64,000 nt of DNA. Origin: Chiloscyllium plagiosum (Eukaryota). Position numbers and translations under genes: made by a program. The notes under the pieces were generated by a model, which was not told the DNA's origin, made no database searches, and was given only the letters and a program-made list of their open reading frames with translations. Shown here one piece after another: positions 1 to 64,000 of this stretch; the first letter of the stretch is position 1, and each line of letters starts with the position of its first letter. Location: positions 90,811,353-90,875,352 of the forward strand of contig NC_057718.1 in assembly GCF_004010195.1 (NCBI RefSeq), in the 5' to 3' direction.

Positions 1-312
1 CAGCCTCACCCTATAGCTGAAACCCTCCTACCTTGGCAACATCCTTGTAAATATTTTATGAAACCTTTCAAGTTTCACATCATCTTTCCTGTAGCAGGGA
101 GAGCAGAAGTGAATACAGTATTCCAAAAGTAGTCCATTCATGCATTCTGTTCACCCCCATTATATCAGAACTGAAGGCAAGCATGAAGCTGCTTCTGCAA
201 GTACCTACATGAGGCTTTTCCTTGATTTATTTCTCATCTTTAACAAAGAAAAGACCATGAGACACTGGGGAGAGGTATAACCCAACGCATACCTTGCCCC
301 TAAAGGTAATGA

Positions 313-508
313 GTCGATGGTGTGGTGTTGGAAGAACACAGCAGGACAGGCAGCATCCGAGGAGCAGGAGAATCAACCTTTCGGACATTAGCTCTTCATC
401 AGGAGAATTGACGTTTCAAGCATAAGTTCCTCGGATGCTGCCTGACCTGCTGTGCTTTCCAGCACCACACTCTATTCTGAGCTCCAGCATTTGCAGTCCT
501 CACTTTCT
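313..508. mobile_element. Short fold-back Penelope-like pLTR insertion, family A (degraded hammerhead)
   Basis: Inverted arms (..agcaggacaggcagcatccgagga.. / ..tcctcggatgctgcctgacctgct..). TSD CCTAAAGGT(A/G)ATGA at 299-312 and 509-522. Confidence 0.75.
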
Positions 509-769
509 CCTAAAGGTGATGATTCTACCAAAGCACCACAAGTGTCCTTGCTCCCTGTTGTACACTTAATCTCATCCACAGAAGGTGGGTATATACCTTC
601 ATCATAGAACCACTGAACAGTTACAGCACAAGAGACCATTCAGCCCAACAAGTCCAGGACTGCATTTTGAATCGAAACCACTATTGCATAAAAATGCTTC
701 TCCTCATGTTGCCATTGCTGAAGGTCAATACAAAGTCCTCAAGCCCAGATAGGACATATAGTCAGACAG

Positions 770-1014
770 GTAAAAACAATGACTGCAGATGCTGGAAACC
801 AGAGTTTAGGTTAGAGTGGTGCTGGAAAAGTACAGTAGTTCAGGCAGCAACCGAGGAGCAGTACAATCGACGTTTCGAGAAAAAGCCCTTCATCAGGAAT
901 ACTGATGGAGTTTAACGGTATTCCTGATGAAGGGCTTTTGCCCGAAACGTCGATTTTACTGCTCCTCGGATGCTACCTGAACTGCTGTGCTTTTCCAGCA
1001 CCACTAATCCAGAC
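770..1014. mobile_element. Fold-back Penelope-like pLTR insertion, family A
   Basis: Inverted arms of about 105 bp. TSD TA(T/G)AGTCAGACAG at 757-769 and 1015-1027. Confidence 0.8.
920..955 (+). ncRNA. Minimal type I hammerhead ribozyme motif, family A
   Basis: CTGATGA(924-930)-A-GGGC-TTTT-GCCC-GAAA-C-GTC(949-951). Stem I is weak (attc/gatt) and stem III is the loopless palindrome ACGT. Confidence 0.75.
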
Positions 1015-1027
1015 TAGAGTCAGACAG

Positions 1028-1755
1028 CATGGAACCAGGCCCTTTGTATCAACTTGTATATGCCAACCAAGTTTCCCAAATTGAAATACTGCCATTTGCC
1101 TGCATTTGGCCCATATCCCTCTACATCCTTCCTATTCATATCCAAATGCCTTTTAAATGCTGCAATTCTGCCAGCCTCCATCACTTCCTCTGGTAGCTCA
1201 TTCCATACACGCACCATCCTCGGCAGAAAAAAGATCCCATTACATCCCTTTTAAATCTTTTCCCTCTCACCTTAATTCTATGCCCTCTAGTTTTGGACTC
1301 CCCCACCCTTGGAAAAAGACCCTGGCTATTCACCTTATATCTGACCCTCATGATTTTATAAACCTCAATATGGCCAGCCCCTCAGCCTCCGATACCCTCG
1401 AAATGTTTCTTATTCATGTCCTTATTCATGTGTCTTTTAAACATTGTAACTGAACCTGCATCCACCACTTCCTCTGCAAGATCATTCCACATGTGAACCC
1501 ACTCTCTGTGTAAGAAAAATGTTGCCCCTAATGTCCTTTTAAAATTTTCTCTCACCGTAAAATATGCCTCCTAGTCTTGAAATCCCCAACTCTAAGGAAA
1601 AGACACCTGCCATTCACTTTCTCTATCCCCCTCATGATTTTATAAACCTCAACCTGCTATGTTCCACTGAAAAAAAGGTTTCAGCCTATCATTATAACTC
1701 AAACCCTCCATGCCTGGTAACATCCTGGTAAATCTTAATTCTGAACCCTCTCCAA
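1028..1755 (-). mobile_element. CR1-type LINE 3' fragments (two nested pieces)
   Basis: Minus-strand translation VRVWNELPEEVMEAG.IA.FKRHLD and CR1 3' UTR. Confidence 0.85.
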
Positions 1756-2668
1756 ATGACACCAAAATTGGAGGTGTGGTGGACAGCGAAGAAGGTTACC
1801 TCAGATTACAATGAGATCTTGATCAGATGGGTCAATGGGCTGAGAAGCGGCAGATGGAGTTTAATTCAGATAAATGCGAGGTGCTGTATTTTGGGAAAGC
1901 AAATCTTAGCAGGACTTATACATTTAATGGAAAGATCCGAGGGAGTGTTGCTGAACAAAGAGACCTTGGAGTGCAGGTTCATAGTTCCTTGCAAGTAGAG
2001 TCGCAGGTAGATAAGATAGTAAAGAAGGCGTTTGGTATGCTTTCCTTTATTGGTCAGAGTATTGAGTAGAGGAGTTGGGAGGTCATGTTGCGGTTGTACA
2101 GGACATTGGTTAGGCCACTTTTAGAATATTGCATGCAATTCTGGTCTCCTTCCTATCAGAAGGCTGTTGTGAAACTTGAAAGGATTCAGAAAAGAGTTAT
2201 AAGTATGTTGCCAGTGTTGGAGGATTTGAATTATAGGGAGAGGCTGAACAGGCTGGGGCTGTTTTCCCTGGAGCATCGAAGGCTAAAGGGTGACCTCATA
2301 GAGGTTTATAACATCATAAGGGGCATGAATAGGGTAAATAGACAATGTCTTTTCCCTGGGATGGGGGAGTCCAGAACTAGAGGGTATAGGTTTAGGGTGA
2401 GAGGGGAAAGATATAAAAGGGACCTAAGGGGCAGTGTTTTCACACAGAGGGTGGTACGTGTATGGAATGAGCTGCCAGAGGAAGTGATGGAGGCTGGTAC
2501 AATTGCAACTTTTAAAAGGCATCTGGATGGGTATATGAATAGGAAGGGTTTGGAGGGATATGGGCCAAGTGGTGGCAAATGGGACTAGATTAGATTGGGA
2601 TATCTGGTCGGAATGGATGAGTTGGACCGAAGGGTCTGTTTCCGTGCTGTACATCTCTATGACTCTAT
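1756..2668 (+). mobile_element. CR1-type LINE, 5'-truncated (RT C-terminus plus 3' UTR), with stop codon
   Basis: QMEFNSDKCEVL.FG, LYRTLVRPLLEYCMQFWSP and VWNELPEEV motifs; ends in ctctatgactctat. Confidence 0.95.
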
Positions 2669-3067
2669 AACTTAATAATATCTTGATCTTACGATCTGAG
2701 GAGAGGCACCAAATTTTCAAAGATTAGAAACCAGGATAGGTTAAGAAGCCTTGGGAGTGCAGGGCTGCCTTGGCAGGAGTCCCGGGAATGATGCAACTGA
2801 AGATGGGTCACCTGCTGACATCTCCCAGGATTTGTCCAGCCAGAGGAGAAGACCTACCTGAGACACCCAGCAGGTACAAACTACTGCCTTCCTCCAGTAC
2901 TGCTAGCTGAGGTTCCATCATTGACTGGAGACTGGGCAATTCAATTCTTGGTGATCTCCAAATGACTCTACTGTGGAAGACATTGTGTTCCTGCAGATAG
3001 TTGCAATCTACCTACAAGCTATCCAGACTGAAGTTTGTCATGCTCCATTGTTGTTGTAATGAATCAT

Positions 3068-3410
3068 CATAGAATCATAGAATCCCTGCAGAGCAGAAAC
3101 AGGCCCTTCGGCCCAACAAGTCCACAGCAACCCTCCGATGAGTAACCCACCCAGATCCATTCCCCTACTCTATTACTCCACATTTACCCCTGACTACTGC
3201 CTCTAACCTACGTATCCCTGAACACTATGGGCAATTTAGTGTGGCCAATCCACCTAACCTGCACATCTTTGGATTGTGGGACGAAGCCAGAGCACCCAGA
3301 GGAAACCCACGCAGACATGGGGAGAATGTGCAAACTCCAGACAGACAGTTGCCCAAGGTTGGAATCAAACCTGGGTGCTGTGAGGCGGCAGTGCTAACCA
3401 CTGTGCCACC
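3068..3410 (-). mobile_element. HE1-like V-SINE
   Basis: Reverse complement has a tRNA-like A/B-box head, the V domain (TGGAGTTTGCACATTCTCCCC) and a CR1-like tail. Confidence 0.88.
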
Positions 3411-3419
3411 CCCAATGCT

Positions 3420-3610
3420 GAGGGTTGGTTAGCTTGCTTGGCTGGACAGCGGGTGAATAATGCCAGCAGCGTGGGTTCAATTCCCACAAGAGCTGAGGTT
3501 ACCATGAAGGATTCTCCTTCCCAACACTCGTCTGAGGCATGGTAACCCTCAGGTTAAACTACCATCAGTCATCTCTCTGTTCATCTAATGAGAGAGCTGC
3601 CCTATGGGTG
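3420..3610 (+). mobile_element. Degenerate tRNA-derived SINE (related copy at about 15230-15370)
   Basis: B-box GGTTCAATTCCC. Shares ggttaccatgaag and gaggca.ggt.accctca with the 15230-15370 copy. Confidence 0.5.
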
Positions 3611-4099
3611 CATTCACCTGGTGACAGTCGACTGTAAAAGGCTCAGTCCGGAAAATAGCCTGTATCTAGGATGGAAATAACGGCTGACAAGTGATGGTGA
3701 CAACTGGCATTGTCTCAGTCAGAGTTCTGTAAAATCTTCTGACAAATCTCACTGCCGGCTACGGCCAATCTGTTTCAGATTCACGACAATTTAAACAGAA
3801 CAAAGGGATTTTTGCACTGAAAAGACTGTGAAAGTTGGCGTTACAATGTTTGTAACTCACTCATTCACTTGGACGTGTCGCCATGTCTTCCAAAGAAACT
3901 TCAGTTATTGCTTTCTGTTGATGTGGTGCGGGGAGGGGATTGGGGGTGGCGGGGGGGGGGGATTGGAGAGATGTGGGGGGTGAGGAGTGCTGCTCTCACC
4001 TGCTGTTATTAACTGAGGTGGTGCGGCAGAATCCTTTAGTGACCAATCAGAAATCCATCAGAAGTGTACAGTCAATGACTTTCTGCTCTGTGTCAGGAC

Positions 4100-4445
4100 T
4101 GGGAAAGGGAGCGAGTGAAAGACACTGAATGTGGATGAAAAGTCTGGTGTGACTGTCTTCCAGCCTGGCATGGCTGTCTCTCGGCCCAGAGTGGCCTCCG
4201 TGTGGACTTCCATCCTCAAGGGGGAGCCCGGAGCAGTCTGGAGGTTAGGCGTGGACTGGGTTGGAAGGACTATTATTGTGAACTTCCATTTCATTATTTT
4301 TCTCATTTCTTTTCCCCTCAGAATTTGTACTTAAGAATCTGTAACTAGGTATCTTTGTAGCTAAGTTGGTGCCGGGAGTGACAATTTGTGAATCCTTCAC
4401 TGTGCTCGTGTGAGTCAATGTGACAATAAAGCTAATTCTGATTCT
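4100..4445 (+). mobile_element. Unclassified retroposon 3' end
   Basis: Ends in gtgacaataaa plus an (attctg)n tail resembling Rex1/Babar-type tails. A loosely similar minus-strand piece lies at about 44385-44500. Confidence 0.4.
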
Positions 4446-4479
4446 ATAACAGAGGGTCACTGAGTTATTGTTCACATTT

Positions 4480-4858
4480 GTCATAGAATTCCTACAGTGA
4501 GGAAGCAGGCCATTCGACACATCGAGTCCACGCAACCCTCTGAAATGTATCCCACCCAGACCCACCCCATACCCTATCCCTGTAATTCTGTGTTTCCCAC
4601 CTGGCCTGCACTTCCCTGGATATTATGGGCAATTTAGCATGGCCAATTCACCTAACCTGAACATCTTTGAACTGTAGGAGGAAACCCACTCACACACGGG
4701 GAGAACGTACAAACTCCACACAGACAATCAAACCCGGGTCCCTGGTGCTGTGAGGCAGCAGCGCTAACCACTGAGCCACTGTGCTGTGAGGCAGCAGCGC
4801 TAACCACTGAGCCACCGTGCTGTGAGGCAGCAGCGCTAACCACTGAGCCACCGTGCCA
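4480..4858 (-). mobile_element. HE1-like V-SINE with a triplicated 36-bp head
   Basis: V-SINE body followed by three copies of gtgctgtgaggcagcagcgctaaccactgagccac. Confidence 0.88.
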
Positions 4859-5587
4859 TAATTCAATATTCCCAAACATGAACTGGAAAGATTCTGATGG
4901 TATTTCCTTCAAATAGATAAAACTTCGGTGCAAACGTATTCATCCTTCCACTACAAAAGCATTCGGAGCATCTGGAGAGCAGAGAAATTTCAAACAGGTG
5001 GTTCATTCAGCAACTCATTTCACAGAAAACGCCGGAGAAAGTTTGAAAGGGATGAGCCTGAGTGTGGGCTCAGGGTTTGAGGTGCACAGAGACCAAATGG
5101 AGGGAGTCAGCAAACAGCACGTGCAGAATTACACAGCCAGCCAGCTGCCAATGACTAGAAGGCCATTTCAAGAGGGGGTTTCGAACTGTAGTTCCTAAAT
5201 GTTGTCATTGAGTAACATTTGTGCTTTACATACATATTAAAATGAACTGTGGAGCCATTTGTAGTTTACAATATGTTTTAATTTGATGGTTGATTCAGAC
5301 GTCTGAAAGTTACTTTCAACGCTAACTCTTTAAAAGTAATATAATAGTCTGTGTTGTATGCTTGCTGATTTTACTGTACATTATACACATTTACAACTGA
5401 GAGACCCCATCCCGCAGACACAGTGACTGAAGGCAAAGAGGGCACCTTTATACTGGAATATTGTATATTGTGATGTCATGTAACATCTCTTAAAGGTATG
5501 TTCTGGAATCTCTGCCATGATACTACATTCCTTCCCTCCTTTAAGATTGGGAATCATTTTTCAATAACCTGCACCTTAAGCATTTTT

Positions 5588-5950
5588 AGAGTCACAAAGC
5601 ACGAAAACAGACCCTTCGGTCCAACCAGTCCATGCCGACCATAATTCCAACTAAACTAGTCCTGCCTGCCTGCGCTAGGCCCATTTCCCTTTAAACATTT
5701 CTTATTCATGTATTTATCCAAATCTCTCTCTAAATGTAACCATACACACATCCACCACTTCCTCTGGAAGATCATTCCACACAGGAACCACTCTGTGTAT
5801 AAAAGAAGTTGACCCTCACGTCTTTTTTAAATCTTTCTCCTCTCACCTTAAAACTATGCCCCTAGTCTTGAAATCCCCCACCCTCAGGAAAAGACACCTG
5901 CCATTTACCTTATCTACACCCCTCATGATCTTACAAACTTCTATAAACTT
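5588..5950 (-). mobile_element. CR1-type LINE 3' fragment
   Basis: Reverse complement of the CR1 3' end (gaaaacagacccttcggtccaac..., cattccacac...). Confidence 0.85.
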
Positions 5951-6036
5951 TTCAAACAATATAGAAGCGAGACTGCATTTCTGGTTGATAAACATCGGAT
6001 TTCCTCATGGAACTTAATTGCCCTTACTCTCTGGGA

Positions 6037-6507
6037 GGAGAAAGTGAGGTCTGCAGATGCTGGAGATCAGAGCTGAAAATGTGTTGCTGGAACAGCGCAG
6101 CAGGTCAGGCAGCATCCAGGGAACAGGAGAATCGACGTTTCAGGCATAAGCCCTTCTTCCTTTTTTGGATGTCCATGGTGAAGATAAGGCGTTGGGGACC
6201 GGGGAAGTGAAAATCATGGAGGAGGTGGAGGGCATGGGTGGAGTCCCGAACGTAGGTAGGGAGCTCTTGGACTAAGGAGGACCGTGTCGAGGTATGCAGA
6301 GATGAGTTCGGTGGGGCAGAGCAGGCTGAGACAATGGGTCGGCCAGGGCAGTCAGGTTTGTGGATTTTGGGCAGGAGGTAGAAGCGGGCGGTGCAGGGTT
6401 GTGGGACTATGAGGTTGGAGGCGGTGGCTTATGCCCGAAACGTCGATTCTCCTGTTCCCTGGATGCTGCCTGACCTGCTGCGCTGTTCCAGCAACACATT
6501 GTCAGCT
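6037..6507 (-). mobile_element. Penelope-like element: inverted family A pLTR arms enclosing a frameshifted RT fragment
   Basis: Minus strand of about 6160-6428 reads TARFYLLPKIHKPDCPGRPIVSACS..PTELISAYLDT..LVQELPTYVRDSTHAL..LIFTMDIQ, the PLE RT motifs. Perfect 14-bp TSD CTTACTCTCTGGGA at 6023-6036 and 6508-6521. Confidence 0.9.
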
Positions 6508-6577
6508 CTTACTCTCTGGGAACTTTACAAATACAATGCACTTTACAAATATATTGGTTGAGAGGAGATTTGAAAAG

Positions 6578-6801
6578 GAGAAAGTGAGGACTGCAGATGC
6601 TGGAGATCAGGGTCGTGTGTGGGTGCTGGAAAAGCACAGCAGGTCAGGCAGCATCTGAGGAGCAGGAGATTCGATGTTTCAGGCATAAGCCCTTCATCAG
6701 GGCTTTCCTGATGAACGGCTTTTGCCCGAAACATCAATTCTCCTGCTCCTCAGATGCTGCCTGACTTGCTGTGCTTTTCCAGCATCCACACTTTGCAACA
6801 C
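6578..6801. mobile_element. Fold-back Penelope-like pLTR insertion, family A
   Basis: Inverted arms with ctgatga..gcccgaaac. TSD AGGAGATTTGA(A/T)AAG at 6563-6577 and 6802-6816. Confidence 0.8.
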
Positions 6802-7477
6802 AGGAGATTTGATAAGAGACATTCAGAATTATGATGGATCTGGACAGGGTGGAGTTGTTCCCATTAGCAGAGGGATCTAGAAACAGACGACACTGATTTA
6901 AAGTGAGTGGCAAAAAGAACCAGAGGTGGCATGAAGAAATTTACTTTTAATGCAATTGGTGCGGATCTAGAACATACTGCCCAGCAGAGAGCACAGTAGA
7001 GTTAGAGTCAGTTGTAGCTTGCAAAAGCGTATCAGATAATTATCCAGAGAGAAAAGTCTTTGCAAGGCTATGGGGCAAAGTCATGGGATAGATCTAACTG
7101 AGTTTCCCATTCAGAATCATAGAATGGTCACATTATGGAAGGAGGCCATTCAGCCCTTCTTCCAGCATGGACAGGGGGCCAAATTGGGGACAAAGGCATG
7201 TGTTTTTCTAAAACTGGTTATACGGGGGAGCAGAAAATATTGGTGGTCTGCTCTATGAACATAAGGGAGACTTTAATTCTGCAAATTATATTGGAAAACA
7301 TATATGTAGAACGTAAAACCATTTAAATACTAGGCATTTTTAAAAGATAAATCTGAAAGCCATCCTTAAAATGTCAAAATTCCAGACCCCTCAATTGAAC
7401 TCTATGACAAAATCCCAGTGGCACTTGGAAATGGGGAAAACACATTGCTAAATGGCATTAATATAAATGGAAGCCAG

Positions 7478-7590
7478 AGGGGTCTTGTGGTGCAGTGGTA
7501 ATGTCCCTACCTCTGAGACAGGAGGCCCAGGTTCAAGTCCCACATGCTCCGGAGGTGTATAATAACAGGCTCGTTTAAACAATACCTATA
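7478..7590 (+). mobile_element. Short tRNA-derived SINE head
   Basis: A-box TGGTGCAGTGG and B-box GGTTCAAGTCCC. Confidence 0.55.
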
Positions 7591-8019
7591 AATTACATGA
7601 GTTGTCCACCACATCAGATACTTACTGGGCTTTATTATTCCTGACTCAATGTGTGATAGGTAAAAGGAAGTACTGAATATGTATCCCAGAATTCCTTCTG
7701 TCAGAGAATCTCCTTTATTGTTTTATTCCTTGGACAAACTTTATTTTGGCAGCCAAAATTGGGTCGTTGGTTTGGAGGCACAGGGTCCCTCTACTGGTGA
7801 GAGAGAACAGATCTCTTAAAATTTCCAAGGGAGTTAAGTCATTGGACTTGTTTTCTTCTCAGTCTGATTCTTTGGTTCTTAAACTGTGATCCAAAATTTT
7901 GTAACAATGTGACCTCACAACCAACTCCTCAGAAATACCTGAGGACGTTCCACACAAGGAGAGTCTAAGTGTTTTAGGTCATTGGTTCCTTTCCAGTTCA
8001 GGGGAGGTAGCAAATTACG

Positions 8020-8420
8020 ATGTTACTTGGGGAGCACTCTCACCTCAGAGTCACAAAGTTCTGGACTTAAGCCCACTCCACATTTTGGATATGGAAGTCA
8101 GGGCTGTAACAGTAATGCAATACTGCAGGAGTGCTGCATTGTTAGAGGTGTTGTCTTTTGGATGGCAGGTCTATCTGCCTGCTCAGACTTACATGGCTGT
8201 ATTTCCAAGAAGAGAAATCAAGTTGTGACCAATATATAGCCCTCAACGAGCATCATGGTATACAGCTTCACTGGTGATCATGTGATGTTACTGTTTGTGG
8301 GAACTTGCTGCGATTCTGCCATTACAGTGATCAAACTTCAGAGGGACTTCCTTTGGGTGCAAAGTGCTTTGAGGCATCCAGTGCTTGTGGAAGGTGTTAT
8401 ACATAATGCAGCCTTTCTTT
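8020..8420 (+). mobile_element. DeuSINE-like (SacSINE1/AmnSINE1-type) degenerate SINE
   Basis: ctgtttgtgggaacttgctg core and aaagtgctttgag..tata..aatgcag tail, resembling the recalled DeuSINE consensus. Confidence 0.6.
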
Positions 8421-8689
8421 TAGAAACTGGGCTCTAACATTAGTCTGTTACTTCCTTGCCAAACGTACCTGGCTTCTCACAATCTTTTAGCTGGGTCTGT
8501 AGCTAGTCCTTTGTACTGTCTGCGTAAATGGTGTTCCATTACGTTACCTGGCCCCTAGCACTATGAAAGAACCATCTGAATTCTTTTATTAACTACGAAA
8601 GGTCATGTACACCCAACTAAAAATTCTCACAGTGAGAGGAGGCAACTGAAGGATGAAGCATTTCATTCAGGATGACAGCAGGAAAGAAA

Positions 8690-9105
8690 GAGCTATAGGG
8701 AGAGGCTGAATAGACTGGGGCTGTTTTCCCTGGAGCATCAGAGGCTGAGGGGTGATCCTATCATAGAATCATGAAGCGCATGGATAGGGTAAATAGACAA
8801 GGTCTTTTCCCCAGGGTAGGGGAGTACAAAACTAGAGGGCATAGGTTAAGGTGAGAGGGGAAAGATACAAAAGGGACTGGAGGGGCAATTTTTTCACACA
8901 GAGGATAATGCGTGTACGTAATGAGGCAGTGGTGGAGGCTGGACAACATTTAGAAGGCACTTAGATGGGTACATGAATACCAAAGTTTTGGAGGGATATG
9001 AGCCAAGTGCTGGCAATTGGGACTAGATTTATTTAGGATATCTAGTCAGCATGGACGAGTTGGATCGAAGAGTCTGTTTCTGTGCTGTTCATCTCCATGA
9101 GTCTA
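8690..9105 (+). mobile_element. CR1-type LINE 3' fragment
   Basis: Close similarity to 2230-2668. Confidence 0.9.
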
Positions 9106-9985
9106 TAACAGATGGGAGCATTTGCCCAATTTTTATGCAGGAAAGTGTGGCGAGTTTTGGGGATTGGGATGTTGCATGTTGAACCATTGGATTTGGCAAG
9201 GGGAGAGGTGCAGCAAGGGAGGCAGCACTGTCCAGAACAGCCTTTCTATCGTTTGCAGCTGTCTTCGGTGCTTTTCGGAAAATGCATAAGGCATTTGTGT
9301 TGAAGTGAGATAAGACAATCCTCCCACAGGGATCACAGAACTACAGTTCAACCATTTCCAAGACATATTATCCCTTTTATTGGCTTTTGCAGACTGTTTA
9401 TGACCTTGACGTTCAGTGTTAGTTATCCTCTTAAAACAGAAATGAATCAGACAGCCCGGAAAGAGGCCATTGAGCCCATTGAAGCCGTCTGATCTGTTTG
9501 AAATACCTATCCAATTGACCCCATTCTCCTACTGTCTCCCCAAAGCCCTCCAGTTATTTCTCCTTTTCAGTCTATATCTACTTCATCTCACTTATTTTTT
9601 ATTGGCAATAAGATTGCCTTGTAGTTGCCAAACGAAGATTTCAGTAATCATTGGAAATGACTAGAATCTATATAAAGCAGATTTGACTACAGAATGTTAC
9701 AAATATATTTTAAGTATGCACTTGCAGATAATTATATAATACAAACCGTTTGAATTACTGAAGAGATATGACACTGCTTTGGGTAATCTGATTTTAATTG
9801 TGTTTTTTTCCCCCATTCAGTTGTTACATTTTATGATATCTGTGTGTCACACAATTCTTACTTTTAAACTGGGTTCAGTTCTGAATATGGAGTTATCATC
9901 CTGGCTGTTTGCTTGAGAGGAGCCATTCTGTTCCCAGTTAGTGGGACACCTGAGAAGATTTTTGTAAAGACCGTTTGTATCAATA

Positions 9986-10900
9986 TCATAGAATATCTAC
10001 AGTGTGGAAACAGACCTTTCAGCCCAACAAGTCCACATCAACCCACCCAGACCTATTCCCCTACATTTACCCCTGACTAATGCACCTAACACTATGAGCA
10101 ATTTAGCATGGCCAATTCACCTAACCTGCACATTCTTTGGATTGTGGGAGGAAACCGGAGCACCGGGAGGAAACCCACGCAGACACAGGGAGAATGTGCA
10201 AACTCCACACAGACAGTCGCCCGGAGGCTGGAATCGGACCCAGGACCCTGGTGCTGTGAGGCCGCAGTGCTAACCACTGAGCCATCGTGCCGCCCAGTAG
10301 GAATGTTGATTCCCTACAATGTGGAAACAGACCCTTCGGCCAAACAAGTCCACACCAACTCTCCGGAGAGTAACCCACCCAGACCCATTCCCCCTGACTA
10401 ATGCACCTAACACTATGAGCAATTTAGCGTGGCCAATTCACCTAACCTGCACATTCTTTGGATTGTGGGAGGAAACCGGAGCACCGGGAGGAAACCCACG
10501 CAGACACAGGGAGAATGTGCAAACTCCACACAGACAGTCGCCCGGAGGCTGGAATCGGACCCAGGACCCTGGTGCTGTGAGGCCGCAGTGCTAACCACTG
10601 AGCCATCGTGCCGCCCAGTAGGAATGTTGATTCCCTACAATGTGGAAACAGACCCTTCGGCCAAACAAGTCCACACCAACTCTCCGGAGAGTAACCCACC
10701 CAGACCCATTCCCCCTGACTAATGCACCTAACACTATGGGCAATTCAGCATGGACAATTCACCTGACCTGCACATCTTTGGATTGTTGAAGGAAACCCAC
10801 ACAGACACAGGGAGAATGCGCAAACTCCACACAGACAGTCACCCAATTGAACCTGGGTCCCTGGAGCTGTGAGGCAGCAGCGCTAACCACTGCGCCACCG
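9986..10900 (-). mobile_element. Three tandem HE1-like V-SINEs with a near-perfect 321-bp period
   Basis: ORF-track entries at 10108 and 10429, and at 10121 and 10442, are identical and offset by 321. Confidence 0.9.
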
Positions 10901-11002
10901 TTTGTAACTCTAGAATAGAATGTGAAGACCCAAGTCCCTCATAGCCCTGGAGATAAGGTCTTGCATTGGAATAGTAGTGTTTATAGTTCCTTTTTTTAAG
11001 AA

Positions 11003-11320
11003 CCCCTACAGTGTGGAAACAGGCCCTTCGGCCCGACAATTCCACACTGACCCTCCAAAGAGTATCCCATCCAAACCCATGCCCTATTTCTCAACTTTTA
11101 CCCCTAACCTACAACATCACTGAACACTGTGGGCAATTTAGCCTGGCCAATCCACCTAACCTGCACATCTTTGGATTGTGGGAGGAAACTGGAGCACCCA
11201 GAGGAAACCCACGGAGACATGGGGAGAATGTGCAAACTCCACACAGTCACCCGAGGCTAGAATTGAACCTGGGTCCTTGTGCTGTGAGGTCGCAGTGCTA
11301 ACCACTGAGCCACCATGCCA
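11003..11320 (-). mobile_element. HE1-like V-SINE
   Basis: Same consensus as the other copies. Confidence 0.9.
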
Positions 11321-11554
11321 TCCCCAGGAGGGTTATGGGCCAGAAGCAGGGAGATGAGACTCGTTTAGTTTGGGATTATGGTCGGAGCGAAGGGTCTGTT
11401 TCCATGTTGTACGTCTCCAAGACTCCAAATCAAGATAGAGGGCAAAATGCAGTGCCCTCCCTGAGGCACATTTGGAGAGAGGGCATGTATTCGGGCAGGA
11501 GGCTGCCAAGTGGGACCTCCACTGATTTTGAAGAGGGGCTGGTGCAAACTGGGT

Positions 11555-11915
11555 CTGGATTCTCTAGAGTTTTGAAGAATGAGAGATGATCTAATTGAAA
11601 CCTACAAAATACTTAAAGGCACAGACTGGGTAATTGTGGGTAAGATGTGCCTCCTGCTCTGGAATGAGGAGGCACAATTTAAAAATTAAGGCAGTGCCCC
11701 TTGGGTCTGAGATGGGAAGAAACATTTTTGTTCAAAGCGTCAGAATTCTTTAGCAGACAGGGCTTTGGAAGCTCAGTCTTGAATATGTCTAAGGTAGAGT
11801 TGAATAGATTTCTGATTTTCAGTGGCATACAGAGTTATGGGGATAATGTGGATAAGAGGTATTGAAGTCCTTGATAGTATTGAATGGCAGGCTGAATGGC
11901 CTGCACCTACTCCCG
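11555..11915 (+). mobile_element. Old CR1-type LINE 3' fragment
   Basis: gatctaattgaaacctacaaaata..., ending gctgaatggcct..cctactcc. Confidence 0.7.
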
Positions 11916-12764
11916 TCTCTGCAAGGCCAAGAAGGCTTGTGGACTTCCCTCCATACCATGCCATTGATTGAGGCCTTTAGGTGATGAACCCACGACCCAT
12001 TGAACAGCTTCATCACTCCCCTGCTAGGGTTCACCATGTGGCCGTGGTCTCAAACGCCAACAGAGAGAACCCGGAACTCATTCCCGCCGACGAGACAGGC
12101 AAAGGGTGATCCATGTTCATGGGAGGCATGGATCCGACACCCTCATTCATCGACTCTATAAACCGTTTAGCTAAGTGATGCCAATGTTACCATGTCGCAA
12201 GTCTGTCCTGTCCTGAGTGAAGTCAGTTTGCTTCCCCTCGAATCAGATGCGGGTTTTAGTCAGTCAATGAAACTGCTTTGTGGGTAGAGCTGGAGACTTA
12301 AGGAATCAATCAGAGCGCTTGTTGAGCAGGACTGAAACCCATTAGAACAATTTGGGGCCAGCATTGAAATCAATCAAACAGCCTTCATCTCCCCCTGTCA
12401 TATGCCATTGAACTACTGGTGACAAACCATTCAAAACATTTAGATTTCATTTAGATTAATTTAAGATGCATCTGGACAGATGCATGAGTAGGTAGGGAGC
12501 AGAAGGATACCTTAGGAATTGAGCGATACATTTAGATAGTGGATTTGGATCGGCTCAGGCTTGGAGGGCCGATGGGCCTGTTCCTGGGCTGTAAAAGTTC
12601 TTTGTTCTAATGCAGTTGAGTTTTTGAAAGCAACAGGTATTTTATGTAGGATCTGTCTCCCAGTGAGTCGCTAAATTGTTGCTTTGTCAACATAAAGTTT
12701 CCCTTCTGGAGCGTGCTGGGCTATTGTCTTTACATGGGAGTTTAGTGTTTTTTTCCCCCCCAAG

Positions 12765-13042
12765 GCAAAATACTGCAGATGTTGGAAATCTAAAACACAC
12801 AGAGATTGCTGGAGGCGCTCAGCAGGTCTGGCAGCAAGTGTGGAGAGAGAAACAGCGTTAACACTTCCAATCTGCTCAGAACCTGATGCTAGAGACAAAT
12901 AAATTGCAGGTGCTGGAATCCAAAGTAGACAGGCAGGAAGCTGGAAGAATACAGCAAGCCAGGCAGCACCGGGGGGGGGGTGGAGAAGTCGGAATTTCGG
13001 GTGTAACCCTTCCCCAGGCCTGCTGAGTTTCTCCAACAATTT
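12765..13042. mobile_element. Degraded PLE pLTR-like fragments
   Basis: actgcagatg.tggaaatc..ctcagcaggtctggcagc, similar to the arms at 36737-36987. Related fragments at about 22090-22170 and 59190-59305. Confidence 0.5.
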
Positions 13043-13779
13043 CAATGCCTGGTTTACTGCCTTCCAGAGTGACTGTGGAGAAACTTATTTTCAATATGGA
13101 GAATGTTCCCTGGTCTCAATCATTATTCATTTCCTCTGACACCAGGCACAGAGCTACAAGCAATCGGAAATTGAGTGGGGCGTGTGACACAATTTCAATG
13201 GTTTACGGCTGTTACAGTGTCCGAAATCGTACCAATTCCGAGGGAAAAAACCAATCACTTCAGGATTGGTTGCGACCTCACCTTACATCTGCTGCCTGTC
13301 ACTGCTCACACCCACTCCAGTAATTTCCAAGAAGATTCCTGTTAAATTCCGACAACTGAAAAGTGCAACACAAGTCATTAATGTTATATGAACACAGGGG
13401 CTCTTAGATATGGGCATCCAATTCTGGTCTTTTTAGCAACAGCTCCATATCAAGAATAAAAAAGTCCTGTCAGTCTGCAGTTTACATTACACCAAATCAA
13501 GGTCCCACTGCAATTTTCCGACATTTAGATACATGTCATAGTGTCTAAAACTATTTTTTGTCTAGAATTTTTTCAATTTATTAACACTGGTAGCTGGGTA
13601 GTTTCAGGGTTTCTCAATAAAGAGAATATTTAGGAAAGAACCCAAGATTGGGCGATAATTCTCTGGGAGGTCATTCAGGCTGCCCCTTGAAATCGAGACC
13701 CTGGGAATGCTGGCCAATCAGAGGCTAGCTGCTGTTATGCCCAGCATTGCCAATGAGAAGGCTGTGACTGCTTTCAGAG

Positions 13780-14462
13780 GAACACACACACACACACAGA
13801 AATACAGAGACACACACACAAATACAGAGACGTACAGAAATACGGAGACACACAGACACAAATACAGAAACATACACAGAGAGAGAGACACGCACAGAAA
13901 TACAGAGACATACAGACCCATACACACAAATACAGAGACACATGCACACATAGACACACATAGAAATGCAGAGACACACGCATAGAAATGCGGAGATATA
14001 CACAGAAATACAGAGACACACACACAGANNNNNNNNNNNNNNNNNNNNNNNNNNNNNNNNNNNNNNNNNNNNNNNNNNNNNNNNNNNNNNNNNNNNNNNN
14101 NNNNNNNNNNNNNNNNNNNNNNNNNNNNNNNNNNNNNNNNNNNNNNNNNNNNNNNNNNNACAAAAATACAGAGACACACACAGAAATACAGACCCACGCA
14201 CAGAAATACAGAGACACACAGAAATACAGAGAGACACGCACAGAAATACAGAGATACACAGACAGAAACACATTTAGACACACACACGCACACACACATG
14301 CAGAAATACAGAGACACACACAGAAGCACAGACACACACACAAACACCAAGATTAATACATAAACACACACATGGAAACACAGACACACAAGCTACACAT
14401 GGAAACAGGCACACAAAATACACTTGGAAACGCAGACAGGCACACACATGCAGAAACACAGA
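13780..14462. repeat. CA-rich degenerate micro/minisatellite (cacagaaatacagagaca) spanning an N gap
   Basis: Seen directly; gap at 14029-14159. Confidence 0.95.
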
Positions 14463-14481
14463 TGTATGGAAGCACGGTACG

Positions 14482-14817
14482 GTGGCACAGTGGGCGGCAC
14501 GGTGGCGCAGTGGTTAGCACTGCTGCCTCACAGCGCCAGAGACCCAGGTTCAATTCTCTGCCTCAGGCAAATGTCTGTGTGGAGTTTGCACATTCTCCCT
14601 GTGTCTGCGTGGGTTTACTCCGGGTGCCCCGGTTTCCTCCCACAATCCAAAAATGTACACGTTAGGTGGATTGGCCATGCTAAATTGCCTGTAGTATTAG
14701 GTGAAGGGGTAAATGTAGAGGAATGGATCTGGGTGGGTTGCTCTTCGGAGGGTCAGTGTGGACTTGTTGGGCCGAAGGGCCTGTTTCCACACTGTAAGTA
14801 ATCTAATCTAATCTAAT
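14482..14817 (+). mobile_element. HE1-like V-SINE, full length
   Basis: A-box TGGCGCAGTGG, B-box GGTTCAATTC, V domain and (TAATC)n tail. Confidence 0.93.
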
Positions 14818-15382
14818 CATAGACAGGCACACATGTACACACACAAGCGTGCAGACACACACACAGGATAGACATGATGTGCACACACATACATATACCC
14901 CCAACCTCCAGAGGCTAAGCATCATGGTAGTCCTAGACTGCTATTAAATAATGAGAGGGGTTTCAGAGATGGGTTTCATGGAGTGGGAGTTGCATGGAGA
15001 CTTGGTTCAGGAGCGAGGGCTAGAGGTAACTTTCACCAACCCCAACTTCCCAATGTCTGCCACTGGTCACCTTCATTTGAGAGGCCTCCCTCTGCAACCA
15101 TCCTCTCTTTCCCACCAGCTCTGATGTTCTTCAGCCTGGCTAGTTACACTTTTCATGTTGCCTTCTGCTTCATATTATCAGTCAAACATAGGAAATGCAA
15201 TGTAACATCAATTGTATAATTTATCGTTGAGAGTTGGTTAGCTCAGTTGGCTGGATGGCTGGTTTGTGATGCCGATGGTTGAGTTCCTGCACTGACAGGG
15301 GTTACCATGAAGACCCCACATTCTCAGCCGTACCCCTGACTTGAGGCACGGTGACCCTCACATTCAACTCTGATGAGAGTCA

Positions 15383-15943
15383 TGATGTGGAGGAGCTGGT
15401 GTTGGACTGGGGTGGACAAAGTTAACAATCCCACAACACCAGGTTATAGTCCAACAGGTTTAATTGGAAGCAGTAGCTTTCGGAGCGTCGCTCCTTCATC
15501 AGGTGGTTGTGGAGAGTAACATTGGAAGACACAGAATTCATAGCAAAAGTTTACAGTGTGATGTAACTGAAATTATATATTGAAAAATACCTGGGTTGTT
15601 TGTTAAGTCTCTCATCTTTTTAGAATGACCATGTTGGTTTCAGTTCTTTCATATGTAAATTGCAAAACTTTTTTTAAAAGGTTACATTCTCAAGTTTGCA
15701 ATTTAAATATGAAAGAACTGAAACCAACATGATCATTCTAAAAAGATAAGAGACTTAACAAACAACCTAGGTCATTTTCAATATATAATTTCAGTTACAT
15801 CACACTGTAAACTTTTGCTATGAATTCTGCGTATTACAATCTTATTCTCCACAACCACCTGATGAAGGAGCAGCGCTCCGAAAGCTAGTGCTTCCAAATA
15901 AACCTGTTGGACTATAACCTGGTGTTGTGTGATTTTTAACTTT
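15383..15943. mobile_element. Fold-back Penelope-like insertion, family B, arms of about 250-270 bp
   Basis: About 15418-15685 is the reverse complement of about 15695-15943. Each arm has a hammerhead core. Confidence 0.8.
15853..15893 (+). ncRNA. Minimal hammerhead ribozyme motif, family B (CUA cleavage triplet)
   Basis: aaccac-CTGATGA-A-GGAGC-agc-GCTCC-GAAA-G-CTA-gtgctt. Stem I pairs at 5 of 6 positions and stem III is the palindrome AGCT. Minus-strand twin at about 15471-15508. Confidence 0.75.
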
Positions 15944-16212
15944 CCAATGACAGAGTAAGACTGCACTGATTTTACCTTCAATCCAACTTTAGGTGTAACT
16001 CACAGACATAACAACGAGTGTGTTTAGGGTTTCTCCATTTAAGAAGGTGTTACGTGTAATCTTACAGGCAATTCTGTTCAAGAACATGAGTGCCATGTTA
16101 CTCAGCAAACCACCTTGTGTTATCCCAGTTCAGGGAGCCATTGCTTACAGTGTTGAGATTTGACTTGTTTGGATAGTAAGTAACATGTTCTCTCTGCTGT
16201 ATCTACTGACAG

Positions 16213-16287
16213 GTGGTGCCATTGACGTGGTGGTCATTGATCAGAGATTCCACTTACTACACCTTATCGGTGATGGCGCTCATTTTG
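16213..16287 (+). CDS. SLC24A3: SLC24A3/NCKX3 internal coding exon (75 nt), VVPLTWWSLIRDSTYYTLSVMALIL
   Basis: ctgacAG acceptor and GTaaga donor, phase 0/0. Translation matches the recalled NCKX3 segment following the alpha-1 repeat (..W.L.RDS.YYTLSV.ALI). Confidence 0.93.
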
Positions 16288-16484
16288 GTAAGAATATCAT
16301 CGGGTTTTGTCTCAAAAGGTGGGAAAAGTGTCGGGAGATGCTTCCGAGCGTTGGGAGGGTAGTGGGATATAACCAGGTGAGAAGGGGCTGTCCTGTCTCC
16401 AGTCTCCTGGATCAATAACTACAGATCTTTAAGCACTCAGCATGGGGCTGTATCTCTCTTCAATTAACCATGTACATTAACTGG

Positions 16485-17240
16485 TTGATTTGATTTGATT
16501 TATTGTAGTGACATGTACCGAAGTGCAGTGACAAGTTTTGTTTTGCGAACTGTGCGAGCAGCAACAAAGAGCATAGGGTGCTCAGACAGAGTGAGGTACA
16601 CAAGGTTCCATCTGCACAGGAAGCACATAAAGGAAGTTCGACATTTGATTTGAAGTTAGGGAGGTTCAATCAGCAGTCTAATAACGGCAGGGAAGAAGCA
16701 GGTCTTGAACCTGTTGGTGCGTGTGTTCAGACTTTAGTATCTTCTGGAAAAGCACAGCAGGTCAGGCAGCATCTGAGGAGCAGGAGAATGGACATCTCAG
16801 GTATCAGTCCGAGGATGAAGGGCTTATGCCCGAAACGTCGACTCTACAGCTCCTTGGATGCTGCCTGACCGGCTGTGCTTTTCCAGCACCACACTCCCGA
16901 CTCTGATCTCCAGCATCTGCAGTCCTCACTTTCTCCTTCTGTATCTTCTGCCTGATGGAAGACGTTGTGGGAGAGCATTACCAGGGTGGGAGGGGTCTTT
17001 GATGATGTCGGCAGCCCTTCTGCGGTAGCGAGACTTGTAGATGGAGACCATGGATAGGAGGTTGGCTTGCGAGATGGTCTGGGCTGTGTACACAACCTTC
17101 TGCAGTTTCTTCTGGTCCTGGGCAAAGCAGTTGCCATATCAAGCCATTATGTACCCAGAAAGGATGTTTTCTATGGTGCATCTGTCCAAGTTAGCAAGAG
17201 TGCTTATGGGCATGTCGAATTTCCTCAGCCTCCTCAGGGA
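16485..17240 (-). mobile_element. Rex1/Babar-like LINE 3' fragment interrupted by a PLE insertion
   Basis: Minus strand reads LRRLRKFDM..CTIENILSG..AWYGNC..IIKDPSHPG, with a (gattt)n tail at about 16487-16502. Confidence 0.7.
16747..16938. mobile_element. Fold-back Penelope-like pLTR insertion, family A
   Basis: Inverted arms with gatgaagggcttatgcccgaaacgtcga. GTATCTTCTG duplicated at 16737-16746 and 16941-16950. Confidence 0.8.
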
Positions 17241-18330
17241 GTGGGGAATAACCCGTCTCATTCCTGACTTGTTCCTTATAGATGAGGGACAGGCTTTGAG
17301 GAGTCAGGAGGTGAGTTACCTGCTGCAGGGTTCCCAGCCTCTGACCTGCTCTTATGGCCATTATAATATTATGGCTAGGCTTGATCAGTTTCAGGTTGAT
17401 GGTAACCCGCAGGGAGTTGACTGTGTGGGATTCAGTGATGGTAATGCCTTTAAATTGTCAAGGTGCAGTAGTTTGATTCTTTCTTGCTGGAGATGGTGAT
17501 TACCTGGCATTTATTGACATGAATATTACATGTCACTTGTCAGCACAAGCCTCACAGTGGCTCAGTGGTTAGCACTGCTGCTTCACAGCGCCAGGGACCT
17601 GGGTTCGATTCCCACCTCGGGTGACTGTGTGGAGTTTGCACATTCTCCCCGTGTCTGCGTGGGTTTCCTCCAGGTGCTCCGGTTTCCTCCCACAGTCCAA
17701 CGATGCGCAGGTTAGTTGGATTGGCCAGGCTAAATTGCCCACAGTGTTCAGGGAAATGTAGATTTGGCGAGGGGGTAATGGGTCTGGGTGGGATGCTCTT
17801 TGGAGGGTCAGTGTGGACTTGTTGGGCCAAATGGCCTGTTTCCACACTGTACGATCTAAGCCTGGCTATTGTCCTGATCTTATTGTATTGAACATGGACT
17901 GCTTCAGTGTCTGAGGAGTCGTGAATGGTGCTGAACATTGTGCGATCGTTGATGAACATCCCCATTTTTGACCTCATGATCGAAGGAAGGTCATTGATGA
18001 AAGCAGCTGAAGATAGTTGGGCCTAGGGAGTTATTCTGAGGAACTTCTGCAGAGATACCCTGGAGCTGAGATGACTGACCTCCAACAACCACATCCATCT
18101 TCCAAAGTGCCAGGTATGACTCCAACCCCAACCAGTGAAGACTTTGCCCTTGATGCCCATCAATTCCAGTTTCCCTCAGGCCCTTCATGCCACACTTGAT
18201 GTCAAGGGCTGTCATTCTCACCTCACTCTCACTCTGCAATTCATCTCTTTTGACCAAAGCTGAGACTGGCAGCTGAGTGATCATGGTGGAACCCAAACTG
18301 GGAATCACTGGGTAGATTATTGCTCTGCTT
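17240..18330 (-). mobile_element. Degenerate CR1/L2-clade LINE RT fragment interrupted by a V-SINE
   Basis: Minus-strand ALDIK...WLGLESYL...VVVGGQSS...SAEVPQ..LGPTIFSCF, which is RT-like. Confidence 0.75.
17553..17853 (+). mobile_element. HE1-like V-SINE
   Basis: A/B boxes and V domain. Confidence 0.92.
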
Positions 18331-19100
18331 GACAAAGCGGCCCACTTGGTTGGCATCACATCCTAGTGACCTAGGCCCAACCATCCATTCAGCACCCACT
18401 GCCTCCACTACTGACACTCAGTAGCAGCAGTGTGTACCATCTACAAGATGCACTCCAGAAATCGACCGCAGCTCCTCAGACAGCACCTTCCAAACCCACA
18501 ACCACTTCCGCCTGGAAGGGCAAGGGCAGCAGATCCATGGGAACGCCACCACCATTGGACGGCACGGTGGCACAGTGGTTAGCACTGGTTCAATTCCCGC
18601 CTCAGGCGACTGACTGTGTGGAGTTTGCACATTCTCCCCGTGTCTGCGTGGGTTTCCTCCGGGTGCTCCAGTTTCCTCCCACAGTCCAAAAATGTGCAGG
18701 TTAGGTGAATTGACCATGCTAAATTGCCCGTAATGTTAGGTGAAGGGGTAAATGTAGGGGAATGGGTCTGGGTGGGTTGCTCTTCGGAGGGTTGGTGTGG
18801 ACTTGTTGGGCCAAAGGGCCTGTTTCCACACTGTAAGTAATCTAATCTAATCTAATCTAATCTGCGGGTTCCCCTCCACATCACTTACCATCCTGACTTG
18901 GAAATATCTCACCGTTCCTTGACTGTCGCTGGGTTGAAATCCTGGAGTTCCCTCCCTCAGGACATTGTGGGTCCACCTACAGCATGTGAACTGCAGCGGT
19001 TCAAGAAGACAGCTCACCACCACCTTCTCAAGGGGCAACTAGGGACGGGCAATAAATGCTGGGCCCAGTCGGCGATGCCCACATCCCACAAGTGAATAAA
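18325..19100 (+). mobile_element. CR1/L2-clade LINE 3' end with a nested V-SINE (18558-18862)
   Basis: Ends caccaccttctcaaggggcaactagggacgggcaataaatgctgg..cccacatccc; same family as 22200-22770. Confidence 0.75.
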
Positions 19101-20381
19101 TAATGCGAGTGCCAGGATAATGGTAGACAAACTAGATAAACCTCTTTTACCCAGCAATTACCCAGCCAGTTCGTATTATCTGTTGTAAAGATTGACAGAG
19201 AATTTTACAACACGAATGCTTGACCAATAGGGCAAGTTTTGAGGAATGTCTGAAATGAGGAAAGTGATGCGGAGACAGTGAGATTGAAGAAGGTAATTCC
19301 AGAGCTCAGGAGCTGGGCAGCTGAAGGCAAGACAACCAATGCTGGAGTAATTCACGTGAGGGATATCTATGAAGTCAGAACTGGGACGAGGGTTGTGGGA
19401 CTGGAGGAGGCTACAAGGGGTAGGAAGGGAATGGAGGCCTGAGAGGAAAGCAGCTGCAGCCAATTTGGCACCCAGTGTTGGTGAGCAAGCACAGAGGGGA
19501 ATGTGTGAATGGGACTTCACTTGTGTTATGATACAGACGGCAGCATTTCCAACTGCAGTGTTATATTGGGAGGGCCTCAGCTGGAAGTCAGGCATGAAGG
19601 CCGCAAGGCTGTGGCTGAAGGTTTTGGCAGCAGATCAGCTCAGACAGCGTTAGGGAAGTAAGGGACTCGGAAACTTTGATTTCACAATCTTCTATAGCAC
19701 CTGCCAAACCCGTTGAAAGACCTACAAAAGCACAGGAGCTGAAGGGGTTAAAAGCTCAAATTTGTTGACTGCACCCTGGAGTTTGAGTGCCATCTGGTGG
19801 TTATTCTCCATGTCTGCAAGATTGTTATGTTGTTGCTGGAAATTGGGGGCTCATTCATTGTGTTAGTTTTCAATCTTGACTGCACTATTGCAGATCAGTC
19901 TCGACACAGGAATGATTGACAGTTCCTCAGCTGATCTATAACGGTGAACATGCTGCATTTTAATCATGCCTTCCACACTGAAGAATAGAATATGCAACGA
20001 ACTGACATAAAGAAAACATTGCGTATTGATGTCTTTACTCAGAAAAAGGTCCAGTTTTCCGTGAGGAAGTGAAAATCATGCGCTCTTAAACGCTTTCAAC
20101 TGAAAATATATTTGAGGTCCTCATAAAAGTACTCAAGTACAGCAGGAGGCCATTTCAGTCCCTCTGGGCTCTGAGCTACACCAATGACTTAGATTATAAC
20201 TGATCCACACATCAATGCCATTTACTCTGCTTTGCTCCATATCTCTTGATATTGTCAGTTACCCGAAATTCTGTTGATAGCCCAGCCTGTCCCTCAAGAT
20301 ACAAAGCCTTTTGTGGGAGAGAATTCTGAATTTCCACTGTCCATTTGTGTGAATATGTGCTTCCTAGGCTTACCCTTGAAT

Positions 20382-21107
20382 GAGCTGAAAATGTGTTGCT
20401 GGAAAAGCGCAGCAGGTCAGGCAGCATCCAGGGAACAGGAGAATCGACGTTTCGGGCATAAGCCCTTCTTCAGGAAGCTTACTGTCTTTAATTTCCGATA
20501 TGGCTAGGAAGAACTGTTTGTTTAGTTTATGGATCCTTCTGTGGATGAAGAACAGTAGAGGTCCTTTGCAGGTCTGTGAGAGTGTTGTCCTGAGCTGGGG
20601 TAGATCGAGTTGCAGGGAATGTAGGGAGCGACGCATGGCTGCAAGCGTGGAGCGAAGGATCCGGAGGGACGTCTGTTGCTGGAGGCTTCGGATTTGTTGT
20701 AGGTACTGGTTGTCCTGGTTGGGTCCAAGTTTGGTTGGTCGGAACATAATCCGGAGTCCGTGTGGGATAAGTCGGTTCCGTAGGCAGGTGCTGAGGAAGG
20801 AGATATGGCTGTGGTAGCGAGTCTGTTTGAGAATGTGGCTGAAGAGCTTCTGTGCAGAGGAGATGACCTGGGGGGTGCAGTGAGAGAGGGACTCACTGAA
20901 ATCTTTGTAGAGGGAGGAAGAGAGCTTCTTCAAGGAAGGCATCCTTGTAAGAGGATTCGCAGTAGGTTGAAGTCTTTGAGGAGAAAGTGAGGACTGCAGA
21001 TGCTGGCGATCAGAGATGGAAATGTGTTGCTGGAAAAGCACAGCAGGTCAGGCAGCATCCAGGGAACAGGAGAATCGATGTTTCGGGCATAAGCCCTTCT
21101 TCAGGAA
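20382..21107 (-). mobile_element. Penelope-like element 5' region: pLTR, ORF N-terminus, second pLTR in direct repeat
   Basis: Direct repeats 631 bp apart, each with ctgaaga-agggc-ttat-gccc-gaaac. Open frame from the ATG at 20942 contains TRYHSHISFLSTCLRNRLIPHGL, a PLE N-terminal H..FL..C....LIP.GL-type motif. Confidence 0.8.
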
Positions 21108-21927
21108 TGACCTCGCGTCAGAATTAAGCAGTATTTTCCTAATTCTTGATATCCCCAGTCAGAAGAAGTAGTAGTTTTTTTTTAAGGTATAAAATCATGT
21201 TCTATACCCCTCAATGTTCATGTGGTCAAGAAAATAGAAGCCATATTTGCGTAACTGTGTCCTTGACAGCTAATCCTCTGAACCCTGGTATAGTCCTTCA
21301 CTTTTTTAACGTTCCATAGTGTAGATGCTACTAAATGTGTGCCATTTAATTCTTTTGTCTGTATCTAAGAACGTGAGAAGTGGGAAATGGTGTAAGCCAA
21401 CAACCTCTTAAGTCTGCTCCAATACAATATGGCTGACCTCCAGCCTCAACACATTTCTGTCCACTGTTCATATCCCATGAGTCCATGGGAAACCAAATAG
21501 CAAGTATCTTAATCTTGAATATGTTCTATCATGGAGCATCCACGGACATAGAACACCAAAGATTCACATTCCCACTGAATGAAGAAATCTTCCCTCATCT
21601 CGATCCTTGATGATTGACCTGCTTATCCTGAGCCTGTGCCTCTGTGTTCCAGATTCCGCAATAGTTGCCCTAACCTCTCAGTGTCTTGCTTAGCCTTCAG
21701 AACCTTCTCCATTTCAATCAGAGCACCTCGAATTCTTCTAAATTCCAGTGAGCTCCGGCCCAGTTTGCTCAGCTTCTCAGCATTGGGCAAGCCCAACTGT
21801 GTCAGGAGCCAAGGTAATGAACCTTCAGTGCCCCATCTCCACAGTATGTAAATCCTTCAATAGATACAAAGATCAAAACTGCACTCCAAGTGCAAGAACT
21901 CCTTGTATCTGTCCACTTGCAGTAAAG

Positions 21928-22055
21928 GCGAAAGTGAGAACTGCAGATGCTGGAGATTAGAGTCGAGAGAATGGTCCTGGAAAAGCACAGCAGGTCAGGC
22001 AGCATCTGAGGAGCAGGAAAATCGACGTTTTGGGCAAAAGCCCTTCATCAGGAAT
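21928..22055 (-). mobile_element. Single family A PLE pLTR
   Basis: Reverse complement reads cctgatgaagggcttttgcccaaaacgtcga; GAAA is mutated to AAAA. Confidence 0.75.
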
Positions 22056-22199
22056 GAAGTCAAGACCAATTTGGTGTTTGCCCTCAAATAAAATCAAAAC
22101 ATGATGGATGCTGGAAATCTGAAATAAACACAGGAAGTGCTGGAGAAAACCAGGTCTAGCAGCACCTAGAAAAGACACATATTGGTCGACAGTGCATAA

Positions 22200-22772
22200 C
22201 TCACCTCCCCTCCAACTCCCCGCCACAAAGATATCCTGTCCACCATCTACAAGGCACAAGGCAGGAGTGTGATGGAACACTCCCCACTTGCCTGGAAAAG
22301 CACAGCAGGTCAGGCTGCATCACTCAAGAAGTTTGACACTGTCCAGGACAAAGCAGCCAGCTTAATTGGCACCATATCCACTCTCTCCACTACTGATGCT
22401 CAGTGTGTGTACTATCTACAAGATGCACTGCAAATATTTGCCAAAAATCCTCAGATAGCACCTTCCAGACCCACAACCTTGTCCATCTAGAAGGACAAAG
22501 GAGGCAGATACATGGGAACACCACCACCTTCAAGTTCCCCTCCAAGCCACTCACTATCCTGACGTAGAAACATATCACTGTTCCTTCAGTGTCGCTGGGT
22601 CAAAATCCTGGAATTCCCTCCCTAAGGGCATTGTGGGTCAATCTATGGCAGGTGGACTGCCACGGCTCAAGATGGCAGCTCACCACCACCTTCTCAAGGG
22701 CAACTAGGGACGGGCAATAAATGCTGAGCAACCAATGACACCCATGTCCCGTGTATGAATAAAAATGAATAA
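22200..22772 (+). mobile_element. CR1/L2-clade LINE 3' end
   Basis: tccaccatctacaaggcacaag..ggagtgtgatggaa (IYKAQ.RSVME) and the same 3' tail as 19000-19100. Confidence 0.8.
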
Positions 22773-22941
22773 ATGGACAAGTGAAGGATATAAATGATCA
22801 CTTTGAAATTCAAACTGCAGTGGTTAAACCAGAAAAACAATGAACAGAATAAGAGAAAATCAATTCCTATTAGTTGTGGAGCTAATTGCTACCACTTATT
22901 GATTTGACCCAGACTTTGTGGCTAGGTGTAATGAGTTTGGA

Positions 22942-23218
22942 ATCATAGAATCCCTACAGTGTGGAAACAAGACATTCAACCCATCTAGTCCATACCAACC
23001 TTCTGAAGAGCATCCCAGCCAGACCTTATCTCTATAATCCTGCATTTGTCATGGAGAATGCACTGAATCTGCCCATCTTTAGACAGTGGGAGGAAAGCAG
23101 AGGACCCCAGCACAGACATGGGGAGAATGTGCAAGCTCCAACAGACAGTTGCCTGAGGGTGGAATCGAACCCAGGTCCTTGGTGCTGTGAGGCAGCAGTG
23201 CTAACCACTGAACCATCC
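22942..23218 (-). mobile_element. HE1-like V-SINE
   Basis: Same consensus as the other copies. Confidence 0.85.
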
Positions 23219-23304
23219 TAAACGATTAGCTGATTGTGGAGAGACCACAGTCAGCATGAGCCCTTTGATCTGCTAAGGTCCAATATCCACAAAACAAACA
23301 TGGA

Positions 23305-23712
23305 GTTTGCATTTATATAGTGACTTTCCCATCCTCAGGCTCTCCCAGAGTATTTAATCATCAACGAAAACTGTTCTTTGCCTGCTAGGGAGCACGGTGC
23401 GATCCCACATGGTGCCTGGACCATCTGTTTAGCTGATGCTGTTTGAGAGATAAAGATGTGTTAGTATACCTGAGAGAACAGTCTTGCTCTTCAATAAAGC
23501 AGGACATGAGATCTTAATGAGAGGGTGAAGGGATCCTCAGTTTAATATCTTGGGTAAACTACAACAGTTCGGACACTGCAACCCTCTCTTAGGACCACAC
23601 TGAGTTATTCTGCCTGGCCTTTGAGCTGAACAGAGTGGAGTGGAATCAAACCCACAAATTTATGACGTTGAGGTGAAAGCATATCCCCCACAACCAAGGC
23701 TAACCACAGCAG
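23305..23712 (-). mobile_element. DeuSINE-like degenerate SINE
   Basis: ttgcatttatatag tail and gatcccaca core on the reverse strand. Confidence 0.5.
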
Positions 23713-24104
23713 AGGGACAGGCACTGTGCTTTGGCGGGGTGCTCTTGCACGCACACTCATCAGAGAATGACAACAGGTACATGACAAACCAATGCATTGA
23801 TGCGCCAGAAAAATGGCTGCTGTATTTTGACATGAATCTGCATTTACTAGCTGATGGTAAAGCTGATACACAACAGAATAGGATTCACTCACTCCCACAC
23901 TCCTTCTGCTGCCTGACTGTTGGGGTTATAAAATGCGCTGACCCCAGTATCGGCTGAAAGATAAAATCAAACCAAAGCAGCACACCGTGACTCACTGGTC
24001 ACATCATTTGTGGCCTCACTAGACACATGTTACGAATTACCATCCAAAGTTTCATGATGGTGATGTGAGTAAATAATGTAAGTGTCAGACCCACTCAGTT
24101 CATA

Positions 24105-25810
24105 TCAACACGGGGGAGTGTCCTACACTCTCAACATGTGAACACGGGGGAGTAACCTACACCCTCTCTACATGTGAACACGGGGGAGTAACCTACACCC
24201 TCTCTACATGTGAACACGGGGAGTAACCTACACCCTCTCTACATGTGAACACGGGGGAGTAACCTACACCATCTCTACATGTGAACACGGGGGAGTGTCC
24301 TACACCCTCTCTACATGTGAACACGGGGAGTAACCTACACCCTCTCTACATGTGAACACGGGGGAGTAACCTACACCCTCTCTACATGTGAACACGGGGG
24401 AGTGTCCTACACCCTCTCTACATGTGAACACGGGGAGTAACCTACACCCTCTCTACATGTGAACACGGGGGAGTAACCTACACCCTCTCTACATGTGAAC
24501 ATGGGGAGCAACCTACACCCTCTCTAGATGTGAACACGGGGAGTAACCTACACCCTCTCTACATGTGAACACGGGGGAGTAACCTACACCCTCTCTACAT
24601 GTGACCACAGGGAGTAACCTACACCCTCTCTACATGTGACCACAGGGAGTAACCTACTTCCTCTCTACATGGGAACACGGGGGGAGTAGCCTACACCCTC
24701 TCTACATGTGAACACGGGGGAGTAACCTACACCCTCTCTACATGTGAACACGGGGAGTAACCTACTTCCTCTCTACATGTGAACACGGGGAGTAACCTAC
24801 TTCCTCTCTACATGTGAACACGGGGGGAGTAACCTACACCCTCTCTACATGTGAACACGGGGGGAGTAACCTACTTCCTCTCTACATGTGAACACGGGGG
24901 AGTAACCTACACCCTCTCTACATGTGAACACGGGGGAGTGTCCTACACCCTCTCTACTTTTGAACATGGGGGAGTGTCCTACGCACTCTCTACATGTGAA
25001 CACGGGGGAGTGTCCTACACTCTCTCTACATGTGAACATGGCGGGAAGTAACCTACACCCTCTCTACATGTGAACACAGGAGAGTAACCTACACCCTCTC
25101 TACATGTGAACACAGGGGAGTAACCTACACCCTCTCTACATGTGAACACAGGGGATTAACCTACACCCTCTCTACATATGAACACGGGGGAGTAACCTAC
25201 ACCCTCTGTACATGTGAACACAGGGGAGTAACCTACACCCTCTCTACATGTGAACACAGGGGAGTAACCTACACCCTCTCTACATGTGAACACAGGGGGG
25301 GGTGACCTACACCCTCTCTACATGTGAACATTGGGGGAGTGTCCTACACCCTCTCTACATGTGAACACGGGGGAGTAACCAACACCCTCTCTATATGTGA
25401 ACATTGGTGGATTAAGCAACACACTGCCTACACGTGAACACAGGGGAGTATCCAACACGCACTCTACATGTGAACAAGGGGGGGGAGTAACCTACACCCT
25501 CTCGACACATGAACACAGGGGAGTGTCCTACACGCTCTCTACATGTGAACACGGGGGGCTGGGTGTAACCTACACCCTCTCTACATGTGAACACTGGGGA
25601 GTAACCTACACCTTCTCTAAATGTGAACATTGGGGGAGTGTCCTACACCCTCTCTACATGTGAACACGGGGAGTAACCTACACCCTCTCTACATGTGAAC
25701 ACTGGGGAGTAACCTACACCCTCTCTACATGTGAACACGGGGGGAGTAACCTACACACTGTCTACATGTGAACACGGGGTGAGTAACCTACACCCTCCCT
25801 ACATGTGAAC
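24105..25810. repeat. Minisatellite, unit of about 36 bp (ACATGTGAACACGGGGGAGTAACCTACACCCTCTCT), roughly 47 copies
   Basis: Head-to-tail repeats with variable G-run length and TAACC/TGTCC variants; no unique spacers. Confidence 0.97.
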
Positions 25811-26031
25811 CTGGTACAGCAACCAAATAATCTAATCGCAGCAGCGACCTGCAAAAACCTGACTGCAGTGTGTAGCTTAAAGGTGTTCCTTTCCTTTAGG
25901 TAGTAACTAATTATTGTTGCTGAAGCCTTGCTTAGTTTAATCAGGAATTAATTCTCTGCTTGAATTTGAAATAATGCGAAATGGTATAGCTCCTGCACAA
26001 ATTAAATCTTTTTCGTTTTGTTTTTCCCCAG

Positions 26032-26057
26032 ATTATTTATGATGAAAAAGTATCTTG
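26032..26057 (+). CDS. SLC24A3: SLC24A3 26-nt microexon, IIYDEKVS(W)
   Basis: Long pyrimidine tract plus cAG, GTgagt donor, phase 0/2. Joins the flanking exons in frame and matches the NCKX3 IYDEKVSWW motif. Confidence 0.92.
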
Positions 26058-26749
26058 GTGAGTGCCGAATAATCAGAATTTCTCTTCCACAGTTCAATGT
26101 TCCTTACTAATCGAGCACATCAATTCACGAGAAAAGGAAAACACAGACAGTTCTTACGAAGATGCAGAAAAAAGAAACTATCCTATTTCGGAAATAGATT
26201 TAAGAATACATTTGCTCCATTTTAGTTTTTTGTGTGCACGCAGCAACATATACCTTTCCAAATGCAATCAATCTCATCCAGCTGTAAAATACACTTCCAC
26301 TTCACCCTCGTCATCATTACTGCTCACTCCCTTCCCCGCTCACCAATATTCCCCTCTCCTTCATCCCTCATCCATTCTATCTCTTCACCCTCATCTTCAG
26401 TACTGCTCACTCCCTTCCCCCCTCACCAATATTCCCATCTCCTTCGCCCCTCATTCATTCTATCTCTCCCTCTCCTCCATCAGTCCTCCTCACCCCCTCC
26501 CCATGCAGCAATAACTCCTTACTCCTCTCCCTGTCCCCTCATCTGTACATTTCCCTCACCGGCCCTCACTCCTCATCAATACTCCCTCACTGACACTCTC
26601 TAATTCCCCATCAACACTCCACACACACCAATCATTATTTGAAGTTTTCTTGTGTCACTGACCTTTAGAAATGGCTGTTTATTTCGAGGTTAGCACGGTA
26701 AAGTGTTTGAGCGATTAATCCCGGGCATGTTTTTATTTCCTCCATTCAG

Positions 26750-26803
26750 GTGGGAATCTCTGGTGTTGATATCAATGTATGCCGTCTACATTGTGATTAT
26801 GAA
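26750..26803 (+). CDS. SLC24A3: SLC24A3 exon (54 nt), (W)WESLVLISMYAVYIVIM(K)
   Basis: ttcAG / GTgagt, phase 2/2. Hydrophobic TM segment ending the first TM cluster. Confidence 0.94.
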
Positions 26804-27269
26804 GTGAGTACAGATTTTTCCACAGCTGGAGCTGTGATGGGGATATTCCGCTGAATCGAGCATTATTGTGGTGGGAGCACTCTGCAAGCACTCTTTGTAT
26901 TTGACTTTGTATCTTAACTGTCCACTGAAATGGGCCCGCAAGTATTCAGTTTGGGTTCAAATAGGGATGGGTAACAATTGCTGGCCTGACCATTGGTGAC
27001 CACATTGTACAGAAGAAGAAAGTCAATAATATCTGTCATGTCGCTACCAGTCATCCATTACGTCAGAGATTAAACGACTTGCACAAGCAAAACAGGTCTT
27101 GGTTATTTGCTTTATACACGTACAGTCAGTTGATTTGTCAATCCCGATCTCAGGCAGTCAGTGAAATAAGAACCAAGGCACTTTTCTTTGTGGATAGAGG
27201 TTATCGCCTACTCAATCCTTCACACCCTGGAGGCATTGGTACGGATTTATGTACTCAGGCAATTAATAG

Positions 27270-27410
27270 CGGCACGATGGCTCAGTGGTTAGCACTGCGC
27301 CTCACCGCATCAGAGACCTGGGTTCGATTGTCTGTGTGGAGTTTGCACATTCTCTCTGTGTCTGCATGGGTTTCCTCCCCAGTCCAAAGATGTGCAGGAT
27401 TGGCCATGTC
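27270..27410 (+). mobile_element. Internally deleted V-SINE
   Basis: A/B boxes and partial V domain. Confidence 0.8.
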
Positions 27411-28097
27411 AGTCTTAGTTAACTGATTAAACTCAAACCTGACAAGGTTGGTCTGGGCAAGGCCATGGGTTTGGGTGTCTCCACGACCCTTTCCAATTAA
27501 AAAATGTGTGAACGTATTCCTGTTGCCCACAAAGAACCGGACCCTGTGTGTGAATGCGCGTAGCTGCAGCATGTGCAAATGAATCACACTATAGGCCTGA
27601 CTGACGATTTCAATTTGCTTTCCCAATGTAATTCTTAATCCACTCCTGGTCAAAGGTTTGCCTGTAGGAAAGGTTGCATTTCACTCGTGTGTGAAGCCCA
27701 ATGGCTGTGACTTACAGTTAGGAAATGGTCCAGAGCTTTGACATTATCCCCTGAGGGATGGGGAGGTGAAGCAGGGTTGAGACATTGGGGCACTCAGAGT
27801 GAGACATAGGGTTACTATTTGGGAATTGGGCTGACTACAATACGCTGTACAGTGCACCACCCTGCAAAAACTGGTCAACAACACCATCCCATTTCACTCA
27901 GAAGAAGAGAGTCGTGTAATATCTCCCTGAAACCCTCCCCGCTGTTTCACAACAATGAAATATGCACGGTATCACTTCACAAGGGTTGTGGAAACACGCA
28001 TTTGAATTAGTTTCAAGGTGTAAGCTTCTGCCTTTAAAGATATCTAATGAAGAGTGATGCTGTGATCTTCACTAATGGCTGCTCTAATGGGTGTCAG

Positions 28098-28234
28098 GTT
28101 CAACAGCGTGATGCAGATTTATTTTGAAAATAAATGGAAGAAGACTTCTGTGAACATGGCAAATGGAAATGCAAATAATACCGAAATGGACGATAACAGC
28201 AACTGTGACGCAACCGTGGTCTTACTGAAGAAAG
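28098..28234 (+). CDS. SLC24A3: SLC24A3 exon (137 nt), FNSVMQIYFENKWKKTSVNMANGNANNTEMDDNSNCDATVVLLKK
   Basis: gtcAG / GTacgg, phase 2/1. The DD.SNCDATVVLLKK motif is characteristic of the NCKX3 cytosolic loop. Confidence 0.93.
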
Positions 28235-28754
28235 GTACGGTTCAAATTACCTATTATTTACTATCCATGCTACTTAACTCTGTGATCTGCCTATATTGCT
28301 CACAAGACAAAGCGTTTCAGTGTGCCTCGGTACACGTGACAATAATTCAATTCAATTCAATTCAGATTCTATGTACTGGAGGCAACCTCTTGGTAAATTT
28401 CATGCTCAACGATGCCTCATTTTCAGCCTGGCCCCTCACACTAAAGGATGCACTTTACCAAGAGGTGCTTAATATGTGCAATTACTTGACTTTATGGGAT
28501 GTGAATATTGTGGGCTAGACCAACACCTTTTGCCCATTCCCCCAGCCGTCCGAAGGGCAGTTAAGAGTCAACCTCCCAACAGGATACAGACATTAACTTT
28601 GACTGTGGAAAATGGGGCCAGAGAAATGAAGTCAGCTCTACTTGGGGGACAGGGAGCTGCAGTAACCACGCATATCATGTGGCAGGGTGGAGTTCTCTTC
28701 CCTATGTTGCCGATTGGCCCTCAGTAACGCAATTCAGAGTCTGAACAAGCAAGT

Positions 28755-29150
28755 GAATACAAACACACACAGAGACAGATGCCAGCATGCGCACAAACAA
28801 ACAGACACGCACACACACATGCAGACACGCACACGCACGCGCACGCACACACAGGACACACACACAGACAGACATACACGCACACAAACACACACACACC
28901 CAAAAAGGACAGACACGGGCACATACACATAGATACACACACACACGCAGACACATACACAGACACATGCACATACGTTCACAAAAACGGACACACACAC
29001 GTAAAGATGGACACACATACATGCACACACAGACAGACATGCATGCACACGCACATAGCCAAACATGGACACACGCACACACACAAACACGGACACATAC
29101 ACAGGGACACACGCACACACACACTCAGGGGTACACACACACACACAAAC
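28755..29150. repeat. Degenerate (CA)n microsatellite
   Basis: Seen directly. Confidence 0.95.
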
Positions 29151-29314
29151 GTTCTTGGAAGAGAGTTTTTGTTTAGAGACCTTTTTGCAAAAAAACGCAA
29201 ATGAAAAAGAAGTCAGAAATATTGTACATCGTGTAGTTTGTGCATACGACATTGTATCGGAAAATAGGAACCCGTACAGATCTGCCTTTAAAAAACAGTC
29301 CGTGCCTGTATGAA

Positions 29315-29605
29315 CAATACAAGAGTCAACCACATTGCTGTGGATCTGCAGATAAATGTAAGGCAGGCCTGACCAGATGAGGATGGCAGATTTTGTTCCC
29401 TAAAGGACATTAGTGGACTAGATGGATTTTATGACAATTGGCGATGGACACACAGTCACCATTGGGCTGGCTTTTTAATCTCAGATTTTATTGAATTCAC
29501 ATTTCATCATCTGCCATGGTAAGATTTGATCCCATGTCACCAGAGCATTAGCCTGGGGTTCTAGATTATAACTGCAGTCACATTGTCACCATACTCCACC
29601 TCTCC
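29315..29605 (-). mobile_element. tRNA-derived SINE of the same family as 62640-62935
   Basis: agagtcaaccacattgctgtgg..ggatggcagat..ttccctaaaggacattagtg is the reverse complement of the 62640-62935 core. Another copy starts at about 63890. Confidence 0.7.
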
Positions 29606-29759
29606 GAAAGAGAAGTTTAGTGGAATGGAGGGAGACAGCAGAGAGAATTGATTAATTGGCAGTTCCACAAAACAGGAACAGGACTGGCTTCAGATGAGAG
29701 GTGAGGGGGCATAGTGAAAGAACAATTGCCTGTGCCTTTTTCATTGATACCCCAAGCCC

Positions 29760-30050
29760 ATTAGCACTGCTGCTTCACAGCACCAGGGATCTGGGTTCAA
29801 TGCCACCTTCGAGCGACTACCTGCATGGAATTTGCACATTCCATTCGTGTCCGCGTGGGTTTCCTCCCAAAGATAGGCGGATTAGGTGGATTGGCTTTGT
29901 TAAATTGGCCATAGTGTCCAGGGACATGCAGGCGTGGTGGGTTAGCCTTGGTAAATGCAAGGGCTACAGGGATAGGTTGGGTGTGAGTGGGTGCTGTTTG
30001 GTGGTTGGTGGAGCCGATGGGCTGAATGGCCCTGCTTGTACACTGTAGGA
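29760..30050 (+). mobile_element. Degenerate V-SINE
   Basis: ttagcactgctgcttcacagc head and V domain. Confidence 0.8.
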
Positions 30051-30849
30051 TTCGATCATTTATGGCAGAAGGACTAGAAAGGGAGGAGAGGCAGAGCTGG
30101 GCAACGAAAGGTGACATGGTGGATAGCAGCAATGACCATCACTAAAAGAATAGGGAGGGATAATGACTAGCGGAGTTGAGGAGATGACCAGGAGCAGTGA
30201 CAGCATCTGGCAAGATGTGGGTTTGGGAATTGATGTTGGATTGCGCTGGCTGCTGGGAATTTTGCAGAATCTGAGCAAGTGGCTGATGAATCAGTGATAG
30301 AATCAGTGGAAAGGGAACCCAATCTGTGATGAGAGCTAAACGTTCTGATCTTCCCAAAGCAGGCCAGGATTCAACTTTGACTCGATTGTGATGTGACGTC
30401 ACTGACACAGTCTGCCAACACTGAGCTGGTCACCAGAAGGTGGTGACTGACAGAGAGGTGGAGCTGGGTACTGACAACATGCAAGTCAATGCTGACTTGG
30501 TCCCTGCCAATAATGGTGCCAAGTGATGTGATGTTGATGCTAAACAGGACAGAATGGATCCGTTGGGAATTCTCGAAGCAACTGGACACAACAGAGCTAA
30601 GAAACACAGGAGATGCACTGGGCTGGGTTTGGGTGGGTGGGCAGGTGTTAAGCCAGACAGGGGCAGGCTGATAGAGCTGGATAACAGCAGAGTGAGGTGA
30701 CCCTGAGCACCACAAAGAGGAAGGACAATGTTAACCGACAATTGGTTGCAGTTACGCAGAATGTCAGTCACGGTTTCAGATTTATAAATCAGATGGAAGC
30801 CAGACAGAAGGACTTCAATGTGGAAGATTTGTTGAACGATTTTTTCAGG

Positions 30850-31605
30850 CTCACCTTGTTATAGGAAGGATATTGTTAAGCTGGAAAGGGTACAGAAGAG
30901 ATTTATCAGGATGCTGCCTAGAAGGGGATGCCTTTGTTATCACACAAACTCAAGGTGTTCATGTCCCCTTGAACTGTCAGGTTAAATCATGGCCTAATTG
31001 GTAAAAGCTGAATACCAACAGTCCAGACGTGATGCTATGGTTCTTCACTTCTGTCATAGAATGGAAGAGGTTTGAGTTATAAGGCTGGGAACGTTTTCAC
31101 TGGACCGTAGGCGGTTGAGGGGTGACCTTGGAGGGGTTTATAAAATTGTGAGGGGTATAGGTGAATGATGGTGGGTGTCTTTTCCCTGGGGTGGGGGATT
31201 TCAAGACTAGAGGGCATATTTTTAAGGTGAGAGGAGAAAGATTTAGAAAAGACAGGGGCAACTTTTTTTACACAGAGAGTGATTTGTGTATGGAATGAAC
31301 TTCCAGGGGAAGTGGTGGATGCAGGTACAATTACAACATCTAAAACACATTTGGAGCAGCTCATGAAGAAGAAGTATTTGAAGGAATGTGGGCCAAGCAC
31401 AGGCAGGTGGGCCTAGTTTAGTTTGGGAACATGGTCGACGTGGATAAAGTTTCAACTTTGATCTCCAGCATCTGCAGACCTCACTTTCTCCTCGAAGGAA
31501 TGTGGGCCAAGCACAGGCAGGTGGGCCTAGTTTAGTTTGGGAACATGGTCGACGTGGACTGGTTGGACCGAAGGGCCTGTTTCCGTGCTATATGACTCTA
31601 TGACT
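30850..31605 (+). mobile_element. CR1-type LINE 3' fragment with two secondary insertions
   Basis: YRKDIVKLERVQKRFIRMLP, VWNELP and 3' UTR; interrupted at about 30924-31057 and 31445-31493. Confidence 0.85.
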
Positions 31606-32331
31606 GTAAAGCAATGGTATGTTGCAATGGGAGATTTAAGGTGAAATAGTTACTGTTTGGGGATTGGTGGGTCAGTTTGCAAGTGGCATAGTGCCATGCT
31701 GCCAACAGTTAGAAAGTTAGAGTTGTCTGGAACATTGGGAGCACTCTCGCAAGCAAGGCAACAAGCAATGTCTGTTGAACTGACAGGGTGGAAGAGGAAT
31801 CTGGGAACAGGAGAGAGGTTTTACTGGAAAGGCGATCTTGGAAAGTGTAGTGGGTAAGTGTAGGTCAGTCATCCTGACTAAAATGAGAGGGGAGAGTCAA
31901 GAATAAGGGGGTGGGAGACACTTAGTCAGTAGCAAGAGGATTTACAATAGTTGTCCAAAATTTCAAGGGTAGATGAGAACTTAATTTGCTCAGTGGATTG
32001 TTGTGATCCAGAACGCACTGACCGAAACACTCATAAAAACAGAATCAATAGGAATTTTCAAAAGGCTGGCGATATAAACAAATGGCAGGACTCTGATGAA
32101 AGTTCTGGGGAGTGAGTTGACTGGTTAAGATTACTAAACCACTGGAATCAAAAGCCTGAAGAAAGCCCAAAGCATGGTCAGTCAATGGTACAATGGATAC
32201 ATAAAATCCCACAGGGAGCCCAGTGTTTGGGCTGGCTATTTGAACTATGCTATCCAGCTAGTCCAGAATTTGTACAATTATTGGCAAGAGTTTTAACCGT
32301 GAGGCTTAAAGTTGTTATCTTTCTTTCACAG

Positions 32332-32492
32332 CCAACTTCTGCCGCAACTCCTCGGTGCTTATGGTGGACGAGCTGCTGTCAGCTTATCCACATCAGCTGT
32401 CTTTCTCTGAGGCCAGTTTAAGGATCATGATAACCAGTCACTTTGGACCCAAGACCCGGCTCAGCATGGCTAGTCGCATGCTCATCAATGAG
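32332..32492 (+). CDS. SLC24A3: SLC24A3 exon (161 nt), (A)NFCRNSSVLMVDELLSAYPHQLSFSEASLRIMITSHFGPKTRLSMASRMLINE
   Basis: ttcacAG / GTacat, phase 1/0. MVDELLSAYPHQLSFSEA.LRIMITSHF.PKTRLSMASRMLINE matches NCKX3. Confidence 0.96.
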
Positions 32493-32704
32493 GTACATTA
32501 CTCCCATCGGTTAGCTACAACTGGACAGAGGGCTCGATCCATGTGTTAACAGGTCAAAGGGGATGAACTGTGCGTGCCATTGTTATCACACAAACTCAAG
32601 GTGTTCATGTCCCCTTGAACTGTCAGGTTAAATCATGGCCTAATTGGTAAAAGCTTAATACCAACAGTCCAGACGTTTTTTTCGCTTCTGTCATTTTCAC
32701 TCAC

Positions 32705-32990
32705 AATGGTTAACACTGCTGCCTTAGAGCACCAGGGGACTCGAGTTCGATTCCCACCTCAGGCAACTGTGTGGAGTTTGCACATTCTCCCCATGACTGT
32801 GTGGGTTTCCTCCCACAGTCCAAAGATGTGCAGATCAGGTGGATTGACCGTGCTAAATTGCCCCATAGTGTCCAATGGTGTGTAGGCTAGGTGGATGGGC
32901 CCCGGCTAATATGGGTACAGGGCACAATGCTATTCGATTGTTTGGTGCTGACTCGATAGGCCAAATGGTCTCTAACTGCATTTTTGGGAT
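32705..32990 (+). mobile_element. V-SINE
   Basis: B-box GTTCGATTCCC and V domain. Confidence 0.8.
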
Positions 32991-33764
32991 TCTGTGACAT
33001 GCTTTCCTTCTTTAAAGAAGTTTGACCTTTAATCTTGCCTTTTCTTGTTTTACTGAGAATTGAGCCCGATCGTGACTGCTCTCGCAGCTGGTAGGAACAG
33101 AGATGGGTAGTGCTGGTAGGTGGGAGGGCGGGGGGAGCAGGAGGAGGTGAGTTAATAGGAGAGTGGGACCCTGGCATTCTGAGGGGCTGGGCAGCCAGTT
33201 AATGGCCATCTTAAAAGCTCAGTTAATGGCCATCTTAAAGACCCACCACATTATGGAGGCTGACAACTGAATGGAGGAGGTTTCCCTACAGCAACCAGGG
33301 TGACTGTCCAAACTAGGGGGTACACAGAGGGGGCAGCGATGACAATCCCTGTGATGCCAACCATCCCCTCAGGAGCATTTCTCCTCCAACCCTCAGCTGC
33401 CAGAACTCATCTTACTTCCATGGACTTATCAAGCCGAGTTCCTGAGGTGACCTTAACTGCCCCAGAGGTAACCACATCCTGTGGTGAGCTAGGGGTTCAG
33501 ATCTGCTAGTCTTATGATTGGGCCTACAGCATCAGGGCTTCCTAGCCCAGGACCTATGTTTTGCTGCCATATCGTGGTACTGATGCTCACAATAAAATTC
33601 AGGCCCAGGCTCTTGTTGCAATCCTGCTCTGAGATGACATCTTTGTTGAGAACACACATATATTTATGGATTATGAGAACTGGACTATTGACATGATCAA
33701 ATGTTACTGGGTTACCAAGGTTCTATCATGTGACCGCTTGGAACTGGGATTCAGGTCAGGTGGA

Positions 33765-34072
33765 GATGCTCGGACTCGTGGGCAAAGCCTTAGAATTAGA
33801 GGGGGTCAATTTAAAATGGAAATGAGGAGACATTTCTTCAGTCAGAGAGTGGTGGGCCTGTGGAATTCACTGCCATGGAGCTCAGTGGAGGCCGGGACTT
33901 TAAATGTCTTCAAGGCAGAGATTGATAAATTCTTAATCTCTCAAGGAATTAAGGGATATGGCGAGAGTGCGGGCAAGTAGCGTTGAAATGCCCATCAGCC
34001 ATGATTGAATGGCGGAGTAGACTTGATGGGCCGAATGGCCTTACCTCCACTCCTATTTTTTATGGTCTTATG
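33765..34072 (+). mobile_element. CR1-type LINE 3' end
   Basis: RTRGQSLRIRG..RRHFFSQRVVGLWNSLP motif. Confidence 0.9.
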
Positions 34073-34439
34073 GAACTGGAATGTCAAAAGGTTAAAGGTT
34101 ACTTTGGTAGATTTGCTGTTTACAAAAAAGAACAAGTGACTTTGGAAAACAGAGTCCAGCAATTTGTTTTTTTTTAGAAAGAGATAAGGGTGGAGTTTTA
34201 TTGCTTTAAATGTTGAACCAATGAACCTGGTAACCTCTAATAGATCTATGCAACCTCCACCTAGCAACAGCTTCTGGGCTGGGGTAATAGGTGTGCTTTT
34301 CAGTACACATTTAGAAGCTGTGGGCAGTTGCTGGAAAGGTTTTACGATGATGTAGAAGACTCTCTCAGTCAGAACCTCGAGCTAAAAGCAGCACTCTGTA
34401 TATTTCTAATGTGAAGTAGTTTGGAGAAAAAAATGTTCA

Positions 34440-34775
34440 TAAAATAATGAGGGGCATAGATAGAATTAATGGTAGTTGCCTTTTCCCAGGATGGGGGATT
34501 TTGAGACATTTGAGAGGAGAAAGATTTAACAAAGACATGAGGAGCAAATGTTTTTACACAGAGGGTGGTTCGTGTGTGGAATGAACTTCCTGAGGAACTG
34601 GTGGATCCGGGTACAGTTACAATGTTTCAAAGGCATTTGGATCGGTACATGAACAGGAAAGGTTTGGAGCGACATGGGCCAGGAGCAGGCAGGTGGGACT
34701 AGTTGAGTTTGAGATTATGTTCAGCATGGACTGGTTGGACTAAAGGGTCTGTTTCCATCACTCAATGACTATGTC
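34440..34775 (+). mobile_element. CR1-type LINE 3' fragment
   Basis: gtgtggaatgaacttcctgagga and 3' UTR. Confidence 0.85.
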
Positions 34776-35104
34776 AGGGCTCCTGATTATTTCTCAGCTA
34801 AATCCAAAATCTAGTCTGAAGACCTTCCAATATTCTGTGACTGTCGGCATTCGGATCTTGTCGGGAATTCAATTGTGAGAAATCAGCCCATTTTCAGAAC
34901 TGAATTTGCCCCTTGACCAGAGGGATGTTGTGTTTTCTTTCCCCCTTTTGGTCTAATATTTTCCTTATCCTTACTGGCCGTATGGAGTCACATATGTCTT
35001 TGCACTGTTTGTAGGTGAATGCATGTTTGTGAGATTAAGGGGAGATATTTATTCACATATTTATTGATAACCAGATTGAAACATATGTTTGCCTGTAATA
35101 AACA

Positions 35105-35830
35105 TGTCACAGTCATACAGCACAGAAACAGACCCTTCGGTCCAACTAGTCCATGCCAACTATGTTCCCAAACTAAACTAGTCCCAACTGGCTGCATTTG
35201 GCCCATATTCCTCCATAACTTCCCTCTTCATCTGGATGGGTACAGCAATAGGGAGGATTTAGAGGGATATGAGCCAAATCCTGGCAAATGGGACTAGATT
35301 AATTTAGGATATCTGATCAGCATGGACAAGTTGGACCAAAGGCTCTGTTTCTGTGCTGTACATCTCGATGACTCTATGAATCTATTGACTAACTTATCCA
35401 AATGTCTTTTAAATGTTGTTACTGTCTTTTTTCTTTCACCTTAAAAATGTGCCCCCTAGTCTTGAAATCCTGCATCCTCGGGAAAAGACCTTGGCTATTC
35501 ATGCCCCTCATGATTTTATAAACCTCTAAACCCCTCAACTTCCTACACTCCAGTGAAAAAAGCCCCAGTCTCTCCAGCCTACTTTTATAACTCAAACTCT
35601 CCATTCCTGGCAACACCTTGGTAAATCTTTTCTGAACCCTCCCATAACAGGATGATCAGCACTACACACAGCACTCCAGAAGGGGCCTTAACAATGTCCG
35701 ATACAATCTCAATTTGACGTTCCAACTTCTCTACTCAAATGTCTGAGCAATGAGAGCAAGCGTGCGAAACGCTTTCTTATTCACCATGTCTATTTGTGAC
35801 ACAAATTTCAAAGAATGAAAAACCTAACCT
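35105..35830 (-). mobile_element. CR1-type LINE fragment with an opposite-strand CR1 tail nested at about 35228-35380
   Basis: MLPGMESLSYKSRLERLGLFSLE on the minus strand. Confidence 0.85.
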
Positions 35831-36308
35831 CCTGGGTCTCTCTCTCTCTCTCTCTCTGTCTGTTCTACAACACCACCCAGGAAAATCCTGGTGAAAATCT
35901 TTTTATGTTCCAGTTAAAAAGAGCAAGACCACCCCCCTATTGACCATTTGTGGTAATTGAATGAGCCGTGTTTGCTTTTGGTACTGCTTGTGGGGTAGTG
36001 GGGCTTGATTCCCAGCTCCCCTCTCTCACCAAAGACTTTGAGAATATAAGATGGCGAAGTGTTTGTCCAGTTATCTCACTCTGCTGCTTTCCCAGTTGCC
36101 GAACTGTTGACTTAGAGAACCAGGGAACACCAGATAGGGAACACAGGACTGTAAAGAAAATTGCCCTGGATCCTGTTTGTGAAGCAGGTGGCCCCTGAGA
36201 CCAATAGAAGAAACCTCTTCCAAGTAGAGAAATTTGAAATGGATAGAGGGGGTTCATAATTAAAGTACCATGATTTAACAATAAGCAGGAAAGCTTTAAG
36301 ATGAAGAA

Positions 36309-36556
36309 TTTTAGATTACCTACAGTGTGGAAACAGGCCCTTTGGCCCAACAAGTTCACACTGACCCTCCAAAGAGCAACTCACCCCCCTCTGTGTAACG
36401 CACCTAACATTACGGGCAATTTAACATGGTCAGTTCACCTGAACTGCGGGAGGAAATCAGAGCATGTACAAACTCCACACAGACAGTCAACTGAGGCTGG
36501 AATTGAACCTGGGACCCTGGTGCTGTGAGGCAGCAGTGCTAACCACTGAGCCACTG
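36309..36556 (-). mobile_element. HE1-like V-SINE
   Basis: Same consensus as the other copies. Confidence 0.88.
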
Positions 36557-36736
36557 TTTATCTTAATAGAAGCAAGTGCTGCTTTCCCATAAAGAACTCG
36601 CAGATTGAATTAGTATTTTATTTATCAGTGTTCCATTTGTCAAGGATTGCCTTAATCCAGTATGCACCTTCTTCCTGAGACTTTTTTTATGTAATGAAAC
36701 AGGCAGGAAGAGTGAATCCAGTAAGAACATAAAAAA

Positions 36737-36987
36737 CCAAAAGAGAAAATGCTGGAAAATCTCAGCAGGTCTGGCAGCATCTGTAAGGAGAGAAAAGAGC
36801 TGACGTTTCGAGTCTAACTGACCCTTTGTCAAAGCTGACAGCTTTGTCACAGCTTTGACAAAGGGTCATTTAGACTCGAAACGTCAGCTCTTTTCTCTCC
36901 TTACAAATGCTGCCAGACCTGCTGAGATTTTCCAGCATTTTCTCTTTTGATTTCAGATTCCAGCTTCTGCAGTAATTTGCTTTTATT
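36737..36987. mobile_element. Fold-back Penelope-like pLTR insertion, family C
   Basis: Near-perfect inverted arms of about 100 bp. Perfect 15-bp TSD TAAGAACATAAAAAA at 36722-36736 and 36988-37002. Confidence 0.82.
36851..36889 (+). ncRNA. Minimal hammerhead ribozyme motif with U3-A8 variant core, family C
   Basis: AGCT-TTGACAA-A-GGGTC-attta-GACTC-GAAA-C-GTC-AGCT. The same core is on the minus strand at 36798-36836. Confidence 0.72.
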
Positions 36988-37589
36988 TAAGAACATAAAA
37001 AAGCTTGAAATAAGAAAAGGCCCATGAAACAACCAGAGACAAGTTATAATTTGCTCCAACCCACAGGAGAATAACCTCCCTGTTCAGATGACTGAGGGCA
37101 AGTCCAGTGAAACTTTGTCCTGATTTCCCCTTTGGGTGCAGTTTCTGAATGTCAATCTAATGTCATACCTCCATTGTTCAACTTCGACATTTTCCTGCAC
37201 TGCCCTTTCCCATGAGTCTGACATGGTTCCCTTAGCAACTCATGGGAGTATTGATAAAGAGGCTCAGGGCTTTGTTACAGACCCTAATCAATTCATCTGC
37301 TTTAAAGTGCAGCAATTAATGTGACTGAACATCCACCTTCTTTCTAGCCAACACGTGTTGTGGTTCCCCTCTGATGGTAAGTGGTTACCACCTTTTGCCC
37401 AATGTGGATGTATCGTCAGTGAGGCTCCTGTAGGTAGTGGACAATACACCAAAGTAAAAATCCTACCCCATTGTAACCAAGAGATGGCAACTTTCAATTT
37501 GATACTCACTAAAATAACGGCATGTTGAAGACTCCAAAAGTCTGATTTGACTGGATCTTCTGTAAACCGAAATGACTGGAGAGGTTTCC

Positions 37590-37928
37590 AAAATCATGAG
37601 GGGCACGGATAGGGTAAATAGACAAGGTCTCTTTTTTTTGGAGGGGGAGTCCAGAACTAGAGGGCATAAGTTCAGGGTGAGAAGGGAAAGATCTAAAAGG
37701 GACCTAAGGGGCAACTTTTCCACGCAGAGGGTGGTGTGTGTATGGAATGAGCTGCCAGAGGATGTGGTGGAGGCTGGTACAACTGCAACATTTAAAAGGG
37801 ATGGGTATATGAATAGGAAGGGTTTGAGGGTGCTGGCAGGTGGGACTAGATTGGGTTGGGATATCTGTTCGGCATGGATGGGTTGGACCAAAGGGTCTGT
37901 TTTCATGCTGTACATCTCGATGACTGTG
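37590..37928 (+). mobile_element. CR1-type LINE 3' end
   Basis: SRTRGHKFRVR..QRVVCVWNELPE motif. Confidence 0.92.
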
Positions 37929-38127
37929 ACTGTTTACGTTTGTTCTCCCCCCACCCCAACAACCCGCTGTGATTTTTTTTTGGTTGCTGACTTAATTGTT
38001 TTCATTCTCCTTTCAGAATTCACTGGTTCTACTGGTTCTTCAGGAAAGCATAGGTTCAGGTTGTTAGCTCTCAGTCAGCATCCTGCCCTCACTGGTGATC
38101 ACCACAATCCCCTCTCTCATTTTTCAG

Positions 38128-38401
38128 AGGCAAAGGCTAATCAGCAGCAAGACCGTCTCCAATGGCGAACCCGAGGTTTCCATTAAAATGCCTTCAAAGC
38201 ACAACATCGAGAATGGAACGGGGCCAAGCAACTCCACTGAGAGGAGCATCAACGGGCAAAGAAGGGAAGAGGACAGAACTGAGGCCAGAAATGAAAGGGA
38301 GAATGAAAACGAGAATGAGGACAATCAGAACAACGAGAATGATGAAGAGGAGGAGGAGGAGGAGGAAGGCGAGGGGCCGTATGTACCATTCCACTTGCCG
38401 G
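38128..38401 (+). CDS. SLC24A3: SLC24A3 exon (274 nt), RQRLISSKTVSNGEPEVSIK...ENDEEEEEEEEGEGPYVPFHLP; acidic cytosolic loop
   Basis: tttcAG / GTgagt, phase 0/1. Poly-Glu stretch followed by GPY.PF, as in NCKX3. Confidence 0.95.
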
Positions 38402-38547
38402 GTGAGTTGTCCATGTTGACCGTGTTGGCAGTGTTCTTGTCTCTGAGTCAGAGAGTTGTTGGGTCAAGTCCCAGTGCAGTGCTTATAGCTGTTCTGTGCT
38501 TTTGCAGAGCCAACATCTGCCCCCTCTCCATTGCATGTAAGATATCC

Positions 38548-38878
38548 ATAGAGTCATAGATGTACAGCATGGAAACAGACCCTTCACTCCAACCTGTCCA
38601 TGCTGACTAAATATCCCACCCCAATCTAGTCCCACCTGCCAGCACCCGGCCCATATCCCTCCAAACCCTTCCTATTCATATACCCATCCAAATGCCTCTT
38701 AAATGTTGCAATTGTATCAGCCTCCACCACTTCCTCTGCCAGCTCATTCCATACAAGTACCACCCTCTGTGTGAATAAGTTGCCCCTTAGATCCCTTTTA
38801 TATCTTTTTCCTCTCACCCTAAACCTACGCCCTCTAGTTCTGCACTCCCTGACCTCAGGGAAAAGACTTTGTCTATTT
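38548..38878 (-). mobile_element. CR1-type LINE 3' end, apparently splitting a DeuSINE-like element (about 38425-38520 and 38880-39100)
   Basis: QRVVLVWNELAEEVVEA on the minus strand; flanks resemble 8020-8420. Confidence 0.88.
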
Positions 38879-39151
38879 TGAAAAAGAACAGGAAGTTTCT
38901 CTCCTGTGTGCTGGCCAATATTTATCCCTTGATCAGCATGATTAAAACACTTTGTCGCATTGAGATCAGTGGGACCATGCTGTAGGCAAATCAGCTGCTG
39001 TATATTACGTCTTACATAAGAGACTTCATTTCAAACGGCAATTTGCTTTGTAATGCCCAGATGTTGCTAAAGACACTACATGTAAATGTGAGCCTTTCTG
39101 CTTTTAAGATGGGCTGGTGGTGGATGTAAGTCCCATTGGGCCTTGGAAAAG

Positions 39152-39598
39152 GGGTGGCACGGTGGCTCAGCCGTTAGCACGGCTGCCCCAGTTTGATTCC
39201 TGCCTCGGGTGACTGTCTGTGTGGAGTTTTCACATTCTCCCCGTGTTTGTGCGAGTTTGCTCCGGTTTCCTCCCACAGTTCAAAGATGTGTAGGTTAGGT
39301 GAATTAGCCACGGTAAATTGCCCACAGTGTTCAGGATATCCCAGTTCGATTCCAGTCTTGGCTGATTGTCTGTGTGGAGTTTGCACATTCTCCCCGTGTC
39401 TGCGTGGGTTTCCTCCTGGTGCTCCAGTTTCCTCCCACAGCCCAAAGATGTGCAGTTCAGGTGAATTGGCCATGCTAAATTGCCCATAGTATTAGGGTCT
39501 TTAGTCAGAGGAGAATGGGTCTGGGTGGGTTACTCTTCGGAGGGTCGGTGTGGACTTGTTGGGCCAAAGGACCTGTTTCCACATTGTAGGGAATCTTA
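39152..39598 (+). mobile_element. Two tandem or partially duplicated V-SINEs
   Basis: V domain present twice, at about 39215 and 39370. Confidence 0.88.
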
Positions 39599-40944
39599 AA
39601 AAAAGGACAGGGACTGGGATACTCTGTGTCTATTCTAAGGCACCATTCTCTGTGAAGTGTCCTGGCTCTGTGGTTTGCTTTATTATTGTTCGTCCCTAAT
39701 TCAGTGAAGGACAGTTGGTATATTGTTCTGAGGCTGCTCGGTGTACATTGAACAGTATCTGCTCTTGAGTTCCCTCTGCTGGTACTTGCTGCGCGACTGC
39801 AGCCTGCCCCAGAACACCCTTTGCCATTACATTCTGTTACTGTGTTCTTTGGAATTGACGTCGCATGCTGCAGTTTTAATCTTCTATTATGGTGTGTTGA
39901 AATCATGCTCTGCGGTAGTAGCACTGAAACATGTAAATATGTTTGTATTAACTTGTGTTCAAATGCATATATGCTTTCAGATCCCTCCATGGCTGAGCAC
40001 AGTCCCCATCTTTGGAATCTCCTCCAACCCAACACCTGAGATTTCTGTGTCTCTAATACCAGACTCTTGTGTATTCCTAATTTTAATTGCTTGGTGGCCA
40101 TCCCCTTGTTTGCAAAGTCCCTCCTTGCACTTATCTATCTCATTACCTCCTTCCTTAAAATCTATCTTGACCAAACTTTGTGCAATCTGACCTAGTCTCC
40201 TCTTATGTGGCTGAGTGTTATACTTCATTTGATACCATTCCTGCAAAGCACCTTGGGATGTTTCATTGTGGCAGAGATTTTATAGTCATCTGGGAACACC
40301 AAACTTGCTGAATAAAAGACATTTGTTGAAGCTTTTTGATTTGTCTTTATCAGGACCATTTGCAAGAATACCAATTTAAGGAGTAAACCAATGTGTACAT
40401 TATTTATATTATTGAAAGGACAGGGATGATTAGTTTGCAAGTGGACTCTAATTAGTCAAAGCAATACCATGGAGAATGCACCAGTTAGTGATGATTGACA
40501 GTTTACTGCAGGCTTTTTATAACTTTCACATATGCTCCTGAGTGTCAGACAGTACAGCTAAAAGGTATAAGTAAATATATGTTGCTGTGGAAATTTCTAT
40601 AACCTATTGATGCAAGCAAGAGCTGCATTTCTAGCAACCCTTTTAAATACATCACAGTACAGTCGAAGAGTTACTCTTTGAGGTGCCATCACTGTTGTGA
40701 TATAGGAGAAACAAGAACTAGTTTGATGCATACCAGGATCCTGCAAATATGTGAACACCATTGTTGAAGTAACATACATGCACACAAATCTACCGTCCAT
40801 AAGCCACGGGTTGCATTACAATTTCATCTCGTTAAATTAATGTTTTCTCTGGGCTAACATTCAAATGCATTTGTGGGGAGCCAGAAATTATTCACCTACA
40901 ACTTTGTAGGAAATTGTTAATGGCCAAATTGCAAATTGATAATG

Positions 40945-42040
40945 GTGCAGTGGGAGGCCATTCAGCCCGTCATTGTCTACACTGGCTCTTCAAACCAGCA
41001 TTATGATTTAATGCCATTTCCCCCCCTTTCCTTGCTCAGTTGTGTCTCTTTAAATAATCTCAAATGCCAAAATTGAACCTGCCTCCACCACCCTTCCAGG
41101 CGATGCATTCCAGATCTAAATCACACATTCGGTGAAGAAACTTTTTCTGGCATCGCATTGTCTTCTTTTGCAAATCATACGCCCACTTGTTCCTTTTACA
41201 ATCAGGAACAATTTCTCCCCTCGCTACTCTCTCCAGCCCACCCAGGATTTTGAAAACCTCAATCAGATCTCATCTCAGCCATCTTCTCTCCAAGGAGAAT
41301 ACTCCCAAAGTCTTCAATCTAACCCCATAACAGAAGGTTCTCATACCTGGAACCATTCTTGTAAATCTCTTCTGCAATCTCTCCAATGTGTTCACATCCT
41401 TCTTATAGTGTGGCACATTGACTGAATACAGTACTCTAATTGAGGTCTGACAAGTCGAGAGTGCGGTGCTGGAAAAGCGCAGCTGGTCAGGCAGCAACCG
41501 AGGAGCAGGAGAATCGACGTTTCGGGCATACGCCCTTCATCAGCAATAAGCCCACCTTCCTTAGGAAGGGCTTATGCTCGAAACGACAATTCTCCTGCTC
41601 CTCGGTTGCTGCCTGACTTGCTGTGCTTTTCCAGCACCACACTCTCAACTTGTCAGACCTCAATTAGATTACTGAATTCAACTAGAATACTGTATTGTAT
41701 TCAATTAGAATACAATTAGATCTCTGGCATCTGCAGTCCTCACTTTCTCCTGAGGTCTAACAAGTGTCTGAAACAGTGTGTCTCCTTGAATTTGAAATCT
41801 CTGCCCCTATTAATAAATCCCAGGATTCGATATGTTTTATTCACTGTTCTCTCCACTTACCCTGCCACCTTCAGCGATCTGTGCACTGATGTACCCAGGT
41901 ACCTCTGCTCCTATACCCCCTTTAGAATTGCACTCCTTATGGTATATTGCCTGTCCAGCTGCTTAAAATCCATCACTTCACTTTTCTCTGCAATGAACTT
42001 CATCTGCCATCTGACTGCCCAACTTGTCAATGTCCTTTTA
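40945..42040 (-). mobile_element. Old CR1-type LINE fragment interrupted by a PLE insertion
   Basis: PHYKKDVNTLERLQKRFTRMVPGM on the minus strand. Confidence 0.8.
41456..41750. mobile_element. Fold-back Penelope-like pLTR insertion, family A, containing an inverted copy of flanking DNA
   Basis: TSD TGAGGTCT(G/A)ACAAGT at 41441-41455 and 41751-41765. Intact hammerhead core on the minus strand (ctgatga-agggcgtatgccc-gaaacgtc, about 41516-41543). Confidence 0.82.
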
Positions 42041-43167
42041 GAACTCTACGCAATTTAAAATCCTTCCAAGGTTTGTGGTCATGCAATGTTTCAAATGTTG
42101 GCTGAAAGCTGTTAGTTAGTAAGTTCCTCAGCTTAACCGCATTTTCCAACTCTAGCTGTTACCTTTGCTGTGTTCGTGCCTGGCCATTACAAGCCTGGAA
42201 GTTTATTGGTTCCCTTCAATGGATAAAGCTGAGGTGTTCCCAGAACCTAATCGAATCATTAATTCTCAATCGACAGTACAAAGGCAGGGCTTAACAAAAA
42301 CCAAACGACAGTGGGAAGTATTATCAGTCAGAAAGCCGGGTTCTGGTTATCAGTGCCTGAGCATGCACAGGAAATTTAGATTCAGAAGAAAGCAAAATGA
42401 GTTGTGTCTGGTGAATTCTGAGGTGTAGGGAGCAGCTGAGATTCCTGCATTATCCACAGGAGAAGGACAAGGGCCACAGCTGCATGAAAAAGCCATCGCT
42501 TCTAGTTTCCCCATCAAAGTCACTTAAGCATCCTGACGCAAACATTGATCATCTCGCTTCCCTTGCCACCCCTGGGTCAGAATTCTGGACAACATTGGGG
42601 AAAGACGCCTCACCCCTTGGACGGCGGCTGTTCAAGAAGGAAGCACACCACTGCCATCACCTTCTCAGGGGGGCAACAGAGAATGGGCAGAATGCACCAA
42701 TGTTGCCAGTGATAACAATACCCAGAGAGTCTAGACTTAAAAATACTTTTGTTCATTATCTCCACCAGTCACAGTCATTTGGCACATTTCAGTTTTGAAA
42801 GACAAAAGCTCTTCAATAGGAAATGAAAAGAAAGTCTTCCGTTTACAAAAAGAAGATATGAATTATTTATGTTTTCAGTTCAAGACTAATGTTGGATTTT
42901 GTTGGCAGTCATCACCCCAGTTATTAGTTTATGCAGATTGCGAAACACTTCTAACGAAGACAGTGACTTCATTAAATTAATACTTTCCACAGTGATCTGT
43001 TTGCTGCTTCCAGCTAGCTCTTGATTAACAGTTAGGGAATGTAAGTTAATATGCTCCACCTCCCAGTTTATCTCCCCTGTGAACATCTGGGAATAGATCC
43101 TCTCTTTCACTTTCTAAGGGCACTTCAGACTGGACATTTAGACACAGGGCTCATAGCCTGCAGCAGC

Positions 43168-43270
43168 TCCCTCAACACTTCCACCCTCAACACTCCCTCA
43201 ACACTTCCTCCCTCAACACTCCCTCAAAACTTCCTCCCTCAACACTCCCTCAACACTTCCTCCCTCAACG
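43168..43270. repeat. Short tandem repeat with unit approximately ccctcaacact(t)
   Basis: Seen directly. Confidence 0.85.
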
Positions 43271-43271
43271 T

Positions 43272-43872
43272 TCCCTTCTCAGAAAGATGTTGTGAAACCT
43301 GAAAGGGTTCAGAAAAGATTTACAAGTATGTTGTCATCATTGGAAGGCTTGAGCTATAGGGAGAGGCTGAATAGGCTGGGACTGTTTTCCCTGGAGTGTC
43401 AGAGGCTGAGGGGTGACCTTTTAGAGGTTTATAAAATCATGAGGGGCATGGATAGCATAAATAGACAAAGTCTTTTCCCTGGTGTCGGGGAGTCTAGAAT
43501 GAGAGAAGATAAGTTTAGGGTGAGAGGTGAAAGATTTCAAAGGGACCTAAGGGGCAACATTTTCAGACAGAGGGTGGTGAATGTATGCCAGAGGATGGGT
43601 GGAGGCTGGTACAATTGCAGCATTTAAAAGGCAGTGAGAGGTGAAAGATTTCAAAGGGACCTAAGGGGCAACATTTTCAGACAGAGGGTGGTGAATGTAT
43701 GCCAGAGGAAGTGGTAGAGACTGGTACAATTGCAGCATTTAAAAGGCATCTGGATGGGTATATGAATAGGAAGGGTTTGGAGGGATATGGGCCATGTGCT
43801 GGCAGGTGGGACTAGATTGGGTTGGGATATCTGGTCGGGTCTATTTCCATGCTGTACATCTCTATGACTCTA
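43272..43872 (+). mobile_element. CR1-type LINE 3' end with an internal tandem duplication of about 115 bp
   Basis: gtgagaggtgaaagatttcaaagggacc occurs at about 43520 and 43634. Confidence 0.92.
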
Positions 43873-44056
43873 GGAGGTGCAGCCAAACCACAAGACATTG
43901 TGTTCCCATGCAGTGAGAAGGAGAAGCAGTTGAACGATATGAGTAGAAGTCAGGACAAGGAAGGAGCAAGCATTTCAAGATGGATTGTAATGAGTGCCAT
44001 GATACCGATTAAAATGCAATTGGGTGATGAATGTCTTTTTGTCTCTGTCTCCACAG

Positions 44057-44223
44057 TGGGAATGTGGGATGTGGTAAAGTGGGCGATTGCCTGGCCGCTG
44101 TGCTTTCTGATGTACTTCACAATTCCAAACTGTGCCAAGCCTCGTTGGGAGAAATACTTCATGTTCACGTTTATCTCAGCCACCTTGTGGATCGCAGTTT
44201 TCTCGTACATGATGGTGTGGATG
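44057..44223 (+). CDS. SLC24A3: SLC24A3 exon (167 nt), (V)GMWDVVKWAIAWPLCFLMYFTIPNCAKPRWEKYFMFTFISATLWIAVFSYMMVWM
   Basis: ccacAG / GTaagt, phase 1/0. NCKX motif WP...YFT.PNC..PRWEK.F..TF....LWI..FSY.MVWM. Confidence 0.96.
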
Positions 44224-46364
44224 GTAAGTGCACGTTTCACAAAGGGCTGGTGCAAAAACAGGCAGCAACTCCAGTCACAAAATAATCAGACATGGCTCTA
44301 TGCTTTGTAGTGGACTCTCCACCCTGCGATGGTGCATGTGCAAACCCTCAGCAAGGACAAGATTTGGTGAGACCTCTCTGAGTTTATTAAATTTAGGTTT
44401 ACTGGCGCATGTACATTAAAGAATACAATGGAAAGTGTTATTTTCGCATGTTGTACGCAATGTGTCGCCACACTCCAGTGCCATCTTGAAACACTGAATA
44501 TAATGCAAGATTTTACTGTTGTAGCGTTCATCTTTCTCTATTCTGCTTATCCCTCCTCCGCTGCTGCTCCAGTCACAGTTGACGTTGGCCGGGGTCTCTG
44601 ATACGGGGTCCTGGGTCTCTGTAAAAGGCTCTCGGGTCTCGGTTATGGGCCACCACCGACCAGCTGGAACCATGGGCCTGGGGATGATGCCTGGGTTCTA
44701 TAGCCCCATCCAACGCTCCTCTAGACTCCAGTCATCGCAGTCCTCCACCGTCCCTTCCATCGCGCTACTGCTCCTTCGGGCATCCGGGCCTAGTCGCAGA
44801 GCTGGAGCCTAGCTCGGCCTGCAAGTCTGGACCCAGGGAGTCAGCCTGGAACCCTACTCTCGTTCACCAGGTGACCCTGCCATTAACTTACCATCACTCA
44901 CTATCTTAGTGCCCGTGTGGAGAATGTACTGGGGTCCAGTTTATAACCATACCTATTGTGACTCATTGTCTCCATAAGAGCAGGAGAGGGGAAAGAAAAA
45001 TACAAAAAAGAAATATTTGAGGGACATCATTATAAAGAGATCAGATCAGTTGTTTTTTTTTTCCATAAGTTCCTGGACACCATCCAGCTCATTCATTCGA
45101 TTGGAATGCTCTTTTCAGACCGTCGCATAAGCAGAGAAGAAAAACTTCCTTCCCGTTCCCTCGATAGTTAAAAGGACAAGCATACTTCTTGTTACCTTTG
45201 TTTGAACCCCCTAAGTTCAGAGCCAGTTTGGCCACCAAAATGACCACAGCCCAATAGTCAGTTGTCATGTCAGCCAGATCATTCAAGCCCTCGCGACAGG
45301 AATACGCTCCCCATTTTGTGACAACATCAGCATTGCCTGTGATCGGGTAAACAATTTTTTCCTGTGGTTGTGTCAGTGAACCATCTGTGTGTCCCTTCAA
45401 ATATTCCCTCATTCTCTCACTATCTCCCAGGGACCACTGTCAGCTCTGAGACTGATGGGTGCGGTGTGTTGGACACTGGACCCCAGCAAAGTCAGATTCC
45501 TGATCAGGAGGGGAATCCAGGGTCGTGGGGAAAGGGCAGGAAAGTGGATGTGAGGAATGTCGGATCAGGCACACTCCTGTTGAAGGGCGGAGTAGGATGG
45601 AGGGGCTGAACAGCCAACTCCTTTTCCTGTTTCTTATGGTGTTAAAATCTTATTTATTCACACACATCGACATTGTGCATCAGGGCAGATTTCCATCTGG
45701 CAACTTTACATTCCCAAAAGCATGCACTAACCTCAGTTACGTTTTTGAGTATTTCTTGTACTTTTTTGCCACAAAAGAGCGAATTTATTTAATTAGCACA
45801 TTTATAGGCAGTTATTTTAACAGTTGTTTATTTTTTTCTGATGGCCATCATATACCTTACAGAGAAACAATTGGAATAATCTGCTCTTGACCTTTCACTT
45901 CCTTCCGTTGTCACAAGTACGCAACAACAGAGCAACGAGAGGTGAATATAAGGGCAGGAGGAAAATTCAAAAATTGGCCAGCCAGTGAATGGGTGGGATG
46001 AGAAATCCCACCTCGGAGAAACGACCTTGGGAAAGTGGATACTTTTTCAGGAATGTGCAGAGTGTGGTCATTCCAATTGTGCATAAGACTACTAGGTGTG
46101 CACAAGACCATAAGAAATGGAAACAGGAGTAGACCATTTGGCCCCTCAAACCTGTTCCACCTTTCAATGGGACCATGGCTCAGCAAACATTCCTAACGTC
46201 CATGTTCCTGTAGTTCTCCCCCCCAGCCCTTAGTGATCAGGAATCCATCTAGCTCAGCCTTAAATGTACATGTGCATGGTGGTGGCGTATTGGTAATATT
46301 GCTGGATTAGCCATGCAGAGGCGCTCGGCTATCGCTCTGGGAAAACTATCATCGATAAGGCTAT

Positions 46365-47012
46365 CGTTTAAGGCTAATAGCATGCTGGCCTTCATAACAA
46401 GAGGGATTGAGTATAGAAGCAAAGAGGTTCTTCTGCAGCTGTACAGGGCCCTGGTGAGACCACACCTGGAGTACTGTGTGCAGTTCTGGTCTCCAAATTT
46501 GAGGAAAGACATTCTGGCTATTGAGGGAGTGCAGCGTAGGTTCACAAGGTCAATTCCTGGAATGGCAGGATTACCTTACACTGAAAGACTGGAGCGACTG
46601 GGCTTGTATACCCTTGAGTTTAGAAGACTGAGAGGGGATCTGATTGAGACATATAAGATTATGGACACTCTGGAGGCAGGAAACATGTTTCCGGTGATGG
46701 GTGAGTGCCGAACCAGAGGACACAGCTTAAAAATACGGGGTAGACCATTTAGGACAGAGATGAGGAGAAACTTCTTCACCCAGAGAGTGGTGGCTGTGTG
46801 GAATGCTCTGCCCCAGAGGGCAGTGGAGGCCCAATCTCTGGGTTCATTTAAGAAAGAGTTGGATAGAGCTCTCAAAGATAGTGGAATCAAGGGTTATGGA
46901 GATAAGGCAGGGACAGGATACTGATTAAGGATCAGCAGCCATGATCATATTGAATGGTGGTGCAGGCTCGAAGGGCAGAATGGCCTACTCCTGCACCTAT
47001 TGTCTATTGTCT
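46365..47012 (+). mobile_element. CR1-type LINE 3' end with uninterrupted ORF2 C-terminus (young subfamily)
   Basis: KANSMLAFITRGIEYRSKEVLLQLYRALVRPHLEYCVQFWSP...VWNALP; ctattgt-repeat tail. Confidence 0.95.
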
Positions 47013-47302
47013 AACACAGATTATCACTAACACCCATGAAGTGTCATGAACATCCATCAGTGATTTCCTTTCGGGAAGGAAATCTGTCAAACTCACCTGG
47101 TTTGTCCTATATGTGACTCCCCATGGACAACTAAGCGGTTGACTCTTTGACTGTGCTCTGAAATAGCTGAGCAAGCCACTCAGTCCAAAGGAAATTGAGG
47201 CCGACAAGCCTTGGTTTTGCCCGAGGTGTCCACATCCCATTAAAGAGGTGTCACGCATCCTCTGAGCTGTGCCACTTTGGGAGGTGGGTCTCCCTGAGGC
47301 AG

Positions 47303-47514
47303 GGAGAAAGTGAGGACTGCAGATGCTGGAGATCAGAGTCGAGACTGGGATACTGGAAAAGCACAGCAGGTCAAGCGGCATCCGAGGAGCTGGAAAATCA
47401 ACGTTTCAGGCATAAGTCCGATTCCTGTTGAAGGGCTTTTGCCCGATACGTCGATTCTCCTGCTCCTCGGATGCTGCCTGACCTGCAGTGCTTTTCCAGC
47501 ACCACACTCACGGC
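47303..47514. mobile_element. Fold-back Penelope-like pLTR insertion, family A
   Basis: TSD TCTCCCTGA(G/T)GCAG at 47289-47302 and 47515-47528; hammerhead core mutated (ctgttga..gata). Confidence 0.8.
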
Positions 47515-47707
47515 TCTCCCTGATGCAGCAGAGTTCAGTCCAGAACTTGCAAGATGTCCATGCTGGGAGAAACAAGATCACAGGAGAATGTGAAATATTA
47601 TCATACTTCATTGTCCTTTTTCCTCAGTGAATTTCCTGAAAGTGAAGTCATGCAGTCACCCCATGGTTTGGAAAATAGCTATTTGAAGTGACACAGATGT
47701 TTTACTC

Positions 47708-49025
47708 TGTATGTGTGTGTGTGTGTATATATGTGTGTGCATATGTGTGTGTGTATGTGTGTGTATATGTGAATGTATGTGTGTGTGTATGTGCATGTAT
47801 GTGTGTGTGTATGTGTGCGCATGTGTGTATGTGTGTGTATATGTGTGTTATGTGTGTGTGTATATGTGTGTGTGTGATTGTATGTTGTGTATGTGTATGT
47901 GTGTGTGTATATGTGTGTCTGTGCGTGTGTATATGTGTGTGTGTGATTGTATGTGTGTGTGCTNNNNNNNNNNNNNNNNNNNNNNNNNNNNNNNNNNNNN
48001 NNNNNNNNNNNNNNNNNNNNNNNNNNNNNNNNNNNNNNNNNNNNNNNNNNNNNNNNNNNNNNNNNNNNNNNNNNNNNNNNNNNNNNNNNNNNNNNNNNNN
48101 NNNNNNNNNNNNNNNNNNNNNNNNNNNNNNNNNNNNNNNNNNNNNNNNNNNNNNNNNNNNNNNNNNNNNNNNNNNNNNNNNNNNNNNNNNNNNNNNNNNN
48201 NNNNNNNNNNNNNNNNNNNNNNNNNNNNNNNNNNNNNNNNNNNNNNNNNNNNNNNNNNNNNNNNNNNNNNNNNNNNNNNNNNNNNNNNNNNNNNNNNNNN
48301 NNNNNNNNNNNNNNNNNNNNNNNNNNNNNNNNNNNNNNNNNNNNNNNNNNNNNNNNNNNNNNNNNNNNNNNNNNNNNNNNNNNNNNNNNNNNNNNNNNNN
48401 NNNNNNNNNNNNNNNNNNNNNNNNNNNNNNNNNNNNNNNNNNNNNNNNNNNNNNNNNNNNNNNNNNNNNNNNNNNNNNNNNNNNNNNNNNNNNNNNNNNN
48501 NNNNNNNNNNNNNNNNNNNNNNNNNNNNNNNNNNNNNNNNNNNNNNNNNNNNNNNNNNNNNNNNNNNNNNNNNNNNNNNNNNNNNNNNNNNNNNNNNNNN
48601 NNNNNNNNNNNNNNNNNNNNNNNNNNNNNNNNNNNNNNNNNNNNNNNNNNNNNNNNNNNNNNNNNNNNNNNNNNNNNNNNNNNNNNNNNNNNNNNNNNNN
48701 NNNNNNNNNNNNNNNNNNNNNNNNNNNNNNNNNNNNNNNNNNNNNNNNNNNNNNNNNNNNNNNNNNNNNNNNNNNNNNNNNNNNNNNNNNNNNNNNNNNN
48801 NNNNNNNNNNNNNNNNNNNNNNNNNNNNNNNNNNNNNNNNNNNNNNNNNNNNNNNNNNNNNNNNNNNNNNNNNNNNNNNNNNNNNNNNNNNNNNNNNNNN
48901 NNNNNNNGTATTTGTGTATATGTGTGTGTGTATAAGTGTGTGTGATTGTATGTGTGTATATGTGTGTGATTGTATGTATGTGTATGTGTGTATATGTGTA
49001 TGTGTGTGTATGTGTATGTGTGTGT
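47708..49025. repeat. (TG)n/(TATG)n microsatellite flanking an N gap
   Basis: Seen directly; gap at 47964-48907. Confidence 0.95.
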
Positions 49026-50135
49026 TTTGTTAACAGCTGTTTTAAGGAGTAGGTGTTCTGGTAGTCTCGGAAATATCACAAGACAGAACAATCTGGGAGA
49101 AAATGTGAGAAGGCATCCAAAAGACTTCAGCCAGGTGCTCTGAGTGATGCACTTGCCCGTGGTGTGGTCCAGAACCTGGCTATTTAAGCCGTCTCTGTGA
49201 GGTCAGGCCCAGTGATACAAACTGGACACAGCTGTGGGCTGGCCTTCTGTCCTCTCCATTATGCTACCGGGACCACCTATGTGAGTGACCGCACTGGCCC
49301 ACAAGCTAAAATATGTCACATTTGTCCGATTACCAAATATCGGCCAACGTTTTATAGCCGCTGTTCTCTCAATTCGCCCTTCGACCTTTCTGGTGCAATA
49401 GATGAGATTTTCTTTGGCAAATTGGCTCTGTAGACGTGGGATGTTTATGAACTCCACTTTGAGAATTAATTTGAAAGATTTTAAGATTCATAAATACAGT
49501 ACTGGGTTGAAAGCATCAACATCATTGCAATTAGGGATGGACCTTAGCTTAAAAAGACATCTGTCAAGCTTGATATTGTTACTCATTTGTTCTGCTCACT
49601 CAGATGTTAGTGCTCAGGAATTCTTCCTATACCAGTATCAAGGGGTCCCAGGCAAGACTTAGCATAGGTTCGGTCCAGAGAAGGACCTTGCCTTTAGTCA
49701 TGTTCAAGCTTTGCTCTAGTTTAGTGCAATGAAAAATCAGTTTCTGTTTCACATCCCAGCTCCTCCTATGGGCTCAGATGAACAGTTTCAGGCAGTTTTG
49801 TGTCATGGGGCTCTCACACCGTTTGGACTTGGGTTAAGATGGGACAATCAATAGTCATGCGGTCAACATGAGAAAGTGTCCCCTGCTGGCACTCTAGGTG
49901 GGATTAGACTCCAGTCTGCAGCAGTGAGGGGACTCACCGAGCATCATGATGCAGACCATAAGTAAGGCAAGAATGTAGCAAAGTTTTTCCCCAATGGCAA
50001 TTATGTTGCACCTCTCTAATGCAAGAATAATGCAGGGAGCCAAAGCTTTTGTATGGAGTACTGGGAGGCACAAAGACAGAAGAAGCGAACATAATGTGAA
50101 CAACCAAAATGAATCCATAAAAGGATTCTCTGGTA

Positions 50136-50336
50136 TGATGTAGAGGAGTCGGTATTGGACTGATGCAGACAAAGTTAAAAACCACACAACACTAGGTTAT
50201 AGTCCAACAGGCTTATTTGGAAGGACTAGCTTTCAGAGCGCTGCTCCTTTGTCAGGTGATAAACAAGCAGCACTCCCAATACTAGTGCTTCCAAATAGAC
50301 CTGTTAGACTATAACCTGGTGTTGTGTGGTTTTTAA
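50136..50336. mobile_element. Fold-back Penelope-like insertion, family B (degraded core)
   Basis: Inverted arms similar to 15383-15943. Perfect 11-bp TSD ATTCTCTGGTA at 50125-50135 and 50337-50347. Other family B fragments at about 54248-54328 and 63180-63430. Confidence 0.78.
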
Positions 50337-50427
50337 ATTCTCTGGTAGTTATCTTAGTGCGAACGCCAAAACATAAAGGGTTCAGAATCCTGTGTTCAGT
50401 TACCGAGAGTAATGTGCTCTTGTCTAG

Positions 50428-50542
50428 GTCACGATAATTGGGTACACGCTCGGAATTCCGGATGTTATAATGGGAATCACCTTCCTGGCAGCTGGGACAA
50501 GTGTACCGGATTGCATGGCCAGCCTTATAGTTGCCCGGCAAG
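50428..50542 (+). CDS. SLC24A3: SLC24A3 exon (115 nt), VTIIGYTLGIPDVIMGITFLAAGTSVPDCMASLIVARQ; alpha-2 repeat, first half
   Basis: tctAG / GTaagc, phase 0/1. CaCA alpha-repeat signature G.TFLAAGTSVPD. Confidence 0.97.
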
Positions 50543-51224
50543 GTAAGCAGAGTACAGAGATCAGCACTAAGAGTAATATATTGCCACTTGATTGTTGATT
50601 TAAATGTTCAAACCTGAATTGTACAGCAAGCTGCTTATCTTGGATATAATTTGGTGGAATCAGACAGCTGCTTCTCCATCCACATATTGCAAGGTGCTGC
50701 CCTTGTAGTACATTGCAATGTTCTTCCTTTCTTAGCACTTGTGTATTCATGCTGATCAAAATAAGGAATATCCTGCAGAGAGGACGGAACATTCCTAATC
50801 CCCAAAGCTAGCTTCGAGTTCTCTCCAGCACAGTCCGGTTCTGGGTTTGATCCAAACCACTGCTCCTTCGTTTCCATCTTCAACAGTCCACACAGAAGAC
50901 AACCCACTGCCACGCTGTTGTCAATTTTCACTGAATTAATGCTCACAGCCAAGGCTCACAAAATCCACCCAATTCGAATCCATTTGGGTGAATATTGCTG
51001 CATCCTATCTAAGTTTTGTGTACTTTTAAAACAGTCTAACTTTTAGCTCCTGTCATGTTGCAGGACAATTCTAAATCAGAGCACTGAGACCTGTCCGTAT
51101 CTAAAGCCAGGGTGTGTGCAGGTTTAATGGCAACATTGATTTAAACTTCAGACATCAGCACCAAGGCCTGTTCATACACCCCTAAATAGTCCCCTAAGGC
51201 AGAAAGATAAAATAAAAAGATCTT

Positions 51225-52735
51225 GCCTTGAGATTTTCAGGAAGAGGTTGGCACCGCGGGGAGTGGAGTTTTTTTATTTCCCCCTCCAACTCTATTTTGA
51301 TTTAATCCCTGCCCTCCCCTTCACTGTTTGATCACAAAACACCCTCTGGGAAGAGCACTGCTTGTCACTGGCCACCTGAGTGTTTCTTTTTTTCTGGTGG
51401 TGGAAATTGAATAAAGATTTGTACAGATCTATATGGACTTCAGTAAGGCATTCGGCAAGGTTCCCCATGGGAGACAGAACTGGCTCAAAGGTAGAAGACA
51501 GAGGGTGGTGGTGGAGGGTTGTTTTTCAGACTGGAGGCCTGTGACCAGTGGAGTGCCACAAGGATCGGTGCTGGGTCCTCTACTTTTTGTCATTTACATA
51601 AATGATTTGGATGCGAGCATAAGAGGTTCAGTTAGTAAGTTTGCAGATGGCACCAAAATTGGAGGTGTAGTGCACAGCGAAGAGGGTTACCTCAGATTAC
51701 AATGGGATCTTGACCAGATGAGCCAATGGGTTGAGAAGTGGCAGATGGAGTTTAATTCAGATAAATGCGAGGTGCTGCATTTTGGGAAAGCAAATCTTAT
51801 TAGGACTTATACACTTAATGGTAAGGTCCTAGGGAGTGTTGCTGAACAAAGAAACCTTGGAGTGCAAGTTCATAGCTCCTTGAAAGTGGAGCCGCAGATA
51901 GATAGGATAGTGAAGAAGGTGTTTGGTATGCTTTCCTTTATTGGTCAGAGTATTGAGTACAGGAGTTGGGAGGTCATGTTATGGCTGTACAGGACATTGG
52001 TTAGGCCACAGTTGGAATATTGCGTGCAATTCTGGTCTCCTTCCTATCGGAAAGATGTTGTGAAACTTGAAAGCGTTCAGAAACGATTTACAAGGATGTT
52101 GCCAGGGTTGGAGGATTTGAGCTATAAGGAGAGGCTGAACAGGCTGGGGCTGTTTTCTCTGGAGCATCGGAGGCTGAGGGGTGACCTTATAGAGGTTTAT
52201 AAAATCATGAGGGGCATGGATAGGATAAATAGACAGTCTTTTCCCTGGGGTTGGGGAAGCCAGAACTAGAGGGCATAGGTTTAGGGTGAGAGGGGAAAGA
52301 TATAAAAGAGACCTAAGGGGCAACTTTTTCACACAGAGGGTGGTACGGGTATGGAATGAACTGTCAGAGGAAGTGGTGGAAGCTGGTACAATTGCAAAAT
52401 TTAAAAGGCATCTGGATGGGTATATGAATAGGAAGGGTTTGGAGGGATATGGGCCGTGTGCTGGCAGGTGGGACTAGATTGGGTTGGGATATCTGGTCGG
52501 CATGGACGGGTTGGACCGAAGGGTCTGTTTCCATGCTGTACATCTCTATGACTCTATGACCTGTTGTCTCTCACTGTGTCTTACACTTGCACACACACAA
52601 CATGGGTGCTGGGGTAAATATAAGCACTACCGCAGTTAGGCGGTAGTGTAGGGGTAAAGAAAATAAAAGGAAAACTTAAAGAAAGAAAAGGAAATATAAA
52701 CAGGAGATTAAGAAAAAGAAAAAAAAAGAAAAAAG
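51225..52735 (+). mobile_element. Probable Tx1/L1-like LINE 3' end (about 51225-51425 and 52560-52735) split by a CR1
   Basis: IFRKR.APRGVE-like C-terminus, AATAAA, a 3' hairpin CACTACCGC/GCGGTAGTG and an A-rich tail. Confidence 0.45.
51427..52560 (+). mobile_element. CR1-type LINE, 5'-truncated, with RT core
   Basis: MDFSKAFGKVPH, SGVPQGSVLGPLLFVIYINDL and SKFADGTK (catalytic FADD mutated); frameshift near 52240. Confidence 0.96.
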
Positions 52736-52829
52736 ATCTTGCCACTGGCAAAGGTACATGGGAAGAGATCCGAGAGGCAGATTCAAATATAAACCAAACA
52801 AGTTTCTCAAATACTAGAGTAACGTCATT

Positions 52830-52960
52830 TGGGGTGGCACAGTGGCTCAGTGGTTAGCACTGCTGCCTCACAGCACCAGGGACCCAGGTTCAATTCTAGC
52901 CTCGGGCGACTGTCTGTGTGGAGTTTGCACATTCCCGTAGTCGAGCACTGAGATGGGCTG
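52830..52960 (+). mobile_element. Truncated V-SINE
   Basis: A/B boxes and start of V domain. Confidence 0.85.
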
Positions 52961-54754
52961 AAGGGATGAAATGCATGAAGAATGCCCAATCCGCCCAACT
53001 TACAGGGATGCAGAGATTGTTTGGCCTCAAGAGAAGGATCGAGCATAGGGAGGGGCAAAGCCTGGGAGGTACTTAGACGGGGAAGTGAGAATTGTAAACG
53101 TGCAACAGTAGCCAACATAAGTCAGTAAGCATAAAGATGATAAATGAATGGGACTTGCTGAGATCAGCGAAGGTCTACAGAGATTGGAGGACGTCCAGGA
53201 ATAGTGAAGTCTAGAGGAGAAAAATGTGGGCGAGGTATTCGTTAGCAGACAGGCTGAGCCTGGTAAGTGGACGACTAGGTAAGTGCAAGGTAGAAGTATG
53301 CGGTCTTCATCATGGGGAGGAAATGTTGTCAAAAGTTCCGCTTGGGGGCTCCAATAGGTTGCAAATTGCCTGGGTCAGCCTGAAACAATGGATGAGCTGG
53401 AGAATAAAAATGCAGATGACAGTGCAGACTTGAAGGAGTGGGTTTCCCTGGTTTTCAGGCTGTGTGTGTCAGGGGTGGGGCTTTAAATCAGGAGGGAGCA
53501 GGTTTAGTTCTCTTACACGTCTTTGCTTTTCTCAGCTCATTACATATTCATGTGCGGATAAGGCGCCAAATCTCAAAAGCAAACAGGCAGCAAGCTCTGT
53601 CGCCACCAGATCTTCTGCTTCCATCATCTGTGCGCCATATTGAAAAAGGTCGTCTCAATGGAAATTCGGTCTTTACATCTGGATCAGGGATTCGAGTAGA
53701 TGGAAGTCAAAGGGGCCAAGCATGGACCCTTCAGCAGACTGAGACACAATGGTACAGAGCTGAGAAGAGAGGCCAGCTCTGGAGATGTTCAGGCAACGTT
53801 CTGACAAAAAGAATTAGAATAAAGATAAGGCAGTCCCACTGGTTTACAGAGCAAGGAAGATGTATCTGAGGTGAATGGTGGGATCAATTTTGCAGAAGGC
53901 TACAGAAAGGACGAGGAAGAAACCTACTCCAAGTTCATGGCCGTAATGTGTGAATTTGTGTGATTTTGATATGGATTCTACCAGTGCTCTTACTGAAGTG
54001 GAAACATGATTGGAGAAATTATGATATGGAATTGGAAGCAGTAACATGCATTGCTTTGAGAACACGCGAGGACTTTGAAGATGATGTCACAAATGGAAAT
54101 TGTTTGCAATGACTGAAGAGCCAGGAATCGTTTCAGAAGGAGCAGGGCATGATGGTGATTTTGAAATGGAGGGGACAGTATCTGAGAAAAGAGAACTGAT
54201 TACCACACCCGGTAAAGGTGGTCCAGAAGCGAAGACTGGTAATGTTTCACCCAATGAAGGAGCAGCACTCTGAAAGCTTGTGATTTCAAATAAACCTGTC
54301 GGACGATAACCTGGTGTTGTGTGACTTCTGAGCTTAGACGGGGACAAGGGAAAATAGGAAAGCCAAGGATTCTTGGCTCAGGTAGCGAGGAGAGCTGCTT
54401 TTGGGCGAAGTTATTCTTTCAGAAAGCAGGGATTGGGATTAATGTTGGCAAGGTTCACTGCAATTCACAACATCAGCAAAACAGTTCAGAAAAAGCTTGT
54501 CAATGGCACCAATTTTCTTTCAAAGTAATTAGATATTCTGGAGGGGAATGTAGAGAGTGGTTGTGTTTGTTGATGCACTGGCAGAGTCCAAAAAGACAAG
54601 GTATTAAGAGAAGTAAAAATGACAGGAATCAAAAGCAGTGCATTCATGTCTAAAACAGCAACCTGTTCCACACAAATAGACACAGTGGAGGTTCAGGTTA
54701 CATAGATATGAGCTGGAAACTGAGGTTCCGGAGAGGATGATATTGGAGGATGGA

Positions 54755-55255
54755 GCATTAAAGATAGTGAGGACAGCTGAGAGGATCATCAGGGTCTCTC
54801 TCCCCTCCATTACAGACACTTACACCACATGCAGCATCCGAAAGGCTAATAAGAGCATTGTGGAAGACACCACACACCCCTTTTTCAAATGCTTCTCCCT
54901 TCTGCCATCTGGCAGAAGATACCGGAGCATTCAGTCTCTCATGGTCAGTCTGTGCAACAGTCTCTTCCCCCAAGCCATCAGACTCCTTACCTTATGGTCG
55001 GATTGTTCCCATCTGAAATTCTTTGCACAATTTCAAATTGCTGCTAGAACAATGTCTATTAATTGCCATTCTTATTATTACACTGTAACTTGCGTGTTTT
55101 GCACTTCTTATGCACTTTATGCTGCCCTGTGTATGATCGTGTAGTTTGTCCTGTCCACGCAGCACCTTGGTCCTGGAGGAACGCCGTCTCGTTTTTTACT
55201 GAATTAGTTGTATATGGCAGAAATGACAAACAAAAGCTTCTCTGCTCTTTACTCT
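54755..55255 (+). mobile_element. Rex1/Babar-like LINE 3' end
   Basis: VRTAERII.VSLPSI...HP....FSLLPSGRRYRSI.....LCNSLFPQAIRLL. Confidence 0.78.
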
Positions 55256-55733
55256 GAAGTCAGAAGACCTTAACTGGCTAAAGAAAAGGAAGCAGAGGGT
55301 CATTTCAAGAGATGTTCAATTATTCTGGGGTTGGGGAACGGTGTTGAGTAGGATACTGGGAGTCTGTGCTGACTGCTATTCCTAATGCACATAATGATCT
55401 AGAATTGTAATATCACTGCAAAATTGTTAGATTTGCACAAGGCATCAATCCAGGAGATATTGTGTACTTACAGGAGGCAGCCGGAATCTTACAAAGCCAA
55501 GATGGAGGCTTCGCTCCAATAGCAAACCATGATCTGCACAAGATAATGTACGTTTTGAGTAAAAATGGATGGTGTGTGTTCTCTGTCCATGGGTTAGACC
55601 TTAATAAGGGGAAGTGAAAGAAATATTCCAATCATTGACTGGTTCAGCACTCAACATGTCCAAAAAGTATGAGGTAACAGCAAAAGAGTGAATAGAGTGT
55701 TGGATAACGAATGACATCTTCTGATCTTCACAG

Positions 55734-55846
55734 GCATGGGAGATATGGCAGTATCTAATTCTATAGGAAGCAATGTCTTCGACATCTTGATGGGGCTTGG
55801 CCTACCCTGGACTATAAAAACAATTATGGTGAATTACGGCTCATAC
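55734..55846 (+). CDS. SLC24A3: SLC24A3 exon (113 nt), (G)[37 protein letters not shown]; alpha-2 repeat, second half
   Basis: cacAG / GTaagt, phase 1/0. [17 protein letters not shown] motif. Confidence 0.97.
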
Positions 55847-56077
55847 GTAAGTCTTCGGCTGAACCCCTGCGCGGTTATTGAGTGTAAACATATTGCAGTC
55901 TTCACCTCTTTAGCCTGACTTTATTTATCAACTTTCTGAAGTGATACACAGTGCCCAAAATGTAGTATTTGTTTCTTGGACTCTCTAACATTGCACTAAA
56001 CGTGTTGTCCTCCCCGCTTCCCAACTCATAACTCAATCCAATAGTTCACACAATTAAAGCCAGCCTTGGCAATGATC

Positions 56078-56168
56078 CTCCAGATGAAGGGCTTTTGCCC
56101 AAAATGTCAGTTTTTCTTGCTCCTCGGATGCTGCCTGACCTGCTGTGCTTTTCCAGCACCACTCTAAT
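56078..56168 (+). mobile_element. Single family A PLE pLTR fragment
   Basis: TSD CTTG(G/A)CAATGATC at 56065-56077 and 56169-56181; core mutated. Confidence 0.75.
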
Positions 56169-57301
56169 CTTGACAATGATCTGCATATTCCAACAGACTC
56201 TTTCCATTTCGACCTTTGCAAAACTACATGGTCTTCTTTCAGTGTGGGTGTCTTTCCTTCCATTAACACCTTCAACATTAAAATCCCACCAAGAGTCCGC
56301 GACTGCACCAGACAACCCCCACCCAATGATTTTTGCTCTTGATCCATCTTGAACAATTTGGATTATTCAGAAGTGTTAGATGCCGAACAACTAAAGATTA
56401 CTGAAGATGAAAAAGGAGGGAAATTGAAGCACCATGGAAATCCATCTGATGGATACAAGAGCAGCACAGTTGGAGGTGAATAGTTAAAGGTGAATGAGAC
56501 AGTACAAGTCTCCCAGGGTTGGTGATGATTCACCACGGCAGATTCGCCAACTTTGATTAGCCACTGCCAGTTCTCCACCAGCGTTTCTCCACTGTGGTTG
56601 TTTGATCTCTGGAGACTATTTGCCACCGGAAATATATATATGTACTGATTGTTTTCCCTCTCACCTGTTCTTTCATACTTCTCAGTCCCCTTTATTTATC
56701 CGACTACATACTACATACTGATAAAAAAAAGAGGTAAAATAAATATCATTTTATTGGTTTATATATAAAAATGAGTTACAAACTTTAACCAGAAAAAGGA
56801 AATATATTTTTAAAATCTTTATATTGGCAGTAAAATCTCACATTAATATTAAACAATGAAAATTTTTAGTTCATTTGATAGTTATGCGCTATTCCTCTAA
56901 GATATTCCAAAGAATCTCTTTCACCGTATTCAAGAACAATTTTTTTTATTCTATCGTTTGCGTCTCGATTTCTTTTAGCTTTATTTGTGGTGGGTAACCC
57001 GCTATCAGCTGTTCCATATATAAATCACGCCCCTTTTGCACTTTCATTAACGTTCCAATAAATTTCCATATAATTGGGTGGTGAGCTCCGAGTTCAAAAG
57101 CAATTCTCCGATGAGCAGCTTCAGCATGATTATTTGTGCGATCTTCATCGTTTATTGTTGTCTCATAGACCGACCACATATCATGGGGAAACAAAGGTGC
57201 CCTTCGGCTACTGCCATATCTATTTTTCCTCTGCTCCGTTATCCGGCTTATATACTTTGTATCTAATTGGAATCACCAAATGCTGAAGATCAGTAGGGTT
57301 T

Positions 57302-57540
57302 GATTAGATTAGATTACTTACAGTGTGGAAACAGGCCCTTCGGCCCAACAAGTCCACACCGACCCGCCGAAGCGCACCCACCCAGACCCATTCCCCTAAC
57401 ACTACAGGCAATTTAGCGTGGCCAATTCACCTAACCTGCACATTTTTGGAGTGTGGGAGGAAACAGGAGCACCCGGAGGAAACCCACGCAGACACGGGGA
57501 GAATGTGCAAACTCCACACAGTCAGTCGCCTGAGGCGGGG
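57302..57540 (-). mobile_element. HE1-like V-SINE nested in the MULE (first copy, ends at gap)
   Basis: (GATTA)n tail and V domain. Confidence 0.88.
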
Positions 57541-58029
57541 NNNNNNNNNNNNNNNNNNNNNNNNNNNNNNNNNNNNNNNNNNNNNNNNNTTTTTAGTTCA
57601 TTTGATAGTTATGCGCTATTCCTCTAAGATATTCCAAACAATCTCTTTCACCGTATTCAAGAACAATTTTTTTTAATTCTATCGTTTGCGTCTCGATTTC
57701 TTTTAGCTTTATTTGTGGTGGGTAACCCGCTATCAGCTGTTCCATATATAAATCACGCCCCTTTTGCACTTTCATTAACGTTCCAATAAATTTCCATATG
57801 ATTGGGTGGTGAGCTCCGAGTTCAAAAGCAATTCTCCGATGAGCGGCTTCAGCGTGATTATTTGTGCGATCTTCATCGTTTATTGTTGTCTCATAGACCG
57901 ACCACATATCATGGGGAAACAAAGGTGCCCTTCGGCTACTGCCACATCTATTTTTCCTCTGCTCCGTTATCCAGCTTATATACTTTTTTTCTAATTGGAA
58001 TCACCAAATGCTGACGATCAGTAGGGTTT

Positions 58030-58292
58030 GATTAGATTAGATTACTTACAGTGTGGAAACAGGCCCTTCGGCCCAACAAGTCCACACCGACCCGCCGAAG
58101 CGCACCCACCCAGACCCATNNNNNNNNNNNNNNNNNNNNNNNNNNNNNNNNNNNNNNNCACGGGGAGAATGTGCAAACTCCACACAGTCGGTCGCCTGAG
58201 GCGGGAATTGAACCCGGGTCTCTGGCACTGTGAGGCAGCAGTGCTAACCACTGTGCCACCGTGCCGCCCACAAGTGCCACCGTGACGCCCAC
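58030..58292 (-). mobile_element. HE1-like V-SINE nested in the MULE (second copy)
   Basis: Same insertion junction (cagtagggttt-gattag) as the first copy. Confidence 0.88.
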
Positions 58293-59808
58293 TTATAGTG
58301 GCGCTAAACTAATATCATTCCTTTTTCGTCGAATTATTTTCTTCATGCTGCTTGTCGTCGGTAAAGACGCTAGGAGTGACTGAGGGACATCAGCTACACA
58401 TTCGTTAATAAAAACACTAGGTACTTCCTGTGATTCTTCTGCACGACGTTTTAAACTTGTTTTCACTTTCGTAACTTAGACACTTGCTGCGGAAGGAGAA
58501 TGTGTGTGTCCATTTGTTGTTTTTATCACAGTGCCACTCTTGGTGTCGATCCGTCCATTACATCGGCCCTTTTGTTTACATCGCCAAAACTTAAAACTCG
58601 AATCACTCTTGGATAGTTTATCAAAAACATATATAAAATCATCATGGTAAAACTTCTTGTTTCCACGATTACTAATAATTTCTGTTTCCATTTTGAAGAC
58701 TTGAGGGTAAATGGGAAAAAAATACAAGCTTAAAAGAAGGGCAAAGGGCAGTGGCTAATCATCGGCAGTGAATCTGCTTATTTGCGGAATCGTCTTCAGT
58801 GGCCAATGGGCGGTGGTTAAGTGTCCTCGGTGGTCTAAGGGCAGTGGCTAATCGTCGGCAGCGAATGGTCCCAACACAGTCTCCCATCTCCTCCTTTCCT
58901 CGCTGCCTGCTCCCAAACCAGAGACACAGAATATCATCATTTCACAAGTGTCTGGACACCCCAGCTGGTCACTGAAACTAACTAAGACTTTCCAAATAGC
59001 ACCAGTTCATTTGGCAGGTCACCTGGGATACTAACAACAATTCACCTGCACAGACATCTGAGAATGTCTTTGGCCAGATCGGTAAAGCTGTGAACCGAAC
59101 TCTCAAAGAGCTGCCGCATAGCCGGAATTTCAGACTCATTGAGGGATACGTCAGACAAACACAGGCTTAAGCACTCGACAGAAAGAAAACCAGAAGAATT
59201 GTGGATGCTGGAAATCTGAAGCAAAACCAGAAATTGCTGGAAAATCTCAGCATCGGTGGAGTGAAATTCGCGTTAACATTTCGGGCCCTGTAACCCTTCC
59301 TCATAACGTACGGAAGCACTGGCCATTGAAAAATCCAAGGCAGTTAGTCATTTCTGAAGCTTAGATGGAGGAAAACCCAACATAGCAGACGCCAAGGGAA
59401 GAGTCCAGAACATCGAAGAATCCTCTGGCCAATTCTCCTGCACCTAGGACCTTCCAAAATCATCCATTTCAATTCGAGGGTTCCCCTGCAGTTAAATAAA
59501 TTTTCACCCCAGAAATGTTGGACCAGTTAAAACCCAGCTTAACCCTGAAGTAACTATTAAACTGACCCTGAATCTGTCACATTAACCCCCTACAAGCTCC
59601 AGACCCTGATACAGCCCTGCCCCACAACCATGGACCCTACACCCACTCTCACCTCTGGACCTAATTCCTCTTTCCACCTGACCTGACAACTTGCACCACA
59701 CTTACCTTTTACCTTACCCATCCAGCACCCTACAGTCCTGGCACCTGATACAACTGGCACCCTAACTTCACAGTTATGCAGTTAGCCTTTCCCAGGAGTT
59801 GTCAAAGT

Positions 59809-60092
59809 AATGAATTTTGAGAAGATTTGTAGCTCTGGTTGAGGCTCTGGATATAAGTTTGCTCGCTGGGCTGGAAGGTTCGTTTTCAGATGTTCTGTCA
59901 CCGTACTAGGTTACATCATCAGTGAGAGTCTCCGGTGAAGCACCGGTGTTATGTCCCGCTTCCCTAAACACATAAATAGAAAGCAGGACATAACACCAGT
60001 GCTTTGCTGGAGGCTTACTGATGATGTTACCTAGTATGGTGACGAAACGTCTGGAAACAAACCTTCCAGCTCAGCAAGCAAACCTACATCCA
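59809..60092. mobile_element. Fold-back Penelope-like insertion, family D
   Basis: Inverted arms at about 59845-59962 and 59978-60095. TSD-like GAG(T/C)TGTCAAAGT at 59796-59808 and 60093-60105. A fragment of the same family lies at about 60875-60925. Confidence 0.75.
60015..60054 (+). ncRNA. Minimal hammerhead ribozyme motif, family D
   Basis: tta-CTGATGA-T-GTTACC-tagtat-GGTGAC-GAAA-C-GTC-tgg. Confidence 0.75.
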
Positions 60093-61132
60093 GAGCTGTC
60101 AAAGTGGCTATCTGTGATGATGGACATGTAAAGCACAGAATCCATCAATTGATGCCGTCAAAAAGGGGACTTGGCTTGACTTTCCCTGACAATCCTGCAC
60201 TTCACAGGATCTGTCAGGTCTAAAGCACACTCCGCATTTCTGAAGGAACCCTGGTTGGAATCTCCTGTCAGAAATGGGGAGCTCTTTCTCAACATTAAAA
60301 ACAAAGTAGGTCAGCACTCTTTGGAAAATTAGCCCATTATATCCATCTGGATTGTTACAGGGACGTGGTATATAATGCAGACTGATAACTGTGAATGTTA
60401 CGATATTGAGGTGGCCCCTGTAAGAATGGGATGTCCAGCAATTCCATTATGTCCACGACAAAGAGATATCCCTTCCTTAATTATCAGAGTCAGAAACAAT
60501 AAAGCAAAAATGGATTTATATAATGTCAAGGCTGGGAGTGCCCTTAATTGTAGGTATTGGTTTCTAAGGATAGCGATCCTTCTGATACTGCAATATTCCT
60601 TACCAATGGATTTAAGACAGAATGACATCAAGCATCATTGCGATTACTCCCCACACCCACATGAAGTAGCATGCCAATGCTTGCTGTCCAAGCTCATACA
60701 TGAAGAATGTACTGATAACCAGGGAAAGCCAGGTCCTGTGCACCTATGAGTCATTGCCACAGATTTCCAAGATGGTCACATATTGGAAGATATTTTGAAT
60801 ATAGAGAACACTTATTACAAAATCATGGGCAATTGGTTCTCTGATCTATTGCTTTGAGACATTGGAATAACTCGCAAGGTTTGAGAAGATTTGCAGGTCA
60901 GGTTGGGCAAACTACATCCAGAATTGGAATAGCTGTTCCGTTGTCTATGAGAGTCGATAGAAGGTGACAGTGTGAAAACAAAGAAAGCGACAGATTAGTT
61001 GATGAGCTGGAGCTTAAACCGTAACATTTACATCTTGCTCCACTCGGCAGAAATCAGCTTGAAAGTAGTCTAACACGAACACTGTGCATTTTTCTAACAA
61101 GGACATAAAATATTCTCTTTTCCTTTCTGTAG

Positions 61133-61198
61133 TTAGCGTTGAACAGCCGGGGCCTTGTGTATTCGGTGGGATTGCTGCTAGCTTCTGTTTTCGTAACA
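61133..61198 (+). CDS. SLC24A3: SLC24A3 exon (66 nt), LALNSRGLVYSVGLLLASVFVT; probably the penultimate coding exon
   Basis: Pyrimidine tract plus tAG, GTaagt donor, phase 0/0. Matches NCKX3 .LNSRGL.YSVGLLLASVFVT. Confidence 0.94.
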
Positions 61199-62351
61199 GT
61201 AAGTAATGGACTCAGTCGTTGCCATTGTGTACTGCCATTCTGATGCCATCACTGAGCCAGTGATGAATTATCCTTGGGGGTTTATCCAATGTTGTTACCA
61301 TAACTCCATGGCTGTATGTTACAAACCTCATAACATCTGGCTTTGTTGATTTTCTGTAAGAGGCAAAGGGTGCATTCTGAATCTGCTAGAACATTCTTTC
61401 CTCAAACCTGCATTATTTTTCCACATACCCTTTTGTGCACTATAAAAACTTACAGCTTCCCCTATTTCTTACAGGAACATCAGTTTCACTATTTGCTCTT
61501 CACACAATGTCTGCTTTCCTCCCTTCTTTCAAGTCAGCTTAAAGTGCTTTCAACTAAATGGAGATTCTGTTTCAACCAATCTGAGTTGAAATCATGACCA
61601 ACATGGGTTAAATTCAGTCCACCCACACAGATATTCAAATTAATGGTCTAACTTGATACAATCTTCATCATTAGCCTTCTAGCCTGGCTCTGTCTGCAAG
61701 CAGACATTTTATTCCAGATAAGTCTGTCTCAAGGACTTGAAAACAGCATGTTATCTCGCCAGAAAGACCAGGAAAAGAAATCCCATTCTTTACTTGTACT
61801 GAGTGTCCTGGCAGTTTATCTGCCTGTTACAAAAGCTCCAGTACCAGTTTGCATCGTGGCGCTATGATGATGTGAAGGAGTTTAATAATGTTATGCTGCA
61901 AAAGTTTGGTTGCTTCCTGCAGCGTGTAAGTGTGATTGTGAATTTTAAATGGATGGAAATTACACAGCAGGGCCTCTTATCACGTCTAACTGTTAGAACG
62001 TCCACGTCAAGTATAAATCCTTTGGAAGAACACTACTAATGTTTCACTGCCACCAAAACCCGGTCATTTAGTGACCTAGAAAGCTATCAAATATTATGAA
62101 CTCATTGTCTTCATGCTTGAACCTTTGAAACTAAAATCAGGTGGTTTTTCAGCCATAATGTGAAAAATTAACGGGCATTAATTTTTATTTCAATGAATAT
62201 TGCTGCCCTTAAATCTGTAACCATTCTTCAGTTGAGCAATCACATGTTACCAAAAATGCTGTTTAGGAAAACCATTAATTCATGGGGAGGGAATTAATTC
62301 AATGGGCAGCCAAAGGACTAATGATACTATCAATAGATTATCAATAGACTT

Positions 62352-62637
62352 GGGGTGCCACGGTGGCTCAGTGGTTAGCACTGCTGCCTCATAGTGCTGG
62401 GGACCTGGGTTCAATTCCAGCATTGGGCAGCTGTCTGTGTGGAGTTTGCATGTTCTCCCTGTGTTTGCGTGGGTTTCCTCTGGGTACTCTGCAGGCCAGG
62501 TGAATTGGCTGTGTTAAATTGCCCATAGTGTTAGGTGCATTAGTTAGGGGAATGGGTCTGGGTGGGTTACTCTCCGGAGGGTCGGTGTGGACTTGTTGAG
62601 CTGAAGGGCCTGTTTCCATACTATAGGGAATCTAATC
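62352..62637 (+). mobile_element. HE1-like V-SINE
   Basis: A/B boxes, V domain and tctaatc tail. Confidence 0.9.
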
Positions 62638-62639
62638 CA

Positions 62640-62935
62640 GAAACTCAGCTAATGTTTCAGGGAGCCAAGTTCAAATCCTGCCACAGCAGATGGTGGAATT
62701 TAAAATGAATAAAGAATCTGGAATTGAGTGTCTAAGGCTGACCATGAAACCATAGTTAGGGGAAAAACCCATCTGGTTCAGTAATGTCCTTCAGGGAAGG
62801 AAATTGCCATCCTTACCTGGTCTGGCCTACATGTGACTCCAGACCCACAGCAATATGGTTGACTCTTAACTGGTCTCTGGGCAATAAATGCTGGCCTAGC
62901 TAGAGGACCCACATCCCATAGATGAATAGAAAAAA
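62640..62935 (+). mobile_element. tRNA-derived SINE sharing its 3' tail with the LINE at 22200-22770
   Basis: B-box GTTCAAATCC, gggaaggaaa..gccatccttacctggtctggcctacatgtgactccagacc core, and gggcaataaatgctggcc..cccacatccc tail. Confidence 0.7.
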
Positions 62936-64000
62936 ATCATCTGGGGTCAAATTTATTCTTTGGTACCTCATTTTAAAATCTGCCATTCTAAAATTAAAGG
63001 ATTGCAGGCATTTTCCTTCATACTTTCTGTAAAAAGTTTGCTCATCTGATTTTAGGTTATTTAGGACCTCTCACCAACCAATAATTATTTGTGTATTGTT
63101 AATATATTTACACTTCTAGCTAACCAAGTTACTTATCATCAGACATGCTACTGCAGCTCTTTACAGCCAATCCAGTCTGGGTCAAAAATCACATGACACC
63201 CGGATTATAGTCCAACGGGGTTTATTTAAAAACACTACCTTTCGGAGCGCTGCTCCCTCAACAGGTGCTAGTGAGAGAGGAAGATCCTAGACACAGAATT
63301 TATAAGGAAAAGGTCAAAGGGTTATGCGAATGAGTTGAACATATGCAAGACAACCCTTAAATGTTTAATCAGTGAGGGTGGAGATCCAGGTTTCAATTGA
63401 TAAATATGCAAATCCACGAATTTCTTTCAGTCTGTACATTGCTGCTCGGGAGAAGAAGTCTCTCCGCATTGTGGTCCTGATCGGTGTTCACAAGCTTGAC
63501 CATAAACATGTGCATATTGAGGGTTTACAGTTAGGTTCAGCTGTGATATTCTTTGCCCTTTGCCCCCACTGAAGCTGCTTGTGGAGGATGAACAGGCAGC
63601 ATGATACGAAGCTAGACTGCAGCATTGTCCTCCCATTAATTGGGACCCCACACCTTCAGGTGGGGAGCAGAACAACCAGAAAACAAGGTGCCTCATTAAT
63701 CCGCAGCAAGTGTAGCGTCCTGCTAAACTCTCAAGTACAACAAGATTTAAGTTAGAGTGTCAGAGAATAGGCGGGAAAATAAAGTTGGTGTGTAGATCAG
63801 TCATGGTCTAAAGGAATATGGAGGAGGATCAAAGTGTGAAATCTCTTCCTAATGTTCCGTTATTATTCATTCACAGGATGAGGATGTTACTAGCTGGGTC
63901 AGCATTTATTGCCCATCCCAGAGGGTGGTTAGGAGTCAACCACAGTGCTGTGGACTTAGAGTCACATATAGGCCAAACCAGGTGAGGGTGGCAGTTTCCT

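Follow-up and report, generated by a model that had tools for sequence, protein, structure and literature searches.

The 64-kb window, that is, the whole stretch of Chiloscyllium plagiosum DNA analysed here (64,000 nucleotides), contains Na/Ca-exchanger exons (PF01699) at 50428-50544 and 55733-55855, and their host gene is presumably SLC24A3, the exon residues agreeing with NCKX3. Eleven head-to-head fold-back insertions of about 0.19-0.56 kb each were found in the window (Table 1), which agrees with the approximately 11 two-armed inverted insertions of the original prediction. The target-site duplications foreseen there were recovered as direct repeats of 10-17 bp (at most one mismatch) bordering 10 of the 11 fold-backs, while a search for such a repeat around 15384-15943 found none. 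A one-armed tail of 30-35 nt renders 10 of the 11 insertions asymmetric.

Table 1. Fold-back insertions, solo arms and predicted hammerhead motifs, in positions of the window
Feature	Position	Strand	Remarks
Family A fold-back	313-508		left arm (-) tail-less, right arm (+) tailed; duplication 299-312 / 509-522
Family A fold-back	770-1014		tail on left arm, none on right; duplication 757-769 / 1015-1027
Family A minimal type I hammerhead motif	924-951	+	weak stem I (only pairs 1, 2, 4); predicted cut after 951
Family A fold-back	6037-6504		piece of its own ORF between arms; duplication 6020-6036 / 6505-6521
Family A reverse-transcriptase ORF fragment	6165-6428	-	79% to L225 protein, E 7e-36
Family A fold-back	6578-6801		single tail; duplication 6563-6577 / 6802-6816
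Family B fold-back	15384-15943		arms extend about 165-190 nt into 3' UTR; single tail; no duplication found
Family B minimal hammerhead motif	15859-15887	+	palindrome AGCT, triplet CUA, stem I 3 bp
Family A fold-back	16747-16940		single tail; duplication 16737-16746 / 16941-16950
Solo family A arms (n=3)	20382-20476, 20989-21109, 21940-22055	-	
Family C fold-back	36734-36987		both arms stop at core -4; single tail; duplication 36722-36738 / 36988-37004
Family C minimal hammerhead motif	36855-36885	+	U3-A8 core variant; stem I 4 bp
Family A fold-back	41431-41670		tail-less; both ends with inverted non-element sequence of about 20 nt; duplication 41421-41430 / 41671-41680
Family A fold-back	47303-47514		single tail; duplication 47289-47302 / 47515-47528
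Family B fold-back	50136-50336		single tail; duplication 50125-50135 / 50337-50347; host exon starts about 80 nt further on
Solo family B arm	54254-54327	+	
Solo family A arm	56078-56168	+	13-bp duplication 56065-56077 / 56169-56181
Family D fold-back	59809-60094		single tail; duplication 59796-59808 / 60093-60105
Family D minimal hammerhead motif	60018-60051	+	stem II 6 bp, stem I 3 bp
Solo family B arm	63181-63326	-	

Each of the four arm types is the 3' end (pseudo-LTR, pLTR) of a protein-coding Penelope-like element (PLE) in the same genome. A GIY-YIG endonuclease (EN) lies upstream of each of them, with reverse-transcriptase (RT) sequence further upstream for A, B and D, and the proposal that the insertions are remnants of ribozyme-bearing PLEs is thereby supported. 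In family A, locus L225 has a 749-aa frame that matches RVT_1 with E 1e-8 and, slightly below the cut-off, GIY-YIG with E 3e-4, and the GIY-YIG match of locus L030 is above the cut-off. Endonuclease-like frames in sense orientation directly precede the arms of B, C and D, the element assignment of C being that of one long copy, L081; Pfam gave a weak match (E 0.01) for one of the two D frames tried and no match for the single B frame tried. Of the four families claimed to differ in sequence, the four arm types stand, but A and C are related and not independent, since they share similarity in the arm (77-79% identity across about 60 nt) and in the endonuclease (57% identical). The subfamilies of A differ in their 3' UTR.

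The frames of A, B and C contain a CxxC linker between RT and EN and those of D contain none; going by such a linker, which is Zn-finger-like in Neptune and Nematis and absent from Poseidon, A, B and C would be Neptune-like and D Poseidon-like. To judge from sequence, the elements belong to the EN+ PLEs: an ORF with RT and, at its C terminus, GIY-YIG adjoins the arm, and partial tandems in which the tail runs into the 5' part of the element are apparent in family A. The optional tail of 30-40 nt and the adjacent inverted truncated copy, both typical of PLEs, are present as well. The tandem family A copies L314, L317, L318 and L320 read 3' UTR, hammerhead, tail, about 35 nt and the ATG of the long ORF; this junction beyond the tail (pLTR-tail-ATG) came from a targeted search, in family A.

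The fold-backs were then counted in a sample of position-chosen DNA, 24 blocks with 1.15 Mb (1,151,263 bases), which yielded 62 fold-backs and 328 arms; because of this sample size the pair counts of C (5) and D (3) are small. The density of about 54 fold-backs per Mb, or about 190,000 genome-wide by extrapolation, confirmed the abundance that had been supposed, and pLTR arms by themselves account for 28,820 of the 1,151,263 bases, about 2.5%. Most sampled fold-backs measure 0.1-0.25 kb. Duplications of at least 10 bp were present at 44 of the 62, compared with 7 of 212 mismatched-flank controls, and were 11-18 bp long. One tail was present in 56 fold-backs, none in 6 and two in none, where 12.6 two-tailed ones were expected (P about 7e-7); among solo arms 97 were tailed and 107 tail-less. 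In the 56 one-tailed pairs the tailed arm reached further 5' in 15, the tail-less arm in 23, and both equally far in 18. Arm lengths fell into the classes both-short (42), both-long (8) and mixed (6; Fisher P 7e-6), and partner arms of family A agreed at subfamily sites with a frequency of 0.88, versus 0.50 for random pairs. Tailed and tail-less arms of C seemed to differ in a base, which was set aside as an effect of query bias.

A minimal hammerhead is present as a sequence motif in the pLTR of A, B, C and D, and the four predicted motif positions proved exact (Table 1). A core scan of the window picked up 9 of the 22 fold-back arms, including a motif at 50255 in which C3 is paired with A8. 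The complete motif is kept in 44 of 173 A arms, 14 of 70 B arms, 1 of 52 C-like arms and 4 of 33 D arms of the sample. In an Rfam scan with E values up to 5 no hammerhead family came up, only sub-threshold matches to microRNA hairpins. Single-strand folding of five motifs produced stem II in all five and the full hammerhead fold in none. No RNA read ends at the ribozyme cut site in one uninformative library with reads on both strands, and the genomic 5' ends show no pile-up there.

The 5' ends of the arms were mapped by BLAST, the library of long copies having a single long C copy, and a few ends were corrected where an arm runs through its partner. Read in this way, 45 of 173 A arms and 17 of 70 B arms begin in the 8 nt before the core (-8 to -1), compared with 5 A and 2 B arms in an 8-nt stretch around the cut site; family D, with none of 33 arms beginning at -8 to -1, has no pile-up. 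Position -4 is the 5' edge, i.e., the first base, of hammerhead stem I. In a genome-wide count covering subfamily A2 only, the base before ATTC plus core (a start at -4) was the templated C in 15,396 copies, G in 3,444, A in 1,634 and T in 646, the background G:T ratio being 0.76-0.96. A control truncation site gave G 54 and T 144, the site being imperfect in that its own TTT run favours T and a second filter letter was used. None of 20 A2 loci with G that were examined extends into the 3' UTR and 10 are solo arms; by eye, microhomology to the target or to the partner arm is an alternative reading of most of the 20 junctions. A small unbiased A sample, counted by eye, gave G 8, A 6, T 0 and templated C 5, and family B showed no visible G excess. 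The data for family C are few and mixed, with G in 5 of 13 unexplained junction rows and palindromic junctions in 8 of 28 junction rows. The extra G in A2 copies fits copying of the 5' cap. Full-length L1 insertions also have an extra G, a mark of the cap (PMC11702581).

Upstream of -4, TATAAATA begins 32-33 nt away in four long C copies, and in this family a TATA box stands at the expected distance and a pyrimidine run ending in AG precedes -4. No upstream exon sequence common to the copies starting at -4 was found. One RNA run with reads covers the pLTR on both strands and has no site where many molecules begin or end, and a weak contig joint from the tail back to the core, seen in one contigs-only run, may be a genomic tandem.

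A fold-back is probably one dead-on-arrival insertion of an autonomous PLE, for which both ends of a staggered cut prime on uncleaved, likely capped sense RNA. Each end would prime reverse transcription at one of two fixed RT start sites, on one RNA or on two. With transcription presumed to begin at -4, no more than about 90 and 125 nt would separate the start sites from the cap, and priming in the 5' pLTR would therefore give short run-off cDNAs, similar to strong-stop products, in which the cap is copied as a C. Both cDNAs would join head to head via microhomology, and repair would leave the duplication of 11-18 bp. Longer arms, up to ORF-bearing copies, would stem from priming in the 3' pLTR, and loss of one cDNA would leave a solo arm, tailed or tail-less at about equal rates. 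The hammerhead would be selected in master elements and not in the inserted copies. The usual template would not be the ribozyme cleavage product, which was rejected as the main template because few 5' ends lie near +28. As a general statement on Neptune-type PLEs, we lean slightly towards a start at stem I, strong-stop-like cDNAs from capped uncleaved RNA and one start site per target end, with a record of about 190,000 events deciding between sense two-primer and antisense self-priming schemes.

The inverted arm of the same elements could also be a product of self-priming or copy-back, with one first cDNA or an antisense template as its source (PMC3846280), and the tail could come from endonuclease resolution of the intermediate (PMC8557442). 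The recurrence of palindromic junctions in family C, the correlated arm length classes and the subfamily sites common to partner arms speak for such a route, and exactly one tail per pair is expected of any ordered two-step process. Copy-back, however, adds no tail absent from its template, so the tailed arm should extend at least as far 5', whereas in 23 of 56 pairs the tailed arm is the one that falls short; the objection might lose some weight if palindrome centres had later been deleted asymmetrically. Another point against it is the position of the pile-up and of the extra G, both of which lie at the 5' edge of the sense strand and are seen also in solo arms, and this origin is considered unlikely. 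It is rather improbable that priming is two-ended as proposed but that -4, instead of a capped start, reflects a stop of the RT, splicing or processing, or C added without a template at a structure boundary. The coincidence with the edge of stem I, the pyrimidine run with AG in C, the Drosophila Penelope intron that ends at helix I (PMC4209133) and the missing RNA start in the run with reads would suit that explanation; opposed to it are the lack of common upstream exon sequence, the control site without G preference, the TATA box of C and the consideration that an RT, travelling 3' to 5', would be expected to halt at a hairpin's 3' foot and not at its 5' edge.

Multiplication of the fold-backs as non-autonomous units, MITE-like or retrozyme-like, as the original prediction also envisaged, would agree with their density, their small size and the same AGCT palindromic junction recurring in C. 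It is nevertheless highly improbable: the ends are asymmetric, the duplications are of no fixed length, all 62 junction types in the sample are distinct, and lengths grade without a break to 1,160 nt and on to ORF-bearing copies such as L230. The MITE assignment was rejected on these grounds, there being no common structure. Head-to-tail repeats with a hammerhead per unit, as in non-LTR retrozymes, were not seen, the window holding no hammerhead-bearing tandem array and the 328 arms including only 10 scattered same-strand neighbours, and this assignment was likewise rejected.

In PMC3846280, PMC8557442 and PMC4209133, the inverted pLTR, the one-sided tail, the target duplication and the minimal hammerhead are published for PLEs, so that the fold-back architecture is already known. 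EN+ PLEs of the Neptune and Penelope/Poseidon clades (PMC3846280, PMC8557442) likewise have one ORF that combines RT with a C-terminal GIY-YIG, the pLTR and partial tandems, and the same head-to-head inverted 5'-truncated copy with a tail of 30-40 nt at one end and a target duplication; the rotifer examples show duplications of 8-10 bp, shorter than the 11-18 bp of C. plagiosum, in which the insertions are mostly pLTR-only on both sides and reach the density given above. The minimal PLE hammerheads (PMC4209133, accessible part) are many dispersed single or opposite-strand motifs of weak activity and share the missing loop 3, the palindromic 15.2-16.2, the extra base after position 9, the short stem I and the U3-A8 variant, whereas the C. 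plagiosum motifs have a stem II of 4-6 bp and a stem I of only 3-4 bp, which measures 4 bp in A3 and C and has a mismatch in A1/A2; sharks are not named in that portion of the text.

For Poseidon of Anolis carolinensis, the accessible text of PMC11167929 describes cutting and extension of both strands in vitro with ribozyme cleavage unneeded, two RT start sites bounding the tail, and a predicted dimer; its ORF starts inside the hammerhead and not about 35 nt after the tail as in family A, and no assignment of start sites to target ends and no cap copying are reported in that text. Non-LTR retrozymes (10.64898/2026.07.22.740005), studied with one cartilaginous fish in the sampling, are like the fold-backs short, non-coding, derived from PLE pLTRs and equipped with a type I hammerhead, but are head-to-tail with a ribozyme per unit, whereas the C. 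plagiosum copies are head-to-head with target duplications. In L1 (PMC11702581) both target ends can likewise prime, with an extra G at full-length 5' junctions and discrete duplications of 12-18 bp; L1 twin priming turns the 5' part round but makes no second 3' end, whereas both C. plagiosum arms copy the same segment.

Fold-backs are ordinary for PLEs, and the interest of the present ones lies in their number and regularity. New are the rule of at most one tail, the fact that either arm can be the longer, the pile-up in A and B before the core rather than at the cut site, and the extra G of A2; in the accessible parts of PMC3846280 and PMC8557442 no count of pairs never bearing two tails, no -4 pile-up and no extra G was found. 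For annotation, pLTR arms are prone to be mistaken for MITEs, SINEs and, given the sub-threshold Rfam matches, microRNA hairpins. PMC3846280 and PMC8557442 name the origin of inverted and tailed PLE insertions as open, and in the first in vitro PLE system (PMC11167929) the later steps stayed unvalidated. Sharp predictions for that system follow from the three regularities: no pair with two tails, the pile-up at -4 and the extra G.

The arms proved, as the original prediction had proposed, to be of Penelope-derived identity, since they are continuous with the RT and endonuclease frames of Penelope-like elements (PLE). Several of the 30 top family A loci extend upstream into RT and GIY-YIG frames, and 20 loci chosen for long RT frames showed the order RT, CxxC linker, endonuclease, pyrimidine-rich 3' UTR and arm; a frame of 749 aa is present in L225. 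Endonuclease-like frames were reached in sense orientation in the B, C and D loci, the family C assignment being based on one long copy; the CxxC linker is present in the B and C frames and absent from D. The named proteins closest to the element ORF are from Chiloscyllium, Rhincodon and Mobula. The N-terminal part of one family A frame (L217:3882-6560) contains several tandem repeats of one segment, which may be an assembly artefact. Tandem junctions were sought with the 5' part of the element ORF, and in four of the seven examined (L314, L317, L318, L320) the 3' UTR, hammerhead and tail are followed about 35 nt on by the ATG of the long ORF. The arm with its tail therefore doubles as the 5' end of the transcription unit.

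A motif scan located all four predicted hammerhead cores, and the "about 11" two-armed inverted insertions were recovered by repeat searches and self-BLAST as 11 head-to-head fold-backs, accompanied by solo arms. Direct repeats of 10-17 bp are present in 10 of the 11; the tail, 30-35 nt long, is confined to one arm in 10 and absent in 1. The host Na/Ca exchanger gene, presumably SLC24A3, has two exons on the plus strand of the window. A family B hairpin (50136-50347) comes to within about 80 nt of the coding exon at 50428, on its upstream side and close to the branch-point region, where it might affect splicing. The fold-back 6037-6504 contains an 88-codon RT piece (6165-6428), which abuts the 5' end of the tailed arm directly and in the same sense; this would fit a cDNA that ran off and then switched to an internal region of the RNA. 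Both arms of a tail-less fold-back (41431-41670) run into the same ~20 nt of non-element sequence, inverted, which may stem from 3' transduction, or from the two arms having undergone conversion afterwards. Inverted pairs falling outside families A-D, and tandem arrays, are listed in the table.

Other repeats found in the window
Feature	Position	Description
Inverted pairs of a different repeat class	1015-2660, 34649-35360, 37616-38878	70-93% alike, 0.2-1.4 kb apart
Minisatellite	24107-25810	36-bp unit, 47 copies
Tandem repeat	10070-10797	321-bp unit, 2.3 copies

The genome (3.56 Gb) was sampled at round coordinates, with one 50-kb block on each of 24 contigs (1,151,263 called bases in all), which gave 173 A, 70 B, 52 C-like (many of them divergent relatives) and 33 D arms. 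These formed 62 head-to-head pairs, their junction types all distinct; the first pass showed one cross-family pair and no tail-to-tail pair. One tail was found in 56 pairs, none in 6 and two in 0, against 12.6 two-tailed pairs expected, while solo arms were tailed in 97 cases and tail-less in 107. Duplications of at least 10 bp flank 44/62 pairs, 30/202 solo arms and 7/212 controls; one family C fold-back (L065) is flanked on both sides by ~53 nt of similar sequence, exceeding the usual duplication length. After correction of 5' ends, the further-reaching arm was the tailed one in 15 pairs, the tail-less one in 23 and neither in 18 (equal). Arm lengths are correlated within pairs, long with long (counts 8, 1, 5, 42; P 7e-6). 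Partner arms agreed at 251/284 subfamily sites in A and 95/124 in B (random 0.50 for each), and 2/28 A pairs and 2/14 B pairs were discordant. The paired arms may have had either one RNA or two as template; the fold-back at about 769-1013, whose arms differ in family A variant immediately before the tail position, is a possible two-template case.

The 5' ends pile up just before the hammerhead core: 45/173 A arms and 17/70 B arms start in the preceding 8 nt, with 5 and 2, respectively, around the predicted cut near +28. Among 30 C loci chosen by similarity, 4 clearly extend into the 3' UTR and the majority start at -4, the first base of stem I. Family D fits the tail rule (3/3 pairs) yet has no pile-up at the core (0/33 sampled arms). 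In C a TATA box is located 32-33 nt above -4, in B the sequence TATAAAT sits about 40 nt above the core, and A has only a TTATCT motif. Exact genome-wide counts of the base before -4 in subfamily A2 were C 15,396 (templated), G 3,444, A 1,634 and T 646, so that G makes up 60% of untemplated bases versus ~26% expected; a control truncation point gave G 54 and T 144. The first 20 G loci comprised 10 solo arms, 10 arms next to an inverted partner and no long copies, and many of their G's are readable as microhomology with target or partner. In L1 an extra G is a known mark of cap copying (PMC11702581).

Stem I is 3-4 bp long, and its complementary sequence differs from family to family; pairing is perfect in A3 and C, and there is a mismatch at pair 3 in A1 and A2. 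Core conservation across copies is not above that of the flanks, with CpG positions down to 71-88%, as in neutral DNA, and the complete motif is retained in 63/328 sampled arms. A fold-back transcript is unlikely to fold as a ribozyme, because its arms would pair together. In the preferred model both target ends would prime cDNA on uncleaved sense RNA, probably capped and started at -4; the two cDNAs of each insertion would then be joined head to head by microhomology, and joins readable as microhomology with target or partner would be favoured if the cDNA carried an additional C.

Literature searches, taken together with the papers compared (PMC4209133, PMC11167929, PMC8557442, PMC3846280, PMC6155905, PMC8969392, 10.64898/2026.07.22.740005), yielded no paper on shark PLE hammerheads, nor any on PLEs that deals with strong-stop products or copying of the cap, although such reports may exist elsewhere in print; shark motifs or insertion ends may be included in the supplements of PMC4209133 and PMC11167929. 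The observation is real, the elements belong to known PLE clades and are ordinary in kind, and it is the junction statistics that deserve specialist attention.

What the first reader, a model, noticed from the sequence alone, without database searches (positions are those of the whole stretch)
36798..36889. Hammerhead with compensatory U3-A8 core in both arms of a young palindromic insertion
Seen: both arms read AGCT-TTGACAA-A-GGGTC-(a.tta)-GACTC-GAAAC-GTC-AGCT, giving a perfect 4-bp stem I and a 5-bp stem II. The core is UUGACAA instead of CUGANGA. Established: positions 3 and 8 form a tertiary Watson-Crick pair in the active hammerhead, and U3-A8 is a rare natural variant. Inference: the double substitution preserves exactly this pair, which argues for selection on catalysis in the parent family. 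Searches requiring CUGANGA would miss it. The perfect 15-bp TSD suggests a recent insertion.
Basis: partly seen in the sequence, partly recalled or inferred. Interest (0 to 1): 0.8.

Follow-up and report, generated by a model that had tools for sequence, protein, structure and literature searches.

The report
Variant hammerhead ribozyme in Penelope retrotransposon
This is a broken, head-to-head leftover of a Penelope-type jumping gene whose family carries a hammerhead ribozyme motif with a rare but already described U3-A8 core, and the family's copies begin at the motif's first base, likely the start of transcription, which suggests that the RNA jumps uncut.

Summary
The motif is there on both strands (36851-36889 +, 36836-36798 -). 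The 251-bp insert is two 5' ends of a Neptune-type Penelope-like element (PLE) joined head to head, with a 15-bp TSD, in an intron of a Na/Ca-K exchanger-like gene. U3-A8 is the family state: 2,724 of 2,974 exact genome matches; U3-G8 28; C3-G8 3 of the first 100 non-U3 matches, all three at junctions. Sister families are C3-G8 and helix I covaries, so the fold was likely kept by selection in the parent. The two arms are one event, not two witnesses; in a read-through transcript they fold into one hairpin; the copy is not shown to be young. U3-A8 PLE hammerheads are published (Schistosoma; PMC4209133), and this scan noted one in another genome (e1-7353663). Not found in my searches: copies start at the first base of helix I (1,130 matches, versus 29 at the predicted cut site), about 31 nt behind a TATA box, and two sister families start at the same base. 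So the ribozyme likely sits at the transcript's 5' tip and uncut RNA is what jumps. Catalysis is untested.

The parts
36722..36736 (.). left target-site duplication, 15 bp (last 3 bases also match the element: priming microhomology)
   Evidence: (D19, I4)
36737..36836 (-). left arm: element positions +1..+100, ending at the inner reverse-transcription start site
36798..36836 (-). minimal type-I hammerhead motif, left arm (U3 = 36832, A8 = 36827; predicted cut between 36802 and 36801)
36837..36850 (.). 14-nt junction made of re-copied bits of the element's first bases
36851..36889 (+). minimal type-I hammerhead motif, right arm (+1 = 36851; predicted cut between 36885 and 36886)
36855..36861 (+). 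core UUGACAA (U3 = 36855, C7 = 36859, A8 = 36860)
   Evidence: family counts
36851..36987 (+). right arm: element positions +1..+137
36951..36987 (+). 37-nt PLE 'tail' present on this arm only (between the two reverse-transcription start sites)
   Evidence: 3'-end peaks at about +100 and +136 in 97 arms; PMC11167929
36988..37002 (.). right target-site duplication, 15 bp
38131..38400 (+). next coding exon of the host gene (acidic loop of a Na/Ca-K exchanger-like protein); context only, the element is intronic
   Evidence: Pfam Na_Ca_ex on 2 of 3 other exons tested

Best explanation
The insert is a promoterless, head-to-head pair of 5' ends of a Penelope-like retrotransposon whose family carries a U3-A8 minimal hammerhead motif at its first 39 bases, likely the very start of the transcript, where it is predicted to cut slowly (as a dimer or with the element's protein) after base +35, while uncut RNA likely serves as the template for jumping. 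Shown: family state, parent with RT and C-terminal GIY-YIG, 5' ends piled at +1, TATA box about 31 nt upstream in intact copies, two 3' end classes. Inferred: the element's endonuclease nicked both strands 15 nt apart; each nick primed reverse transcription, one from the tail end (+137) and one from the inner site (+100); both cDNAs ran to the RNA's 5' end, stuttered and were joined. Inferred for the parent: a cut would remove a capped 35-nt piece, or release unit-length RNA from tandem read-through transcripts; U3-A8 likely arose when C7 made a CpG, G8 decayed to A and C3U restored the 3-8 pair. This copy itself is likely inert: no promoter, and the arms pair into one hairpin.
For: Parent: copies with the same arm continue into a GIY-YIG end and an RT with YIDD (Pfam RVT_1 E 1.6e-5, below the curated cut-off; GIY-YIG look-alikes at 0.96). 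Counts: U3-A8 2,724, U3 non-A8 43 (28 G8), non-U3 207. Sister family A: C3-G8 80, U3-A8 0 of the first 100 of 330; family B C3-G8 59 of 64. Eleven hand-picked copies of five families: 14 invariant columns covering the core, 89.9% of cells paired, 17 two-sided changes, slid controls 17-44%. 5' ends: of 97 arms picked by a downstream pattern, 14 keep the native upstream; of the other 83, 34 start at +1, 59 at +1..+4, 1 at +34..+38. Genome-wide, same design: 1,130 at +1, 29 at +36, 15 at control +40. TATA starts at -28 to -32 in 21 of 26 native copies and at -29/-31 in 8 of 9 family-A copies. Families A and B also lose homology at the first base of helix I. Uncut RNA as the main template and protein-assisted cleavage are reported for the anole PLE (PMC11167929).
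Against: No cleavage, TSS or expression data. An extra-G cap signature was not seen (G 27, C 25, A 10, T 8 of 70). The upstream sequence also reads as a textbook splice acceptor (pyrimidine tract + AG), and family B has only a weak TATA-like motif. The monomer is predicted to fold with G5-A6-C7 paired to G16.2-U16.1-C17 (probability 0.86-0.95), an inactive shape. Covariation rests on one evolutionary event for 3-8 and on five related, hand-picked families, so the shuffle control is not a probability. A U3-G8 family consensus is listed for Saccoglossus (PMC4209133 supplement), so the pair is not strictly required in all PLEs. D. virilis Penelope is TATA-less with helix I at an intron end, not at the TSS.
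Confidence: 0.7

Rival explanations
1. The hammerhead of this family is a catalytically dead relic: G8A (CpG decay) and C3U were fixed by drift in the one master lineage, and the hairpin is kept, if at all, as a protein-binding or promoter element. The retrotransposon identity is unchanged.
For: The family amplified from uncut RNA; C7 allows an inactive fold; hammerhead mutants of the anole PLE still insert in vitro (PMC11167929); Naiad PLEs thrive without canonical hammerheads (PMC8557442); both changes are transitions.
Against: All other core bases are intact and all five differences from family A in paired positions keep pairing (two double changes, one G.U); U3-A8 hammerheads are described as active in vitro (PMC3088659, passage citing earlier work); related families in other organisms' contigs list no change at positions 3 and 8 (weak, tables cut).
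Confidence: 0.2
2. +1 is not a transcription start but a processing site: a 3' splice acceptor, or a nuclease cut or strong reverse-transcriptase stop at the base of helix I.
For: Pyrimidine tract followed by AG in native copies; in D. virilis the intron ends at the 5' end of helix I (PMC4209133); no cap-G signature.
Against: Copies keep the AG (34 start at +1, 12 at +3) and show no shared upstream exon; family B starts at ATTC with no AG; TATA spacing in two families.
Confidence: 0.15
3. The insert is a MITE-like DNA transposon or a microRNA hairpin and the hammerhead look is incidental.
For: Long inverted repeat; Rfam microRNA hits.
Against: All Rfam hits are far below gathering scores; arms are asymmetric, many copies are solo or tandem, TSD lengths vary, and the arm is contiguous with RT and GIY-YIG coding sequence.
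Confidence: 0.02

Closest known systems
Minimal type-I hammerheads of metazoan PLEs, incl. the U3-A8 variant of Schistosoma mansoni Cercyon elements (Cervera and De la Pena 2014, PMC4209133)
   Same: Core, unpaired base between 9 and 10.1, G10.1-C11.1, short helix I, loop-less palindromic helix III, location in the pLTR, U3-A8 covariation, opposite-strand pairs a short distance apart.
   Different: Vertebrate host (the 10 vertebrate rows seen in that paper's supplement are all C3-G8); one homogeneous family of at least 2,700 arms; helix II 5 bp; start of the RNA template mapped to the first base of helix I.
Poseidon PLE of Anolis carolinensis (PAc; Frangieh et al. 2024, PMC11167929)
   Same: Both-strand nicking, two RT start sites giving the 30-40-nt tail, uncut RNA as main template, no ends at the cut site.
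   Different: PAc has C3-G8 and its ORF starts inside helix II; here the long ORF's first ATG lies about 170 nt downstream of +1 and the linker is Neptune-type.
Neptune-clade EN+ PLEs (Craig et al. 2021, PMC8557442)
   Same: RT, CX2-5CxxC linker, C-terminal GIY-YIG, pLTR with hammerhead, inverted 5'-truncated copy, one-sided tail.
   Different: No RT tree was built here; this locus holds no coding sequence.
Non-LTR retrozymes (PMC7229834; bioRxiv 10.64898/2026.07.22.740005)
   Same: PLE-derived, non-coding, type-I hammerhead.
   Different: Retrozymes are same-strand tandem repeats; this locus is an inverted pair. Some other copies of the family are same-strand tandems.
D. virilis Penelope (Schostak et al. 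2008, PMC2377424)
   Same: Transcription starts in the pLTR.
   Different: TATA-less internal promoter; the hammerhead follows a 75-nt intron that starts 46 nt after the TSS, rather than starting at +1.

Membership tests
PLE minimal type-I hammerhead | Core (C/U)UGAN(G/A)A...GAAA...UH with a 3-8 Watson-Crick pair | tested here: met
   UUGACAA, GAAA, GUC
PLE minimal type-I hammerhead | Unpaired base between 9 and 10.1; G10.1-C11.1; palindromic 15.2-16.2 without loop | tested here: met
   A insertion, G-C, ACGU
PLE minimal type-I hammerhead | Helices I and II supported by covariation | tested here: met
   (11 hand-picked copies, five families; related sequences, not independent)
PLE minimal type-I hammerhead | Self-cleavage after C17 | not testable with these tools
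   No assay; genomic 5' ends give no excess at the cut site beyond microhomology
EN+ Penelope-like element | RT followed by C-terminal GIY-YIG endonuclease, contiguous with the pLTR (parent family) | tested here: met
   all copies read are broken; RVT_1 hit below curated cut-off
EN+ Penelope-like element | Inverted 5'-truncated copy and 30-40-nt one-sided tail | tested here: met
   100-nt and 137-nt arms; 3'-end peaks
Neptune clade | CX2-5CxxC linker between RT and EN | tested here: met
   CNRRRCNTC in L015
Neptune clade | Placement in an RT phylogeny | not tested
   No reference RT sequences were in hand
Non-LTR retrozyme | Same-strand tandem units each with a hammerhead | tested here: not met
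   This locus is an inverted pair
microRNA precursor (Rfam) | Gathering score of a family | tested here: not met
   Best 74.4 bits against 140

The most novel reading that the evidence does not exclude
In this vertebrate's Neptune PLEs the hammerhead is the first thing Pol II writes: a 5'-tip self-decapping switch that sorts transcripts into uncut, capped RNA (translated and transposed) and cut RNA (destroyed or circularised). The U3-A8/C7 family is an active but damped setting of this switch, and thousands of genomic 5' ends record both the start site and the exclusion of cut RNA.
Probability: 0.3. Interest if true: 0.65.

Novelty: new member of a known kind. Interest (0 to 1): 0.4.

Why it matters
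The U3-A8 core by itself is known, so this mainly adds a large, homogeneous vertebrate family that CUGANGA searches would miss. The more useful point is positional. The role of hammerheads in EN+ PLEs is called unclear (PMC8557442). Here three families start their templates at the first base of helix I, and in the U3-A8 family starts at +1 outnumber starts at the cut site 1,130 to 29. This gives in-vivo-derived support for the in-vitro result that uncut RNA transposes, and a concrete test: whether cleavage decaps and so restrains the element.

Tried and rejected
Rfam: only sub-threshold microRNA hits, no hammerhead model hit. Cleavage-site 5' ends: 29 matches; by my reading 15 join a partner arm through the shared AGCT, 6 are intact hammerheads with local changes, 8 others; control +40 gave 15, of which about 5 are plain ends; no clear excess. 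Cap-derived G at -1: inconclusive. A C3-G8 or U3-G8 subfamily with the same helix II: the 3 C3-G8 hits fetched all lack the AGCT strand; in 5 of the 20 loci fetched G8 sits in one copy and A8 in its partner, as expected of later mutation; 5 of 6 C3-A8 loci read are junction artefacts. A second U3-A8 family: 40 matches, scattered copies of family B, family A or this family; none looks like a separate family. A single quasi-palindrome correction at CTTTG-A-CAAAG as the source of both changes: rejected by reasoning, one event would also alter U4 or A9. Sequencing runs: no RNA holder listed; contigs only, so no ends or levels. No spliced joint was listed in four contig sets (no conclusion). Orthologous empty or filled site: only X21 covers the flanks, so age was not settled. 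PDB sequence search with the RT frame: 0 hits; Pfam on the endonuclease piece: 0. Two papers on 3-8 exchanges (PMC1986816, PMC2271363) were not held, so rates for U3-A8 were not read.

Full report
Observation. The window shows the motif as described on both strands: 36851-36889 (+) and 36836-36798 (-). Helix I is AGCU/AGCU, helix II GGGUC/GACUC with one G.U, an extra A follows A9, and helix III is the loop-less palindrome ACGU, which cannot close in one molecule. The insert spans 36737-36987 between perfect 15-bp repeats. The left arm is positions +1..+100 of the element, the right arm +1..+137, with a 14-nt spacer; the arms differ at 3 of 100 positions. It lies in an intron of a Na/Ca-K exchanger-like gene on the + strand (Pfam Na_Ca_ex on 2 of 3 exons tested). 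The genome is 3.56 Gb; that it is a shark-like fish is my recollection of its repeats and was not tested.

Parent element. Other copies of the arm continue upstream into a pLTR and the end of a GIY-YIG frame with a CNRRRCNTC linker, and are joined to RT sequence with YIDD. Among 20 loci fetched around RT hits, near-complete broken elements show the order tail, N-terminus, RT, endonuclease, pLTR, hammerhead (L135, L136). Pfam gives RVT_1 at E 1.6e-5, below its cut-off, and nothing for the endonuclease piece; the Atlas gives GIY-YIG clusters at 0.96 (family on 13-56% of members). Inverted truncated copies, a one-sided 30-40-nt tail and the CX2-5CxxC linker are the marks of EN+ PLEs and Neptune (PMC8557442, passages). 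3' ends of 97 arms peak near +100 and +136, matching the two RT start sites described for the anole element (PMC11167929, parts 1-2 of 4 read).

Is U3-A8 the family state? Yes. Exact genome counts with one pattern: U3-A8 2,724; U3 with another base at 8, 43, of which G 28, C 11, T 4; non-U3 207, and of the first 100 listed C3-A8 70, G3 15, A3 12, C3-G8 3 (my tallies). Of loci read, 5 of 6 C3-A8 and 3 of 3 C3-G8 lack the AGCT strand, so they are junctions. Sister family A is C3-G8 in 80 and U3-A8 in 0 of the first 100 of 330 matches; family B is C3-G8 in 59 of 64 copies after dropping loci chosen on positions 3 and 8. No second U3-A8 family appeared among 40 matches. In an alignment of 11 hand-picked copies of five families, the rest of the core is invariant and 89.9% of cells pair, with 17 two-sided changes against at most 44% pairing in slid controls, while the sequence downstream is 68-73% identical between families. 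This supports selection on the fold, with the limits that 3-8 changed once and the families are kin. Position 7 is C in 136 of 139 copies of this family and in 1 of 64 and 0 of 36 copies of B and A, so a CpG route for G8A followed by C3U is my inference.

Where the RNA starts. In 97 arms chosen only by a downstream pattern on contig C1, 14 keep the native upstream sequence; of the other 83, 34 begin at +1, 59 at +1..+4 and 1 at +34..+38. Genome-wide, requiring two non-native bases upstream: 1,130 matches at +1 (palindromes count twice), 29 at the predicted cut site +36, 15 at control +40. Most +36 cases are joins through the shared AGCT or local mutations. Native copies have TATA at -28 to -32 in 21 of 26; family A has it at -29/-31 in 8 of 9, followed by TCAGTTC, a match to the initiator consensus as I recall it. 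In families A and B, copies without native upstream match the first base of helix I in 16 of 32 and 25 of 39, and the base before it only at chance level; B has no AG there, which speaks against a splice acceptor. I infer that +1 is the Pol II start and that uncut RNA is the template. Against: no extra-G cap signature (G 27, C 25 of 70), a good acceptor-like sequence in this family, a weak TATA in B, and no RNA data.

This copy. It lacks the promoter. A transcript through it folds into one hairpin of -190 kcal/mol that buries both motifs; the arms are on opposite strands and cannot give a same-strand dimer. Even a free arm is predicted to pair G5-A6-C7 with G16.2-U16.1-C17 (0.86-0.95). Age: 2.9% non-CpG and 26% CpG divergence in 67 arms; a perfect TSD is expected in 41-64% of such copies. 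Contigs from runs coded as other organisms hold arms about 10% different that also end at +1, with no change listed at positions 3 and 8 (tables cut, weak).

What is known. U3-A8 minimal hammerheads in S. mansoni PLEs, about 1,300 hits, and low in-vitro activity of dimers: PMC4209133 (parts 1-2 of 4 and passages of supplement file 2 read; file 1 not searchable; figures not seen). Natural U3-A8 and earlier in-vitro activity: PMC3088659 (passages). TATA-less D. virilis promoter and intron: PMC2377424 (passages). Retrozymes: PMC7229834 (passages), bioRxiv 10.64898/2026.07.22.740005 (part 1 of 5 and passages; supplements closed, and they may list chondrichthyan families). PMC2920678: passages only. 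Nine paper searches found no report of a vertebrate U3-A8 PLE family or of helix I starting at the TSS; the library lacks most subscription journals and repeat databases were not searched.

Verdict. Real, and a new member of a known kind. The U3-A8 pair is a family trait that was probably selected, but activity is untested and this copy is probably inert. The added value is the mapping of the template's 5' end to the first base of helix I. Interest 0.4.

Noticed in passing
window 60014-60055 (+): A second hammerhead motif with C3-G8 and a 6-bp helix II, from another repeat family (family C; also in L127 and L129), with a TATA-like box further upstream.
   Followed up: partly
run X3 laid on L077:939-1349: [quoted passage not shown]
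   Followed up: no
L024, L077, L128, L165, L270, L107: Same-strand pairs of U3-A8 hammerheads 50-2,150 nt apart; several appear to arise by a jump from +1 to an internal site. These could form dimers.
   Followed up: partly
5' junctions at +1: CC just before +1 in 16 of the first 100 matches against GG in 3; apparently untemplated after the TSD in L008 and L030. Unexplained; may be terminal transferase activity of the RT.
   Followed up: partly
window 36853-36863 and family copies: CTTTG-A-CAAAG is a quasi-palindrome; several copies carry the flipped form or fold back at it (L029, L068, L088, L091, L101, L103, L120).
   Followed up: partly
L077:938-1110; L135: A 22-codon upstream ORF starts at +57 and stops in the tail; a possible donor at +15 and acceptors near +140 and +169 could remove it. 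No spliced joint was listed.
   Followed up: partly
L015, L017, L128 pLTR, about 50-55 nt upstream of +1: TGACTCA, an AP-1-type motif (recalled), upstream of the TATA box.
   Followed up: no
window 434-59252, many places: More than ten fragments of sister PLE arms (families A and B) lie in the window.
   Followed up: partly
window about 32450-55850 (+): Exons of a Na/Ca-K exchanger-like (SLC24-type, name recalled) gene at about 32450, 38131, 44125, 50428 and 55721.
   Followed up: partly
window 48001-50000: GC falls to 24% against about 45% elsewhere.
   Followed up: no
L122, L135, L140: A 41-bp piece of the endonuclease gene is amplified as a minisatellite in three separate copies.
   Followed up: no
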